A stretch of DNA of 64,000 nucleotides, taken from the IMG/VR virus record IMGVR_UViG_3300022562_001240, one strand, 5' to 3'. The translations under genes were made by a program, and so were the position numbers. This document shows, piece after piece, positions 1 through 64,000 of this stretch. The stretch comes from a virus. The first letter of the stretch is position 1. Every line of letters starts with the position of its first letter. The notes below the pieces were generated by a model, which worked only from the letters and a program-made list of their open reading frames with translations, did no database searches and was not told where the DNA came from.

Positions 1-181
1 CTTGCGCCCAATTCTCTGAGCGTCTTGGAAAGCCAAGAACCCGAGTCCCACATCTTGCCGATGTGATCGTCAGGCTTCGCATGTTTCATGAACGAGGGGA
101 TCTCGTCACACTCTTGGAGCGACCGATTGAGATCTTCTCTGTTTTCGGCCACAAACTTCTGTATGTCTTCGATGGTGAAGG

Positions 182-403
182 TCATTCCGATATCCTTCCA
201 ATTCTCCATCGGTTCCATCGATCCGGGTAGTGTTTCTCGAACCCAGCAGACGGAATGATGTAGACGAAATACACATCCAACACTTCCTGCTCGATCCGAA
301 ACGATCCGGGCAACTCGTAGTACGGCTTAGTATAGTCGATGTCGAAAGTGGTTCCAATGAGGAAACACAGAAGACACGCCACAGGCCAAAAAATCCTTTT
401 CAT
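182..403 (-). CDS. small secreted/membrane protein (hypothetical)
   Basis: 73-aa ORF with hydrophobic N-terminus MKRIFWPVACLLCFLIG; no recognisable domain. Confidence 0.3.
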   Translation of the reverse strand: MKRIFWPVACLLCFLIGTTFDIDYTKPYYELPGSFRIEQEVLDVYFVYIIPSAGFEKHYPDRWNRWRIGRISE

Positions 404-420
404 CTGAGAGTCCTTCTAAG

Positions 421-492
421 AGCTACCTCTGGGAATCGAACCCAGCATCTCCTCCTTACCACGGAGGCGTAATCCCACTATACCAAGGTAGC
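421..492 (-). tRNA. tRNA-Thr(GGT)
   Basis: hand-folded cloverleaf on rc: acceptor GCTACCT/AGGTAGC, anticodon loop GTGGTAA, T-loop TTCGATT. Confidence 0.75.
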
Positions 493-567
493 AAAATCCG
501 GCCAACCCCGTTTTCTTTTCAGTTTGAAGGGGGAGGCCGGTTGTGCGGTTTGTTCGCCCCACACGGG

Positions 568-640
568 GCAGAATGATGGGACTCGAACCCACAACTCACC
601 GGTTCTTTTCCGGCTGCTCTACCATTGAGCTACATTCGGG
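568..640 (-). tRNA. tRNA-like, class I shape, anticodon AAG (Leu codon CUU), A at position 33
   Basis: 73 nt; anticodon arm GCCGG-AAAAGAA-CCGGT; T-loop TTCGAGT; acceptor has 1 mismatch; short variable loop. Confidence 0.45.
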
Positions 641-708
641 TGTCCGGTTTATTCGCCCCAGACAGGGCAGGTTTCAAGATTGATTATCTTGTTGCAGATT
701 TACATCTG

Positions 709-779
709 CGGTGCCAGCAGGAATCGAACCTGCATCTCCTAAATTCCAATTAGGTGCTCTCCCTTTGAGCGATGGCGGT
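709..779 (-). tRNA. tRNA-like, class I shape, anticodon GGA (Ser codon UCC), weak acceptor stem
   Basis: perfect anticodon arm CCTAA-TTGGAAT-TTAGG, D-arm GCTC/GAGC, T-arm GCAGG-TTCGATT-CCTGC; only 4/7 acceptor pairs. Confidence 0.35.
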
Positions 780-943
780 ACACACGCAACCTCACTACAA
801 CATTCCGTCCACTTCTCCCTCTGGCACTCGGCAAAGAGGCTTCGAAGAAAGGTTTGTTGCAATAAGCGTCCATGCGTCCCCAGATCCGTCCGCCTTGCTC
901 GGTTCTAGCTAGTCTACCGTCAAGCTACGGCTTCTCTGAGAAG

Positions 944-1018
944 TCAGGATGAGAGGATTTGAACCTCCGAACCTTCTGGTCCCGAACCAGACGCTCTACC
1001 AAGCTGAGCTACATCCTG
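944..1018 (-). tRNA. tRNA-Pro(CGG)
   Basis: cloverleaf on rc: acceptor CAGGATG/CATCCTG, anticodon loop TTCGGGA, T-loop TTCAAAT. Confidence 0.8.
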
Positions 1019-1023
1019 TTGAG

Positions 1024-1096
1024 TGGGCAATGAGGGATTCGAACCCCCGACTTCCTCCTTGTAAGGGAGGCACTCTAGCCGCTGAGTTAATCGCCC
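1024..1096 (-). tRNA. tRNA-Val(TAC)
   Basis: acceptor GGGCGAT/ATTGCCC, anticodon arm CCTCC-CTTACAA-GGAGG, T-loop TTCGAAT. Confidence 0.8.
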
Positions 1097-1097
1097 G

Positions 1098-1703
1098 TTA
1101 TGTTGGCTCTCCTGAACGAAGTCGTTGAAGCATCTCACGAAGTTCGCTCGTTTCGCCTTCTCGAATCATCTGCAATGGAACCTTCCCGTTGAACGCCGGA
1201 TTGGGTCTCTCCAAGAACTCGTCAATCGCAGACTCTTCTATCACTTCTCTCAAGGCGGCTCGAAAGTTCTCTACCGCCAAGTAGAATTTCTCGTCGTCCG
1301 TCAATTCACGGACATCTTCGTGCTTCCCATCATCTGATGTTTTCGTCACCCATGATGAGATGCCATCCTTCCCTAGTTTTTCTTTGTCTTCAACAGTCTT
1401 CCATCCAGTTGCAATGGAGTAAAGCTCCTGTTGATCTCGTCCTCGATTTCGTTTCTGCCACTCTCGCTCCATGTAGCAACAACCGATGCTCGATGTGCGA
1501 GAGAATCGAGCCGAGGTTTCTGGTTTGATCGTTCCGCAGCCATAACAAAAATTGGACTGCCGACCGTCTCTTTCCTTCAACCACGTCCCACACTGATGAC
1601 ACACGACCATTTCGCAGCGTTCGCAGCGATCTGGGGCTTTCTGAACATTTTCGGCAAGTGCCAAACAAAAAGCACATTCGTAGTCTTCAGTGTATTCGGC
1701 CAT
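1098..1703 (-). CDS. Cys-rich zinc-ribbon protein (hypothetical)
   Basis: ORF 1098..1772 trimmed to Met MAEYTEDYE because the upstream part is a tRNA read as protein; CxxC pairs CAFC, CERC, CHQCG, CYGCG. Confidence 0.5.
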   Translation of the reverse strand: MAEYTEDYECAFCLALAENVQKAPDRCERCEMVVCHQCGTWLKERDGRQSNFCYGCGTIKPETSARFSRTSSIGCCYMEREWQKRNRGRDQQELYSIATGWKTVEDKEKLGKDGISSWVTKTSDDGKHEDVRELTDDEKFYLAVENFRAALREVIEESAIDEFLERPNPAFNGKVPLQMIREGETSELREMLQRLRSGEPT

Positions 1704-1715
1704 GTCTTCTCCAAG

Positions 1716-1786
1716 AGCTTCCACGAGGAATCGAACCCCGGTTTCCTCGGTACGAACGAGGCGTAATCCCACTATACCACGGAAGC
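1716..1786 (-). tRNA. tRNA-Thr(CGT)
   Basis: acceptor GCTTCCG/TGGAAGC, anticodon arm CCTCG-TTCGTAC-CGAGG, T-loop TTCGATT. Confidence 0.75.
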
Positions 1787-1839
1787 AAGAATTTGTCTCC
1801 CCTGCTTAGATAAGTTATACCCCACATGGAGAAGAACTT

Positions 1840-2013
1840 ATGTCAGAGAACAACTTTCGCATCTTTTGCGTTGCGGCAATCATCGCTATGTTTGCCCTCA
1901 TCGGTTGGGCCATTTATCACCATATTGAACACGACTACCACGAGCAGGACATTCGCATCCAGTCACCGTGGTTTGAATACAAAGGCGACGGCCATTACAA
2001 GGTCCGACCTTAA
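1840..2013 (+). CDS. small membrane protein (57 aa, hypothetical)
   Basis: ATG preceded by GGAGAAG; MSENNFRIFCVAAIIAMFALIGWAIYHH... fits between two tRNAs; not in the supplied ORF track in this frame. Confidence 0.4.
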   Translation: MSENNFRIFCVAAIIAMFALIGWAIYHHIEHDYHEQDIRIQSPWFEYKGDGHYKVRP

Positions 2014-2014
2014 G

Positions 2015-2087
2015 AGCTACCGAGAGGAATCGAACCCCCAACCTGAGCTTTACAAAAGCCCTGCTCTGCCAGTTGAGCTACGGTAGC
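2015..2087 (-). tRNA. tRNA-Thr(TGT)
   Basis: acceptor GCTACCG/CGGTAGC, anticodon arm GGGCT-TTTGTAA-AGCTC, T-loop TTCGATT. Confidence 0.8.
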
Positions 2088-2093
2088 ACTGAG

Positions 2094-2164
2094 TTGGGTA
2101 AGGTGGAATCGAACCACCGTTTTCCGCTTATCAGACGGATGCCTTTCCATTAGACGACTACCCA
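2094..2164 (-). tRNA. tRNA-Ile(GAT)
   Basis: acceptor TGGGTAG/TTACCCA, anticodon loop CTGATAA, T-arm GGTGG-TTCGATT-CCACC. Confidence 0.7.
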
Positions 2165-2168
2165 ATGT

Positions 2169-2876
2169 TTACATCTTAATCGCTGCGGGATTCCTTGCTT
2201 TGATAGTCATGCCGAGTTCATCGAAGATGTAGTTGAAAATCGGCTGCCATATCGCATAGCGAGGATACCTCATATCCAAAACAATAGAATGGCTATTGTC
2301 AGGATATCTCTCTGCATGTGCCTCAAAGACTTGAATTCGGAACGTCATCAAGCTGGGAATATCATCCCATTTGTTGTCGGCCCAAACTGCGTCTTGAAAC
2401 ACGCACAAAACAAAGTCACGATTCTGTCGGAGGTCAGCAATGACATCATGCAAATACATCACCTCTTCCAACTTCGTCGTGGGAGTATTGGTTCTGAGAA
2501 TCAACGGGCGGTGAGCCGTTTTGATCCTGTTGACCAACTTGGACATATCGTGCGTTTTGATGAACTTTCTGTAACATTCATCTTTGTCGCTACCAACACG
2601 CCAATGGTGCGCCGAAATGATGCCGCTGATTTTGTCTTTGACAAACCATTTGGTGCCACTTCTGCACGTCCCATAAAAATCCAAGTCATCTAGCGAACCA
2701 AAAAACCCTTCGAACTCTTTGCTCAATGCGGTTGCGAGTTCTCCCAGATTGTTCGTCGCCAGATCGTCAAGCTCATCCCGGCGTTTCATGATCCGCAAGT
2801 CGCTCAAAACCTTTGCGACAAAGCAGTTCTTGCCGAGTCCAATGATATCTCGTTCCATACGGTTTTCCTCCAGCAA
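2169..2876 (-). CDS. hypothetical protein (235 aa)
   Basis: long ORF between tRNA blocks; no confident domain call. Confidence 0.5.
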   Translation of the reverse strand: MLEENRMERDIIGLGKNCFVAKVLSDLRIMKRRDELDDLATNNLGELATALSKEFEGFFGSLDDLDFYGTCRSGTKWFVKDKISGIISAHHWRVGSDKDECYRKFIKTHDMSKLVNRIKTAHRPLILRTNTPTTKLEEVMYLHDVIADLRQNRDFVLCVFQDAVWADNKWDDIPSLMTFRIQVFEAHAERYPDNSHSIVLDMRYPRYAIWQPIFNYIFDELGMTIKARNPAAIKM

Positions 2877-2900
2877 TATCTAGGAGAAATAACCGTCAAG

Positions 2901-2974
2901 TGGGCGTGGGAAGATTCGAACTTCCGACTTCCATCTTATCAGGATGGCACTCTAAACCGCTGAGTTACACGCCC
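2901..2974 (-). tRNA. tRNA-Ile(GAT) second copy
   Basis: acceptor GGGCGTG/CACGCCC, anticodon arm CCATC-CTGATAA-GATGG, T-loop TTCGAAT. Confidence 0.8.
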
Positions 2975-3094
2975 ATGGTGGCCGACTAGGGATTCGAACC
3001 CAAGCAGACGACTTCGCTAACTATGAACCCGCCGAAGCAGGGTTTTGTCTCCCGTCATCTGGTATTTCCGAAAACTCGGCCTCTAAATACCCTC

Positions 3095-3334
3095 ATGAGA
3101 TTCAAAGACTGGCTACTTTCTGAAAACGGCAATCGCACAGGAGCAAAGATCGGACTCTACGCTCCTATCGATGACGCTCTCGGCCAATATCCGCCACTCT
3201 ATGGCACTCCATCTGCCGCCGATCTGATCACTTACATCGACATTCACTACGGCAAGAAAGGCGTGCCCGGCAAGAACGGAATCATCCGTTATCCTGAACC
3301 TCACCACGCTGTCGGCCAAGGCCGAAAACGCTAG
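3095..3334 (+). CDS. hypothetical small protein
   Basis: ORF 3023..3334 trimmed to internal Met MRFKDW to avoid a tRNA-like element. Confidence 0.3.
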   Translation: MRFKDWLLSENGNRTGAKIGLYAPIDDALGQYPPLYGTPSAADLITYIDIHYGKKGVPGKNGIIRYPEPHHAVGQGRKR

Positions 3335-3407
3335 TGGAATGGATGGGACTTGAACCCACAACCCTCGGCTTGCAAAGCCGATGCTCTCCCAGTTGAGCTA
3401 CCACCCC
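3335..3407 (-). tRNA. tRNA-Ala(TGC)
   Basis: acceptor GGGGTGG/CCATTCC with G-U pairs, anticodon arm TCGGC-TTTGCAA-GCCGA, T-loop TTCAAGT. Confidence 0.8.
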
Positions 3408-3641
3408 TTATCTGTAATCGTCTCGATCATCATATTCCAGATGATCTTGATCCCAACGAGCCTTTCGGCTCTGGTACTGGCGATTGGCTTCCAGCCGTGC
3501 CGCCAGATCAACGCTCCGTTTCCGTGACTGTTCCAACTTTTGTACTAGGTCGGCGACACGGGCCTCCAACCATTGGACATACTCCTCGGTGTAGATGTTC
3601 GTGTCTTCAATCGTCTTCGGACCACGGAACTCTTCATCCAT
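3408..3641 (-). CDS. hypothetical protein (77 aa)
   Basis: charged helical small ORF. Confidence 0.35.
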   Translation of the reverse strand: MDEEFRGPKTIEDTNIYTEEYVQWLEARVADLVQKLEQSRKRSVDLAARLEANRQYQSRKARWDQDHLEYDDRDDYR

Positions 3642-3656
3642 CTGAGCTTCCTTGTG

Positions 3657-4034
3657 TCAGATCCCTGCGCCACTATCCAGCAGTGCTTCTTCGTGACGCT
3701 TTCGCTGTTCCTCACACCACGCATCGTACACGGCCAGTTGTCGGTAGAACTCCTCGATCTGAGGAAGGAACTCCCGGTCCAGTTCGTGATTCAAAAACGG
3801 ACGAGTCAGAAACAACTTGCAGTTCTCACATTCCATCCCCGCACCGGCAGAATGGAAAGCACACTCGGCATACTGCTCAATGTCTATCTCATCAACCTTG
3901 AGCGTCTGGTGCCAATGTTTTGCTTCCAAAACTTTTGGGCAGTGTCGCAAGAACTCCTTTGGAAATTCTGGCGGCTTCATGCCGTTCTCCTTATCAGCGT
4001 TTCCATCGTTTCCACAGACGTTCGAACAATTCAA
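3657..4034 (-). CDS. hypothetical protein (125 aa)
   Basis: ORF with several Cys/His; no domain call. Confidence 0.4.
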   Translation of the reverse strand: MNCSNVCGNDGNADKENGMKPPEFPKEFLRHCPKVLEAKHWHQTLKVDEIDIEQYAECAFHSAGAGMECENCKLFLTRPFLNHELDREFLPQIEEFYRQLAVYDAWCEEQRKRHEEALLDSGAGI

Positions 4035-4106
4035 CCAAGCTCACGATCAGTATGATCCGACTGAACTGTAGCGAAAGTTCGCTCACCTTTGGTAGTTTCT
4101 TCATAG

Positions 4107-4179
4107 TGGACCGGAGGGGAATCGAACCCCACACACCGATGTTGCGAGCATCAGTCGCCCCCTTGGAACATGCCAGCCC
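4107..4179 (-). tRNA. tRNA-Ala(CGC)
   Basis: acceptor GGGCTGG/CCGGTCC, anticodon arm TGATG-CTCGCAA-CATCG, T-loop TTCGATT. Confidence 0.7.
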
Positions 4180-4210
4180 ATAGTATGACTCATTCGATGA
4201 ATGAATCAAG

Positions 4211-4283
4211 TGGAGGATAACGGACTTGAACCGATGACCTACTGGCTGCCAGCCAGTCGCTCTCCCAACTGAGCTAATCCCCC
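4211..4283 (-). tRNA. tRNA-Ala(GGC)
   Basis: acceptor GGGGGAT/ATCCTCC, anticodon arm ACTGG-CTGGCAG-CCAGT, T-loop TTCAAGT. Confidence 0.8.
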
Positions 4284-4477
4284 GTCAATCAAAAAAGAAC
4301 AACAACACATAAAGAACCAATGCGATGATGAAAGCGATTCCCGCAATCACACATCCTGTCAGTGCCGCTGTCCAAAGTGCTGCTTCCATGCAACCCTCAA
4401 AGTTTGTGAAAATGTTCGGTCGGGACTCGGACCCGATCCTTTGATCTCTCAATGTGCTTTAGAACACCCCCGAACAG

Positions 4478-4549
4478 TGGTCGCTATTGGATTCGAACCA
4501 ATGACTTCCGCCATGTGAAGACGGCACTCTACCGCTGAGTTAAGCAACC
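4478..4549 (-). tRNA. tRNA-Val(CAC)
   Basis: acceptor GGTTGCT/AGCGACC, anticodon arm CCGTC-TTCACAT-GGCGG, T-loop TTCGAAT. Confidence 0.8.
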
Positions 4550-4557
4550 AGCATAAG

Positions 4558-4629
4558 TGAGCGAGGCAGGATTCGAACCTGCGACTTCCACCATGTCAGG
4601 GTGGCGATCTGCCGCTGATCTACACGCTC
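4558..4629 (-). tRNA. tRNA-Val(GAC)
   Basis: acceptor GAGCGTG/CTCGCTC, anticodon arm CCACC-CTGACAT-GGTGG, T-loop TTCGAAT. Confidence 0.8.
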
Positions 4630-4633
4630 ATAG

Positions 4634-4704
4634 TACCCAGTAGAGGAATCGAACCCCTTCTAACACGTTCGAAGCGTGTCGTGCATCCATCACACTCACC
4701 GGGC
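4634..4704 (-). tRNA. tRNA-Arg(TCG)
   Basis: 71 nt; acceptor GCCCGGT/ACTGGGT (G-U pairs), anticodon arm ACACG-CTTCGAA-CGTGT, T-loop TTCGATT. Confidence 0.65.
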
Positions 4705-4741
4705 ATGTAGTGCCCCATGGTAGGGACACCACTTCACTTCC

Positions 4742-5287
4742 TTATTCCTCTTCAGGTTTTTCAGGAAGAGGGTCGTGTACGATTTCTCGTACAGCTTTCT
4801 CCATTTGTATGAGTTTGGCTCGGGTGATGGCTCTGACTAGGAAACCATCTCTCCCAACATCCAATGACAACTCATTTCTGATCGTTGTTTTGGTTCCATT
4901 CGCTTTGATGTGAGTGTGAAGCACATATCCTTTGATTTCGCTGTGTTCACTCACCAGTTCGGTGATGATCAAGACCTCGCCCTTCTTTCGAGTGACGACT
5001 TCTGTGAACTGCATCTCTTCGCCATTGCGAACAACGACTCGATGCCACACCAGAACCAGTTGCCATCCGCCTTTCGGCGTGAAGACAACACCAATTTCAC
5101 GAACCTCCCTTTTCACCAACTCAGCACCGCTTCGTTCGACAATCCTTTTGTCGCTGCTCGGCAGTGCGAGCATTGAACTCACCAAGTCAAACGGTTTGTT
5201 CAATTCGTATTCGTTACTCACCTCAACAGCTTGGGCAACTGAAGTGAGCAGAAACAGGCTGGCAATCGCCAGCAGTAATGCTCTCAT
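4742..5287 (-). CDS. secreted protein (signal peptide), hypothetical
   Basis: N-terminus MRALLLAIASLFLLTSVAQA is signal-peptide-like. Confidence 0.55.
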   Translation of the reverse strand: MRALLLAIASLFLLTSVAQAVEVSNEYELNKPFDLVSSMLALPSSDKRIVERSGAELVKREVREIGVVFTPKGGWQLVLVWHRVVVRNGEEMQFTEVVTRKKGEVLIITELVSEHSEIKGYVLHTHIKANGTKTTIRNELSLDVGRDGFLVRAITRAKLIQMEKAVREIVHDPLPEKPEEE

Positions 5288-5313
5288 GTGAGACTCCTGT
5301 GGTTAGGTCTAGC

Positions 5314-5814
5314 CTATATATCCACAGAGTCTCTCAGTATGCCCAGTTCTACCAACTCGTCTTCTGTTAGGAGATCGAAACCCGTCCAATTCCGCCGTTT
5401 CAATGTCACTATCCAATGACATCGAACACAACGAACTTCACATTTCTCGATCTCATCCAGTATTGCCTCCCAAGACCAACCATTCCAAACCATCACCGAG
5501 ACATCATTTTCCTTATCTCTTAGATGGTCGAATTCCAAAAGAGCCGGATTTGTCTCTCCGCAATCCACACAGGGATGCTCTCTCAGATATTCAAATAGAA
5601 GAACGAGATTCTGTTGGCGAACCACCTTGTTTCTCTTCTTCGCTTTGTCTTTGTAGTAATCTTGGTTGGCCTCGTAGTGTTTCTTGAGATATTTCTTGTG
5701 GCACTTTTTGCATTTCGACTGATACTTCTGTCTGCCGTCTGCATAAGAACCTTTCTTCGAAAACTCAGAAACAGGTTTGTCGAGGTTGCAACCGGTGCAA
5801 AACCTTACTTCCAT
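5314..5814 (-). CDS. HNH homing-type endonuclease
   Basis: N-terminal Cys cluster plus C-terminal motif EFDHL...N...CVRCH. Confidence 0.7.
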   Translation of the reverse strand: MEVRFCTGCNLDKPVSEFSKKGSYADGRQKYQSKCKKCHKKYLKKHYEANQDYYKDKAKKRNKVVRQQNLVLLFEYLREHPCVDCGETNPALLEFDHLRDKENDVSVMVWNGWSWEAILDEIEKCEVRCVRCHWIVTLKRRNWTGFDLLTEDELVELGILRDSVDI

Positions 5815-5851
5815 GTAACCTGCCTTCGATCACAACATCATGTTGTGATAG

Positions 5852-5923
5852 TACACCCGGAGGGATTCGAACCCCCGACCGACTGCTTAGAAGGCAGTTG
5901 CTCTTCCACTGAGCTACGAGTGC
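5852..5923 (-). tRNA. tRNA-Arg(TCT)
   Basis: acceptor GCACTCG/CGGGTGT, anticodon arm ACTGC-CTTCTAA-GCAGT, T-loop TTCGAAT. Confidence 0.75.
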
Positions 5924-5930
5924 ATGTCAG

Positions 5931-6009
5931 AGGCCGCAGGCGGATTCGAACCACTTGACGCCAGATTTGCAGTCTGGTGCTCCACCACGAAGCTTTCGTC
6001 TCCACGGCC
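5931..6009 (-). tRNA. tRNA-Cys(GCA)-like, 79 nt with an extended D region
   Basis: acceptor GGCCGTG/TGCGGCC, anticodon arm CCAGA-CTGCAAA-TCTGG, T-loop TTCGAAT; residues 8-26 span 25 nt and include a perfect hairpin ACGAA-AGC-TTCGT. Confidence 0.5.
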
Positions 6010-6083
6010 AGTGAGTTGTTGGCGTCATGATTTACGACCTTTGCTCTTATCACTGGGACGGTCAAGCAGGGACCAACAACAAG

Positions 6084-6156
6084 CGAGCCATACGGGAGTC
6101 GAACCCGCAACCTCTTCCGTGACAGGGAAGTGAGCTACCATCTGCTCCTATGGCCC
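6084..6156 (-). tRNA. tRNA-Asp(GTC)
   Basis: acceptor GGGCCAT/ATGGCTC, anticodon arm CTTCC-CTGTCAC-GGAAG, T-loop TTCGACT. Confidence 0.8.
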
Positions 6157-6263
6157 TTAAAAATCAACCGGTTTACTATCGAACGTCCCAGCTTAAGTGT
6201 ACAATTCCACTGGGCACCTTCAACAAGGTTAGGCTTGTACTTTGCCACACGAGCCGGTTGAAG

Positions 6264-6337
6264 TGGAAGCGGTGGGAATCGAACCCACATGGTCCCGGTT
6301 AAGAGCCGGGTGCAATTACCTTGTCTGCCACACTTCC
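6264..6337 (-). tRNA. tRNA-Lys(CTT)
   Basis: acceptor GGAAGTG/CGCTTCC, anticodon arm CCCGG-CTCTTAA-CCGGG, T-loop TTCGATT. Confidence 0.75.
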
Positions 6338-6528
6338 ATTTCCTACACCACCTTCAGCTTTCTTTCCTTGGGCTTCTGTGGTTCGTGCGTCTGGCGGATC
6401 GTATTGATCCCTACATCCTTGTATGCCAGATGCGTCGGTTCGCCCTTCTGGGCACGTTTCGCTGCTGCTTCATTCAAAGCGATAATCGTTTCCAAACACC
6501 ACATTCTCAAGTTCCTTCTCTTCTGAGG

Positions 6529-6819
6529 TTAGTCATCCCAGACAGCTTCGAGGGACCATCCTATTCGAAACCATACAACTCTGGGCTTTTCCCGGTAGTC
6601 GAGGACAGCGACCTTGTAGATTCGCTGGCCGTCGTTTTTGTACCAGAAAGGTCCGTATGAAAAAACTGGTTCTTCGATACTGACCACTTGGCAACGATTG
6701 TCTTCACACCATTCTTTGATCTCTTCACGATTGGATTGCCCTGTCCACGTCGCCAAGGCGATGCAGAAGGCCAACACCAGCAAAAATCCGATTGCTGTAA
6801 GTATCCAATTCTTTTCCAT
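6529..6819 (-). CDS. small membrane-anchored protein (hypothetical)
   Basis: ORF 6529..6900 trimmed to Met MEKNWILTAIGFLLVLAF because the upstream codons overlap a tRNA. Confidence 0.4.
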   Translation of the reverse strand: MEKNWILTAIGFLLVLAFCIALATWTGQSNREEIKEWCEDNRCQVVSIEEPVFSYGPFWYKNDGQRIYKVAVLDYREKPRVVWFRIGWSLEAVWDD

Positions 6820-6841
6820 GATGAGATCCTTCACATCAGAG

Positions 6842-6915
6842 CGAGGATGACGGGACTCGAACCCGCAACCACCGGCTCGACAGGCCGGTACTCTAACCAA
6901 TTGAGCTACATCCCC
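6842..6915 (-). tRNA. tRNA-Asp(GTC) second copy (G at position 37)
   Basis: acceptor GGGGATG/CATCCTC, anticodon arm CCGGC-CTGTCGA-GCCGG, T-loop TTCGAGT. Confidence 0.7.
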
Positions 6916-6950
6916 TTTTATATCATCCCAACCTTTCAGTCAAGATGAAG

Positions 6951-7021
6951 CTGCCCAACTTGGATTCGAACCAAGGCTAACTGAGTCAGAGTCAGTCGTG
7001 CTACCGCTACACTATCGGGCA
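6951..7021 (-). tRNA. tRNA-Gln(CTG)
   Basis: acceptor TGCCCGA/TTGGGCA, anticodon arm ACTGA-CTCTGAC-TCAGT, T-loop TTCGAAT. Confidence 0.75.
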
Positions 7022-7042
7022 ATGTGTCGTGTATTCTTTAAG

Positions 7043-7113
7043 CTGCCCGGCAAGGGTTCGAACCTCGGCCAACTGATTCAAAGTCAGTTATGCTACCACT
7101 ACACCACCGGGCA
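7043..7113 (-). tRNA. tRNA-Gln(TTG)
   Basis: acceptor TGCCCGG/CCGGGCA, anticodon arm ACTGA-CTTTGAA-TCAGT, T-loop TTCGAAC. Confidence 0.75.
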
Positions 7114-7129
7114 AAAAAATTGGGAGGAG

Positions 7130-7202
7130 TGCCCCCTGTAGGATTCGAACCCACACCTATCTGATTAAAAGTCAGAAATGCTCCCATTAACACCAAGGAG
7201 GC
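7130..7202 (-). tRNA. tRNA-Lys(TTT)
   Basis: acceptor GCCTCCT/AGGGGGC, anticodon arm TCTGA-CTTTTAA-TCAGA, T-loop TTCGAAT. Confidence 0.75.
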
Positions 7203-7206
7203 AGAG

Positions 7207-7279
7207 TGGGACCGCTCGGAATCGAACCGAGAACCTACCGGTTAAAAGCCGGTTGCTCTGCCTGTTGAGCTACGATCCC
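7207..7279 (-). tRNA. tRNA-Lys(TTT) second copy
   Basis: acceptor GGGATCG/CGGTCCC, anticodon arm ACCGG-CTTTTAA-CCGGT, T-loop TTCGATT. Confidence 0.75.
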
Positions 7280-7351
7280 ATGTTTATGAGATCGTGCGTT
7301 TCAATCGTTGAGTGTTCATGGAAAAATCTCCTTCTATGGTTTGTGTATGAG

Positions 7352-7424
7352 AGACTCGGGTGGGATTTGAACCCACGACATGCTGGTTAACAGCCAGCCG
7401 CTCTGGCCTCTGAGCTACCGAGTC
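7352..7424 (-). tRNA. tRNA-Asn(GTT)
   Basis: acceptor GACTCGG/CCGAGTC, anticodon arm GCTGG-CTGTTAA-CCAGC, T-loop TTCAAAT. Confidence 0.8.
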
Positions 7425-7431
7425 AGCCAAG

Positions 7432-7503
7432 CTCCGGGAACAGGTCTCGAACCTATAATAACTGGTTAACAGCCAGTCGTGATACCAATTTCACCATCCC
7501 GGA
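7432..7503 (-). tRNA. tRNA-Asn(GTT) second copy
   Basis: acceptor TCCGGGA/TCCCGGA, anticodon arm ACTGG-CTGTTAA-CCAGT, T-loop TTCGAGA. Confidence 0.7.
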
Positions 7504-7510
7504 ATGTAAG

Positions 7511-7581
7511 AGCGGGTGAAGGGAATCGAACCCTCATAGCCAGCTTGGAAGGCTGGAGCTTTGCCATTAAGCTACACCCGC
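7511..7581 (-). tRNA. tRNA-Gly(TCC)
   Basis: acceptor GCGGGTG/CACCCGC, anticodon arm CCAGC-CTTCCAA-GCTGG, T-loop TTCGATT. Confidence 0.8.
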
Positions 7582-7590
7582 ATGTTTAAG

Positions 7591-7662
7591 AGCCGGTAGA
7601 GGGAATCGAACCCCCGACAAGTTGTTTACAAAACAACCACTCTGCCACTGAGTTACACCGGC
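7591..7662 (-). tRNA. tRNA-Thr(TGT) second copy
   Basis: acceptor GCCGGTG/TACCGGC, anticodon arm GTTGT-TTTGTAA-ACAAC, T-loop TTCGATT. Confidence 0.75.
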
Positions 7663-7762
7663 GTTCTGTTGAAGGCTGCGTTACGGCCACGGCTAGGTCC
7701 ACACCACTGAGGGCTCGCCAAGTTCGTCCTCCGACTTTGGTTCATGCCGCTGGTTCAACAAG

Positions 7763-7835
7763 TATCCCCGAGAAGATTCGAACTTCTTCTTCCACCTTCG
7801 CAGGGTGACGTGCTTATCCATCACACTCCGGGGAT
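7763..7835 (-). tRNA. tRNA-Arg(GCG)
   Basis: acceptor ATCCCCG/CGGGGAT perfect, anticodon arm TCACC-CTGCGAA-GGTGG, T-loop TTCGAAT. Confidence 0.7.
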
Positions 7836-7924
7836 ATTACTGCGGATCGTGAATCGGATACTATCCGAAACGACTAAGGCTAATTCCGCAAAGCCCCAAC
7901 ACTTTAGTTCTTGTGTTGTTTCAG

Positions 7925-7995
7925 CAGGAGCGGGAGGACTCGAACCCCCACCAACGGTTTTGGAGACCGACATGCTACCATTACACCACGCACCT
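7925..7995 (-). tRNA. tRNA-Trp(CCA)
   Basis: anticodon loop CTCCAAA, T-arm GGGGG-TTCGAGT-CCTCC, acceptor 6/7 pairs. Confidence 0.65.
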
Positions 7996-8000
7996 GTGTT

Positions 8001-8027
8001 CAACATGTCCACGACGTGGACATGTTG
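8001..8027. repeat. perfect 13-bp-arm inverted repeat caacatgtccacg/cgtggacatgttg
   Basis: read directly; immediately downstream of tRNA-Trp on the minus strand. Confidence 0.8.
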
Positions 8028-8030
8028 GTG

Positions 8031-8150
8031 AAACGTGTCGAAGTTTTTGCATTTTTTCGACACGTTTCTGGAACGTGTCGAAGTTTTTGCATTTTTTCGA
8101 CACGTTTCTGGAACGTGTCGCAATTTTTGCATTTTTGCGACACGTTTTTG
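8031..8150. repeat. three tandem ~40-bp units, each an internal 9-bp-stem palindrome (cgtgtcgaa-N13-ttcgacacg)
   Basis: units at ~8033-8072, 8073-8112, 8113-8150; the third unit has compensatory cgcaa/ttgcg changes. Confidence 0.85.
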
Positions 8151-8177
8151 TGACATGTCGTTATCGGCGACATGTCA
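8151..8177. repeat. inverted repeat tgacatgtcg-N7-cgacatgtca
   Basis: read directly. Confidence 0.75.
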
Positions 8178-8180
8178 AAG

Positions 8181-8311
8181 TCGGGGAGGTAGGATTCGAA
8201 CCTACAATCTTCAGTTCCAAAATACTGATGCTTGTTTGTAAGTTTCGCATGTGGGGGACGCCGAGGCGTCCAAGTTTGAGAAACTGGTGTTAACCATTTA
8301 GCTTCTCCCCG
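8181..8311 (-). tRNA. interrupted tRNA (anticodon region ATTTTGGA, TTG-like, 8-nt loop) carrying a ~60-nt conserved insert
   Basis: 5' half CGGGGAG-AA-GCTA...; 3' half TCAGT-loop-ACTGA, GTAGG-TTCGAAT-CCTAC, CTCCCCG; insert holds hairpin GGACGC-C-GCGTCC; paralogous to the 31142..31269 gene. Confidence 0.55.
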
Positions 8312-8312
8312 A

Positions 8313-8385
8313 GTAGCGACGGCTGGACTCGAACCAGCACTAACCGGCTTATGAAACCAGTGCTTTACCTTTAAGCTACGTCGCC
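8313..8385 (-). tRNA. tRNA-Met(CAT) elongator type (or Ile-lysidine type)
   Basis: acceptor GGCGACG/CGTCGCT, anticodon arm CTGGT-TTCATAA-GCCGG, T-loop TTCGAGT. Confidence 0.7.
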
Positions 8386-8388
8386 ATA

Positions 8389-8679
8389 TCAAACGATGAA
8401 CTTCCCTTGCAGGATGAACATCTCAAGCTGGTCGATTTCCTTCTTCGCTTTGACCAGATCTTTCGTTCGCAATCCGTAAGGACAGTCTTCGACGAAGTAC
8501 GCCATTGCTGCTGCCTTTGCATCGTGAACCGAATACTGATCGAGCGGATCGACATACCTTTTCGACAAGACAACCATCTGAACTGACCAGATTGCCCGAC
8601 TCCGAATTTGCTCTTCGGTGATCGGTTCTTTAGGTTCAGGCGGCTTCCGTCTAAAGAGACGAACCAGCCAGCCAAACAT
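8389..8679 (-). CDS. hypothetical protein (96 aa)
   Basis: ORF directly downstream of the tRNA block. Confidence 0.4.
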   Translation of the reverse strand: MFGWLVRLFRRKPPEPKEPITEEQIRSRAIWSVQMVVLSKRYVDPLDQYSVHDAKAAAMAYFVEDCPYGLRTKDLVKAKKEIDQLEMFILQGKFIV

Positions 8680-8729
8680 TTTGCCTCCGAGGACTTGCTA
8701 TACACATAGCTACTCCTCATAAGGCAAGG

Positions 8730-8803
8730 TCGGGAAGACAGGATTCGAACCTGCGACCCCCTGCTCCCAAAGCAGGTGCTCTACCAAGCTGAGCTACTTC
8801 CCG
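8730..8803 (-). tRNA. tRNA-Pro(TGG)
   Basis: acceptor CGGGAAG/CTTCCCG, anticodon arm CCTGC-TTTGGGA-GCAGG, T-loop TTCGAAT. Confidence 0.8.
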
Positions 8804-8909
8804 ATTGTAACCATCCAAGTCGATGCAGCAGGTGTCCCCTGCGCCCATGGCAGGGGACAAACAAATCCGAAGTTTTGTTTGTAAGCTCCATCAGTAGGAG
8901 ATGGTCAAG

Positions 8910-8981
8910 TCCTCCCGGCTGGAATCGAACCAGCGTGTACGGTTCCACAAACCGCCGCTCTCGCCACTGAGCTACAGAAGG
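8910..8981 (-). tRNA. tRNA with GTG anticodon (His-like) lacking the G-1:C73 pair
   Basis: acceptor CCTTCTG/CGGGAGG, anticodon arm GCGGT-TTGTGGA-ACCGT, T-loop TTCGATT; A at position 73. Confidence 0.55.
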
Positions 8982-8989
8982 ATAAAAAG

Positions 8990-9113
8990 TGGAGGTGGTG
9001 GGATTCGAACCCACATTGCTTTCGCCAAAAGAAAGTTTTTTACCGTTTGTATGTTCCGCAGTTGGGGGATGGCGAACCATCCAAGTTTGAGAAACAGTGT
9101 TTTTTACACCCCC
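8990..9113 (-). tRNA. interrupted tRNA (anticodon TTG-like), no recognisable D-arm, carrying the conserved insert
   Basis: acceptor GGGGGTG/CACCTCC; anticodon arm CTTTC-TTTTGGC-GAAAG; T-arm GTGGG-TTCGAAT-CCCAC; insert hairpin GGATGG-TTCG-CCATCC; TAAAAAAC direct repeat flanks the insert. Confidence 0.5.
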
Positions 9114-9161
9114 GGTTGTTGAATGACACGAACCATAAAGAATGGTTCGCAGCATTCGAGT

Positions 9162-9234
9162 CAGGATGAAAGGATTTGAACCTTCGACCTTCTGGCCCCC
9201 AGCCAGACGCTCTCCCAAACTGAGCTACATCCTG
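9162..9234 (-). tRNA. tRNA-Pro(GGG)
   Basis: acceptor CAGGATG/CATCCTG, anticodon arm TCTGG-CTGGGGG-CCAGA, T-loop TTCAAAT. Confidence 0.8.
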
Positions 9235-9421
9235 TTGTGATTGTGCTGGTGCATACAGCCAAGCGGGCTTCAAGGTTAGATCAGGGCAATGTTACATGCC
9301 ACACCCTCTGGACCACACAATCATTGAACGATTTTCTCGCCCACCAGATATCACACCGAGCCGAATAGGCGTTGCTCATGACGGCTTGTTGGCCGTAACA
9401 GATTTCTCTGTTGTGTGAAAG

Positions 9422-9566
9422 AGCCCCCGACTGGATTCGAACCAGTAACCTCTCGCTTAGAAGGCGAAATTGTTTGTAAGCTTCACATGTAGGGGACAAG
9501 CCGAAGCCCGTCCAAGTTTGTCAAGCGATTTAACAGTAGTGCTCTAGCCAATTGAGCTACAGGGGC
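9422..9566 (-). tRNA. tRNA-Arg(TCT) interrupted between positions 26 and 27 by a ~72-nt conserved structured insert
   Basis: 5' half GCCCCTG-TA-GCTC-AATTGGCTA-GAGC-A; 3' half TTCGC-CTTCTAA-GCGAG, ACTGG-TTCGAAT-CCAGT, CGGGGGC; acceptor pairs 7/7 across the insert; insert hairpin GGACGGGC-UUCG-GCUUGUCC. Confidence 0.65.
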
Positions 9567-9602
9567 CTGTTGTTTTGCCCGTTTTCAAACGGAGCCGAAA
9601 AG

Positions 9603-9742
9603 AGCCCTCGACCGGATTCGAACCGATACTACCCCCTTGGAATGGGATTGTTTGTAAGCTTCACATGTAGGGGACAAGCCGAAGCCCGTCCAAGTTTGCC
9701 AAGCGAGTAAACGTAAGGTGTGCTACCATTGCACTACGAGGG
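9603..9742 (-). tRNA. interrupted tRNA (anticodon TCC Gly or CCA Trp, ambiguous) with the same insert between positions 26 and 27
   Basis: 5' half GCCCTCG-TA-GTGC-AATGGTA-GCAC-A; 3' half ATCCC-ATTCCAA-GGGGG, ATCGG-TTCGAAT-CCGGT, CGAGGGC; insert nearly identical to the 9422..9566 copy. Confidence 0.6.
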
Positions 9743-9766
9743 CAACTCGTAAGTCCCCGAAGGGAC

Positions 9767-9838
9767 AGTGACCCGTGAGAGAATCGAACTCTCGTTCTCT
9801 GTCTGAAAAACAGTAATCCTACCACTAGACGAACGGGC
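9767..9838 (-). tRNA. tRNA-Glu(TTC)
   Basis: acceptor GGCCCGT/ACGGGTC, anticodon loop TTTTCAG, T-arm GAGAG-TTCGATT-CTCTC. Confidence 0.65.
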
Positions 9839-9910
9839 CGTAAAACTGAGATCGCAGAGTTTCAGTCAACGATCTCGGGACTCCTTGTACACATGGTACA
9901 TGAGCTAATT

Positions 9911-9924
9911 GCCCCGCAAGGGGC
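9911..9924. terminator. GC hairpin gcccc-gcaa-ggggc just 3' of tRNA-His (minus-strand direction)
   Basis: read directly; no clear U-run. Confidence 0.3.
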
Positions 9925-9927
9925 GAG

Positions 9928-10001
9928 GGTGCCAGACCAGAATCGAACAGGCTCTTCCTCGGTCACAGCGAGGCGTGCATAACCATTACACTTCCGGCAC
10001 C
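9928..10001 (-). tRNA. tRNA-His(GTG) with encoded G-1:C73
   Basis: G(-1)+GTGCCGG/CTGGCAC+C73, anticodon arm CCTCG-CTGTGAC-CGAGG, T-loop TTCGATT. Confidence 0.75.
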
Positions 10002-10008
10002 ATATAAG

Positions 10009-10083
10009 GGTGTGCGAAGGGAATTGAACCCTCACCTTCAGCTTCACAAACTGACGTGCAGAAACCACTACACTACGCACACC
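10009..10083 (-). tRNA. tRNA-His(GTG) second copy with G-1:C73
   Basis: G(-1)+GTGTGCG/CGCACAC+C73, anticodon arm TCAGT-TTGTGAA-GCTGA, T-loop TTCAATT. Confidence 0.75.
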
Positions 10084-10089
10084 ATCTCG

Positions 10090-10152
10090 TAGTTTCACTG
10101 AAACTGGCAGTTTCACTACGGAGTGAAACACCATGTTTCAGTGAAACATTGG
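10090..10152. promoter_or_regulatory. three adjacent palindromes built on GTTTCA-N-TGAAAC (candidate operator array)
   Basis: agtttcaCTGaaact, gtttcact-acgg-agtgaaac, atgtttcaGtgaaacat; a partial 4th copy at ~10416. Confidence 0.45.
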
Positions 10153-10154
10153 AG

Positions 10155-10225
10155 TGACCCCACGGAGATTCGAACTCCGGTCTTCTGCCTGAGAAGCAGA
10201 TGTCCTCCCACTAGACGATGGGGCC
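10155..10225 (-). tRNA. tRNA-Glu(CTC)
   Basis: acceptor GGCCCCA/TGGGGTC, anticodon arm TCTGC-TTCTCAG-GCAGA, T-loop TTCGAAT. Confidence 0.75.
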
Positions 10226-10345
10226 AGTTGGCGATTCAATTGTCAAGGATCAAATTTCGGAGTGCATCCCACCCAAGTTCCTCACTCCCCGGCATTAGGC
10301 ACATAGTCCCTCACCGGATACCAATCCAAATTTTGGACTGGCAAG

Positions 10346-10416
10346 AGCGACCGAAGGGAATCGAACCCTCGTCACCTGCATGGCAAGCAGGCGCATTACC
10401 ACTATGCTACGGTCGC
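10346..10416 (-). tRNA. tRNA-Gly(GCC)
   Basis: acceptor GCGACCG/CGGTCGC, anticodon arm CCTGC-TTGCCAT-GCAGG, T-loop TTCGATT. Confidence 0.8.
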
Positions 10417-10423
10417 ATTTCAG

Positions 10424-10494
10424 TGACCCCACGGAGAGTCGAACTCCGGTTCTCAGATCGAAAATCTGATGTCCTAACCACTAGACGATGGGGC
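10424..10494 (-). tRNA. tRNA-Glu(TTC) second copy
   Basis: acceptor GGCCCCA/TGGGGTC, anticodon arm TCAGA-TTTTCGA-TCTGA, T-loop TTCGACT. Confidence 0.75.
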
Positions 10495-10554
10495 CGTCTT
10501 TTCTTTCTCTCTTTCGTTTGGCCTTTCCTAGCGGGTGTTAGTCCACAAAAAAAA

Positions 10555-10594
10555 GGCTCGCTCAGGCGAATTTCTCCACCTGAGCGAGCCTTTT
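10555..10594. terminator. bidirectional intrinsic terminator (12-bp stem ggctcgctcagg/cctgagcgagcc flanked by A8 and T4)
   Basis: read directly; sits at the upstream (high-coordinate) boundary of the first tRNA array. Confidence 0.65.
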
Positions 10595-10882
10595 ATGGAT
10601 TTGAGCGGCTCTTGAACTCAGGTGGCTTTGGGCCGTCCTGAGTTCTTGTGTGAACCAATCAGAACGGCGTGAGGGTTGGCATACCCTCGGCGGCTGCTGG
10701 ATTATCATGTCCTTGACGGACTACGATAATGGCGCAGCACGGGCATGTGGTCTGTTCGACCTTATGCCATCTACGTTCTGTGGTTCGTTTGCTCAACATT
10801 GTTTCTTGTCCTTAGTCCTTTGAGGTTCGAGGCTTTCGCAAATCCCCCCGGATCGCAAATGCCAAAAACCCTCATTCGGAAG

Positions 10883-10955
10883 TGGCAGGTGAAGGATTCG
10901 AACCTCCGTCCTCCGGGTTATGAGCCCGACGAGCTAACCACTGCTCCAACCTGCG
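10883..10955 (-). tRNA. initiator-type tRNA-fMet(CAT)
   Basis: anticodon stem ends with three G-C pairs (TCGGG/CCCGG), loop CTCATAA, 1:72 mismatch (C.C), T-loop TTCGAAT. Confidence 0.7.
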
Positions 10956-11237
10956 TCATTATTAGCGTGTCTTTTATATAGACGCCGCAATTCAATTTTG
11001 GTTCACGGTTTTCGGGATTTTCCAAAAACTTTTTCGAGGGCCGGTTTTCCCGGCTGCACCCAATAGACCCGCCGTCGTTCGGAAAGGTTCGGGGCAATCT
11101 CGAAAAATTTCGGAAATGGGTCTCGCCGCATATGCAGGTCTGTTGCCTCGCCTGCACCCGTGAGCGTCCTGACCCTTCCTTCACGGTTGGAGTCCCGATC
11201 ATCGAGGAGGGAATCTTATCTCGTCCTCAAAATCCCG

Positions 11238-11522
11238 TCAACCCCTTTCTGAAGAAATTTTTGTCCCGAAGTAAGTTCCCGCAAAACCGCCGATCAAATA
11301 GGCGAGGATGTGCGGCAATGACTTCTCTACGACCGACAAGGTGAGCGTGAACCAGAAGACTGTGAACAACAATGACCAGTTCGCAGCCGTCAAAGCCCGT
11401 CGCTCGGCAATCGCCAACGTGTATCTGGCATAGATGAAGTCATTGGCAATGCCAATCACAGCCATCAGACAAACCGAGATCACGAAGTGCTCTCTTGCTA
11501 AATTCGCCAATGCGTCAATCAT
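11238..11522 (-). CDS. small integral membrane protein
   Basis: 94 aa with 2-3 hydrophobic helices. Confidence 0.45.
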   Translation of the reverse strand: MIDALANLAREHFVISVCLMAVIGIANDFIYARYTLAIAERRALTAANWSLLFTVFWFTLTLSVVEKSLPHILAYLIGGFAGTYFGTKISSERG

Positions 11523-11587
11523 CAGTGAACTCTACAAGAATACGACATTTGCGTCAAACTCTCTCCACAAACCATAGATAAAGGAGT

Positions 11588-14470
11588 ATGTCTACCACAG
11601 TCACCCAATGGGTTTTATCCGCTGATTCTCTCGCTATCCCAGCAGTCAACTATGTTGGATGGACAGATACAACAAATGCGGACGGCTCCCCAGATACGTT
11701 TTATGCCGTCGCCGATCTAACAGATGCGGAAGGCTGGCCTGTTGCCCAGCCAGACATCACCAAATACCTCTTTGCAAAATTCAACTTTTCAATTCCAACC
11801 ACAGCGACAATCCTTGGTCTGGAAGTCAAAGTTGTAAGAAAGGCAATCGGGAACATTGCAGATGCGGGTGTCTACCTCGGCTTCGCAGACAATACATCTG
11901 AGAATCTTTCGGCCCCAAAATCAAACTCAGGCGATTGGTCAACCACAGACCAGACATCCACATATGGAAGCTCTTCGGATCTGTGGTCTGAATCGTGGAC
12001 ACCGGCCATCATCAATGATGCAGACTTTGGTGTTGCCTTGCGTGCTCGTCAATCTGTGTCCCCCGGATTCAATCTGGCATACATTGACGCCATCAAGCTT
12101 TCTGTCACATATCAGAACATCTATTCCGAGACTGGCTCTGGCGGTGTGGCATGTGGCGGATCGGCCACTGTTCAGTTCACAGATTACATTGATGCAACCG
12201 GTGGTGTGGCTGTCGGCGGACACGCACCGTACAACGATTTCGTCGATACAACCGGTGGTGTTGTCGCCGCTGGTTCCGCAGATGTGGTCTCATTCTTTGG
12301 GCCAACTGGTGGCGTGGTCGTCGCTGGTGATCCGGCCTATGGTGTGATCCGACGAGTCTACGAATGGAATGTTCCGCTTTCGCCCGACCAAGAAGTCACT
12401 CCGAATGATTCGACAGCCAGCGGTTTCGCCAGCATCGACGTGATCAACAACGTCCTGTATTGGAGAATCACATATGAGGGATTATCTAGCGGATTCACTG
12501 GAGCACACTTCTACCATGGAGATGCAGGTGTTAATGGAAGTTTCCAAATAGCCATTCCTCCCAATTCCCTCGACGGCACAATGTCGCCGATGGTTGGAAA
12601 AGCTTCGATCACAGGCACGCAGGCCACACAAATTCGAAACGGCGAATGGTACATCAACATCTTCACCACGTCGAATCCGATGCCGAACGGAGAAATCCGT
12701 GGGCAAATCTGGAACATCGGTGCGGCGGCTGGTGGCGTGGCTGATCTCACATTCATCGATCAAATTGATGGAACCGGTGGTGTTGTCGCTGGTGGTACTG
12801 CCCATGCGGAGCACGGCTTATTTGGCACTGGAGGCGTCACCTGTGCAGGCACAGCAGATGTCACGGTCAACTACAACATTGGTGGCGACGGTGGCATCGT
12901 TGGCTCTGGCTTCTCATTCGTTGATCCGTACATCGCTACTGGTGGTGTGGAAGCTGGTGGTTCTGCAACACAAACAACCTACTGGTCCGATGCCGCAGAA
13001 GGCGGCGGCGTTGTCGTTGGTGGCGAAGCTCTCATCCCTTGGGATTTCACTCCCAGCGGTGGTGCGGTTGCTTGGGGCGCAGCAACAGTTCAACGTGTCT
13101 TCACCATCCCAGAATGGAGCGTTGATCTTGACACAGATCAAGTTGTTGGTGGCTCTGATTCAACTGCGACAGCCCATGCTGACTTTTGGTATGACCCCAT
13201 CGAAAGTCGTCTCTCTTGGAAAGTCACCTACAGTGGTTTCGATGGTCCTGTCACTGTTGCCAGATTGAGAGTAGGAGCCCCCGGCCAGAACGGTCATGTG
13301 GCCGTCGAAATGTTCGACTACTCAGACGGAACGGCCAGTGGTTTTACCGGCATGGTTCAAGTCACAGATGACGAAGATCAATTGCGAGCAGGCAATTGGT
13401 ATCTGATGCTTGGCACCTCAACCGACAAGATAAGAAGTCAACTGTGGCACTTCGGCGTCCAGATTGGCGGCGAAGCTGTCGTCGAACCCTACTACGAAAT
13501 TCCAAATGGCGGCGTCGTTGTCGGCGGTGAAGCACTCGTAGATCCAATCTGGGCTGAAGGCGGGGCCGTCACTGGTGGTACAGCGGGTGTTACAAGCCGA
13601 GAAACTCGCTCTGCCAAGGGTGGTGTCGTCGTTGGCGGCATCGCACTCAAGGTCGCAAATCTGGACACCACAGGTGGTGTAGTTGTCGGCGGCGATTCGA
13701 TAGACTCACAGGTCGAGGCCAACATTGATGGACTTGGCGGCATCAAGGCCGGTGGCAAAGCCATTCCGGGCATCTCCTCTCCGGTCACAGGCGGCGTAGT
13801 CGTCGGCGGGGCCGCTGAAATCGAATTCATCTACAACCACTCAGTCACAGGTGGGGTAGTCGTCGATGGTTCTCCCAGCATTGCCTTTACATACAACCTT
13901 CAGACGAGTGGCGGGGTTGTCATCGCTGGCAACTCAATCATCGCCATCCACATTGTTGCAAGAGGCGGAATTGTTGTCGCTGGTGATCCGGGATTCGCAT
14001 ACACATCCAACCCAGTTCATTCGGGAGGTGCGGTTGTTGGCGGGGTCGCACGACAGACCTTCTTCGATTATGTTGATGGAACTGGCGGCATGGTCACTGG
14101 TGGTCGTGCCCGCCAAGAGAAGATCAAGTTCTTCCAGAAGTTCAAGCAAGGCTACTGCCGAGCAATGGCAAGTGAAAACATCTGCACCGTGGTTCTCGAT
14201 ACAAGCGAGCAACTCATCATCCCACATGATGAGGTTTCACCGGATCTCGATCCAAATCGATTCCGTATCGAGCATGTGCCGACATGGTGCGATGTCAATG
14301 AGAAGCTGCAACCTTACAACAAGGTGGTTCCAGACAGAGATTGCGATGCCGCCTTGGCAGAAGTGATTGTGAAACGCCAAAACGGCATCGTCCCGAAAAA
14401 GGTGAGACCTTCTATCGTCCGAGAACGGCAAATAGCCGCCGCAGGAAACGAAGTCGCCGAAGCCCTTTAA
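11588..14470 (+). CDS. Gly/Val-rich repeat structural protein (putative fibre)
   Basis: 960 aa; dozens of TGGVVVGG / GGxAxV repeats; shares motif ALVDPIWAEGGAV with the 1431-aa ORF at 49317..53612. Confidence 0.75.
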   Translation: MSTTVTQWVLSADSLAIPAVNYVGWTDTTNADGSPDTFYAVADLTDAEGWPVAQPDITKYLFAKFNFSIPTTATILGLEVKVVRKAIGNIADAGVYLGFADNTSENLSAPKSNSGDWSTTDQTSTYGSSSDLWSESWTPAIINDADFGVALRARQSVSPGFNLAYIDAIKLSVTYQNIYSETGSGGVACGGSATVQFTDYIDATGGVAVGGHAPYNDFVDTTGGVVAAGSADVVSFFGPTGGVVVAGDPAYGVIRRVYEWNVPLSPDQEVTPNDSTASGFASIDVINNVLYWRITYEGLSSGFTGAHFYHGDAGVNGSFQIAIPPNSLDGTMSPMVGKASITGTQATQIRNGEWYINIFTTSNPMPNGEIRGQIWNIGAAAGGVADLTFIDQIDGTGGVVAGGTAHAEHGLFGTGGVTCAGTADVTVNYNIGGDGGIVGSGFSFVDPYIATGGVEAGGSATQTTYWSDAAEGGGVVVGGEALIPWDFTPSGGAVAWGAATVQRVFTIPEWSVDLDTDQVVGGSDSTATAHADFWYDPIESRLSWKVTYSGFDGPVTVARLRVGAPGQNGHVAVEMFDYSDGTASGFTGMVQVTDDEDQLRAGNWYLMLGTSTDKIRSQLWHFGVQIGGEAVVEPYYEIPNGGVVVGGEALVDPIWAEGGAVTGGTAGVTSRETRSAKGGVVVGGIALKVANLDTTGGVVVGGDSIDSQVEANIDGLGGIKAGGKAIPGISSPVTGGVVVGGAAEIEFIYNHSVTGGVVVDGSPSIAFTYNLQTSGGVVIAGNSIIAIHIVARGGIVVAGDPGFAYTSNPVHSGGAVVGGVARQTFFDYVDGTGGMVTGGRARQEKIKFFQKFKQGYCRAMASENICTVVLDTSEQLIIPHDEVSPDLDPNRFRIEHVPTWCDVNEKLQPYNKVVPDRDCDAALAEVIVKRQNGIVPKKVRPSIVRERQIAAAGNEVAEAL

Positions 14471-14780
14471 CACCAGCTTCCTTGACGAATTCCAGATTCA
14501 TTCCGCCTTCGAGCACGAAGTCGTCGCCGACTTCTTTCCCGCTGATCAATGCGGAAGCATCGCCGGGGATGTTAAAGGCGTCTCGGAGAGATTTGCGGAC
14601 CTGCCCCACTGATTTGCCTTCAAGATCGTAATACTCTTGGTTGGCTCCATGAACCACACGGACCTTATTCATCGCTTTCGATGATCGAGAGAGCGTGTCG
14701 TCAATGTCTGGGGCTCGATAGGTGTCGCCGCCAGTTGCCCTGCTTCCTACATCGGAAGAGTCCATTCGTTCCTGTCCCAT
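14412..14780 (-). CDS. ThiS/MoaD-like ubiquitin-like protein precursor (GG followed by a 29-aa C-terminal extension)
   Basis: core MNKVRVVHGANQEYYDLEGKSVGQVRKSLRDAFNIPGDASALISGKEVGDDFVLEGG then MNLEFVKEAGVKGLRRL...; immediately downstream of E1 and JAMM genes. Confidence 0.6.
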   Translation of the reverse strand: MGQERMDSSDVGSRATGGDTYRAPDIDDTLSRSSKAMNKVRVVHGANQEYYDLEGKSVGQVRKSLRDAFNIPGDASALISGKEVGDDFVLEGGMNLEFVKEAGVKGLRRLRFLRRLFAVLGR

Positions 14781-14790
14781 TGCTTCCTCC

Positions 14791-15486
14791 TTAGAAACGG
14801 TCTGGCGCAGGTCGCATCCGCTGCGTCAGTATGTCAACATAAACTTGCTCGAAGTTCACCTTGTCTTGCTCATAGGCGTAGTAGCAGTTGCACATCGCAC
14901 TTGCTATCGCCAGATTGGTGAAGAGCAATTGAGGGTTTGCGTGAGCTTCCTGCTCACATCCCTGTCGCTCCACATCCGTCAGATCGCCGGGGTTTTTGTC
15001 TTCCGGCTGTGCGATCTTGGGATGCAAAGCTGTAGGTGGCTTCGTCACGTCCTTCCCATCCTTGCGGATATAGACGATGACGTTGCCATCGATGTAATCG
15101 TTTCCCCCACTGATCAGAGTCACATTGTCCAATTCTTCACAGCGGTCGGAAACCAATTTGCGTGTGGCATGGTTGTCCACACACAAAAACACGACATCTT
15201 CGTTTCTGATGGAAGTGATAATGTTGTCTTCGGTCAGGTACTCGCCCTTTGCTCGCAGGTGGATCTTTGGGAATTCCCCTTTGAGTGTATTGACGGTGTG
15301 TTGGGCCTTGTTCTCGCATTCTGTGAATCGTTGTCGTTCTCGGTTGCGTTCCTCAAAACGATCACCATCGAAAACAGTCATCTCAACAAAATCGTCGGAA
15401 TGGCTCAGGTATCGGCACAACGGTTCAAGAAGATGTCCCCCAATACCGCCAGCACCGATCACTTTGATCTTTCGTGTCTTTTTCAT
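14791..15486 (-). CDS. E1-like ThiF/MoeB-family adenylyltransferase
   Basis: Rossmann motif KIKVIGAGGIGGHLLEPL, Arg-rich nucleotide-binding region, conserved Cys residues. Confidence 0.75.
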   Translation of the reverse strand: MKKTRKIKVIGAGGIGGHLLEPLCRYLSHSDDFVEMTVFDGDRFEERNRERQRFTECENKAQHTVNTLKGEFPKIHLRAKGEYLTEDNIITSIRNEDVVFLCVDNHATRKLVSDRCEELDNVTLISGGNDYIDGNVIVYIRKDGKDVTKPPTALHPKIAQPEDKNPGDLTDVERQGCEQEAHANPQLLFTNLAIASAMCNCYYAYEQDKVNFEQVYVDILTQRMRPAPDRF

Positions 15487-16448
15487 TCTGTGTGTCTCCT
15501 GAAGAGCTTCTGATCAAATTCGGCCAATCCAACATTTGTAATGACGGTGATTTTGCCCTGTCGCACACTGACGACTTCAAAAGGCCCATCACCACAAACC
15601 GTGCGGAAAGACACAAGTTTCAAGTCGCCTGCCCATGCCACTTGGTCGCCAGCTTGTAAGCCACGCTCTTCTTTCTTGGACGACCATCCCCAAAAAGAAG
15701 GAGTTCCGCTTCCAGTGACTTGCGACATCCATTCATCCAAGTCTGCGGCCCACTCGGCTTTTTCTTCTTCGGAAACACCAATGATGGCGTATTCCGAATC
15801 TCCCTTTCTCAACTCGATTCCTTCCAGAACATCTGCTGGATCAACTTGATTGCGTATGCCATTCACAACCACAGATGCACTGATCGTGAAGACCTCTTTG
15901 TTGTTGTGTCCGAAAGTGCAATGAAGTCCGTCGAAATCTTCTTCGTCATGAACGTCAGTACCAGAATGAAACGCCCCGAAGTCACAGTGAGAATGAATCG
16001 TCCCTACACGCAAATAGTCTTCCATGCCCTCGACGTGACTCAACCCACAACGCTCATAGTTGACGCCGCCGTGAGTTACTCTTTGCTGAGGAATGTGGAT
16101 CTTGAAAGACTCATCCGATTTTCGGTAGTAGAGCGTGGTGGCTGCCTCAGCGTGATGCTTCTCGACAACACGTCGAAAGAACTCTTTGATTCGCCAGACG
16201 AGTCGAAGCGGAAGCTTGGGCAGTGAACACTCCACATACACATCAGCTTCCAGATCTTCAAGAACACTGATGTTCTCAACAGGAACAAAGGCTTTGACGA
16301 TGCCTGTATCCTTATGGAGCCACATACCGTTCCCGGCGACGAGGTAGTAAGTGCCCTGCTTGGGCAACTCCATGCCGGGTTCATAGATGTGAATTGGAAA
16401 GCCGGGATTGAAAGCGTCTGTCATCTGAACTTCCTTGTTCAATCTCAA
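15483..16448 (-). CDS. JAMM/MPN+ metallopeptidase
   Basis: motif GTIHSHCDFGAFHSGTD fits HxHx7Sx2D with an upstream Glu. Confidence 0.75.
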   Translation of the reverse strand: MRLNKEVQMTDAFNPGFPIHIYEPGMELPKQGTYYLVAGNGMWLHKDTGIVKAFVPVENISVLEDLEADVYVECSLPKLPLRLVWRIKEFFRRVVEKHHAEAATTLYYRKSDESFKIHIPQQRVTHGGVNYERCGLSHVEGMEDYLRVGTIHSHCDFGAFHSGTDVHDEEDFDGLHCTFGHNNKEVFTISASVVVNGIRNQVDPADVLEGIELRKGDSEYAIIGVSEEEKAEWAADLDEWMSQVTGSGTPSFWGWSSKKEERGLQAGDQVAWAGDLKLVSFRTVCGDGPFEVVSVRQGKITVITNVGLAEFDQKLFRRHTE

Positions 16449-16454
16449 AGTAAA

Positions 16455-25569: not shown

Positions 25570-26109
25570 TCACTTTTCGGGGAAGGTTGGGACGATACCG
25601 AAGTAAAACTTCCCGATCTTCCAGATCTTGCCTCGAACGTGCGGAGTCTCATCGTCCCGGAACCAGTTGGCGTTGAGGCCGTTCGTTCCTTCGATCAGAC
25701 ACAACAGCGGACGACCGAAGCTGATCAGCCACGTCTTCATCGTGCTGTAGTCGATGCTGCTGGGCATTCCGGGGAAGTGAGGATGCGTGTGATAGAAACC
25801 GATCACATCACCATGTGAGGTTTCACGATCATCGATCACCTTCCAGTTGAAGTTGACGGAACCGGGCGTACCTTCAGCGTCGTCGTTGAGGCTGCGTGCC
25901 CACCAGTAACGACCAAAGATTTGCCCGACAAGGCCGTGATAGACCTCGTTGTCGTTCTCGATGATGTTGTCTTCAACTTCTAAGGCTTCCATGTCGATCT
26001 CCTCATCGTCTCGTGTGCAATAGATGCAACCATTGTCGCCCCATGTGAACTCTTCACCCACATAAGTTCCACAGACCTTACATCGGCCCGGCTCTTGTAA
26101 TAGCTGCAT
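25570..26109 (-). CDS. JAMM/MPN+ metallopeptidase with an N-terminal zinc ribbon (second copy)
   Basis: motif FYHTHPHFPGMPSSID fits HxHx7Sx2D; N-terminal CKVCG...CIYC. Confidence 0.75.
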   Translation of the reverse strand: MQLLQEPGRCKVCGTYVGEEFTWGDNGCIYCTRDDEEIDMEALEVEDNIIENDNEVYHGLVGQIFGRYWWARSLNDDAEGTPGSVNFNWKVIDDRETSHGDVIGFYHTHPHFPGMPSSIDYSTMKTWLISFGRPLLCLIEGTNGLNANWFRDDETPHVRGKIWKIGKFYFGIVPTFPEK

Positions 26110-26190
26110 GTCAAACCTCTAAACGAAAACACGGGATGCCCTTCAACCGAAAGACACCCCGTGTTCAATTCGTTCGGTATGGAATCAGTT

Positions 26191-27054
26191 TTACCACACC
26201 ACCAATTGTCCCCGGCGTTGTCCTTCACGAACCACACCAACCAAGCTCTGCAAGTCGAACTCGCTATCGTGCTTTTTGCCGGTGCGGTGGTCGGTCAAAC
26301 AGATGCCAGCGGCACCATCCATGATCGACAGCGTTTCGCTGTCCACCACAGGGCGAATGACTCGACCATCCACTTCCATTTCAACTGTGAACGTGTTGCC
26401 ACGCTCAATGTATCCACGAAGAATGGCTCCACCACGCTCTACCGCCTTGCGGAGACGTTCTTCCTTGCGATCCTTCTTCGATTCGATTTCGACATCGAAG
26501 CCGATGGCGTAGGCCAATCGTTCCTCGAACGTCGAACCTTCGATGTTGAGATCGTTCGGTTCTGTCTCCTCTCGCAAAGCGTCACGCATCGCTTGTGCGA
26601 CTCGTGGGCTGCGGTTCGTGTTTTTGGACTCAAACCAGAAGTTCACGCCGTCGAATCGAACGTCGATGGCATCGAAGACCTGAACTTCATAGGGAAGCAG
26701 AATCGGGATTTGCCCTTTCACTTCCAACCGTGTGTCACTGCGATTCGCCAAGATGCCACGCACACCATCATCGTTACGCTGGCAGACGATCACCGAGAAC
26801 TTGGGATACAGGGCCAGATACTCCATCTTCTGCTTCATCGTCGGTTCTTCGACGAAGCGTGCAGTCTTGTTGTTGGCCTTGCCGTACATCTTGAAGATGC
26901 CCCAGCCCTCGAAGTCCTTGGGCCGTACCTTCAGGGTGAGAACGACTCCCTCAATTCGCACACGGATCGGCATCCCCCGCAGCACTGGGCTGAGGAAGCG
27001 TGACTCGAAGAATTCCTCTTCGGCTGCCGCCAGTTTGTCGAATAGTGAAGTCAT
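26191..27054 (-). CDS. hypothetical protein (287 aa)
   Basis: conserved-looking ORF in the same minus-strand operon. Confidence 0.55.
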   Translation of the reverse strand: MTSLFDKLAAAEEEFFESRFLSPVLRGMPIRVRIEGVVLTLKVRPKDFEGWGIFKMYGKANNKTARFVEEPTMKQKMEYLALYPKFSVIVCQRNDDGVRGILANRSDTRLEVKGQIPILLPYEVQVFDAIDVRFDGVNFWFESKNTNRSPRVAQAMRDALREETEPNDLNIEGSTFEERLAYAIGFDVEIESKKDRKEERLRKAVERGGAILRGYIERGNTFTVEMEVDGRVIRPVVDSETLSIMDGAAGICLTDHRTGKKHDSEFDLQSLVGVVREGQRRGQLVVW

Positions 27055-27066
27055 CTCAATTCCCTT

Positions 27067-27417
27067 TCAGTAACCCAGTTGTTGTTCCTCTTCTGCTGGC
27101 TTGGTCTGGTCAGCCAGCATTTGAACCTCAGTTCCTCGGTCGTACCCAGCGTGCCAGACCTGCTGGTAACGATCTTTGTTTTCGATGGCATCCAGAACCC
27201 CGGCGACGAACGATTGTGTCTGGATGGCGATGTTCTTGTCCTTCTCCTGTTGGAGTGCGTACATCAGGTCACGCACCTGATCGTTCTCGATTTGCCTCGC
27301 CTTCTCACTCAACTCGACAGTCTGTTTCAGCGTCTCGACCTTGTGGGTGCTGTAGAGGTACATGTGGCCGGTGAGGGTCATTGCACAGACAGCGATGATC
27401 CAAGGCAAACCTTTCAT
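27067..27417 (-). CDS. membrane-anchored coiled-coil protein
   Basis: N-terminal transmembrane helix LPWIIAVCAMTL then heptad-like charged sequence. Confidence 0.45.
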   Translation of the reverse strand: MKGLPWIIAVCAMTLTGHMYLYSTHKVETLKQTVELSEKARQIENDQVRDLMYALQQEKDKNIAIQTQSFVAGVLDAIENKDRYQQVWHAGYDRGTEVQMLADQTKPAEEEQQLGY

Positions 27418-27842
27418 ACTCCGTCTCCTTACTAGGGGTGAACTCCAAAAGCAAGTCGTTGAGGTGTGCTGTTACGCCAAAGGCTCCAAGGGCATGTACG
27501 GAAGCATTGCAAGGCTCTCAGACCCGATTCATCCTTCCTCACTTAACTGCGCCTTCCTCTCGTACCAACGCAGCATACTCCCGTTGTCTGACTTGGCACA
27601 CTCTGATTCGAATAGGAGAGTCGAAAGCTTCGTTGGTACGGTCAACCTTCCTACCGTCGCATGTGCTGTCCTTTCCCTGTGGTTACTCGTGGCCCTGTCG
27701 GGCTCGCAGGTCAGTCGCCAACTGTCATTTTGCCACGATGCAACTTGGGTCGCTGGGTTGGCTCTTCCCAGACGGTTCCCTTCCACTCGCCACTCCTTAG
27801 ATGATGGCTGCTTTCAAGCCAACATTCCTACAACGACTTGTA

Positions 27843-28121
27843 TCAAAAGGCGGCGATGCCTTGTACTTTGGTGATCTCGCCGCCGACAACTTCTCCTGTC
27901 TCTTCTTCAGCGATCATCTTCAGCCGCTTGATGGCCTCTTCGGCAGTGATGATGTCGTCCTGTCCCGTGACTTTCTGTTCTTCGATTCCGATCAGGACAG
28001 CGACATACACTTTACCCTTTGGAGGCTTGTGTGTCACCTTACAACGAGGGTCCATCCCGACATTTTGGATGCTGGTCAGCCGTATTCGGCTTCCAACAAA
28101 GAGATCGCTTTCCATGGGCAT
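27843..28121 (-). CDS. candidate ubiquitin-like protein precursor (81 aa to an internal GG, then an 11-aa extension)
   Basis: ...EETGEVVGG|EITKVQGIAAF; lies between the JAMM/E1 cassette and the TROVE gene; overlapping plus-strand ORFs look like antisense artefacts. Confidence 0.3.
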   Translation of the reverse strand: MPMESDLFVGSRIRLTSIQNVGMDPRCKVTHKPPKGKVYVAVLIGIEEQKVTGQDDIITAEEAIKRLKMIAEEETGEVVGGEITKVQGIAAF

Positions 28122-28170
28122 GTTCCAAAAAGCACTCGGCCCCGGTGAAGGGGCCGAGTGGAAACTTTCG

Positions 28171-29757
<1,587 letters not shown>

Positions 29758-29760
29758 TCA

Positions 29761-29803
29761 GAAACAAAAAAGGGGAAGTCCACACATCGTGTATGGCTTC
29801 CCC
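29761..29803 (-). terminator. intrinsic terminator ending the 30.8-29.8 kb tRNA transcript
   Basis: 7-bp stem ggggaag/cttcccc followed on the minus strand by TTTTTTTGTTTC. Confidence 0.6.
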
Positions 29804-29843
29804 GGTGTAAGATTTCCCACTCAAGTCGAAGGACCGTTACAGG

Positions 29844-29916
29844 TAAACATCACGGGATTCGAACCCGTGACCTTCAGTTCCTTAAACTGATGCTCAACCA
29901 ACTGAGCTAGATGTTT
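29844..29916 (-). tRNA. class-I-shaped tRNA with anticodon AAG (Leu codon CUU)
   Basis: acceptor AAACATC/GATGTTT perfect, D-arm GCTC/GAGC, anticodon arm TCAGT-TTAAGGA-ACTGA, T-arm ACGGG-TTCGAAT-CCCGT; short variable loop. Confidence 0.55.
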
Positions 29917-29946
29917 GTATGATCCGTCAGTAGGGAGTGGGAAAAG

Positions 29947-30075
29947 TGCCGGGGGTGGGAATCGAACCCACGTCAAACGTCGAAAACACGTTCTTCATCC
30001 AGTTTGTATGCTTCACGGGTCGGGGACGGATCGAAACCCGTCCAAGTCTGCCAAGCAAGGTCGCTAAACCCCGGC
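29947..30075 (-). tRNA. interrupted tRNA (anticodon TTT-like) carrying the conserved insert in the D region
   Basis: acceptor GCCGGGG/CCCCGGC; 3' half AACGT-GTTTTCG-ACGTT, GTGGG-TTCGATT-CCCAC; insert hairpin GGACGGG-UUUCGAU-CCGUCC. Confidence 0.5.
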
Positions 30076-30134
30076 TTGTGATGATCCACTTACACGGGCA
30101 AGCCCGTTTATCGCAGAGGGCAGAGGTGTTCGGT

Positions 30135-30306
30135 TAGCCGTTGCCGAAGACAGCCTGCGGACGCAGGGTAATGTCACCGGTTTCGGCGTTCTTGTCAATC
30201 GCAAACTGCGCCAACTTCGCAGGCGGGGCCTCCAAGTGGCGAGCCACAGCCTGTCGGACTTCTGCTTCCGATGACAGTTCGCCGATGTCGAGATCGTTGA
30301 ACGTCA
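30135..30306 (-). CDS. small beta-grasp-like ORF (possible GTG start; reading frame stays open upstream to ~30384 with no ATG)
   Basis: my own translation: ...VHIRYEGHSYDVTFNDLDIGELSSEAEVRQAVARHLEAPPAKLAQFAIDKNAETGDITLRPQAVFGNG*; the overlapping track ORF 30195..30548 in another frame is Arg-rich junk. Confidence 0.25.
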
Positions 30307-30559
30307 CGTCGTAAGAGTGTCCTTCGTATCGGATGTGTACCTGTGCCTCCTCTCTTTCCTGAGTGATCTCCAGTTTGTTGTGTCATCTGCCAGCATTGTA
30401 TGGCAGGTTTTGGAAGTGGTTTAACCAGCATTCCAAATTTTGTATCCGGTTCCAGAGTCGCCTTCTTTCCTCTGGTATCAGTCACCGTTCGCAATGCAAC
30501 GGACTGCCGTTCAAACCGAATCTCTTGTAATGTGTCCGCCCAAGTCAAAGGACCGTTTC

Positions 30560-30630
30560 GATAAACAGTTGGAATCGAACCAACGGTTCAAGCTTGGAGT
30601 GCTTGCGTGCTACCATTGCACAATGTTTGT
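30560..30630 (-). tRNA. tRNA-Gly(TCC)-like with C at position 33
   Basis: acceptor ACAAACA/TGTTTAT 6/7, D-arm GTGC/GCAC, anticodon arm CAAGC-ACTCCAA-GCTTG, T-arm GTTGG-TTCGATT-CCAAC. Confidence 0.5.
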
Positions 30631-30657
30631 ATGATCCCTTCGTGGGGGGCGGACAAG

Positions 30658-30791
30658 TGGCGAAGGCTGGAGTCGAACCAGCATAGCGTCATTATGAGTG
30701 ACGGGTAAACCGATTGTTTGTAGGCTTCACATGTAGGGGACAGACCGAGGCCCGTCCAAGTTTGCCAAGCGTGAAACTGTTGCTTCTTCGC
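30658..30791 (-). tRNA. interrupted tRNA-Met(CAT)-like carrying the conserved insert
   Basis: acceptor GGCGAAG/CTTCGCC; 3' half CGTCA-CTCATAA-TGACG, GCTGG-TTCGACT-CCAGC; insert hairpin GGACGGGCC-UCG-GUCUGUCC. Confidence 0.55.
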
Positions 30792-30807
30792 CGTATTGTC
30801 GCCAGAG

Positions 30808-31011
30808 TCAAACGACTCTGACATTTTCGGCTCGGGGGCCTTTGTCCCCTTTGCCAACTTCGAACTCGACAGTCTGCCCTTCAACCAGATCGTTGAAGTC
30901 AACGCCCTTGTCCAGAGCAGACATGTGGAAAAACAAATCCTTGCTCTCTCCCTCTCGGGAGATGAAGCCGAAGCCTTTTTCCATTAGCTTCTTGATGGTG
31001 CCTTTGGGCAT
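30808..31011 (-). CDS. cspA: cold-shock protein (CspA family)
   Basis: MPKGTIKKLMEKGFGFISREGESKDLFFHMSALD... carries RNP-1/RNP-2-type motifs; ORF trimmed to the MPKG start. Confidence 0.75.
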   Translation of the reverse strand: MPKGTIKKLMEKGFGFISREGESKDLFFHMSALDKGVDFNDLVEGQTVEFEVGKGDKGPRAENVRVV

Positions 31012-31061
31012 CCTGTCCTCACGTTTCCTGTAGCGGATTAAAAAATAACCATCCAAGTTTA

Positions 31062-31082
31062 TGCAGCAGGTGCCCGGCACTC
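31062..31082 (-). promoter_or_regulatory. stable hairpin in the csp 5' leader (gcccggc-actcatg-gccgggc)
   Basis: 7-bp GC stem ~50 nt upstream of the csp start. Confidence 0.3.
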
Positions 31083-31141
31083 ATGGCCGGGCCAAACTTC
31101 CGAAGATGTTTGTAAGCTCCATAGGTTGGAGATGGTCGAAG

Positions 31142-31269
31142 CGGGGGAGGTAGGATTCGAACCTACAATCTTCACTTTTCAAGAGTGATGCTGTTTGTAT
31201 GCTTTATCTTGTGGGGGGCATCGCAAGATGCCCAAGTCAGAAAAGCGGAAGCCGTTTAGCTTCTCCCCC
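31142..31269 (-). tRNA. interrupted class-I-shaped tRNA with anticodon TGA (Ser codon UCA) carrying the conserved insert
   Basis: acceptor GGGGGAG/CTCCCCC; 3' half TCACT-CTTGAAA-AGTGA, GTAGG-TTCGAAT-CCTAC; insert hairpin GGGCATC-UUGC-GAUGCCC; paralogous to 8181..8311. Confidence 0.5.
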
Positions 31270-31406
31270 AGTTGTCAGGAAAGGTTATATAGTAACCTCC
31301 GTTTCGTTTCAATAGCAGTTCGGAAATTTTTCCTGTGACGTTCTTAATGACGCAGGACGGCTCGAAAAGGTTCACCGATTTCTTAGGAATTTTTCGGACT
31401 GAAAAA

Positions 31407-31847
31407 TCAAGCCGCCATTCGTCTTTGCCATCGGCGTCGAAAATCAGTCCATGAACGGGTCCGCTCTTCATCCATGTCAGACCACGCCACTTCTAAGGCC
31501 AAGCAGATTTGCTGCTCCCACTCAGCCAACATTTCAGGCGTAACCCGAGGATCGTCCTTGAGCAAACATCCGTCTCCATCATAGAAACGGAAACACGCTG
31601 CCTTCCACTTCCCTCCCATAAGTTCTGAGAAGAGGAAGTCGCCAATGGACCGATACCGATCCATGTCCTTGCGACCAGTGACGTACTTCAACGCCTTCTG
31701 ATACTCGGTGTCCTCCAGCATCTTGTAGACGGCGGGGAACACGGATTCGTCAACGACAGGCTGGGTCAGCGTCATGACCAGCCTCGGGGTCAGGCTCATT
31801 CCGAACATGACTGTCTCCTTAGACACGGGGTGATGATTGAGGTTCAC
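31407..31847 (-). CDS. hypothetical protein (146 aa)
   Basis: ORF; real start may be the internal Met MFGMSLT. Confidence 0.45.
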   Translation of the reverse strand: MNLNHHPVSKETVMFGMSLTPRLVMTLTQPVVDESVFPAVYKMLEDTEYQKALKYVTGRKDMDRYRSIGDFLFSELMGGKWKAACFRFYDGDGCLLKDDPRVTPEMLAEWEQQICLALEVAWSDMDEERTRSWTDFRRRWQRRMAA

Positions 31848-32155
31848 CTCCCTCTATGGAAATTCCGTGCCAATCCTGAAATTTCGCTTTTCCCCGGTGT
31901 TTTTGAGCCCTGTTTTTCGGGATGCAATCGGTTCAGATCGTTTTGCAATCGCTTCCGATAGCCGCCAAATGGCGAAATTCGACGCCAAATGGCGTGAATT
32001 TCCAACCAAACAGTTTGATTGGCCCACGGACCAATCGTTCTGGGTTTCGGAACCGACGTTCCGGTCGGCACACACCGACGTTTGTGTCGAACACAAATTT
32101 GTTTGTGGACAGGAGAAGGAGTCTTGTGGGATACATACGAGTAGGAGGAAATACT

Positions 32156-33103
32156 ATGAGCCGTATGCTTTTTGCCATCGCTCTCCTGCTTGGAGCGGGA
32201 TTGCTTGGCTGCCACAAGAAACCAGAACCGATTTCGTACCACCACTACGACCAACAGCCCACCTATGGGCAAATCGTAGAACCCACTTCCAGTGAGTACA
32301 TCGGGAAAGTACGCATCAACGACACTGTGACCGTTCGACTTTTGGTCCTCAAACATTGTCCTGATGACATTGCCGACGTTGACGCCAGCCAAGCCGTGGA
32401 AGCGGCCAAGGTGGCGCAGTCGAGGGGACTCACCATCCAAATCATCGGAAACTACCATGTGGACAAACAGGGGAAGACCGACAGCATGGCATGGGGAGCC
32501 AAATACAGTCTTGATGATCTCGAAGGATTGAAGAATTTCATCAGTGAGCAGATGAAGATCGACGCCGTATATGGCGACACCTTCATCGTTTACACCATCG
32601 GCCATGGAAGCGGCAGCGGAAGCATCATGCGTCTCGGGCAAAGAGAGCCCGTGATGAAGGCCATCGCACAAGCCGCTGAAGAGAACGATCAAGAGACGTT
32701 GTGGTGGCAACTCAGTTGTCACGCTGCGGCCAATCTGCCGCCCGTCACCGTCTTGAACGAAAGACAACAAGAACTCTTCTCGATGACGGCATCTTCGCCA
32801 GCCAACGAGTTGAGCTACTTCAACACACAAGGAAAGCAGTTCGCCGCCATGTTCAACGCACTGGCCGAGCGAAGTAAAGAAATCGACCCAAATCAGGACG
32901 ATATCGTCACCTGCAAAGAACTGAGCGATTTCCTCAGTGCAAAATTTGGAGAGACGAGAGGGAAACTGGTCTTCGCCCGGTCGCCAGACGAACCAATTTT
33001 TGGATTGACCGGAGGGTTGGCAAACGCCATCCCCATCAAGGATCATAACAATCCGCAAGGCGAATACCCAAGAAACTACATCCCATTCCCGAAGCGAAAC
33101 TAG
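32156..33103 (+). CDS. lipoprotein with a caspase/metacaspase-like His-Cys dyad
   Basis: trimmed to Met MSRM (RBS gtaggagga); lipobox LLGAGLLGC; YTIGHGSG ... QLSCHAA resembles the metacaspase HG/DxCHSG motifs; C-terminal tail paralogous to 18652..19434. Confidence 0.55.
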   Translation: MSRMLFAIALLLGAGLLGCHKKPEPISYHHYDQQPTYGQIVEPTSSEYIGKVRINDTVTVRLLVLKHCPDDIADVDASQAVEAAKVAQSRGLTIQIIGNYHVDKQGKTDSMAWGAKYSLDDLEGLKNFISEQMKIDAVYGDTFIVYTIGHGSGSGSIMRLGQREPVMKAIAQAAEENDQETLWWQLSCHAAANLPPVTVLNERQQELFSMTASSPANELSYFNTQGKQFAAMFNALAERSKEIDPNQDDIVTCKELSDFLSAKFGETRGKLVFARSPDEPIFGLTGGLANAIPIKDHNNPQGEYPRNYIPFPKRN

Positions 33104-33654
33104 GCTTCGTGCCGCACTGATGGCGGCATGGCTTCCCAGTCGATGATGTGAGGGTCACGCTTTGCGATGATCAGCATCACCAGCCCTTGCATCACGACTT
33201 CGTAGCCCTTGGTAAACAGAATCATCATTCTGGCCGGTCGCTGCTTGTCTACCTCTTCCAGAACCGCCACATGAGCATTTTCCGGGGCCTTCAGGTTAGG
33301 CGTCTTCGAGTATGCGCCGTCCTCATTCTTGAGGTAGGGACAGGTCTCAGCCGCATAGTAGGCACATTCGGGGTGCATCCCCGGATCGACGAAAGCGAAG
33401 TTCTGGGCACACTTATCACCGCCAATGAAAGCGATCCACTGCTCGCCACGAAGGCTTTGTCCGCAGACTCCGCACTTCTGGTTCATGATGCAGTCTAGCA
33501 CCTTTTCCTGATCGATAGCTTGGAAGTTCGGCACTCCCTTGTCATCGATCAGTGTGGTGTAAGGGATAATGTATCCCTTGTACTCCGGGCGATATCGCCA
33601 TCTTCGTCGCTCGACAAAGGACACCGCTCGGCGGATCTTCTTTCGCTTTCTCAT
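33100..33654 (-). CDS. hypothetical Cys-rich protein
   Basis: CGVCGQ...CAQNF...HPECAYYAAETCPYL. Confidence 0.5.
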   Translation of the reverse strand: MRKRKKIRRAVSFVERRRWRYRPEYKGYIIPYTTLIDDKGVPNFQAIDQEKVLDCIMNQKCGVCGQSLRGEQWIAFIGGDKCAQNFAFVDPGMHPECAYYAAETCPYLKNEDGAYSKTPNLKAPENAHVAVLEEVDKQRPARMMILFTKGYEVVMQGLVMLIIAKRDPHIIDWEAMPPSVRHEA

Positions 33655-34016
33655 GATGTCTCCCTGAAGAGCCTGCCTTGGTGGTTAATGAGGAAGTTCG
33701 GTCCTGCTTCACGATTGACTTGGGTGAACCCAAGACTCAACAACTTCCGTTGAAACCGCAGTTCGTGAGCATTTTCGACATAAATCGCCATGTGGCGTTG
33801 TCGCAACTTTTGTATCAACTCCGTGAACGCTCCCGAGCCGGGAGTTTCTGCATTCACGGTGGCAATCGTCAAACATGGGTCGCACCAACAGAACACGTCG
33901 TTGATGATGACGCCAATCTTACCACGGCGAACATACAAGTTGTGGAATCCGGGCTGATCCACCCACGCATTGTTCGGCCAGCCGTGCCAATTCTCGATGA
34001 ACTCGTCGAGCGTCAT
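33651..34016 (-). CDS. hypothetical protein (121 aa)
   Basis: ORF. Confidence 0.45.
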   Translation of the reverse strand: MTLDEFIENWHGWPNNAWVDQPGFHNLYVRRGKIGVIINDVFCWCDPCLTIATVNAETPGSGAFTELIQKLRQRHMAIYVENAHELRFQRKLLSLGFTQVNREAGPNFLINHQGRLFRETS

Positions 34017-34438
34017 CAGTCCGGGTCCACAGTGGAAATCTTGGCCTCGCCGTGAGGGATCGCTGGAATCTTCCCATGCAATCTCTCGAACTCGGCATAA
34101 CCGAGCAGTTCGTCATAGGAGAACACATGGAACCCCTGATGTTCTGTGAAAACTATTAACCACTCACCCTGACGCTCCGCTGCATTCTTCGGATCGTGCT
34201 GGGTGGCTGGATCTTTCCACGTCATCAGGAACGCCGAGTGGAAGAAGTACGTCGTTCCCTCTTCATGGATGATCTGAACGGCTCGATTGAACTTGCAATC
34301 GTCGGCTCGCAGGTTTTTGTCGTAATTCTTGGCGACTTCCCATGCTCGCCTCATAGGCTTCCCCATCATTGTATGCCTCATTTCTGTATGGGTTGATGCT
34401 AAATACGGTATGAACTTCAAATTGTGGCTAGAAGCCAA
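34016..34438 (-). CDS. hypothetical protein (140 aa)
   Basis: ORF. Confidence 0.45.
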   Translation of the reverse strand: MASSHNLKFIPYLASTHTEMRHTMMGKPMRRAWEVAKNYDKNLRADDCKFNRAVQIIHEEGTTYFFHSAFLMTWKDPATQHDPKNAAERQGEWLIVFTEHQGFHVFSYDELLGYAEFERLHGKIPAIPHGEAKISTVDPD

Positions 34439-35117
34439 AAAGATATCCGAACCCAGCGATGTCTGGGGTGATGACGACGGCCTTGAGGACGACGAGACAT
34501 ACTATTCCAAGCTCGCCAACCGCTCCGAAGAAATGTTCGGAAGACGCAAAAAGAACGAAGGGATGAAATTCAACGTCGTTCTCAAAGCTCTGGGCCTGCC
34601 ATCGATCCGAACCCAACCAAAACCAATTGGCACGGGGTCTACGGCCAACGTCTACATGCACCCACAGGACCAAACAAAGGTTATCAAAGTCACCGGAGAC
34701 TTTCAAGATGCCCAGCGTTTCGAGAAGCTGCGCCGCAGGAAGTTCCAGCACCCTTGTATCGTCAACTGTTACGCCGTCGTCCAAGTCAACCCAACAGCGA
34801 TGGCGATGATCCTCGACTATGTGCCGGGCAACGTGATGGCCTACGGCAGCATGTTTCCACAACTACTCTTGGGAGACAACTACGAGGACGCAGCAGAAGC
34901 CGCCCAGTCAATCATGTATGGCGGCGAATATGACAAATCGAGAGCCCAAGTCTTTCAGGCTTCAGGGATGCCAGACACAGAAGAAGAAAGAGAGCGATTG
35001 TCGCATCTCTTCGATGCCATTGCTCAACTAGAACGCATGGGGATCATCGTGGCCGACTTCAACGAGAACATCATCGACGCCGGGGATCGCTACGTCATCA
35101 TTGATCTTGGTCAGTAG
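34410..35117 (+). CDS. protein-kinase-like fold protein (atypical)
   Basis: trimmed to Met MNFKLW; VIKVTGD (VAIK-like Lys), HPCIV, IVADFNENIID and VIIDLGQ (DFG-like). Confidence 0.4.
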   Translation: MNFKLWLEAKKISEPSDVWGDDDGLEDDETYYSKLANRSEEMFGRRKKNEGMKFNVVLKALGLPSIRTQPKPIGTGSTANVYMHPQDQTKVIKVTGDFQDAQRFEKLRRRKFQHPCIVNCYAVVQVNPTAMAMILDYVPGNVMAYGSMFPQLLLGDNYEDAAEAAQSIMYGGEYDKSRAQVFQASGMPDTEEERERLSHLFDAIAQLERMGIIVADFNENIIDAGDRYVIIDLGQ

Positions 35118-35823
35118 GCTCGTCTTTGCTATTCAGAACTGTGCGTAGAATGAGTTGGTCATATTCGAGTCGCACTTCATGGTCGTCAAACTGAAAAACC
35201 AATTCCGGCTGATCGACAGCTTCCCGAATTTTCGTCAACAGTTCGTCTGACTGCTCTTCCCCAAAGAAGATGTACCCTTTGGAAGTGATCCGAGCCCGTC
35301 TCATGCAGTAGGGAGATTCGGACAGGCAACTCTCATCCTCAGCATCGAGGCCATAGAGTTCGCACACTTTCTGAACGATTTGCGTTTCCCAGAAATTGAC
35401 GTGATCAAGGTCTTCCTTGTTCTCTGGGAAGACGATCTCTACATCCCCGTTCGGCAGATCGAGGATGTAAATGGGATAGGATGTTATGTCCAGCATCTTG
35501 TTGTGCGCCTCAATCAGATGTTCCGCCACTTCCCTGCTCGGACAGCCCACTACCAATCTTCCACTGGTCGTGATTACACCAAAGTCACCGTGACCCATTC
35601 CTCGATCTTTGAAGCCCAGCTTCCAACGGACATCAAGCATCGATGCCTGCTGTGCGTTGTACTTGTCCACGAGTGCCTGAAGATGAGGAGGGACTTCTTC
35701 GTTCATCTCACAACCCTTTGTCTGGATCATCCACTTGGATGTCGCTGCGACTGATGCCGAAGAAATCTTGGGCGTAACTCCACAACGACCAGTGACCGGG
35801 ACGAGTCGGCAGGATACTGCCAT
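35098..35823 (-). CDS. hypothetical protein
   Basis: ORF. Confidence 0.5.
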   Translation of the reverse strand: MAVSCRLVPVTGRCGVTPKISSASVAATSKWMIQTKGCEMNEEVPPHLQALVDKYNAQQASMLDVRWKLGFKDRGMGHGDFGVITTSGRLVVGCPSREVAEHLIEAHNKMLDITSYPIYILDLPNGDVEIVFPENKEDLDHVNFWETQIVQKVCELYGLDAEDESCLSESPYCMRRARITSKGYIFFGEEQSDELLTKIREAVDQPELVFQFDDHEVRLEYDQLILRTVLNSKDEPTDQDQ

Positions 35824-36076
35824 CGTTCAACTGCACCGTCACCCAGCCATTGTCGGGATTGATCTCCCAACGATAGGTGGCGACGTATTCGCCGTTGACG
35901 AGAACCACCATGCGATCCCGCAGCGGCGACTTCTCTTGCTCGATGGCGTCCTTGACGCTCTCCCAGAACGATGCCTGATCTCGAAGGTCTTGGATTTTGG
36001 TTTCAACGCTCACGGAACATGCTCCAGAATTTCTCGGGACTAAGGTGATCTGCCCTCTTGAACCGCTCCATTGCAT
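35708..36076 (-). CDS. hypothetical protein
   Basis: ORF. Confidence 0.4.
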   Translation of the reverse strand: MQWSGSRGQITLVPRNSGACSVSVETKIQDLRDQASFWESVKDAIEQEKSPLRDRMVVLVNGEYVATYRWEINPDNGWVTVQLNDGSILPTRPGHWSLWSYAQDFFGISRSDIQVDDPDKGL

Positions 36077-36380
36077 CCTTGATCTGTTTCTTCATCACCT
36101 TGGGATCGCCCATTAGAACATCTGCCTTCACCTGCTTCAAGCTGGTTCCGACAAATGCTCCGGTGGTAGCCTCGGCGATGTGCGTCTGACCCGAAGGAGA
36201 CGTGATTTCGTAGACCTGAATCCCATGTCCGACATCGACTGGTTCGTCCACTTCGACCTCGGTGGCGATGGGTGCATTCACGTCACCGCCCATGATGAAA
36301 GGTCTGTACGCCTCCGTCCAGATCGTCAGTTTCATTTGACCCCTTCCTTGACCTTCCGCTCTTTGATCATCTGATCCCAC
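36003..36380 (-). CDS. hypothetical protein
   Basis: ORF. Confidence 0.4.
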   Translation of the reverse strand: MGSDDQRAEGQGRGQMKLTIWTEAYRPFIMGGDVNAPIATEVEVDEPVDVGHGIQVYEITSPSGQTHIAEATTGAFVGTSLKQVKADVLMGDPKVMKKQIKDAMERFKRADHLSPEKFWSMFRER

Positions 36381-36640
36381 TCAGCTTTGTCTTTCTCGCC
36401 ATGGAAAAGATGATCCTTCAAGGCTTGCTTCAGCGTCAGTGGTTCGGCCCAAATCCGAGGTTCCTCGCCCCTCGCCTGCGCCAACCACGACTTCATCTCC
36501 CTTTCGGCCTCAGCCGCCGCTCGATCACGCCAGATTCGGATCATCTCCTCTTCGTCGCAATCGATGGCAATGATGGTGTCCGAATAGGTCGAGAACAACC
36601 CATACTTACCATCAGGCTGTGTGATGATTTTCATTCCCAT
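36332..36640 (-). CDS. hypothetical protein
   Basis: ORF. Confidence 0.4.
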   Translation of the reverse strand: MGMKIITQPDGKYGLFSTYSDTIIAIDCDEEEMIRIWRDRAAAEAEREMKSWLAQARGEEPRIWAEPLTLKQALKDHLFHGEKDKAEWDQMIKERKVKEGVK

Positions 36641-37035
36641 ACGGGGCCTCTCTGATAATGGTGATTTCGCAGAGACAACTCCGCATTGAAATCATAAGAG
36701 AGATGACACACATTGTGTGCATACTCGAACGCCACAATCTTGCACATTCTCTCTATGTCATGCAGCAAGTGCGGCCAATATATCTTGTCAAAGTCGCCGA
36801 CCCTTGCCTGAACCATCGCCACAACATGCCATAGCCGTTCAATACTCCGTCCTTGACCACGAAAATTGCCTGCTTGGTTGCCAGTGTTCACTCCCTCCGC
36901 AAGCCAGAGAAAGTCCATTCCAGCATCACACCATGCTTGCATGAAGGGCTTGTTCTGCAACAAACTCTGGTCGTCGCAGATGCGTTTGGTCAATTTGGCA
37001 AAAGCGATGTCGTGATCTTTGGTCAGCATGTCCAT
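36631..37035 (-). CDS. hypothetical protein
   Basis: ORF. Confidence 0.45.
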   Translation of the reverse strand: MDMLTKDHDIAFAKLTKRICDDQSLLQNKPFMQAWCDAGMDFLWLAEGVNTGNQAGNFRGQGRSIERLWHVVAMVQARVGDFDKIYWPHLLHDIERMCKIVAFEYAHNVCHLSYDFNAELSLRNHHYQRGPVWE

Positions 37036-39170
37036 TACAGCATCTTCTCCAAGTCGCCCACGGTGAGGACCGGGATGTTCTTCTCGATGGCTTTCTTCTC
37101 CTTGCTGGAGATGCTGCCAGAGCCGTGCTGCTTCACGACGTAGTTGGTCTTGCTGCCGACCGACGACTGGCAGTTGCCGCCCAACTCAGCGATCCGATCT
37201 TCCCAGTGCTTCTTGCCGAGATCGAAATCGCCAGTGAGTACAAAATTTGTACCGGACAGCTTGCCGGTCTTCGGCATCTCCAGTTCGACGTGGTTCGCCA
37301 GCAACGTGCCAATGATGCCATCGTTCGTCGAGAAATACTTGACGATGTTCTCGGCTGTGGTCTCACCGATGCCTTCGACTTCGAGCAGTTGTTCCTTCGT
37401 GGCCGTGACGATCTTGTCGAAGTCGCCGAAGTGTGGCACCAACGCCTTGCCTGCCGTCTTGCCCGCACCGGGAATCCCCAGCGACGAGAAGAAGACCCAG
37501 CCCTGCACCACCAGCTTCTCTGAACGGGCCTTCTCGATGGCAGCACGCAGTTTGTCATCGTCCTTCTGTGGCTTGACCTTGAAGATCGTCGCCAGAGCCA
37601 ACACCGCTTGGCGTTCGGAGAACCCGGCGTCGAGCAGGTCTTGTTCGGTGAGATCATACAAGGTGTCGAGTGTCTTTACCTTGCCGTGATGGATGATCTG
37701 GGCCATGGCGGCTCCACCCAGTCCCTTGCAGCCCAACTGCTGCAAGTAGAAGATGAAGCCCTTGATGTGCTTGGCGGCACATGCTTCGTTCTCGCACAGC
37801 AAGTCTTTGTTGCCGCTGGCACTGACTTGCAGCTTCAGCTTGGACTGACAGGTCGGACACTGGGTCGGTGCGCCAATGTCCTTGACCGGCGTGAGAACTT
37901 CCATGATGTTCGGGATGATCTTGCCGCCCTTCTTCGTCTTCACCTTCGCTCCGGGGCCAAGACCCTGTGCTTCCATCCAACCGTAGTTGTTGCAGGTGGC
38001 ACGAGTGTTCTCGGTGTCGGCCAGAACGAACGGTTCGTCGAAGATCGCCGTGGGCACCACACGACCGGTGCGGCTGGCGTTCCATTCGATGGACGAGACG
38101 ACGGCTTCAGCGGTTTCCTCTTCGTACTTCCACGCCAACGCACCCCGAGGCTCATTGACCGGATCATCGCCGGTATGACCCAACTCCTCTTGGAGTTCGA
38201 GATCGTTGACCTTGAGCACCACACCATCGGTATAGTATGGCAACTTCGGAGCGTGTGCCTCCATCATTGCCAGATGTTCGAACTTGTGGATGCGGACCTG
38301 AACGAAGAAGCCCTTGCCCTTGTCGTCCTGAAGGTTCAGACCTTCCTCGCTGTTGGCCCACTTCGCCCGTTCCACTTCCGTCTTGTAATACTTCTGCCAG
38401 TCATCGAAACCGGTGATTGAGTAGAAGCCAATCCGCAGACGTGCATTCTCGGTTTCCTTGGGGTCGTCACGGCCCAGACAGCCAGCCGTGTAGTTGCGGG
38501 GGTTCTTGTAAGTGTCTTCGCCTTCCTCTTCCCGTTCGGCGTTGACCTTATCGAAGTCGTCGAACCAACATTCGATCTCGCCGTTGAGCGATAGCGTGAA
38601 GGGGTGCGGAAGCTGCTTGGGCACACCGAGGATGTTCGGGGCGTGGCGAGTGACATCGGTGCCGTTGATGCCGTCACGGGGCCGCAGACCGGCACTGACG
38701 AGTTTGCCCTTCACATAGTTGACACGGATGGCAACACCGTCTCGCTTGTATGAACCGGCGAGGGTGAGCTTCTTGGGATCGACGCCGAGACGCTGAGCAC
38801 ATGCCTCGATCCACTTCTGGTAGATGGCTTCCTTCTCTTCCTGCGTGCCATCCGCCTTGGAGATCGAAGTCATCGGCGGATCGTGGACGACAACATCGCC
38901 CTTGGTCTTCGCCGTGGAAGGGCTGGTGCCCTCGAAGGCGATTGACTTGGGCCGACGAGTCTTCAATTCCCGATGGAGAGCATCATATTCGGGATCGGTG
39001 ATCTCCGTACCGTCGAAATCTTCGACGTAGCCATTGAGTTCATATTCGGTGGCCGCATGAATGACCAGCTTTTCGAGTGCGTCCACATCTGCGAATGTAC
39101 GGCTACCGACTGTGATGCTCATATGACGATCTCCTGTTGAATTTGGCGGACCTCTCACATTGTATGGCAC
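37035..39170 (-). CDS. ligA: NAD+-dependent DNA ligase
   Basis: adenylation motif SYKRDGVAIRVNY (KxDG), RPRDGINGTDVT, Cys4 zinc finger CPTCQ...CENEAC, HhH region, C-terminal BRCT (GTNFVLTGDFDLGK). Confidence 0.85.
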   Translation of the reverse strand: MPYNVRGPPNSTGDRHMSITVGSRTFADVDALEKLVIHAATEYELNGYVEDFDGTEITDPEYDALHRELKTRRPKSIAFEGTSPSTAKTKGDVVVHDPPMTSISKADGTQEEKEAIYQKWIEACAQRLGVDPKKLTLAGSYKRDGVAIRVNYVKGKLVSAGLRPRDGINGTDVTRHAPNILGVPKQLPHPFTLSLNGEIECWFDDFDKVNAEREEEGEDTYKNPRNYTAGCLGRDDPKETENARLRIGFYSITGFDDWQKYYKTEVERAKWANSEEGLNLQDDKGKGFFVQVRIHKFEHLAMMEAHAPKLPYYTDGVVLKVNDLELQEELGHTGDDPVNEPRGALAWKYEEETAEAVVSSIEWNASRTGRVVPTAIFDEPFVLADTENTRATCNNYGWMEAQGLGPGAKVKTKKGGKIIPNIMEVLTPVKDIGAPTQCPTCQSKLKLQVSASGNKDLLCENEACAAKHIKGFIFYLQQLGCKGLGGAAMAQIIHHGKVKTLDTLYDLTEQDLLDAGFSERQAVLALATIFKVKPQKDDDKLRAAIEKARSEKLVVQGWVFFSSLGIPGAGKTAGKALVPHFGDFDKIVTATKEQLLEVEGIGETTAENIVKYFSTNDGIIGTLLANHVELEMPKTGKLSGTNFVLTGDFDLGKKHWEDRIAELGGNCQSSVGSKTNYVVKQHGSGSISSKEKKAIEKNIPVLTVGDLEKML

Positions 39171-39189
39171 GGGAGAGACCCGGTTTAGG

Positions 39190-39507
39190 TCATTTCTTCT
39201 TCAGGCGATAGACGATCCGACCCCTTGTAATGTCGTAGGGACTGAGTTCGATGTTCACTTCGTCGCCGGGGACGATCTTGATGCCGAATTGACGCATCTT
39301 CCCAGCCAGATGTGCGAGCACTTCATGGGTGGGGCCGTCCTTCTGCAACTGAATTTCGACTCGAAACTTTCCCTTCAGGGATTCGGTCACGACGCCTTCG
39401 ACGACAAGCCCCTCTTCTTTCTTGGAGCTTCCGCCGCCACCGCCTTTGTTTCCGCTGTTTTTCGTGTTCTGCTTGGGGGCTGGTTTGCCCTTCTGTTTCT
39501 TGGACAT
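39190..39507 (-). CDS. infA: translation initiation factor IF-1 with a Lys/Gly-rich N-terminal extension
   Basis: [65 protein letters not shown] aligned from memory to bacterial IF-1; trimmed to MSKKQ. Confidence 0.75.
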
Positions 39508-39651
39508 CCTTGTACTCCGATACATAGAAATCAATGGGCGCATCCGCTGCACCGATCAAAGATTCTATGGCAAAAGACTGCAACTGTAAAGCTCAATGCA
39601 AATTTTGGATTGGCCTGAATAACTACCCTGTAGGACTTTTGCGAGGTAATC

Positions 39652-40092
39652 ATGGCTTCAATCCAATGGGAAGTTGGCTCAGACGCCAACGTAATGACGA
39701 CTGAGTTGAACTCGTTGGCCGACGATGCCAACGCTCTCAGCAGCGAAATCGACAATTCGACCAACCTGTATCTCTTTGACGATGTGGAATGGCACAATGC
39801 GTCCTTGGGCTATACGCCCACTGCTGGAGCCGTGATCGAGTTGTACATCATCCAAATTCAGTTGGACGGAACTGGCTATGAAGATGGCGACGGCACCATT
39901 GATCCACCTGCATCGAACCTCGTCGGTGTTTTCAACATCCGAGCCTCAACCGCCGCTCAAACTCACATTCTGAGACAAATCCCCATCCCACCAGACAAGT
40001 TCAAGTATCTGGTTATTAACAAGACAGGTGGTACATTGCCGTCGAGCGGCAATACCCTCAGAAGACAGCCTTACAGATACCAGAGCAACTAA
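39652..40092 (+). CDS. hypothetical protein
   Basis: ORF. Confidence 0.45.
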   Translation: MASIQWEVGSDANVMTTELNSLADDANALSSEIDNSTNLYLFDDVEWHNASLGYTPTAGAVIELYIIQIQLDGTGYEDGDGTIDPPASNLVGVFNIRASTAAQTHILRQIPIPPDKFKYLVINKTGGTLPSSGNTLRRQPYRYQSN

Positions 40093-40104
40093 CTCAGTTA
40101 TGGC

Positions 40105-40947
40105 ATGTTGTATGCCAAACCGACATTTCTGGTCATTTCGGCGGTAGGAGACGATTCTCTTCACAGGTATTGGAGCAAATCCAAGAATTTCGATACCTGT
40201 TTGATCTACTACGGCGATGGCAACGGCTATCCGCATGAGTCTCGATACTACCGGAAAGACAAAGGCCCCAAGTACCATCTCATCAAGCGAGCTTTGGAAC
40301 AAATCCCAGAACTCCACCGCTACACCTACGTCTGGATGCCAGATGATGACGTGTACTTGGATGCCAGCGGCGTCTCACGACTCTTCGAACTCAGCATGAG
40401 GTTCGATCTTCACATCAGTCAACCCTCTCTCATGGGTTGGTACGGACCCACAGTTCCACTCAACATAGCCGGGGCACTTCTACGATTCACCAACTGGATT
40501 GAGATCATGTGTCCGTGCTTCTCTCGTCATGCTCTGCATATCTGCAAGCAAACCTTCGATGAGAACCAAACAGGATGGAGCATCGATGCTGCATGGAATG
40601 TATTGTTGGGCCATCCTCAAGACAAGTTGGCTATCATAGATGATGTCGTAGCTGTTCATACAAGACCAGTGTTCGGTGGCGACATCTATGACCAACTCGG
40701 CCAAGACAAGTTGAAGGAAGCTTGGAAAGATTCTGACATCATTCGAGAGAAGTACGACTTGGTGGCAGAGACAGACAAGGATTGCGGCACAAAAATTGGA
40801 CAGGGGGAAATCTACGGAGTTGTCCAATACTCCGAGATCCAAAAGAAAATGGAAGCAGATTTGCCGAGGAGTGAAAGGTTTTGGCCTCCCGTCCCCGCCC
40901 TTCACAAATTCATTGAAGGGCTCCGCAAACCCACCTCCTATCTGTGA
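40105..40947 (+). CDS. putative glycosyltransferase-like protein (DUF707-like)
   Basis: VWMPDDDVYLD acidic motif; weak call. Confidence 0.4.
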   Translation: MLYAKPTFLVISAVGDDSLHRYWSKSKNFDTCLIYYGDGNGYPHESRYYRKDKGPKYHLIKRALEQIPELHRYTYVWMPDDDVYLDASGVSRLFELSMRFDLHISQPSLMGWYGPTVPLNIAGALLRFTNWIEIMCPCFSRHALHICKQTFDENQTGWSIDAAWNVLLGHPQDKLAIIDDVVAVHTRPVFGGDIYDQLGQDKLKEAWKDSDIIREKYDLVAETDKDCGTKIGQGEIYGVVQYSEIQKKMEADLPRSERFWPPVPALHKFIEGLRKPTSYL

Positions 40948-41684
40948 GACTCTTCTGGGCCAGTCACTCGCCGTGGCGTGTGATGATCCAGAACGTGACC
41001 CGGCTTCTTGCCGAGCAACTCCAGAATGTCTTCCATGCTGAATGGCCGGTACTCACCGAAGATCTTGTAAGCGTTATCCACGCCCACGTCGATGCTTCGT
41101 CGTCCCGGAAAGTGCTTGTCCATTCCCGGTTCAGCCGTTGTATGAGAGTGCCCATACAAGTTGATGGCTCCCCGGTGGGACTTGTCCCAAACAGCGAAAG
41201 CGTAGTGGCACAGAACAATCTTAAACCTCTGCCCCGGAACCTTCATTGTCACAAGATGGCGAGCCTTCTTGAACAAATGACGAATCTTGTAATCATCGTC
41301 ACCCGGTTCGTCGCAAGTGGGTTCGTCGTGGTTGCCCCAGACGATATTCATGTTCTGACATCGAATGCGTCCACGGTAAAACTCGCACTTTCTCACATAG
41401 CTGTGTTCTGGTGCGAAAGCAAAATCGCCGAGGTGCCAGAGAATGTCGTCATCTGCAACATACTTGTTGATGTTGTCTGTGATGACATCATTCATCATGT
41501 CAACCGCATCCCGTGACATGCGGTGGTTACTGGCGAATTCGCCTTTCCAATTACCGTCGTGCCACTTGCCTCCGTTGGCTTCCAAAGCCTCGATGTCAGG
41601 CTTCTTAAGGAATGGCCGATTGCAATACTTGATGATATTGCCATGGCCGAAGTGGGTGTCGGCGGTAAACCAAACTTTAGGCAT
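40938..41684 (-). CDS. calcineurin-like metallophosphoesterase
   Basis: ADTHFGHGN, GDFAF, GNHDEP motifs. Confidence 0.7.
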   Translation of the reverse strand: MPKVWFTADTHFGHGNIIKYCNRPFLKKPDIEALEANGGKWHDGNWKGEFASNHRMSRDAVDMMNDVITDNINKYVADDDILWHLGDFAFAPEHSYVRKCEFYRGRIRCQNMNIVWGNHDEPTCDEPGDDDYKIRHLFKKARHLVTMKVPGQRFKIVLCHYAFAVWDKSHRGAINLYGHSHTTAEPGMDKHFPGRRSIDVGVDNAYKIFGEYRPFSMEDILELLGKKPGHVLDHHTPRRVTGPEESHR

Positions 41685-41705
41685 CCTATGCCTCCTTTCA
41701 AAATA

Positions 41706-41742
41706 AAAAAGGGGACAACATTGCTGCCGCCCCCTTATCCCT
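41706..41742 (-). terminator. weak GC hairpin plus T6 (minus strand) downstream of the SIMPL gene
   Basis: ggggac...gcccc with aaaaaa on the plus strand. Confidence 0.3.
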
Positions 41743-41759
41743 ATGTAGTCCGCTGACTA

Positions 41760-42566
41760 CTAATTCTTCAGTTCCTTCTTGTTCAGAGCATCCGGCTTCA
41801 CGCCGATGTTGGGCAGAGGGAGCTTGTTGTCTGGCTTGATCCGAATGCGTGGCTTATCTGCACGCTCGATTTCCCAGACAATGCTGACTGTCATGGAGAA
41901 GGAAAGCGATCCCCCAGAGACAGGTACGTCTGAAGCCGCTTCGGCAACCATCGCCATGCGGGCGTACTTGTAGTTGGGCTGATTATAGCTGCCGCTCTCT
42001 GTGATCGTCAAGACATCTCCAAGGCTCACATCGAGTCCCTTGGTGTAGATCCTTGCTTTTCGCAGGGCGTCGGCCACCGCTCTCGCTCTGGCTTCGTCCA
42101 ACAGTTCGTCTGCCTTGCTGGAACCAAATGTGATCCCATGAACAACATTGGCACCATTCTGAACCACCGCATCCAGCACCTTGCCGAACTGATCCAGATT
42201 GCAAACGGTGATGCGAACCATGTTGGTCACGACGAACCCGTCAGGCACAGCGTTTCTGTTGCCCTGTTCGTCCTTGATGTACTTGTAGTTCTGCTGGACA
42301 GAGAACTGTGTGGTCTGCACATCCTTCTTCTGAATCTCGAAGACAGACAGTGCTTCGTACACACTCTGCATTGCCTTCGTGTTGTCCCGCACAGCTTCGG
42401 CGGATGTCGCCGCCTTCGTGTTGACGCCGAGGGTGATGTATCCCTCGTCTGGCTGAGCTTCTACAACCCCCGTGCCAGAAAGGGAGATTGTCGATTGGTC
42501 TGCGGCATTGACACTACTGGTCAACAAGCCGAGAGCCGTTAGTACGGCAAGTGTCATTGTCTTCAT
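41760..42566 (-). CDS. secreted SIMPL/DUF541-family protein
   Basis: signal peptide MKTMTLAVLTALGLLTSSVNA; overall pattern matches periplasmic SIMPL proteins. Confidence 0.55.
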   Translation of the reverse strand: MKTMTLAVLTALGLLTSSVNAADQSTISLSGTGVVEAQPDEGYITLGVNTKAATSAEAVRDNTKAMQSVYEALSVFEIQKKDVQTTQFSVQQNYKYIKDEQGNRNAVPDGFVVTNMVRITVCNLDQFGKVLDAVVQNGANVVHGITFGSSKADELLDEARARAVADALRKARIYTKGLDVSLGDVLTITESGSYNQPNYKYARMAMVAEAASDVPVSGGSLSFSMTVSIVWEIERADKPRIRIKPDNKLPLPNIGVKPDALNKKELKN

Positions 42567-43170
42567 GATTTACCTCTTCGTGTAACTCGAACCGGTAGGC
42601 ATCTTCTTTGTACGCTTCATCCTGAAAGTACACATCTTCAAAGAAGTCCCGGCAAACCCCTGTTGCCTTAAATCCCAAGGACTTCAGGAAGAGATGACCT
42701 CCCAGATTCGATTCCCTTACATAAAACTTGATCGTGTCATATTGGGGCTTTGACATGAGGCGGTCAATCAGAATCTTGCCCAAGCCCTGTCGTCGATGAT
42801 CAGAACGAATGACGAGGTTTAAGACACAAATTTCTCTGTCGGCTCTGGACGATTCATAAACAATGTATCCGACAGGATCGTCGTAGTCGCATATTACTAG
42901 ACCACCCATACGTTCGTCAACCATCATTTGCTTAATGATTGCTTTTGTCCAAAAGTTTTCGCAACTCTCGCACTCCAACTCGGCAGCGGCAGCATACAGA
43001 CCCGAGTGCAGCCATTTGATGAAGTAATGTCCGTTGATCGGCTTGATGATTGGCACGTCGAATCCTTTCTCAGAACCAGAGAACATCCTCCCGCTGGTAG
43101 GTGGGTTTGTAAAGAGTCTCTTCAGGCCAGACCAGAATCGTCTTAATGTATTCAATGTCTTTGCCTTCAA
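42514..43170 (-). CDS. GNAT-family N-acetyltransferase
   Basis: acetyl-CoA binding motif RRQGLGKILI...LGFK. Confidence 0.65.
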   Translation of the reverse strand: MKAKTLNTLRRFWSGLKRLFTNPPTSGRMFSGSEKGFDVPIIKPINGHYFIKWLHSGLYAAAAELECESCENFWTKAIIKQMMVDERMGGLVICDYDDPVGYIVYESSRADREICVLNLVIRSDHRRQGLGKILIDRLMSKPQYDTIKFYVRESNLGGHLFLKSLGFKATGVCRDFFEDVYFQDEAYKEDAYRFELHEEVNHEDNDTCRTNGSRLVDQ

Positions 43171-43678
43171 AAATCCTTACCCACCCAGTGGTTTCCAGCG
43201 TTCCTTCCGCAATGCTGGGACCGGTGTACTTGGTGAAACCGTGTAGAAAACGCTTCACCGCCCTTTTGGTTGGAGTCACATATTGTTGATTGAATAGGGC
43301 GTGTTCGTAATTGTCATTCTTTAAGTCGTAGACCATACCAGCCCTGATCAAAATGGTCAACAGCGATCTCCTCATTCGACACGCCTTCCAGAACGGCGAA
43401 GGCTCTACCCACAGAACCGTGTCCCTATTTGTCTCGCTGAATTTCGAGAACTGGGATTGTTTAAGGATCGCTTCGGTTTTGAGCACAAAACTTGCGACAT
43501 CCACTGACTTCCGGGGAGGATGCTTAAAGAACCACCCATCTGTGGTTTCGTCCCACGCCCTGCCGAATCTCTCTCGGCAGGTTTCGAACTTCAGTGGCGA
43601 CTTGTCCAAAGCAAACGAACCATTCTCGGCGTCTACGTTTTGGGCATAGATGATTTTCTTGTCTTTGAATTCCACCAT
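43070..43678 (-). CDS. hypothetical protein
   Basis: ORF. Confidence 0.45.
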   Translation of the reverse strand: MVEFKDKKIIYAQNVDAENGSFALDKSPLKFETCRERFGRAWDETTDGWFFKHPPRKSVDVASFVLKTEAILKQSQFSKFSETNRDTVLWVEPSPFWKACRMRRSLLTILIRAGMVYDLKNDNYEHALFNQQYVTPTKRAVKRFLHGFTKYTGPSIAEGTLETTGWVRIFEGKDIEYIKTILVWPEETLYKPTYQREDVLWF

Positions 43679-44790
43679 CAGTCAATCCTCATCCTGTGAT
43701 TGCACCAATGTCGATTATGATGGGCAAAAGGGTAGTAATCGTGATAATCGTCAGCGTCGAACCCATATGGATCATCGTCACATGGTTCACACGGGTTGTG
43801 TTGAAGCTGCACTGTGCGACCCGAGATCACCTTGCATCCCTCAAAAGACTGTTCGGCCAATACAACATCGACATCCATGACAACGGGCCAGATTGGTTGT
43901 TTCTTCTTTTTGGTCTTCTGTGGCTGCTGTGGTTTGTGTGGTTTGTCCCAGACATAAGGCGACGTTTCGTCTTTTGTCTTCATTGACAATGTGTTCTGTA
44001 ACAACGAAGAACTATTTTTGCGACAATCCAAAAACAGGTCAATCACAAAATGAACAGAGCGTGAGTTTGAATCGAACCGGTTTGACTTACCATATAAGTG
44101 AATCTTGCCGCCATGTTCGATCCCGCAGCATTCGTCCGAGATAGCCTCGATGTCTCCGCAGAAACGAAACCAGAAATGATGTTGCTTGGGCCATGCTCCC
44201 TGCGGCGGTTCGACTCTTGGATACCTAGCGTATCGATACGACGCATCATCCAGAGCGTGGTCCCAATAGTTGTTCCACGAACGAAGACACAGATGATCGC
44301 TCCCCAATTGACCCAATCCCAACCCAGAGATCGAGGGCTCCCACTCACAATGCCATTCGTCTTGGTAGCTGAAGCTTAAATCATACACAATGGCTTCGAT
44401 GACGCTGTGTGGTTTGACTCGAAGATCCACGCAGTCGGGATTGATGACCGTGATCTGGTCTGTTTTGTCAGCATTGGTGCAATCCAACAGAATGCCGAGC
44501 TTGGAGATTGACTTGTCGTAGTCAATCCAGATTTCTCCCAAGAAGACATTTGAGTATTCGCTCCACTCATGGATATCAGAACTGTGTGTGAAAAAATAGA
44601 GCGTGCGGTTGCCTTCCTTCTCTTTACGATCAAGCTTCAAATAAGAAGACGAGATTTGCACATCAGCTTTGCCGAAGTAAAAGTCATCTGACAACGATAA
44701 AACGACATCTTGGCCCGGCCTCACATGAACCATATGTTGCTGTGATGTCGGGTCTTGTACTCGTGCAGGGGCATATCTCTTAACAATCAT
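43678..44790 (-). CDS. hypothetical protein (370 aa)
   Basis: ORF. Confidence 0.5.
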   Translation of the reverse strand: MIVKRYAPARVQDPTSQQHMVHVRPGQDVVLSLSDDFYFGKADVQISSSYLKLDRKEKEGNRTLYFFTHSSDIHEWSEYSNVFLGEIWIDYDKSISKLGILLDCTNADKTDQITVINPDCVDLRVKPHSVIEAIVYDLSFSYQDEWHCEWEPSISGLGLGQLGSDHLCLRSWNNYWDHALDDASYRYARYPRVEPPQGAWPKQHHFWFRFCGDIEAISDECCGIEHGGKIHLYGKSNRFDSNSRSVHFVIDLFLDCRKNSSSLLQNTLSMKTKDETSPYVWDKPHKPQQPQKTKKKKQPIWPVVMDVDVVLAEQSFEGCKVISGRTVQLQHNPCEPCDDDPYGFDADDYHDYYPFAHHNRHWCNHRMRID

Positions 44791-45376
44791 TGATCAACTT
44801 TTCCAACCAAGATGAATGTCCTCTTGCCATTGGCAAAATCTGGTAGTTCAGTACATCCCATTCTCTTCGATGAAATCCCTCCAGATAGCGTCGTGCCTGT
44901 CGGAATGCCATGGACCTGACATTGAAATTGTTCTCAGTGTTGATGCTTTCTTCGATGAGCCGGTGGAAGTCTGGGGCGGTGTTGTGAGCAATCCAGCCAT
45001 CATAGATGTGCAAAAACATCTGCCACGCAACCAACTGCCTCTCCTTCTCTGGGACCACCTTCCAGTGCATGGCCTTCATGCACTTCGCATAAGAAATCAT
45101 GGCTCGATCATAGTCTTCCAAAGGAACCACTTCCTCAGCCTTCGTCCACAGAGGAACAAAGAGTTCACCATCCCTATAGCCGTTGTGTACTGGCCTGTGA
45201 TTCTTCATGTAGAATGAGCCGGGACTGGAATACATCTTGTCTGTTCTCCACTCAATCTTGCAGACAGCCCAAGAGATCGGGGGCTCCAAGATTTGCAGAA
45301 ATAGGCTTGAGGGCTCATATCGAACGATAGGAACCCTCAGCCTGTTTCTCAAGATGTACTCTTCGTGCAACCTCAT
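44780..45376 (-). CDS. hypothetical protein
   Basis: ORF. Confidence 0.45.
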   Translation of the reverse strand: MRLHEEYILRNRLRVPIVRYEPSSLFLQILEPPISWAVCKIEWRTDKMYSSPGSFYMKNHRPVHNGYRDGELFVPLWTKAEEVVPLEDYDRAMISYAKCMKAMHWKVVPEKERQLVAWQMFLHIYDGWIAHNTAPDFHRLIEESINTENNFNVRSMAFRQARRYLEGFHRREWDVLNYQILPMARGHSSWLEKLINDC

Positions 45377-45918
45377 GCGAAACCAGATCTCTCCAGAAGC
45401 GGGGCCAACATGTGCTTGTTGTAATCGGGCACAATCAAGTAGTCAGGCTCAGGTTCAAGGATGTTATGAGGTTGTTTCTTCTGCTGATCTGGATTGAACG
45501 CCTTTAACTGCTTCTCCAGCTTGTCCAGCGAATCGATCACACGCTCAAGCTCTGGCGGTGGAGATGACTTCACATACGGCTTGGGCGCAGGCGGCAGGAG
45601 CTTCGGCATCTCCTTGAATTCAAGTTTCTCAGAAGGCTCGACCTTCTTGGGTGGTGAGTAGTAGGGCAGCTTCTCTCGATAGTCGTAGATCATGCCACCG
45701 TCTTCGCCAAAGTACACGACAGGCATAAAGCCGTCGATGATGGGAACTGTAAAATACCGGATTTCACCGTTGGAACGCCTTGTGTATTCCAACGTCGCAC
45801 AAAATCGATGATTTCCGCAAAGGTCTCCTAATTGATAGGTGTCGCACTTTGCTCCAGCTTGTAGTTGCGTAGGCAACAGAAACAACAACGTCAACAGCCC
45901 ACAAACGAGCTTGTTCAT
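45373..45918 (-). CDS. secreted protein (signal peptide)
   Basis: MNKLVCGLLTLLFLLPTQLQA. Confidence 0.5.
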   Translation of the reverse strand: MNKLVCGLLTLLFLLPTQLQAGAKCDTYQLGDLCGNHRFCATLEYTRRSNGEIRYFTVPIIDGFMPVVYFGEDGGMIYDYREKLPYYSPPKKVEPSEKLEFKEMPKLLPPAPKPYVKSSPPPELERVIDSLDKLEKQLKAFNPDQQKKQPHNILEPEPDYLIVPDYNKHMLAPLLERSGFA

Positions 45919-46248
45919 CTACTTCTCCTTAAGTTTTGCGTTCTCAGACTGCAAAAGGTCTGTGACAACCCATTCCCGGCGTTCCTCATCCCAGACGATG
46001 GGATATTCTTCCGGCATGGTCTCCAGCATATCGAACAACTCACCGTTGGTGCGTGCTTTCTCACACGCCCTTTGAAACAGCAAAGGGTGGATATGCGGAT
46101 ATCTCTTTTTCAATGCTTCTTGTACTTCGTCCATTCCCATAAGGTATAAGAAAACGCAGTTCCAAGCAATAGATATCTGTGACATGACATTCAAAGAATT
46201 CTTACAGATCGCAGAAGACGGGCAAGGCGGGGGCGACAAGGGCCTCAT
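45919..46248 (-). CDS. hypothetical protein
   Basis: ORF. Confidence 0.4.
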   Translation of the reverse strand: MRPLSPPPCPSSAICKNSLNVMSQISIAWNCVFLYLMGMDEVQEALKKRYPHIHPLLFQRACEKARTNGELFDMLETMPEEYPIVWDEERREWVVTDLLQSENAKLKEK

Positions 46249-46391
46249 GGGCTACGGCAAGTCGTCTAGCGTCAGAAAGCCCTCAGACGGGCAGCCCTTC
46301 AAAAATCTCGGCTCTGTAGCCGGTCAAGAGCCACGACCCAATAGCGGCGGCGGTGGCCCTGCTGGACCCATGATGGGTGGCCCAGCGATGT

Positions 46392-47483
46392 TTATGAAGA
46401 AGATGAAAAAACGGATGAAGAAAGCTTAGTGTCCTTCCCGTTGATCTGCAAATAGTGATCCGGCGTCTTCCCAGACAACACATCTCTCGTCAAGTCAAGC
46501 ATGTATCGCTTGAAAGTTCGATCAAATTGCTCATAGTCGTTGAACTTCAGCACCTCTTTCAAGGCATCAAGGCCACTTTTGTCTGATGCTGTCTTAAGGA
46601 ATTGGTGGAACGTATCCTGACCAAACTCCTTGCGGATCATCAGACAGAGACAGAATGCCGATTGGTCAAACAGTCGTTTGTTGGCTTCTGAGAGACTCGC
46701 ATATTGATCACGGCTCATGGTCAGCAGACCTTCGCTGAAATACATGGGCTGGTTGCCTTCCAATCGAGGTTTCAAATCCTTGAGTTCCTCTCGAATCTGA
46801 CCAAGCGAACCATTCAGCACAGCAATCCCACGATCCGACCACCATCCAAAATTTGCATTGTACTTCTGCTGGAACTCGGCCATGACTACCTCCGTCAGAG
46901 GCACGGGCACAGTGTGGGACGGGGAACCATTGATGAGCAAAAACACAACAGTTTCCTTGATCTTACCTTCAGGGGTTCGACGCACTTCCACACGACTCGA
47001 AGTGAGCTTGAACAGCTTCTCGAACAAAGCAGGGTCATCGACACAGATCATCTTGCATTCTGTAGAGAAGTCGATGTCATAGAAGCCCCAGCGAGCCAGC
47101 ATCCAAGTCTTGATTTGCTCAAGGTGCTTGTGCAAGAATTCCGCTTGAGTGTTGTTGAGAGAAAGCACAGTAAAGTTCTTGCTAGTCCAGCGGTTCCATT
47201 CCAGCCCTTCAATGTCCTTTGGGATATTGCTGGCATTGTGCATCTCGGTTGTGACTTCCAATGGAAGACGAACCTTGGTGATCGGAGTCTCGTCGGCTGC
47301 AAACGCAGAACAAGACAAGAACAAAAGAATCAGTAGACTTTGCAAGAACTTCACTTTGTGCCTCCAGTGGTTAAGCAGCAAGTTCCCGGAGATCCTGTTC
47401 ATTCCAGTCGCTCCGAATTCGATCCTTGTACTGCTTGATGAGTTGGCTGATTCTGCTTTCGCTGACGCCAAACTTGGCCCCAA
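46392..47483 (-). CDS. secreted protein (signal peptide), hypothetical
   Basis: LLILLFLSCSAFA. Confidence 0.5.
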   Translation of the reverse strand: MGPSLASAKAESANSSSSTRIEFGATGMNRISGNLLLNHWRHKVKFLQSLLILLFLSCSAFAADETPITKVRLPLEVTTEMHNASNIPKDIEGLEWNRWTSKNFTVLSLNNTQAEFLHKHLEQIKTWMLARWGFYDIDFSTECKMICVDDPALFEKLFKLTSSRVEVRRTPEGKIKETVVFLLINGSPSHTVPVPLTEVVMAEFQQKYNANFGWWSDRGIAVLNGSLGQIREELKDLKPRLEGNQPMYFSEGLLTMSRDQYASLSEANKRLFDQSAFCLCLMIRKEFGQDTFHQFLKTASDKSGLDALKEVLKFNDYEQFDRTFKRYMLDLTRDVLSGKTPDHYLQINGKDTKLSSSVFSSSS

Positions 47484-47985
47484 CTTCCTTCATCGAGTAT
47501 TCGTCGATGAAGTAGAATCGCAGGACTTGTTCAGCCTGCTCGTCGAGGTCCAACGTGATGACTTCCATGAGTTCATCACAGTTGTTATCCGGCTTTGCTT
47601 CGATGAGGTCGCCACGGCAGCAGTCAGAGCCCTCGTCAGTGACATTCAAACTGAATGCCCGGACGTGCTCATCCCGCTTGCCCCATCCCATTTCTCGAAG
47701 GTAGTCATGGATCGCTCCGAAAACTCGGGGATAGGCGAAGGTCGAAAATTCCACTCCCAATTCGGGATTGAATCTGGAAGCTGCTTCCACGAGGCCCATA
47801 TAGGCTGCGGACTTCAGTTCTTCCACATCCACGAAAGCGGGAAGGGTCTTCTTCTTCTGGTAGGCGAGCTTGTTCGCCAAAGGGATATATCGTTCAACAA
47901 GTGCATTGTTGGTACACATGGTAATTCTCCGTATCTGTAAAAAAAGTTGGTCAAAGTAGTTGTAGTAAAGTAGTTTTACTGTCAC
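47371..47985 (-). CDS. sigma-70 family RNA polymerase sigma factor
   Basis: region 2 (YIPLANKLA..., MGLVEAASRFNP) and region 4.2 HTH (SMKEVGAKFGVSESRISQLIKQ). Confidence 0.7.
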   Translation of the reverse strand: MTVKLLYYNYFDQLFLQIRRITMCTNNALVERYIPLANKLAYQKKKTLPAFVDVEELKSAAYMGLVEAASRFNPELGVEFSTFAYPRVFGAIHDYLREMGWGKRDEHVRAFSLNVTDEGSDCCRGDLIEAKPDNNCDELMEVITLDLDEQAEQVLRFYFIDEYSMKEVGAKFGVSESRISQLIKQYKDRIRSDWNEQDLRELAA

Positions 47986-47993
47986 TGTATGTA

Positions 47994-48959
47994 TCAGATA
48001 CCGGAGATAAATTCAAGGCGTTTCGAAGCCTCAGAGGCCATGAAAAAGTCCGCTTCTGAGAGTTTCTGTAAGAACCATTGTTTCACCCTCAGAAGGTGTG
48101 GACCCGGCAGAAAAAATCTGTCTCGGCCTGCCAACCCTAGATGCCACAACAGGTCGTCAAGATGGGTGTCTTGGGTGATTGATAGGGGCGTTGGGATACT
48201 CGAAACCGTGTGGACGAAGTTTAAGAAAAGTCCCGTCCAGCCAAAAACATGCTCCTGAGACAGCCGACACTCTGGGAGCCGCAATTCTACCGTTTTTCTT
48301 GTATGTGTATCGACGATCTGACCCATGGCAAAGCCCACGGTGTTCAGAGCGTACTTTTTCTCTTCATTGTTGTGGGTCGAGTAGTCTGTGGGTCGCATAA
48401 GATGCCAGAAATCATATGGCGTAGAGGCCCACATGCTGGTGTATCCATTCTTATCGGTCAGCCTACTTCTTAAAGAACGACAGTAGTGGCTCTCAGATCG
48501 GCATGGGTCACAGATATGGAAGAGGGCATCCTCAACCTTCATCCAGACCAGCAGAAGGTGCCCCATCGCTCGGGCCGTGAAATCTGAGGCATCCACATGA
48601 ACATGGAGGCCGCAGTTCTTGTTGGTCTCCAGTGAGAGACCCAACCAACCTGCGGCCTTGGAGATGTTGCGGAGATCGGGCGAGCCTGACCCTATGTAAG
48701 AAGCAATCTCCCATCCGTAGTCGTTTCCCTTTCCGAGTGGACCACAGGTGGAATCATACTTCACATGCCAGTAGTTGTTCTCTTTGGTCTCAGCCCATCC
48801 TTTGGTGGCTGGAGTCACCCTGACAGACTTCTTGAGACCTATGAAAAACTCATATTGATCCAGCGATGTGCCTATGTTCTGCTTGTCGGTTGTAGCGGAG
48901 ACTTCGAGTTCGACGCCAAACCGACGAAATAGAGGCATTTCCTTGTATTTGATCTGCAT
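47994..48959 (-). CDS. putative amidoligase (glutamine-synthetase/GCS2-like fold)
   Basis: GLHVHVD motif and overall resemblance to the Amidoligase_2 family; recalled, not searched. Confidence 0.4.
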   Translation of the reverse strand: MQIKYKEMPLFRRFGVELEVSATTDKQNIGTSLDQYEFFIGLKKSVRVTPATKGWAETKENNYWHVKYDSTCGPLGKGNDYGWEIASYIGSGSPDLRNISKAAGWLGLSLETNKNCGLHVHVDASDFTARAMGHLLLVWMKVEDALFHICDPCRSESHYCRSLRSRLTDKNGYTSMWASTPYDFWHLMRPTDYSTHNNEEKKYALNTVGFAMGQIVDTHTRKTVELRLPECRLSQEHVFGWTGLFLNFVHTVSSIPTPLSITQDTHLDDLLWHLGLAGRDRFFLPGPHLLRVKQWFLQKLSEADFFMASEASKRLEFISGI

Positions 48960-48976
48960 CCTTGCAGGCTTCCTTA

Positions 48977-49297
48977 TTACTCATCGTCAGGACTGACTGG
49001 GATACCATCCCAATTCTTGACGGCTGGCCTGTTGACAAGCCCGTCAGAATAAGGCTCCTCTTGTCCCATAAAAACAGCTTGATCATATGTGGGACTGCCA
49101 ACTTGAACCAGTTCGCCGTTCTCCATCCTGTAGAGCGGCCCTTCAGGAAGATCCAATAATTGAGATTCCTGACGGCTGGCCTCGACCGGAGCCGAAGTCT
49201 CGTCTCGCATATATGCTACCAGTTTAGCCACTGATCCGGCAATGGCAATCAGCAAAAACGTGTTGAAGGCGCAAAGGCCCAAAATTACCCATAGCAT
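48977..49297 (-). CDS. small membrane protein
   Basis: MLWVILGLCAFNTFLLIAIAG. Confidence 0.4.
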   Translation of the reverse strand: MLWVILGLCAFNTFLLIAIAGSVAKLVAYMRDETSAPVEASRQESQLLDLPEGPLYRMENGELVQVGSPTYDQAVFMGQEEPYSDGLVNRPAVKNWDGIPVSPDDE

Positions 49298-49316
49298 TTC
49301 TACCTCACTTGTTACC

Positions 49317-52300
49317 TTAAGAAATTAGAACTTCATCTGTGACATCCACCCGAAGCAACGGAGAATCAAGACCAACCTGAGAAACCGTCAAAACCATATC
49401 TGGATTGTTGATCCAGCTTCGTCTCTTAAACAACCCGATGTTGTCGTAAATCGAGTTCTGGTAAATTGTAGCGTTCGGGTTCACCACTGCCACATCTGCT
49501 TGTGTATCGTAGGTCACGGTAAATTTCAGTTCATTCGCATTGGTATCACAGATCGCTTCTGGCAAAATTCCAAGGATGATCCTGCTATCATAATCTTCAC
49601 CAGTGTCAAGGTTCTCTCGGAAGAACTGCATTGACAGCTTCCAGATGTCCCGACCAATCGCCGTCGAACCAATGATGTTCGTACACTGCAACTCGATCAC
49701 GATGTCCCACGTCTCATAGGTGTTGGCATCAGCCGACAACCCCTTGAAGTGGACATTTCTCTGCCACGAGTTGTTGATTGTATTGTAAGACAACAGCAGA
49801 CGAGAATTGAACGACAGATTGTTCCTCACAAGAAACTGTGCCAAGATATTGTCTCTTACAAGGTTGTGCTCGAAGTTGATCATCAGCGGAATTGTGAAGC
49901 AACCACACTGGGCAACATCCGTGTTCAAGATTTCTGCGTCTCCCAAATGCTGATCATTGCCATAAGCAACAATGATGTCTCTGATCGTCATATCAAATTC
50001 TGCGTTTTCGATCAATGTACCGTAATCGCTGGCACTTTGACCCGCCGAACCCAGAATGAAGATGGCGTTGCCATCAGACGTGTAGCTCCAGACTGAGGCC
50101 CGGCGATCCGCCGATCCTGCCATTGAAACCCCGCCTGTGGCCTCATATGTGAAAGCTGCTTCGGGCGTGAAGGATGTACCGCCCATGGTAACACCACCGC
50201 TGGCCTCGTAGTGCTTGTGCCATGAATCCAATGATCCGCCCCCAGCAACAGCACCGCCCGTGCCTTCCTCGAAGAACGGAGTCACTTTGGCTTCGCCACC
50301 CATGACAGCCCCTCCTTCGGCCCAGATTGGGTCTACAAGAGCCTCTGCTCCAACGACAACGCCGCCTGTGGTGTCCACGTTGAAAGTATAAGGTGCTCCA
50401 CCTGAGACAGTCACGCCGCCTGTCATGACCTCGTAGGCGACCATGCTCGATTCATATCCTGCCTCGCCACCAACCTCAATCTCTCCACTGCCCACATAGG
50501 AGAAGGCCGACGATACAACTTTGGCTTCGCCGCCCATTCGGATTCGTTGATGCTCTGCCTCTTCATAGAAGACATCCAGCGAGATGTAGTCTACATTGGC
50601 GATGATTGCCGCCAGAGAAAGCTGAGACTCGATTCTGATGGCGATTCCAAAATTTGGATCGTTCAAGTCTGCCGGATCGATGAAGGCGGACCAAGCCTGA
50701 CCACTCCCGTCATATCCATTGCTCCCATAAGACTTGGGAGAGAATGACGCTCCTACCGGCCAGTCATTTGTTGTATCTGCCAGATTGTCCGAGATGATCT
50801 CATCACCCACCAGAAGATAGACTTCAAGGTCTCTGACGCCAGACTGCGTAGCCCAGCGTTCAATGTTGACAATCGCCCCAAGGACATCAACCGTCTCCGG
50901 GATGTCCAGATTGAAGTTCCGGGCGATCAAGAACTCACTTTTCTTCGCATAGCTGATGTCGGTGGAAGCATACAAATTGTCATCTTTGGCGATCCGCTCG
51001 ACCAGACTCCATACTTGATCGCTGGTTTCGTCGGCCAAACTTTCTTGTGCGAGCGAAAACCGGTTGGCGACAATCGAAGGCCATTCGCCTCCGATGAAAG
51101 AGTATGCTGATGCACTCAGGCCACCTGTGCCTGCGACAGTCAAACCGCCTGTGCCTGTGTAGGCATAGTAGCTGGATTCCACAAAAGCTTCGCCGCCAAC
51201 AACAGCACCGCCCCCAATGTCTTCCTCTGGGTATGGGGTTGCTGCATAGGAGCAAATGGCAGAACCAGCGATGAACACGCCGCCTTCTGCCTCTGCTTCC
51301 AAGAAGGCGTCAATTTGTACACGATTGATTGTGAAACCAAAGGTGACAGTCAAGTCTTCGTCAATGCAGAACTCAGAGCACTTGGGGATGCCACAGATTT
51401 CCACTGGCGTCAACTCGTTACAATCGAAATTATCTCCCTCTGCTTCAAGTTGCTGAACGACAGAGTTTTCGGCAGGCCGACTGAATCTCTGAACGCTTTC
51501 AATGGGCAAGTTGAGCCGTCGCTGAGAAAGTTTTTCGCAAAGTTCTCCCAACGTGCGAGCATGAATGTTGACGATGAATTTCTGGCAACATGGATCAGCC
51601 ACCAGATTACATTCATCGCCCTGTCGCCCCTTGCCGATGATGCGATACCAGAAAGCCGGGAGTTCCCCGAGATTCCACAAGAATGTCAAATCCTTGAAGA
51701 TTGCCGCTCGCAGGTTCCACAAACATGTCAGGTCTTTGTTGAATGAGAATCGCAAACCTGCTGATCCAGACATGCTGACACCACCACTGGCCGCAAGATT
51801 CACACCAGTAATGCCTCCTCCAGCAGTGCCGCCGATTTTGATGAGATTCCCGTTCGAAGTGTAGTTGTAGATTCTCAGATCTCGCCTGATAGCGTTTCCG
51901 CCGACCACGGCCCCACCTGTTCCATCGACATAATCGTAGAACGTCTGGATGGCGTTACCGCCAGCTACAACACCGCCTTGTGCCACAATGAATGATTGGT
52001 TGAGGGCGGCACCGGCAACAACCACACCGCCTGTGGCGGGAATGTATGATTGGTTGTAAGAGAATCCGCTAGTGAGAACGCCACCAAACATTTCGATATT
52101 GTGGCCGATCAAAGCAACATCTGCTGATCCCCCAACGACTACACCGCCAGAAGTTGTTTCTGTTTTTAAGATGCTGTCGCTACCAGTTCCAGCGACAACC
52201 ACACCACCTGTTCCGTCGTGGGTGTATCGATTTGCAGATGTGCCTCCAGCGACCACACCACCAGAGGCCATAATCGAGGTGCTTCCAACCACCGACGCAC

Positions 52301-53612
52301 TGCCACCAACCTTGACCCCGCCAGAGACACCAATGGCAAGCTCTGTCAAGAAGACATACACGGCCCCAGCGTCCGAGAGGAAATCCGCTTCATCTTCATC
52401 GAAGTCTTGGCCCGGAGCGGGCACAAGAATCGCTTCGTCTGTGAAGGTGATCTGTTGGTTGAGCCCATTGCTGTACTTGCTCAGGTAGTCATTGGATTGA
52501 TCGGACTGATGGTGAATTCGACCTTCAAAGGCAAATCCTCCATTCCCGTCAACATCTTGGTAGACATAGATTGCACCAGAATCATTTGGGGCCGATCCGC
52601 CCGTAGAATCTCTGGCAGCAAAGAAGTCTCCACCAAAAATTCGGACCCCATCAAAACCAACACATGATCCGAAGAAACTAACATCATTAAGATCGGGGCT
52701 CGGTCGGAGAAACTTTTGAAACAATCCCCAATTGTTGGTTCCCCCATAATCTTTTGAATGAAGATAGACGGCTCCTCGATTTGAGAAGTCATCATTGACA
52801 GCACCGGTGACAAACCGATCTCCCTTCCCAGAGATCGTTGCTCCCCAACCAGTCGTAGAAGATCCATCGATGATGGCGTTGGTCGTGAACCCACTGGTTG
52901 AGTCATCGAAGATAAAAACCTGTCGAGGGAAACCGGGCTCTGGGTTGGATGTCACCCAGAGACGGCCCGCATCTGTGTCTAAAGACACGCATCGACCGAA
53001 CGAATGGTTGTCTCCGGTTTCGACGACAACTCCTCGAATCTTCTGATAGAAGCTCCAAGTGGAACCACTGCGAGTGTAGATCCAGACTGCACCATTGTCT
53101 GTATCATAAGCCATTGACGAGATAGCAATCATGTCTTGGCCTAGATCAATTGAGTTGCCAAAGTTACCGCTCAAAATACGATCATCTGAGGTTCCATCCA
53201 AAGCCACAATTTTTTGTTGGAACGACCAAGTGCCGCCCGACAAAGTATAGATGTAAACGGCTCCCGCTGCTGTGAGAGAGTTGGAGCCATCTGCATCCAA
53301 ATTGTCCCCTGTTGCAGAAATCGCCATCGTGTCGCCGTACACAGATACGTTGTATCCAAACAATGCGTACTGGTGCCTGTGAGGCGACACGATCTTTTGT
53401 CGCTGAACGTACTGCCGTTGATTCCTCTGGTACACAAAAACCGCACCAGCCGAAGCCGTACCATCACCCCCGACCGCATTGAAATCATGAAACGGCCAGC
53501 CAGTCACAGCCCACAGGCCATCGACGGCTGTGGAAATGACGAATCCGTCACCAGCCGCTCTGACATCTGGGACGAGCTTTTGGACTTGAGTGTAGGTTAC
53601 AGTTTGACTCAT
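49317..53612 (-). CDS. giant repeat structural protein (FG-GAP/beta-propeller-like N-terminus plus Gly/Val-rich repeats)
   Basis: 1431 aa; N-terminal repeats of type GAVYIY...DG; C-terminal TGGVVVAG repeats; paralogous to 11588..14470. Confidence 0.75.
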   Translation of the reverse strand: MSQTVTYTQVQKLVPDVRAAGDGFVISTAVDGLWAVTGWPFHDFNAVGGDGTASAGAVFVYQRNQRQYVQRQKIVSPHRHQYALFGYNVSVYGDTMAISATGDNLDADGSNSLTAAGAVYIYTLSGGTWSFQQKIVALDGTSDDRILSGNFGNSIDLGQDMIAISSMAYDTDNGAVWIYTRSGSTWSFYQKIRGVVVETGDNHSFGRCVSLDTDAGRLWVTSNPEPGFPRQVFIFDDSTSGFTTNAIIDGSSTTGWGATISGKGDRFVTGAVNDDFSNRGAVYLHSKDYGGTNNWGLFQKFLRPSPDLNDVSFFGSCVGFDGVRIFGGDFFAARDSTGGSAPNDSGAIYVYQDVDGNGGFAFEGRIHHQSDQSNDYLSKYSNGLNQQITFTDEAILVPAPGQDFDEDEADFLSDAGAVYVFLTELAIGVSGGVKVGGSASVVGSTSIMASGGVVAGGTSANRYTHDGTGGVVVAGTGSDSILKTETTSGGVVVGGSADVALIGHNIEMFGGVLTSGFSYNQSYIPATGGVVVAGAALNQSFIVAQGGVVAGGNAIQTFYDYVDGTGGAVVGGNAIRRDLRIYNYTSNGNLIKIGGTAGGGITGVNLAASGGVSMSGSAGLRFSFNKDLTCLWNLRAAIFKDLTFLWNLGELPAFWYRIIGKGRQGDECNLVADPCCQKFIVNIHARTLGELCEKLSQRRLNLPIESVQRFSRPAENSVVQQLEAEGDNFDCNELTPVEICGIPKCSEFCIDEDLTVTFGFTINRVQIDAFLEAEAEGGVFIAGSAICSYAATPYPEEDIGGGAVVGGEAFVESSYYAYTGTGGLTVAGTGGLSASAYSFIGGEWPSIVANRFSLAQESLADETSDQVWSLVERIAKDDNLYASTDISYAKKSEFLIARNFNLDIPETVDVLGAIVNIERWATQSGVRDLEVYLLVGDEIISDNLADTTNDWPVGASFSPKSYGSNGYDGSGQAWSAFIDPADLNDPNFGIAIRIESQLSLAAIIANVDYISLDVFYEEAEHQRIRMGGEAKVVSSAFSYVGSGEIEVGGEAGYESSMVAYEVMTGGVTVSGGAPYTFNVDTTGGVVVGAEALVDPIWAEGGAVMGGEAKVTPFFEEGTGGAVAGGGSLDSWHKHYEASGGVTMGGTSFTPEAAFTYEATGGVSMAGSADRRASVWSYTSDGNAIFILGSAGQSASDYGTLIENAEFDMTIRDIIVAYGNDQHLGDAEILNTDVAQCGCFTIPLMINFEHNLVRDNILAQFLVRNNLSFNSRLLLSYNTINNSWQRNVHFKGLSADANTYETWDIVIELQCTNIIGSTAIGRDIWKLSMQFFRENLDTGEDYDSRIILGILPEAICDTNANELKFTVTYDTQADVAVVNPNATIYQNSIYDNIGLFKRRSWINNPDMVLTVSQVGLDSPLLRVDVTDEVLIS

Positions 53613-53614
53613 TC

Positions 53615-54307
53615 TTATCCTTCGAGAGCTTCAATGATCCTTCCGACCAATGGGTGTCGGACGATCTGCTGCGGCTTAAATTGGACAAATCCAACTCCCG
53701 GCACGCCGTGCAATCTGTGCATCACGTTGGTCAGAGCAACTTCGCCGCCGAGGTCGCTTTGTGATGGGTCGCCGGTGAGGATCACCTTTGAGTTTTCTCC
53801 GAATCGAGTGAGGAACAACTTTAGCTGCATCATGGATGCGTTTTGAGCTTCGTCAAAAATGCAGACAGCATCGTCAAATGTTCGGCCTCGCATGTAAGCA
53901 ATAGGGGCCACTTCGAGGGCACTATTGATCTTGTCTCTCCATGGAGAATTGTCGTCTGATCGACCGACAAGTTTATCTATGCAGTCATACATGGGCATCA
54001 TGTAAGGATGCACTTTTTCTTCGAATTCTCCGGGGAGAAAACCGAGCTTTTCACCAGATTCCACGATGGGCCGGGTGATGACAATCTTTCGCTTCTCTTT
54101 GTTTAAGATCTGCTCGATAGCAAACGCACAGGCAAGGTAGCTTTTGCCTGTACCGGCTGGGCCAGTCATAAACAGAACGTCGTGTTGTTTGAATGCGGCC
54201 CAAGCAAGTCCTTGAGCTTCATTCTTGAATTCGATGTGAAACGATCCGTTTCCAGAGGGTCGCCTAGCTCGTGTTTGCTGTGTTGGCTTAGGTGGTTTTC
54301 TTGGCAT
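53615..54307 (-). CDS. phoH: PhoH-like ATPase
   Basis: Walker A GPAGTGKSY, Walker B CIFDEAQN, VILTGDPSQSD. Confidence 0.85.
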   Translation of the reverse strand: MPRKPPKPTQQTRARRPSGNGSFHIEFKNEAQGLAWAAFKQHDVLFMTGPAGTGKSYLACAFAIEQILNKEKRKIVITRPIVESGEKLGFLPGEFEEKVHPYMMPMYDCIDKLVGRSDDNSPWRDKINSALEVAPIAYMRGRTFDDAVCIFDEAQNASMMQLKLFLTRFGENSKVILTGDPSQSDLGGEVALTNVMHRLHGVPGVGFVQFKPQQIVRHPLVGRIIEALEG

Positions 54308-54351
54308 TTTGCTCCTTACCAGTTCGAATGAACCTTGTTGTGTTATTTATG

Positions 54352-54398
54352 AGAGGAAGAGCCAAAAGAAAAACCCTATCATGGTTGGGACATGATAG
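54352..54398. promoter_or_regulatory. 12-bp-stem inverted repeat in a divergent intergenic region
   Basis: aaccctatcatg-gttggga-catgatagggtt with aaaagaaaaa on the low-coordinate side. Confidence 0.4.
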
Positions 54399-54604
54399 GG
54401 TTCTCAACTTCCCACAGAAAGCGTCTGGCGCATCATTCAACAACAGCGACCTCCCTCTGCCGTCACGTCTGCACTTAATAAACAAGCCAACCACGTCGAT
54501 TTGAGGACTACACCAATTGGAATTTTGGGCCTCTCATGCGGTTATTGAGAGCCCCCTCATCCTCACGACTTTCCCACCTCAGACTTGCTTAATCAACGGG
54601 AAGG

Positions 54605-55162
54605 ATGAATGCCCGAGCGTTACCAGTGCTTACAGATGACTGGAGTTGGGTCAGGCTTTCATATTATACACTGAGAAATCTCTTTCTGCCAAGGCTAAAT
54701 ATCCACATGATGAGGTTTAAGGAATTCGTACAAAACATGTCCGCCGAAGACATGGATGAGGAAAAGAGGGACATACAACAAACCCTCGGAAAACTTCCTC
54801 CATCCCATGCCAATTTGGTCAAAGGATTCAAGTGGAAGTTCCAGAGCGGTAACACGCTTCATGGGGACGACGAGCATGTTGGCTACATGGACGATCAGTC
54901 CAAAGAAATCGCCGTGGCCGCACCATGGAATTACGGTCGAGAATTTACCGTTCTGCACGAAGTTGCCCATCGTGTCTGGGAACTGCTTCCCCGACCACTG
55001 AAGCAACAGTGGGCAAATGTCGTAGCCCACACTGAGAAAAAGCAGAATCAGAGTCCAGAAGAGTTGTTCTGTATGGCATACGCTAACCATTATGCCAAGA
55101 ACAAGATTGTGATCCACGATCACCCACAATGGCACGAGTTTATCAAGAATCTACCGCAATGA
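54605..55162 (+). CDS. hypothetical protein
   Basis: ORF. Confidence 0.5.
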   Translation: MNARALPVLTDDWSWVRLSYYTLRNLFLPRLNIHMMRFKEFVQNMSAEDMDEEKRDIQQTLGKLPPSHANLVKGFKWKFQSGNTLHGDDEHVGYMDDQSKEIAVAAPWNYGREFTVLHEVAHRVWELLPRPLKQQWANVVAHTEKKQNQSPEELFCMAYANHYAKNKIVIHDHPQWHEFIKNLPQ

Positions 55163-55857
55163 CGTTTAGAGATTGGCTACAACTAGATGAAGCAAGAATG
55201 AAGGGGTTCAAGAGGCACTTTCTTAAGATGCACCCCCATGTGCCAAAGTATGTCGCCCATCAGATGTACACAAATCGACTCGGGCCAGAGCTAGACCGAT
55301 CCATCAGAACCTATGGAAGCGTTGCGCCAACAGTCCTTCAGATACCAGAGCCAGTTGACCTACAAGCAACCACTATCGATCATCGTCCCGCTGGCAGCCC
55401 TCGGCCTTCGCCAAGCGAACTTCTGAGAGACAGGGATTTCTTGAAAGACATTGTTTGGGAGAAACGCCCGAGAACAATAGAAGTCGGCCCGCTCGATTTC
55501 GATCAAGGCACCCTTGGCCTGTTCCTCCAATGGAGATTCGGATTTGCGCCCAAAAATCAACTGGTCAGAAACGACACGAACCGATTCGCTGTACAAAGAA
55601 AGAAACTGATCGACCAAATCGCCGGGGATAACGAGCCAATCATCATCGTCAAAGAAGGCAACAAATATCGCCTATTGGAAGGATATCACAGAACGATGAT
55701 CTTCCTGCTCTGGCCCTATCAAGATGTGCCGGGCGCACCGCCAGATCAGATTGAAATCTTAGAAAAAGGTGGAGACCCCAACCTGCTCGACTTTGCCAAG
55801 TGGTTGAGAGTCCCCATCAAAGCGTACATTGGAACTAAGTCTGGGCTTGCTGCATAA
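55129..55857 (+). CDS. ParB/Srx-like nuclease-domain protein (tentative)
   Basis: IVKEGNKYRLLEGYHRT resembles the ParB N-terminal motif. Confidence 0.4.
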   Translation: MARVYQESTAMTFRDWLQLDEARMKGFKRHFLKMHPHVPKYVAHQMYTNRLGPELDRSIRTYGSVAPTVLQIPEPVDLQATTIDHRPAGSPRPSPSELLRDRDFLKDIVWEKRPRTIEVGPLDFDQGTLGLFLQWRFGFAPKNQLVRNDTNRFAVQRKKLIDQIAGDNEPIIIVKEGNKYRLLEGYHRTMIFLLWPYQDVPGAPPDQIEILEKGGDPNLLDFAKWLRVPIKAYIGTKSGLAA

Positions 55858-56569
55858 GCTTCGGCACTTTGCCCATCGCCTCTTCACTGATCTGTTCGTA
55901 TTCACTGGGATCGCCACTGAAGATCTTGTAGTGATGCACAATGGAGTTTCCTGTTGCTTGCGGCTTGTGGCCTTTGAATTGGGCACGCAGCGTCATGATG
56001 AACGCTCCTCCCACCAGTGGGAGTTCTTCCGGCCATGGCCCAATATCATCCCAGCACTTACGGCTGATGAGCATACACCATTCCTGAATGAACTGTACCT
56101 TTTGTTTCTGGATGTAGTATTCATTCAGTTGTACGCCCACAATGCCAGCCCCTTTAGAGATCGAGATGTTGATCAAGATGTCCAGCCATGCTGGATTCAG
56201 GACGGCGGTGTCACAGTGGAGGAAGACGAAGTAGCTGGAACGGGGATCGGCCATTGCCACGCCTTGATTGCAGGCGGCTGACCAATACTTGTTCTCCTTG
56301 TTGCGGACAACCTTGATTCCTTCAGATTCCAAGACACTCAAATAGTCCTTGGTCTCAGGATCATCAGATGCGTTGTCAACGACAATGACTTCGTAGTTGG
56401 CTAAATGACTACAGACGTGAATCGACTGCAAGCAGATGTTGAGATATTCTGGCTTGTTGTGATGAACGACGATGATCGAGACTTGTTCGTCACGGCCATC
56501 CTCCAAATCGATTCGAAGATCAGGAACTCCTGATGGAGATTCAAGCGGGTTATGCGGTTGGTCTGTCAT
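55835..56569 (-). CDS. family-2 glycosyltransferase
   Basis: VSIIVVHHN...VIVVDNASDD typical GT-A N-terminus. Confidence 0.65.
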   Translation of the reverse strand: MTDQPHNPLESPSGVPDLRIDLEDGRDEQVSIIVVHHNKPEYLNICLQSIHVCSHLANYEVIVVDNASDDPETKDYLSVLESEGIKVVRNKENKYWSAACNQGVAMADPRSSYFVFLHCDTAVLNPAWLDILINISISKGAGIVGVQLNEYYIQKQKVQFIQEWCMLISRKCWDDIGPWPEELPLVGGAFIMTLRAQFKGHKPQATGNSIVHHYKIFSGDPSEYEQISEEAMGKVPKLMQQAQT

Positions 56570-56763
56570 ACTATTCCCTCCTTGTGCATATTACAGTAAG
56601 GAGGATACATATTCTTAAAGAGGTAATCACATGGAAGACACACAACTCCAAGCACAGGGCCTATTCGATGCTTTCAGGCTCCTTGACAAAGAATTGGTAG
56701 ACAAGGTTCTAGCAATCGCCAAAACCCTGAAGATCGAAGAACTCGATGGTGGGATCACCAGAA

Positions 56764-57045
56764 TTACGATTGAACTGGTGAATCAGAAGAAGTGACACCT
56801 TCGACTTCAACATCTGTGACCACGCCATATTCAATCACACAATCCACATCCTGCACCTTCTCGGTTCGGGGAAGCTGGTTCGTGTAAAGGTATTGGCGGA
56901 TCACATCTGGATCGATGTGGGCCTTCTCGACACTCACGAAAACGAACTCGCCCTCAACCTGACGGGCGATCTTCATCAGCATTGCTACTTTCATGCGAGG
57001 CTCTCCTGCAAATCTGGGAACGGGCCTTCGAGCCAAACACGGCAC
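56764..57045 (-). CDS. hypothetical protein
   Basis: ORF. Confidence 0.35.
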   Translation of the reverse strand: MPCLARRPVPRFAGEPRMKVAMLMKIARQVEGEFVFVSVEKAHIDPDVIRQYLYTNQLPRTEKVQDVDCVIEYGVVTDVEVEGVTSSDSPVQS

Positions 57046-57344
57046 AAAGGAGTGTCACGTCTCAACGTGATGATTTCTTTTCCAGCGTTAACCAGATCCA
57101 CATAGATCTCTCCGCTCTCAAATGATCCCGGCGCATTGGCGGCAACCAATCCCTTTTCCGTCAGTTCGGGAACAAGCTGGAAACACAGTCTGTAGCCGTT
57201 GGCTACCTCAACATGTACTCCCGTGCTCACCCTCTTCGCATACCGGGAGGGAAACTGGCCCGTCATCACTTCGCTCGGCGGGAATGCTGCCGAGAGAACA
57301 TTGTCCTGCGGGATTTGTCCCTTTGTTACTTTCACTAATGGCAT
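56991..57344 (-). CDS. dUTPase-like protein
   Basis: GSFESGEIYVDLVNAGKEIITLRRDTPLCRVWL resembles dUTPase motifs III-IV; trimmed to MPLVK. Confidence 0.5.
   Translation of the reverse strand: MPLVKVTKGQIPQDNVLSAAFPPSEVMTGQFPSRYAKRVSTGVHVEVANGYRLCFQLVPELTEKGLVAANAPGSFESGEIYVDLVNAGKEIITLRRDTPLCRVWLEGPFPDLQESLA

Positions 57345-64000: not shown

What the first reader, a model, noticed from the sequence alone, without database searches (positions are those of the whole stretch)
568..31269. Class-I-shaped tRNAs with Leu (AAG x2) and Ser (GGA, TGA) anticodons; no class II tRNA anywhere in the window
In roughly 50 tRNAs I found no Leu, Ser or Tyr tRNA with a long variable arm, and no Phe. Four tRNA-like genes (568-640, 709-779, 29844-29916, 31142-31269) carry anticodons AAG, GGA, AAG and TGA with 4-5-nt variable loops. 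SerRS and LeuRS depend on the long variable arm, so such tRNAs would not be charged normally. They could be missense or recoding tools, decoys, or degenerate copies. An A34 anticodon (AAG) would also need inosine modification.
Basis: inference. Interest (0 to 1): 0.6.

Follow-up and report, generated by a model that had tools for sequence, protein, structure and literature searches.

The report
Phage Ro60-linked tRNA look-alikes
The four odd 'Leu/Ser' tRNAs are probably not a recoding kit: two are tRNA-shaped parts of small RNAs joined to a conserved stem module beside a giant-phage Ro60 gene, with anticodons that differ from phage to phage, and two are damaged cloverleafs at the end of an otherwise normal tRNA array.

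Summary
Observation partly confirmed. ARAGORN and Infernal call AAG (566-639), GGA (708-779) and AAG (29842-29916) in short-variable-loop cloverleafs. They find no class II, Phe, Tyr or Cys tRNA in the window. The fourth locus (31142-31269, loop CUUGAAA) is not class-I shaped. It carries an insert of about 65 nt between a D-arm-like hairpin and the anticodon arm.

The four loci are not one class. 29842-29916 lies 105 nt upstream of, and on the same strand as, a 522-aa gene with a Ro60 (TROVE+vWA) fold. Its leader and trailer pair in a covarying 7-bp stem. Relatives at the matching position keep body and flanks but carry CUU, ACG, AUU or UAG. The family as a whole also shows UGA, UCA, AUG and CAU.

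31142-31269 belongs to a second family with the same module as an internal hairpin. Its relatives mostly carry GAA.

566-639 (A33, C73, mismatch) and 708-779 (acceptor 4/7) are defective, and no homologues were found.

Best reading: Ro60-associated, Y-RNA-like tRNA mimics plus two decayed or non-decoding copies. Recoding is unsupported because codon usage and ORFs are ordinary. Related phages encode normal class II Ser, Tyr and Leu tRNAs. Ro60 binding and charging are untested.

The parts
566..639 (-). Finding locus 1: class-I cloverleaf with anticodon position AAG, but loop AAAAGAA (A33), a C2:U71 mismatch and C73. It is bracketed by a 24-nt direct repeat (546-569 and 645-668).
708..779 (-). 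Finding locus 2: cloverleaf with loop UUGGAAU (GGA). The acceptor stem pairs at only 4 of 7 positions (ACC/ACC internal loop). RNAfold extends the stem into the flanks, but the fold is not significant (z -1.4).
29816..29941 (-). Type-1 RNA containing finding locus 3. Leader arm CCCACUC (29935-29941), then CCUAC, then UAC, then tRNA 29842-29916 (loop UUAAGGA, A73, CC), then ACUU, then trailer arm GAGUGGG (29816-29822).
31142..31269 (-). Finding locus 4: type-2 tRNA-like RNA. Acceptor GGGGGAG/CUCCCCC, a D-arm-like hairpin, an internal module (ACUU-GGGCAUC-loop-GAUGCCC-CCCAC...UACAAAC), an anticodon arm with loop CUUGAAA, and a T arm.
28171..29739 (-). Ro60 (TROVE + vWA, invariant DxSxS) homologue. 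It lies 105 nt downstream of locus 3 on the same strand.
30535..30653 (-). Second type-1 RNA. The tRNA at 30560-30630 has loop ACUCCAA (UCC, C33); relatives carry CUUCUAA (UCU). Leader arm UCCGCCC pairs with trailer arm GGGCGGA.
29947..30075 (-). Type-2 tRNA-like RNA with acceptor GCCGGGG/CCCCGGC, the internal module and loop GUUUUCG. The L005 relative at the matching position shows compensatory changes in the anticodon stem.
30658..30792 (-). Type-2 tRNA-like RNA with acceptor GGCGAAG/CUUCGCC, the internal module and loop CUCAUAA (CAU). The CAU loop recurs in many relatives.
8181..8311 (-). Type-2 paralogue of locus 4 inside the main array. It has an 8-nt loop, AUUUUGGA.
8990..9113 (-). Type-2 tRNA-like RNA (acceptor GGGGGUG/CACCUCC), hit by the Rfam tmRNA model below threshold.
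9422..9566 (-). Type-2 RNA with an intact D arm. The module lies between position 26 and an anticodon arm with loop CUUCUAA.
9603..9743 (-). Type-2 RNA with an intact D arm. The module is followed by loop AUUCCAA.
31049..31135 (-). Module unit without a tRNA body. Leader CCAUCUCC..UACAAAC, two hairpins, trailer ACUUGGAUGG. A paralogue lies at 8811-8904.
8811..8904 (-). Paralogue of the body-less module unit.
420..10955 (-). Main tRNA array: 40 ARAGORN genes, including loci 1 and 2. The other 38 all have U33, four of them carry one non-pairing stem position, and their discriminator bases vary by anticodon class. The array is interspersed with small ORFs.

Best explanation
The window comes from a huge phage. 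It carries a normal array of class-I decoder tRNAs, and separately a repertoire of at least nine tRNA-like small RNAs built around one conserved RNA module.

The module is: stem 2, then an internal loop (ACUU on one strand, CC-YAC on the other), then stem 1, followed by the single-stranded motif UACAAAC.

In type-1 RNAs, which include locus 3 (29842-29916), the 5' leader and 3' trailer form the module and close over a complete cloverleaf. In type-2 RNAs, which include locus 4 (31142-31269), the same module is a capped hairpin inserted between the D arm and the anticodon arm.

Five of these RNAs, plus a body-less module unit, sit directly upstream of a phage Ro60 gene on the same strand. I infer that they are this phage clade's Y RNAs. 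On this reading the module is the Ro60-binding platform and the tRNA-shaped domain is the effector or decoy end. Their 'Leu' and 'Ser' anticodons would then be incidental states of a loop that is not held by decoding.

Loci 1 and 2 (566-639, 708-779) are defective cloverleafs at the far end of the array. They are most likely decayed duplicates or further non-decoding mimics.

The missing class II tRNAs are presumably supplied by the host or by the part of the genome outside the window.

Shown here: the structures, the covariation, the Ro60 fold, the synteny and the anticodon turnover. Inferred: Ro60 binding, the lack of decoding, and any role against host enzymes that target tRNAs.
For: 1. Ro60 identity.
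- The AF2 model has mean pLDDT 87.
- The top 12 PDB matches are all Ro60/Rsr, including Thermus phage phiLo Ro60, with E from 5e-12 to 5e-8 and TM 0.54-0.67.
- Family members hit Pfam 'Ro60 vWA' at about 1e-5.
- D342, S344 and S346 (DxSxS) are invariant.

2. Position. Locus 3 lies 105 nt upstream of Ro60 and locus 4 lies 1.4 kb upstream, both on the same strand. The same layout occurs in L002-L005 and in about 25 metagenome loci.

3. Leader-trailer stem, anchored by motif and not by complementarity.
- 98.8% of cells pair.
- All 7 pairs show changes on both sides.
- 34 compensatory cells were observed against 8.2 in shuffles (0 of 500 shuffles reach the observed value).
- Sliding the partner drops pairing to 48% or less.
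- G:U pairs are present, so the pairing is at the RNA level.

4. Anticodon turnover.
- The alignment of relatives at the matching position keeps the acceptor stem, D arm, T arm and both flanks, but the anticodon is AAG, ACG, AUU or UAG and CUU in the 78%-identical relative L005.
- The neighbouring gene is UCC with C33 here and UCU in five relatives.
- Anticodon positions 35-36 are among the highest-entropy columns of the alignment, 1.6-1.8 of a possible 2 bits.
- Six of 27 members have A34, including AUU and AUG. Some carry UCA or UUA.
- Other tRNA-like calls in these loci have 6- or 8-nt loops.

5. Locus 4 family.
- It has seven members in six phages.
- 16 of 26 predicted pairs have compensatory changes, including both module stems.
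- Four members have a CUGAA loop (GAA). The window copies read CUUGAAA and AUUUUGGA, and L004 reads AUUUGAA.

6. Folds of loci 3 and 4 with their flanks are more stable than shuffles (z -3.6, -3.8 and -4.2) and show the module.

7. Loci 1 and 2 are the worst cloverleafs in the window.

8. Precedent. Y RNAs encoded upstream of Ro60 with tRNA-like domains occur in bacteria and phages (PMC4201824). Phage phiLo Ro60 binds two upstream Y-like RNAs (PMC12135203). TROVE proteins with a tRNA-like partner are noted in jumbo phages (PMC7824862).
Against: - No Rfam Y_RNA or YrlA match reaches threshold at these loci.
- The published Ro60-contact motifs (GGUCCGA; GNCGAAN0-1G) are not present as such. The leader has GUCCCC and the trailer ACUUGGAC. 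The likeness to vertebrate ACUUGAC rests on my memory of hY sequences.
- Ro60 binding is untested.
- Module-bearing RNAs also sit inside the main array, about 20 kb from Ro60.
- All relatives were fetched through the Ro60 gene, so the association is subject to ascertainment bias.
- Type-1 genes look like working tRNAs. They have a 7-bp acceptor stem, mostly U33 and a purine at 37, and CCA is encoded in about half of them.
- Leu-type anticodons are over-represented (10 of 27), and most members with G36 have G37.
- There are no comparative data at all for loci 1 and 2.
Confidence: 0.58

Rival explanations
1. Locus 3, and perhaps the whole type-1 family, is a genuine class-I tRNA that gets charged and decodes. 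For example, it could be a short-arm tRNA-Leu reading CUN. The leader-trailer stem would then be only a phage-specific precursor-processing or stabilising structure, possibly chaperoned by Ro60.
For: - The cloverleaf is canonical at 68 bits, with A73, U33 and G37 after G36.
- CCA is encoded in about half of the relatives.
- NAG or CAA anticodons occur in 10 of 27 members.
- More distant relatives (L042, L045, L081) hold a coherent lineage of class-I-size tRNA-Leu with A73, beside class II Ser and Tyr.
- E. coli LeuRS does not need the long arm (own knowledge).
- M. smegmatis YrlA is cut by RNase P and receives CCA (PMC4201824).
Against: - The anticodon changes between close relatives at the matching position while the body is kept: AAG versus CUU at 78% Ro60 identity, and UCC versus UCU.
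- A34 in AAG, AUU and AUG is not used by bacterial decoders apart from Arg-ACG (own knowledge).
- Several members have C33.
- The body differs from the L045-type class-I Leu lineage.
- One body would have to satisfy several synthetases that read the anticodon.
Confidence: 0.2
2. The module is an intron-like or spacer processing signal. A phage or host endonuclease would cut at ACUU... and ...UAC|AAAC. Type-2 genes would then be interrupted or split tRNAs that are spliced or work as two pieces. On this reading locus 4 is a real tRNA whose consensus anticodon is GAA (Phe).
For: - The same half-motifs flank stand-alone tRNAs and interrupt type-2 genes.
- Removing the insert from 9422-9566 would leave a perfect tRNA(UCU).
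- GAA and CAU loops recur across relatives.
- The window has no other Phe gene.
Against: - No RNA ligase or splicing endonuclease was found among the roughly 60 window ORFs scanned.
- In locus 4 and its paralogue, removing the module still leaves an abnormal D region.
- The GAA triplet slides within the loop, and one paralogue has an 8-nt loop.
- Some type-2 RNAs have no anticodon arm at all.
- The module's internal loop and UACAAAC are conserved in sequence, like a binding site.
Confidence: 0.12
3. All four are simply decaying tRNA pseudogenes with no function.
For: Loci 1 and 2 have structural defects and no detected homologues.
Against: Loci 3 and 4 belong to families kept across dozens of divergent phages, with compensatory changes in every stem.
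Confidence: 0.05
4. They are missense, suppressor or recoding tRNAs, charged with a non-cognate amino acid to alter how host or phage messages are decoded.
For: - The anticodons are uncoupled from the body.
- UCA, UUA and CUA anticodons occur in relatives.
Against: - Window ORFs are long and intact under code 11.
- Leu is 7.9% of codons, Ser 6.2%, and CUU is 15% of Leu codons, so there is no sign of avoidance or reassignment.
- No synthetase is encoded in the window.
- The defects of loci 1 and 2 argue against ribosome use.
Confidence: 0.05

Closest known systems
Bacterial Y RNAs with tRNA-like domains (YrlA of Salmonella and Mycobacterium; Yrn1 of Deinococcus), partners of Ro60/Rsr (PMC4201824)
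   Same: - Several small RNAs are encoded just upstream of Ro60 on the same strand.
- A stem is formed by the 5' and 3' ends, combined with a tRNA-like domain that has a canonical T arm.
- As in Yrn1, the closing stem leaves from the acceptor side.
- There are also copies without a tRNA domain, like YrlB and Yrn2.
   Different: - The tRNA domain here is a complete cloverleaf with a 7-nt anticodon loop and often an encoded CCA.
- The anticodon turns over between relatives.
- The module sequence (ACUU / CC-YAC / UACAAAC) is not the GNCGAA or GGUCCGA motif.
- The Rfam YrlA and Y_RNA models do not match.
- A second topology carries the module as an insert at position 26.
Thermus phage phiLo Ro60 with Yrl1 and Yrl2 (PMC12135203; PDB 9KOP, 9L5Y)
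   Same: - A phage-encoded Ro60 with Y-like RNAs upstream of the gene.
- The window protein matches this structure by fold and weakly by sequence.
   Different: - The phiLo Yrl RNAs are described as stem-bulge-stem RNAs with a CGAA motif, not as cloverleaf tRNAs.
- Sequence identity is about 15%.
Class-I (short variable arm) tRNA-Leu and tRNA-Ser of animal mitochondria
   Same: Leu or Ser anticodons on a tRNA without the long arm.
   Different: - Those are conserved decoders with matched synthetases.
- Here the anticodon is not conserved, two copies are defective, and the host is presumably bacterial.
Class-I-size tRNA-Leu lineage in related huge-phage arrays (L042, L045, L081; seen here)
   Same: Short-arm tRNAs with Leu anticodons in the same broad phage group.
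   Different: - Those share a distinct body (GGCACCGUAGCCCAACGGCAGAGGC, a 3-bp D stem, A73) and form a consistent isoacceptor set inside ordinary arrays.
- None of the four window loci resembles them.

Membership tests
Bacterial elongator tRNA-Leu | Long variable arm (class II) | tested here: not met
   Variable loops are 5 nt in 566-639 and 29842-29916.
Bacterial elongator tRNA-Leu | Discriminator A73 and a standard anticodon loop (U33, purine 37) | tested here: inconclusive
   29842-29916 has A73, U33 and G37. 566-639 has C73 and A33.
Bacterial elongator tRNA-Leu | Anticodon conserved among orthologues | tested here: not met
   Relatives at the matching position carry CUU, ACG, AUU or UAG. 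The family as a whole also shows UGA and UCA.
Bacterial tRNA-Ser | Long variable arm read by SerRS | tested here: not met
   The variable loop is 4 nt in 708-779 and 5 nt in 31142-31269.
Bacterial tRNA-Ser | Intact 7-bp acceptor stem and a normal D arm | tested here: not met
   708-779 pairs at 4 of 7 acceptor positions. 31142-31269 has an insert of about 65 nt after a D-like hairpin.
Y RNA / YrlA (partner of Ro60) | Encoded within about 4 kb of a Ro60 orthologue on the same strand | tested here: met
   The Ro60 fold is shown. Locus 3 lies 105 nt upstream and locus 4 lies 1.4 kb upstream. This does not hold for loci 1 and 2, which are about 27 kb away.
Y RNA / YrlA (partner of Ro60) | Stem formed by the 5' and 3' ends, or an equivalent helix with an internal loop, supported by covariation | tested here: met
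   98.8% of cells pair, 7 of 7 pairs covary, 0 of 500 shuffles reach the observed value. One search shows the same for the internal version.
Y RNA / YrlA (partner of Ro60) | tRNA-like domain with a T arm | tested here: met
   Rfam tRNA hits at 68.3 and 30.3 bits.
Y RNA / YrlA (partner of Ro60) | Conserved Ro60-contact motif (GGUCCGA or GNCGAAN0-1G), or a match to the Rfam models | tested here: not met
   No Y_RNA hit, and no YrlA hit at or above the gathering score. The leader reads GUCCCC-YAC.
Y RNA / YrlA (partner of Ro60) | Physical binding to Ro60 | not testable with these tools
   Needs a gel-shift or immunoprecipitation experiment.
Ro60 / TROVE protein (gene 28171-29739) | HEAT-repeat ring plus a vWA domain with a DxSxS metal site | tested here: met
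   (full-length matches to Ro60 structures). (D342, S344 and S346 invariant). Pfam TROVE itself was not detected, and vWA_Ro60 scores below threshold.

The most novel reading that the evidence does not exclude
The Ro60-linked cloverleafs could be a cassette system of complete tRNAs, with CCA often encoded, whose anticodon loops are under diversifying selection. On this reading a phage Ro60 particle presents interchangeable tRNA 'heads' that sense, soak up or repair damage from host anticodon nucleases and other tRNA-targeting defences. Alternatively the heads are charged regardless of their anticodon and act as conditional missense or suppressor tRNAs. Either way it would be a new role for Y RNAs and a new kind of phage counter-defence.
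Probability: 0.15. Interest if true: 0.85.

Novelty: new variant of a known kind. Interest (0 to 1): 0.55.

Why it matters
What the tRNA-like end of bacterial Y RNAs does is still an open question.

This clade of huge phages has a Ro60 family with at least 2000 members scoring E <= 0.001 (the search scored only 8000 candidates), found on contigs up to 693 kb. It carries many Y-like RNAs in which the tRNA domain is a full cloverleaf. That domain is attached to one conserved module in two different topologies, and its anticodon loop changes between close relatives.

This gives a defined and testable system of a protein, a module and swappable heads. It can be used to ask how Ro60 particles engage the tRNA world during infection.

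It also warns annotators. tRNA counts and 'isotype' calls in huge phages include non-decoding mimics. Odd anticodons such as AAG, AUU, AUG, UCA or 8-nt loops should not be read as evidence of recoding.

Tried and rejected
Searches that led nowhere:
- Megablast of 20 kb against INPHARED phages gave no match.
- Exact-match scans of IMG/VR with the window start, with locus 3, and with the repeat flanking locus 1 gave no match.
- I tried to read beyond the window start. The 73-aa ORF is not on record. The 181-aa ORF occurs only on 6-kb and 2.5-kb contigs. The 201-aa ORF has an identical protein on a 120-kb contig, but that DNA was not retrievable.
- Relatives of the 201-aa ORF (L086-L091) have rearranged arrays without counterparts of loci 1 and 2.
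- blastn-short of loci 1 and 2 with flanks against the 84 loci held at that point (L001-L085, before L086-L091 were fetched) found only T-arm matches.

Ideas considered and set aside:
- The ACTTGGAC...TACAAAC motif is only a promoter or terminator pair. The covariation with G:U pairs shows RNA pairing. A DNA-level role for TACAAAC is not excluded, and a sigma-70-like gene lies at 47371-47985.
- The inserts are group I introns. They are too short, and Rfam Intron_gpI hits occur only in relatives, elsewhere.
- The long tRNA-like genes are disguised class II tRNAs. The extra sequence is not in the variable region.
- Locus 1 derives from a neighbouring isoacceptor. Its nearest neighbours are Asp and Ala at 0.73-0.77 identity, which is not informative.
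- The phage uses an alternative genetic code. ORFs and codon usage are ordinary.
- Literature searches for short-arm tRNA-Leu or odd tRNAs in huge phages found nothing on point.

Full report
**What the window is**

All tRNA genes lie on the minus strand. An array of 40 ARAGORN calls runs from 10955 down to 420, and a few more lie between 22.4 and 31.3 kb. Rfam gives 45 tRNA hits.

The proteins include an NAD-dependent DNA ligase, DnaJ, a protein with a major-vault-protein shoulder domain, two ThiF, two JAB, a prokaryotic E2, PhoH and a sigma-70-like factor. No deposited phage matches. Relatives of one gene lie on viral and metagenomic contigs of 84 to 693 kb. The window is therefore part of an uncultured huge phage.

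**Check of the observation**

ARAGORN and Infernal agree on anticodon AAG at 566-639, GGA at 708-779 and AAG at 29842-29916, all with 4-5-nt variable loops.

No gene in the window has a long variable arm, and there is no Phe, Tyr or Cys anticodon. The long Rfam hits carry their extra sequence in the D-loop region or the anticodon loop.

The fourth locus, 31142-31269, has loop CUUGAAA and a 5-nt variable loop. It is 128 nt long, with an insert of about 65 nt.

Quality differs sharply between the loci:
- Of the 42 cloverleaf calls tabulated, 40 have U33.
- 566-639 has A33 (loop AAAAGAA), a C2:U71 mismatch and C73.
- 708-779 pairs at only 4 of 7 acceptor positions, and Infernal aligns only model positions 4-67.
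- 29842-29916 is a clean cloverleaf (68.3 bits) with U33, G37 and A73.

The other 38 array genes cluster by isoacceptor in most families (Pro, Thr, Val, Glu, Gln, Arg). All have U33. Four carry a single non-pairing position in the acceptor or anticodon stem. They look like ordinary decoders.

**The neighbour of locus 3 is Ro60**

The 522-aa ORF at 28171-29739 starts 105 nt downstream of locus 3 on the same strand.
- Sequence searches gave only weak hits to 'TROVE domain-containing protein' 9L5Y/9KOP (E 0.056) and to vWA domains.
- Several of its homologues hit Pfam 'Ro60 vWA domain' at about 1e-5. At least 2000 homologues score E <= 0.001.
- An AlphaFold model built on 47 sequences has mean pLDDT 87.
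- Its 12 best PDB matches are all Ro60: human, Xenopus, Deinococcus Rsr and Thermus phage phiLo. They align over the full length, with E from 5e-12 to 5e-8 and TM 0.54-0.67.
- A DxSxS motif is invariant.

**Locus 3 belongs to a conserved family with changing anticodons**

In three IMG/VR relatives, the tRNA just upstream of the Ro60 gene aligns with locus 3 through the acceptor stem, D arm, T arm and both flanks. Its anticodons there are ACG, AUU and UAG.

In the closest relative with DNA available (L005, 78% Ro60 identity), the anticodon is CUU. The next gene upstream is UCU there, where the window has UCC with C33.

Across 85 loci I collected 27 distinct members that begin (AC)AAAC. Thirteen of them end in an encoded CCA. 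Their anticodons are:
- UAG in six, UCU in five
- AAG in two, AUU in two
- CAG, CAA, CUU, ACG, UGA, UCA, UUA, AUG, CAU, UCG, UUG and UCC once each

Anticodon positions 35-36 are among the most variable columns of the alignment.

**Locus 3 is embedded in a larger structured RNA**

Each member is preceded by a 7-nt arm, then CC-YAC, then 8-9 nt, then YWUAC. The arm ends exactly 18 nt before the tRNA 5' end. Each member is followed by 8-15 nt, then ACUU, then a 7-nt arm.

I took the two arms by these motif anchors, not by complementarity. They pair in 98.8% of cells, and all seven pairs show changes on both sides. There are 34 compensatory cells against 8.2 in shuffles, and 0 of 500 shuffles reach the observed value. 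Sliding one partner drops pairing to 48% or less. G:U pairs occur.

In the window the arms are CCCACUC (29935-29941) and GAGUGGG (29816-29822). A second short helix nearer the tRNA is visible by eye (GGAUC with GGUCC), and RNAfold recovers both helices (z -3.6).

**Locus 4 carries the same module as an internal hairpin**

The motif ACTTGG...TACAAAC occurs seven times in the window, against 0.07 expected, always on the minus strand. In these copies the two arms are adjacent and capped by a loop. The whole element sits inside a tRNA-like gene whose 5' and 3' ends form a perfect 7-bp acceptor stem.

Locus 4, its paralogue 8181-8311 and five relatives from five other phages align. In that alignment 16 of 26 predicted pairs have compensatory changes. 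These include both module stems, the acceptor stem and the T arm.

Four relatives have a CUGAA loop (GAA). The window copies read CUUGAAA and AUUUUGGA (8 nt), and L004 reads AUUUGAA.

Other type-2 RNAs in the window are 29947-30075, 30658-30792 (CAU), 8990-9113, 9422-9566 and 9603-9743. Two units (31049-31135 and 8811-8904) have the leader and trailer but only hairpins between them.

**Interpretation**

The following features match what is described for Y RNAs of bacteria and phages (PMC4201824, PMC12135203, PMC7824862):
- several small RNAs upstream of Ro60 on the same strand
- a stem with an internal loop
- a tRNA-like domain
- companion RNAs without that domain

I therefore read loci 3 and 4 as tRNA-shaped domains of Ro60-associated RNAs. 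Their anticodon loops are not held by decoding. This accounts for A34 anticodons such as AAG, AUU and AUG, for C33, for stop-type anticodons, and for the 6- and 8-nt loops seen in this set. That bacterial decoders use A34 only in Arg-ACG is my own knowledge.

The step from structure to Ro60 binding is inference. The published contact motifs are not present as such, and the Rfam Y_RNA and YrlA models do not match.

**The decoder rival stays open for locus 3**

Locus 3 has every formal feature of a tRNA. Leu-type anticodons are the most common state in its family (10 of 27). More distant relatives carry a coherent class-I-size tRNA-Leu lineage beside class II Ser and Tyr. E. coli LeuRS does not need the long arm (own knowledge).

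**Loci 1 and 2**

No homologue was found in any locus searched or in IMG/VR. A 24-nt direct repeat brackets locus 1. With A33, C73 and a 4/7 acceptor stem, they are poor candidates for decoding. I treat them as decayed copies or further mimics, with low certainty.

**Missing class II tRNAs and recoding**

Leu, Ser, Tyr, Phe and Cys make up about 23% of the codons in 29 window genes, with no unusual codon choice, and the ORFs are intact. These codons must be read by host tRNAs or by genes outside the window.

An identical copy of one window protein is on record on a 120-kb contig, which I could not fetch. More distant relatives encode class II Ser (85-91 nt), Tyr (83-85 nt) and Leu-CAG (84-85 nt). 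Nothing points to recoding.

**Verdict**

The interpretation as uncharged or recoding Leu/Ser decoders is not supported. The decoy or degenerate reading is closer to the evidence.

What is there is a new variant of a known kind: Y-RNA-like tRNA mimics of a huge-phage Ro60, with complete cloverleaf domains, a new binding-type module in two topologies, and turnover of the anticodon.

Noticed in passing
window 23435-23556 and about 23213-23326 (-); also 23049-23139 and 22419-22518: These are tRNA-like genes with a second, unrelated D-loop insert of about 40 nt (GGCCCUUCGGGGAUG.UUGCGGCAGCAAUG.CGUG.UCAUA). They have no usable anticodon loop (19-nt, 3-nt or 27-nt loops). ARAGORN calls one of them Pro(ggg) with an intron.
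   Followed up: partly
L045:2371-3962, L042:1206-1984, L081:5162-5564: Related huge-phage arrays hold a coherent lineage of class-I-size tRNA-Leu (74-78 nt, A73, 3-bp D stem; anticodons CAA, UAA, UAG, GAG, CAG). They sit next to normal class II Ser, Tyr and Leu(CAG). This may be a real short-arm tRNA-Leu family. I found no report of it.
   Followed up: partly
L002:7396-7482 and 8011-8100; also L010 and L016: tRNA-His (with G-1) and tRNA-Asn carry a long extra stem-loop in the variable region (87-94 nt). These are class II-shaped tRNAs for class I amino acids.
   Followed up: partly
L005:8340-8500: A tRNA-like element with a Leu-type D arm (GGCGGAAUUGGUAGACG) is enclosed by a long inverted repeat. 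It lies upstream of the cold-shock and Ro60 cluster. ARAGORN does not call it.
   Followed up: no
L045:1134-1208, L019:3142-3215, L086:10485-10557: Relatives carry tRNAs with stop-codon anticodons UUA, UCA and CUA. The first two belong to the module-flanked family.
   Followed up: no
window 546-569 and 645-668 (-): A 24-nt direct repeat, GCCCYGUSUGGGGCGAAYAAACCG, brackets the tRNA-like gene at 566-639. It contains GGCGAA, which is reminiscent of the YrlA GNCGAA motif but does not match it fully.
   Followed up: partly
window 29760-29800 (-): A hairpin followed by a run of U (GGGGAAGCC...GGACUUCCCC UUUUUU) lies between the small-RNA cluster and the Ro60 start. It looks like an intrinsic terminator. 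The same feature is present in L005.
   Followed up: no
window 30134-30345 (-) and 30808-31011 (-): Two small conserved ORFs sit among the RNAs. One is a cold-shock-domain protein. The other is a roughly 70-aa protein ending ...RPQAVFG(NG). The second is syntenic in L002, L004 and L005, and the window copy has no obvious ATG start.
   Followed up: no
window 14791-18846 and 24366-26109 (-): There are two sets of ubiquitin-like conjugation genes (ThiF, JAB, prokaryotic E2). A 912-aa protein with a major-vault-protein shoulder domain lies at 19510-22248.
   Followed up: no
window 22830-22990 (-): Two short tandem repeat arrays were seen by eye (units like AUAGCGAACUAAG and CACCGUGAUCCCACAAGUGAAGU). 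They lie downstream of the odd tRNA-like genes.
   Followed up: no
L002:3941-5131, L003:1369-1558, L003:17829-17918: Rfam finds group I introns and a bacterial small SRP RNA in related phage contigs.
   Followed up: no

Follow-up and report, generated by a model that had tools for sequence, protein, structure and literature searches.

The window analyzed here is a 64-kb stretch of a roughly 239-kb viral contig (IMG/VR record IMGVR_UViG_3300022562_001240). Nearly all of its genes lie on the minus strand, as do 40 tRNA genes called by ARAGORN between positions 420 and 10955, with three more calls further on. Other genes encode an NAD-dependent ligase, DnaJ, a PhoH-like protein, an amidoligase, a phosphoesterase, a ThiF-like E1 protein, and a protein with a major-vault-protein shoulder domain. 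The tRNA cluster also contains an open reading frame (ORF) at 1098-1772 that encodes an orphan Xre/MbcA/ParS antitoxin domain (PF09722). The window contains no structural gene, so it is by inference that we assign it to the auxiliary region of a probable giant phage. Neither megablast against phages nor pattern scans of IMG/VR and metagenomes found relatives of this phage; for the region 7000-9500, megablast against phages returned tRNA matches only and no closely related cultured phage. Nearby, the sole protein-database match of ORF 8389-8679 was to itself.

Architecture of the palindromic array

The interval from 7996 to 8180 separates tRNA-Trp, the first of 29 ARAGORN tRNA genes (420-7995) downstream in the direction of transcription, from an unusual tRNA gene that was found by Rfam and missed by ARAGORN. 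Palindromes fill the whole interval (Table 1). A perfect palindrome with 13-nt arms (8001-8013 and 8015-8027) is followed by 2.9 tandem copies of a 40-bp unit (8032-8147; 96% matches, score 211 in Tandem Repeats Finder) and then by a palindrome with perfect 10-nt arms around a 7-nt loop (8151-8160 and 8168-8177). An earlier, sequence-only reading had described these palindromes and three tandem units of about 40 bp inside the tRNA cluster, and all four elements lie where it placed them. The stems flanking GTTTTTGCATTTT, which it had taken to be 9 bp long, measure 11 to 12 bp.

The segment TTCGACACGTT-tctgg-AACGTGTCGAA is likewise a perfect palindrome, and each arm of the array pairs equally well with either of its neighbors. 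Because every arm has two equal partners, the array is better described as one half-site in alternating orientation than as three separate hairpins. This half-site, TGTCG/CGACA (in its longer form, TCGACAYGT), occurs ten times at gaps of 7-13-17-13-17-13-17-13-7, an order that is symmetric. With start positions in parentheses, the series reads TGTCc(8006)-7-gGACA(8018)-13-TGTCG(8036)-17-CGACA(8058)-13-TGTCG(8076)-17-CGACA(8098)-13-TGTCG(8116)-17-CGACA(8138)-13-TGTCG(8156)-7-CGACA(8168), in which eight pentamers are exact and two carry one mismatch. Equivalently, the array comprises four core palindromes, TCGACAYGT-N7-ACRTGTCGA, at an exact 40-bp period, with a gap-7 pair capping either end.

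Table 1. Features of the array and of the tRNA genes that flank it
Feature	Position	Strand	Sequence or source	Remarks
tRNA-Trp (cca)	7924..7995	-	ARAGORN	5' end 6 nt from array
Outer gap-7 pair	8003..8025		TGTCc (8006-8010), 7 nt, gGACA (8018-8022)	Within perfect palindrome 8001-8027; one mismatch per half-site
Core site 1	8017..8041		tGGACATGT-N7-ACGTGTCGa	Left arm one mismatch to TCGACAYGT; gap 13, 8022 to 8036
Spacer 1	8041..8057		AAGTTTTTGCATTTTTT	17 nt, AT-rich; TTTT-n-TTTT type, as in SoFic-linked loci
Core site 2	8057..8081		TCGACACGT-N7-ACGTGTCGA	Perfect match to consensus
Spacer 2	8081..8097			17 nt, AT-rich; same sequence as spacer 1
Core site 3	8097..8121		TCGACACGT-N7-ACGTGTCGc	Outer flank A->C at 8121
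Spacer 3	8121..8137		CAATTTTTGCATTTTTG	17 nt, AT-rich; both end bases are the paired substitutions
Core site 4	8137..8161		gCGACACGT-N7-ACATGTCGt	
Outer gap-7 pair	8156..8172		TGTCG (8156-8160), 7 nt, CGACA (8168-8172)	Within palindrome 8151-8177
tRNA gene, 59-nt D-loop insertion	8181..8311	-	Rfam RF00005, 47.3 bits	3' end 3 nt from array

Neither the clustering of half-sites nor the folding of the region is due to chance. ACRTGTC/GACAYGT occurs 20 times in the 64 kb, 12 of them within 8003-8176, and ACRTGTCG matches nine times, eight of them within 8033-8175. The array region has an RNA folding z-score of -12.6, with -88.5 kcal/mol for the minus-strand RNA.

Tandem units 1 and 2 show no differences, a hint of recent expansion. 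Unit 3 differs by an A->C change at 8121 and a T->G change at 8137, which pair with each other, and by a G->A change at 8123 that gains one extra pair. The sequence-only reading had taken such compensatory change as a sign of selection for structure. The argument hangs on the single paired substitution at 8121 and 8137, which would arise equally well if a protein site retained its two-fold symmetry or if template switching took place inside a palindrome.

A conserved core in viral contigs

Two scans of IMG/VR were performed, one with the exact palindrome and one with a degenerate pattern of three half-sites. The first yielded ten single sites in viral contigs without protein homology to the window. 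The second matched 70 contigs, compared to 11 for a composition-matched scrambled palindrome. Among the inverted pairs GACAYGT...ACRTGTC in the IMG/VR matches, 50 of 75 have a 7-nt spacer. At positions that the search had left free, the sites with the 7-nt spacer favor T at -2 (84%), A at -3 (57%), and Y at +7 (94%), preferences that are absent from inverted pairs with other spacings. These preferences define the core as (A)TCGACAYGT-N7-ACRTGTCGA(T), which corresponds to the 'tctgg' palindrome of the window and not to the one with a 13-nt loop. The 13-nt-loop register chosen in the sequence-only reading masks the conserved core, which is centered on 'tctgg'.

The motif-bearing viral contigs have no proteins in common with the window, and no neighbor family recurs among them; a tandem double-site pattern had no match in IMG/VR. 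There are 41 distinct sites in IMG/VR contigs that have no Fic gene, and these orphan sites have in common the family's preferences at free positions. Six related podovirus-like loci (five IMG/VR contigs and a metagenome-assembled genome contig) share synteny of the capsid gene and downstream genes. In at least four of them, a full 7-13-17 operator, as defined below, occupies a fixed position downstream of the gene for the capsid (major head protein), with spacers that diverge. Also, viral sites fall outside long open frames more often than random positions do (29% versus 14%, p = 0.007), in a crude coding-versus-intergenic test that is too lenient to be informative.

The motif accompanies SoFic genes in bacteria

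When one genome per prokaryotic species was scanned with the bare core TCGACAYGT-N7-ACRTGTCGA as the only requirement, at least 120 loci were recovered. Those listed come from Proteobacteria, Bacteroidota, Cyanobacteria, Verrucomicrobiota, Planctomycetota, Acidobacteriota, Actinomycetota, and Chloroflexota, as well as from two methanogen assemblies. Clustering of the ORFs within 1.5 kb of a site gave one dominant family, a Fic family, which is present at 55 of the 120 loci listed and always within 190 bp of the site; a Fic-family homolog lies somewhere within the 8-kb locus in 68 of the 120. No other neighbor family recurs across the loci listed. The proteins combine Fic_N, Fic, and a SoFic-like_C winged helix, match NCBIfam NF046030 ('protein adenylyltransferase SoFic'), and score against the PADLOC SoFic model with E values of 1e-114 to 1e-122. 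Genes of this type, in which a Fic AMPylase carries a C-terminal winged helix, constitute a single-gene abortive-infection defense. Measured to its center, the site is typically about 36 bp ahead of the Fic start or about 37 bp past the stop, and at some SoFic loci, the start codon falls inside the last half-site.

Published work gives these sites a biological context. SoFic is an antiphage abortive-infection toxin whose toxicity is controlled by dimerization and by the C-terminal domain, and in Escherichia coli, a 47-residue antitoxin, AS1, is encoded downstream of it (PMC12249575). The target of SoFic, according to published work, is EF-Tu. In CbFic2, a relative of SoFic, DNA binding induces dimerization and switches between AMPylation and deAMPylation (PMC10628234). 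For Shewanella oneidensis SoFic (SO_4266/mloA), the dimer, and not a monomeric mutant, specifically binds in vitro the 100 bp that precede its start codon; binding was resolved to these 100 bp, with the exact site not mapped (bioRxiv 10.64898/2026.07.09.737422). The 300-bp sequence in the supplement to that study holds ATCGACATG, AACATGTCGAT, AAACATGT-N7-ACATGTCGAT, TGTCGATTGAATCGACAT, and TATGTCGAT.

Two divergent loci bear on which protein reads the motif. Upstream of a distant viral SoFic homolog (L214, 43% identical), the pair TAAAGGTAT-N7-ATACCTTTA keeps the geometry in a different sequence, and upstream of another homolog (L216), there are TTGACA/TGTCAA arrays. The operator sequence thus changes with the SoFic subfamily, as expected if SoFic's own winged helix reads the operator.

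A composite operator and its match to the array

Among the genome loci listed, the arrangements TGTCG-7-CGACA and TGTCG-17-CGACA occur 91 and 97 times, respectively, neither having been imposed by the search, and the gap of 13, which was imposed, occurs 170 times. From these accumulations of 7 and 17 beside the core, the usual bacterial operator can be written as TGTCG-7-CGACA-13-TGTCG-17-CGACA. Where cores are repeated in bacteria, they lie 40 bp apart (e.g., L097, L101, L108, and L121). Double cores at the same 40-bp spacing are found on 18 metagenome contigs, none of which is the contig of the window, and at least 13 of these adjoin SoFic genes. The 17-nt spacers of the family are AT-rich with two T or A tracts; the window spacer AAGTTTTTGCATTTTTT is of this type, as a comparison with CTATTTTGCATTTTCAG (L196) and ATATTTTAGCCTTTTTT (L101) illustrates. 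A preferred orientation of these spacers with respect to the SoFic gene was sought without success (33 A-rich, 18 T-rich, and 13 neutral).

A profile hidden Markov model (HMM) was built from 61 composite operators at 43 Fic-linked loci, with the window sequence excluded. It has six matches to the array, all within 8000-8178, with E values between 3e-12 and 6e-7; for instance, 8002-8066 scores 6e-12, and 8177-8112 scores 1.7e-10. The only other match in the window (16522-16551, E = 0.016) lies inside an ORF and has noncanonical spacing. The search for further copies that had been suggested alongside the sequence-only reading was thus carried through the 64 kb and gave isolated 7-mers and this one weak match outside 8000-8178, with no second array. 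Applied to the DNA upstream of S. oneidensis SO_4266, the model aligns over its full 7-13-17 length with an E value of 3e-11.

The array of the window therefore has the half-site, the gaps of 7, 13, and 17, and the AT-rich 17-nt spacer of a SoFic-type composite operator, and it has no SoFic-family gene within about 250 bp. With eight exact half-sites and two with one mismatch, it equals the maximum among the 138 genome and metagenome loci listed (median, 3 to 4) and is twice the maximum of 4 among 74 viral loci. Searches with tblastn and HMMs found no homolog of Fic or of the SoFic C-terminal domain in the 64-kb window or in the motif-bearing viral loci. Because there is no Fic gene in the 64 kb, the array is an orphan within the available DNA, and this status is judged on those 64 kb of the contig.

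What the array is

We propose, with a probability of roughly 0.85, that 8001-8177 is an array, at the DNA level, in which ten half-sites of the SoFic-type operator alternate in orientation, a claim that rests on the match in sequence and layout. Operator sites for a dimeric DNA-binding protein were among the functions that the sequence-only reading had offered; the evidence favors them, and they can now be tied to the SoFic-type Fic-wHTH family. Given that both its sequence and its spacing match the SoFic operator, its most likely role is to offer the SoFic protein a binding platform, possibly a decoy, and not to terminate transcription.

The weakest of the competing explanations, and a very improbable one, holds that the array works as RNA, with hairpins in the spacer transcript serving as terminators, as RNase processing signals, or as protection between tRNA precursors. 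The folding energy and z-score given above would suit such hairpins, as would the one paired substitution in unit 3, and two hairpins of the plus strand (8055-8083 and 8098-8120) resemble terminators. However, the stacked terminators envisaged in the sequence-only reading are not supported: these terminator-like matches are antisense only, and on the minus strand, which encodes the tRNAs and is the one transcribed, each hairpin runs into A-rich and not U-rich sequence, with no U-tract after any of them. Nothing specific points to the processing sites that the sequence-only reading also offered. Two equally good partners per arm specify no single fold, and structure alone leaves unexplained why the array is identical in sequence and in 7/13/17 spacing to DNA sites beside SoFic genes in many phyla. 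The region has no above-threshold Rfam family; subthreshold matches to microRNA precursors reflect the long hairpins.

A binder other than SoFic, such as a small antitoxin encoded downstream or an unrelated phage protein, is scarcely more probable. A small partner protein could bind the motif, which in bacterial loci also occurs between SoFic and the next downstream gene: 23 sites lie 27 to 107 bp downstream of the SoFic stop and upstream of the next gene, AS1 is encoded downstream of SoFic in E. coli, and motif-bearing phage contigs lack Fic genes. Nevertheless, SoFic is the sole neighbor family that recurs across the loci listed, purified SoFic needs no partner to bind the S. oneidensis fragment in which these half-sites lie, and the operator sequence shifts with the SoFic subfamily.

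If the array is indeed bound by a SoFic-family protein, it might act in cis, as a promoter-operator or roadblock that couples expression from tRNA-Trp onwards to a phage- or host-encoded member of the family. We consider this unlikely, if the most credible of the alternatives to a decoy. In bacterial loci, the composite operator is located 30 to 230 bp ahead of the SoFic start, sometimes overlapping the start codon itself, as befits an autoregulated promoter, and 6 nt separate the array from the 5' end of tRNA-Trp. Moreover, on the tRNA strand, its spacers (AAAAAATGCAAAAAC) resemble the coding-strand spacers of SoFic loci (e.g., ATTAAATGCAAAATAAT at L087), and viral contigs can carry SoFic relatives, one of which (L213) has a cognate operator upstream. 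The phage may also encode a SoFic protein in the rest of its contig of about 239 kb, which would make the array an ordinary cis-operator. Against this, no sigma-70-like promoter was scored on either strand of 8000-8180, the window lacks any Fic or SoFic-C homolog, and four tandem cores exceed the one or two at most real SoFic promoters.

It is also conceivable, with a still lower probability, that the array is an inert scar, i.e., a SoFic promoter-operator acquired from a host genomic island, perhaps with a tRNA gene, and then expanded by slippage with no selected function. Some SoFic operators do lie beside tRNA genes (tRNA-Leu at L083; tRNA-Met and tRNA-Ile at L048 and L049) or beside an attP-like tRNA 3' end (L004, L007, L011, L031, and L052), although in a test of general adjacency between motif and tRNA genes, it was present in a few loci only. 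The 100% identity of units 1 and 2 is as expected after a recent slip, and neutral slippage could be the source of these identical 40-bp units. Against this reading, all ten half-sites and nine gaps are canonical, with no decay, and the single divergent unit is altered symmetrically in both partners. The array is also among the longest known, and other phage groups keep orphan sites at syntenic positions.

Other classes of repeats were considered and rejected. A dispersed repeat of the REP/BIME or MITE type does not fit with the isolated 7-mers and one weak match found in the rest of the 64 kb. A CRISPR array is inconsistent with 17-nt 'spacers' that are identical or nearly so. As for replication origin iterons, the cumulative GC skew falls monotonically through 8 kb, and tRNA genes lie on both sides. 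A BLAST search of E. coli genomes and plasmids with the array gave no match, which is attributable to the short arms and to the low-complexity filter being on, and a literature search by sequence returned cloning primers only.

A possible DNA decoy for host SoFic

A protein-binding array of SoFic operators in a phage raises the possibility that it sequesters host SoFic as a DNA decoy. Taken as a whole chain, this is a plausible reading to which we give somewhat less than even odds. SoFic-family dimers, most likely those of the host, would bind the array through their winged-helix domains, and a replicating phage genome, offering four to five dimer sites per copy, would titrate SoFic. Given four cores and two end pairs on each of many genome copies, a large amount of protein could be held. 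Held on DNA, SoFic might have its C-terminal domain kept away from the AMPylase domain, or the autoregulation of SoFic and its antitoxin might be disturbed. EF-Tu would then escape AMPylation, and translation would go on. What we observe directly is the match in sequence and spacing, the link of the motif to SoFic genes, and the orphan status within the 64 kb; that SoFic binds this array, and all that would follow from binding, we infer.

The decoy reading fits with the two identical units, indicative of recent duplication, with the investment in translation that more than 40 tRNA genes represent, and with the antitoxin-domain ORF at 1098-1772, which suits an antidefense neighborhood. The more specific proposal, that a tandemly expanded SoFic operator serves the phage as a double-stranded DNA decoy that blocks both EF-Tu AMPylation and abortive infection, is tentative and less likely to hold in full. 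Under it, other phages with an orphan SoFic operator would be using the same strategy with one copy. The opposite outcome deserves mention too, because SoFic expression might equally rise when an autorepressor is titrated.

These findings provide a testable operator, TCGACAYGT-N7-ACRTGTCGA, with flanking half-sites at gaps of 7 and 17 and a 40-bp repeat, that extends from Proteobacteria to Cyanobacteria and two methanogen assemblies. SoFic has only recently been recognized as a single-gene abortive-infection system, and its DNA site had previously been narrowed to 100 bp. That toxin and defense genes with autoregulation have operators is known already, and the binding of SoFic to its own promoter has just been reported. 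We did not find in the literature examined the definition of the operator, its conservation and 40-bp architecture, the orphan sites in phages, or the expanded array in a tRNA island. Phages that lack Fic genes carry orphan copies of the operator, and one of the longest arrays lies here, in a tRNA island that also holds an antitoxin domain. Should the array sequester or redirect SoFic, this would link DNA binding to the control of SoFic toxicity and define a new class of counterdefense made of DNA. If the array is only a scar, the operator definition still holds and is useful for SoFic biology.

Comparison with known systems

A published precedent for the proposed mode of binding is CccR of Yersinia pseudotuberculosis, a Fic-HTH toxin that represses itself through a palindrome or inverted repeat; like the protein proposed here, this Fic protein dimerizes and has its DNA-binding domain at the C terminus, and it acts at an inverted repeat in its own promoter (PMC9755527). 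The CccR operator differs from the array in that it is a single chromosomal site with half-site AGATAATCAT and a 26-bp spacer, with no sequence similarity. The SoFic promoter DNA of S. oneidensis resembles the array in its half-site (ATCGACATG / ACATGTCGAT), in its 7-13-17 layout, and in its HMM score. It lies directly upstream of its own gene and consists of one composite operator with a degenerate arm, whereas the array has four cores, lacks a SoFic gene within the 64 kb, and is flanked by phage tRNA genes.

We know of no established precedent for a decoy made of DNA. Phage PhiTE reportedly carries pseudo-ToxI repeats, a tandem copy of a host defense element whose expansion is said to neutralize an abortive-infection toxin, and the repeat mimics known as RNA anti-CRISPRs are RNAs that bind a Cas protein directly. 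Both act as RNA, on the toxin or on Cas, whereas the array is double-stranded operator DNA and a proposed mimic. If the decoy reading is true, the array would be the first antidefense element to act as operator DNA and not as protein or RNA.

Arrays that work through occupancy by protein are familiar in other settings. Multicopy operators titrate repressors in this way, and the stoperators of mycobacteriophages, which are likewise occupancy based, are asymmetric sites that are scattered through the genome and that a repressor encoded by the phage itself occupies. Unlike stoperators, the array is clustered and palindromic and matches the operator of a host defense gene. Finally, the REP/BIME elements of enterobacteria consist of alternating extragenic palindromes with two alternating spacer lengths, occur in hundreds of copies, and are associated with RAYT transposases; the array motif, in contrast, is present once in the 64 kb, and its association across phyla is with SoFic genes.

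SoFic-type operators in other viral loci

SoFic-type operators, the composite palindromes found beside genes of the SoFic anti-phage family, occur in several viral settings among our comparison loci. Six related podovirus-like contigs (L016, L024, L034, L042, and L055 from IMG/VR and the MAG contig L168) carry one directly 5' of the next gene after that encoding the major head protein, and the complete 7-13-17 layout of half-site gaps is present in at least four of the six. No Fic gene was found in these six loci. In five further IMG/VR loci (L004, L007, L011, L031, and L052), the operator is immediately adjoined by a tRNA 3'-end-like fragment (...GGTTCGAATCCTGCCCGATCCA), a feature in which these loci resemble attP sites. 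The closest analogue to the arrangement of tRNA gene and operator in the window is provided by L048 (8266-8512) and L049, both from IMG/VR, where a SoFic-type core site lies 60 nt after tRNA-Met and tRNA-Ile.

Sequence comparison suggests that SoFic operators are specific to the subfamily, because homologues with 40-45% identity in two IMG/VR loci have upstream palindromes unlike the main operator: TAAAGGTAT-N7-ATACCTTTA in L214 (5855-5936) and TTGACA/TGTCAA arrays in L216 (5871-5997).

Other features of the window

The operator HMM, a profile built from SoFic-linked loci, gave a weak match (E 0.016) at 16509-16552, within an ORF. This stretch holds GACATGT, ATCGACA, and ACATGTC at noncanonical spacing, and the match is probably due to chance.

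Features of the window outside the main palindrome array
Feature	Position	Strand	Evidence or remark
224-aa ORF, Xre/MbcA/ParS antitoxin C-terminal toxin-binding domain	1098-1772	-	PF09722, E 1.7e-8
tRNA gene with D-loop insertion	8181-8311	-	Rfam RF00005, 47.3 bits
Second palindrome array	10092-10147		Occupies whole tRNA-His/tRNA-Glu spacer
ThiF-like E1	14791-15486	-	Within possible module 14791-18846
Prok-E2_D, weak match	17491-18846	-	Within possible module 14791-18846
912-aa protein, major-vault-protein shoulder domain and vault repeat	19510-22248	-	Shoulder domain E 1.7e-18
"tRNA-Pro(ggg)," 100 nt	22419-22518		ARAGORN call

The second array, composed of the palindromes GTTTCAcTGAAAC, GTTTCACTacggAGTGAAAC, and tGTTTCAgTGAAACa, may be a further orphan protein-binding array. 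Its GTTTCAC half-site is identical to the parS half-site, whereas the central spacing differs. The antitoxin-domain ORF, which also sits within the tRNA cluster, is a candidate phage anti-toxin decoy; no RES or ParT toxin gene was found adjoining it.

The tRNA gene flanking the main array has a D-loop enlarged by a 59-nt insertion and an anticodon loop of 8 nt (AUUUUGGA), and ARAGORN made no call for it. Two ORFs without annotation separate the ThiF-like E1 from the weak Prok-E2_D match, and the whole could represent a phage ubiquitin-like conjugation module. Major-vault-protein shoulder domains and vault repeats are uncommon in phages. Finally, the tRNA-Pro call is followed by two tandem-repeat arrays, of 23 nt × 2.5 (22804-22861) and 27 nt × 3.5 (22872-22966).
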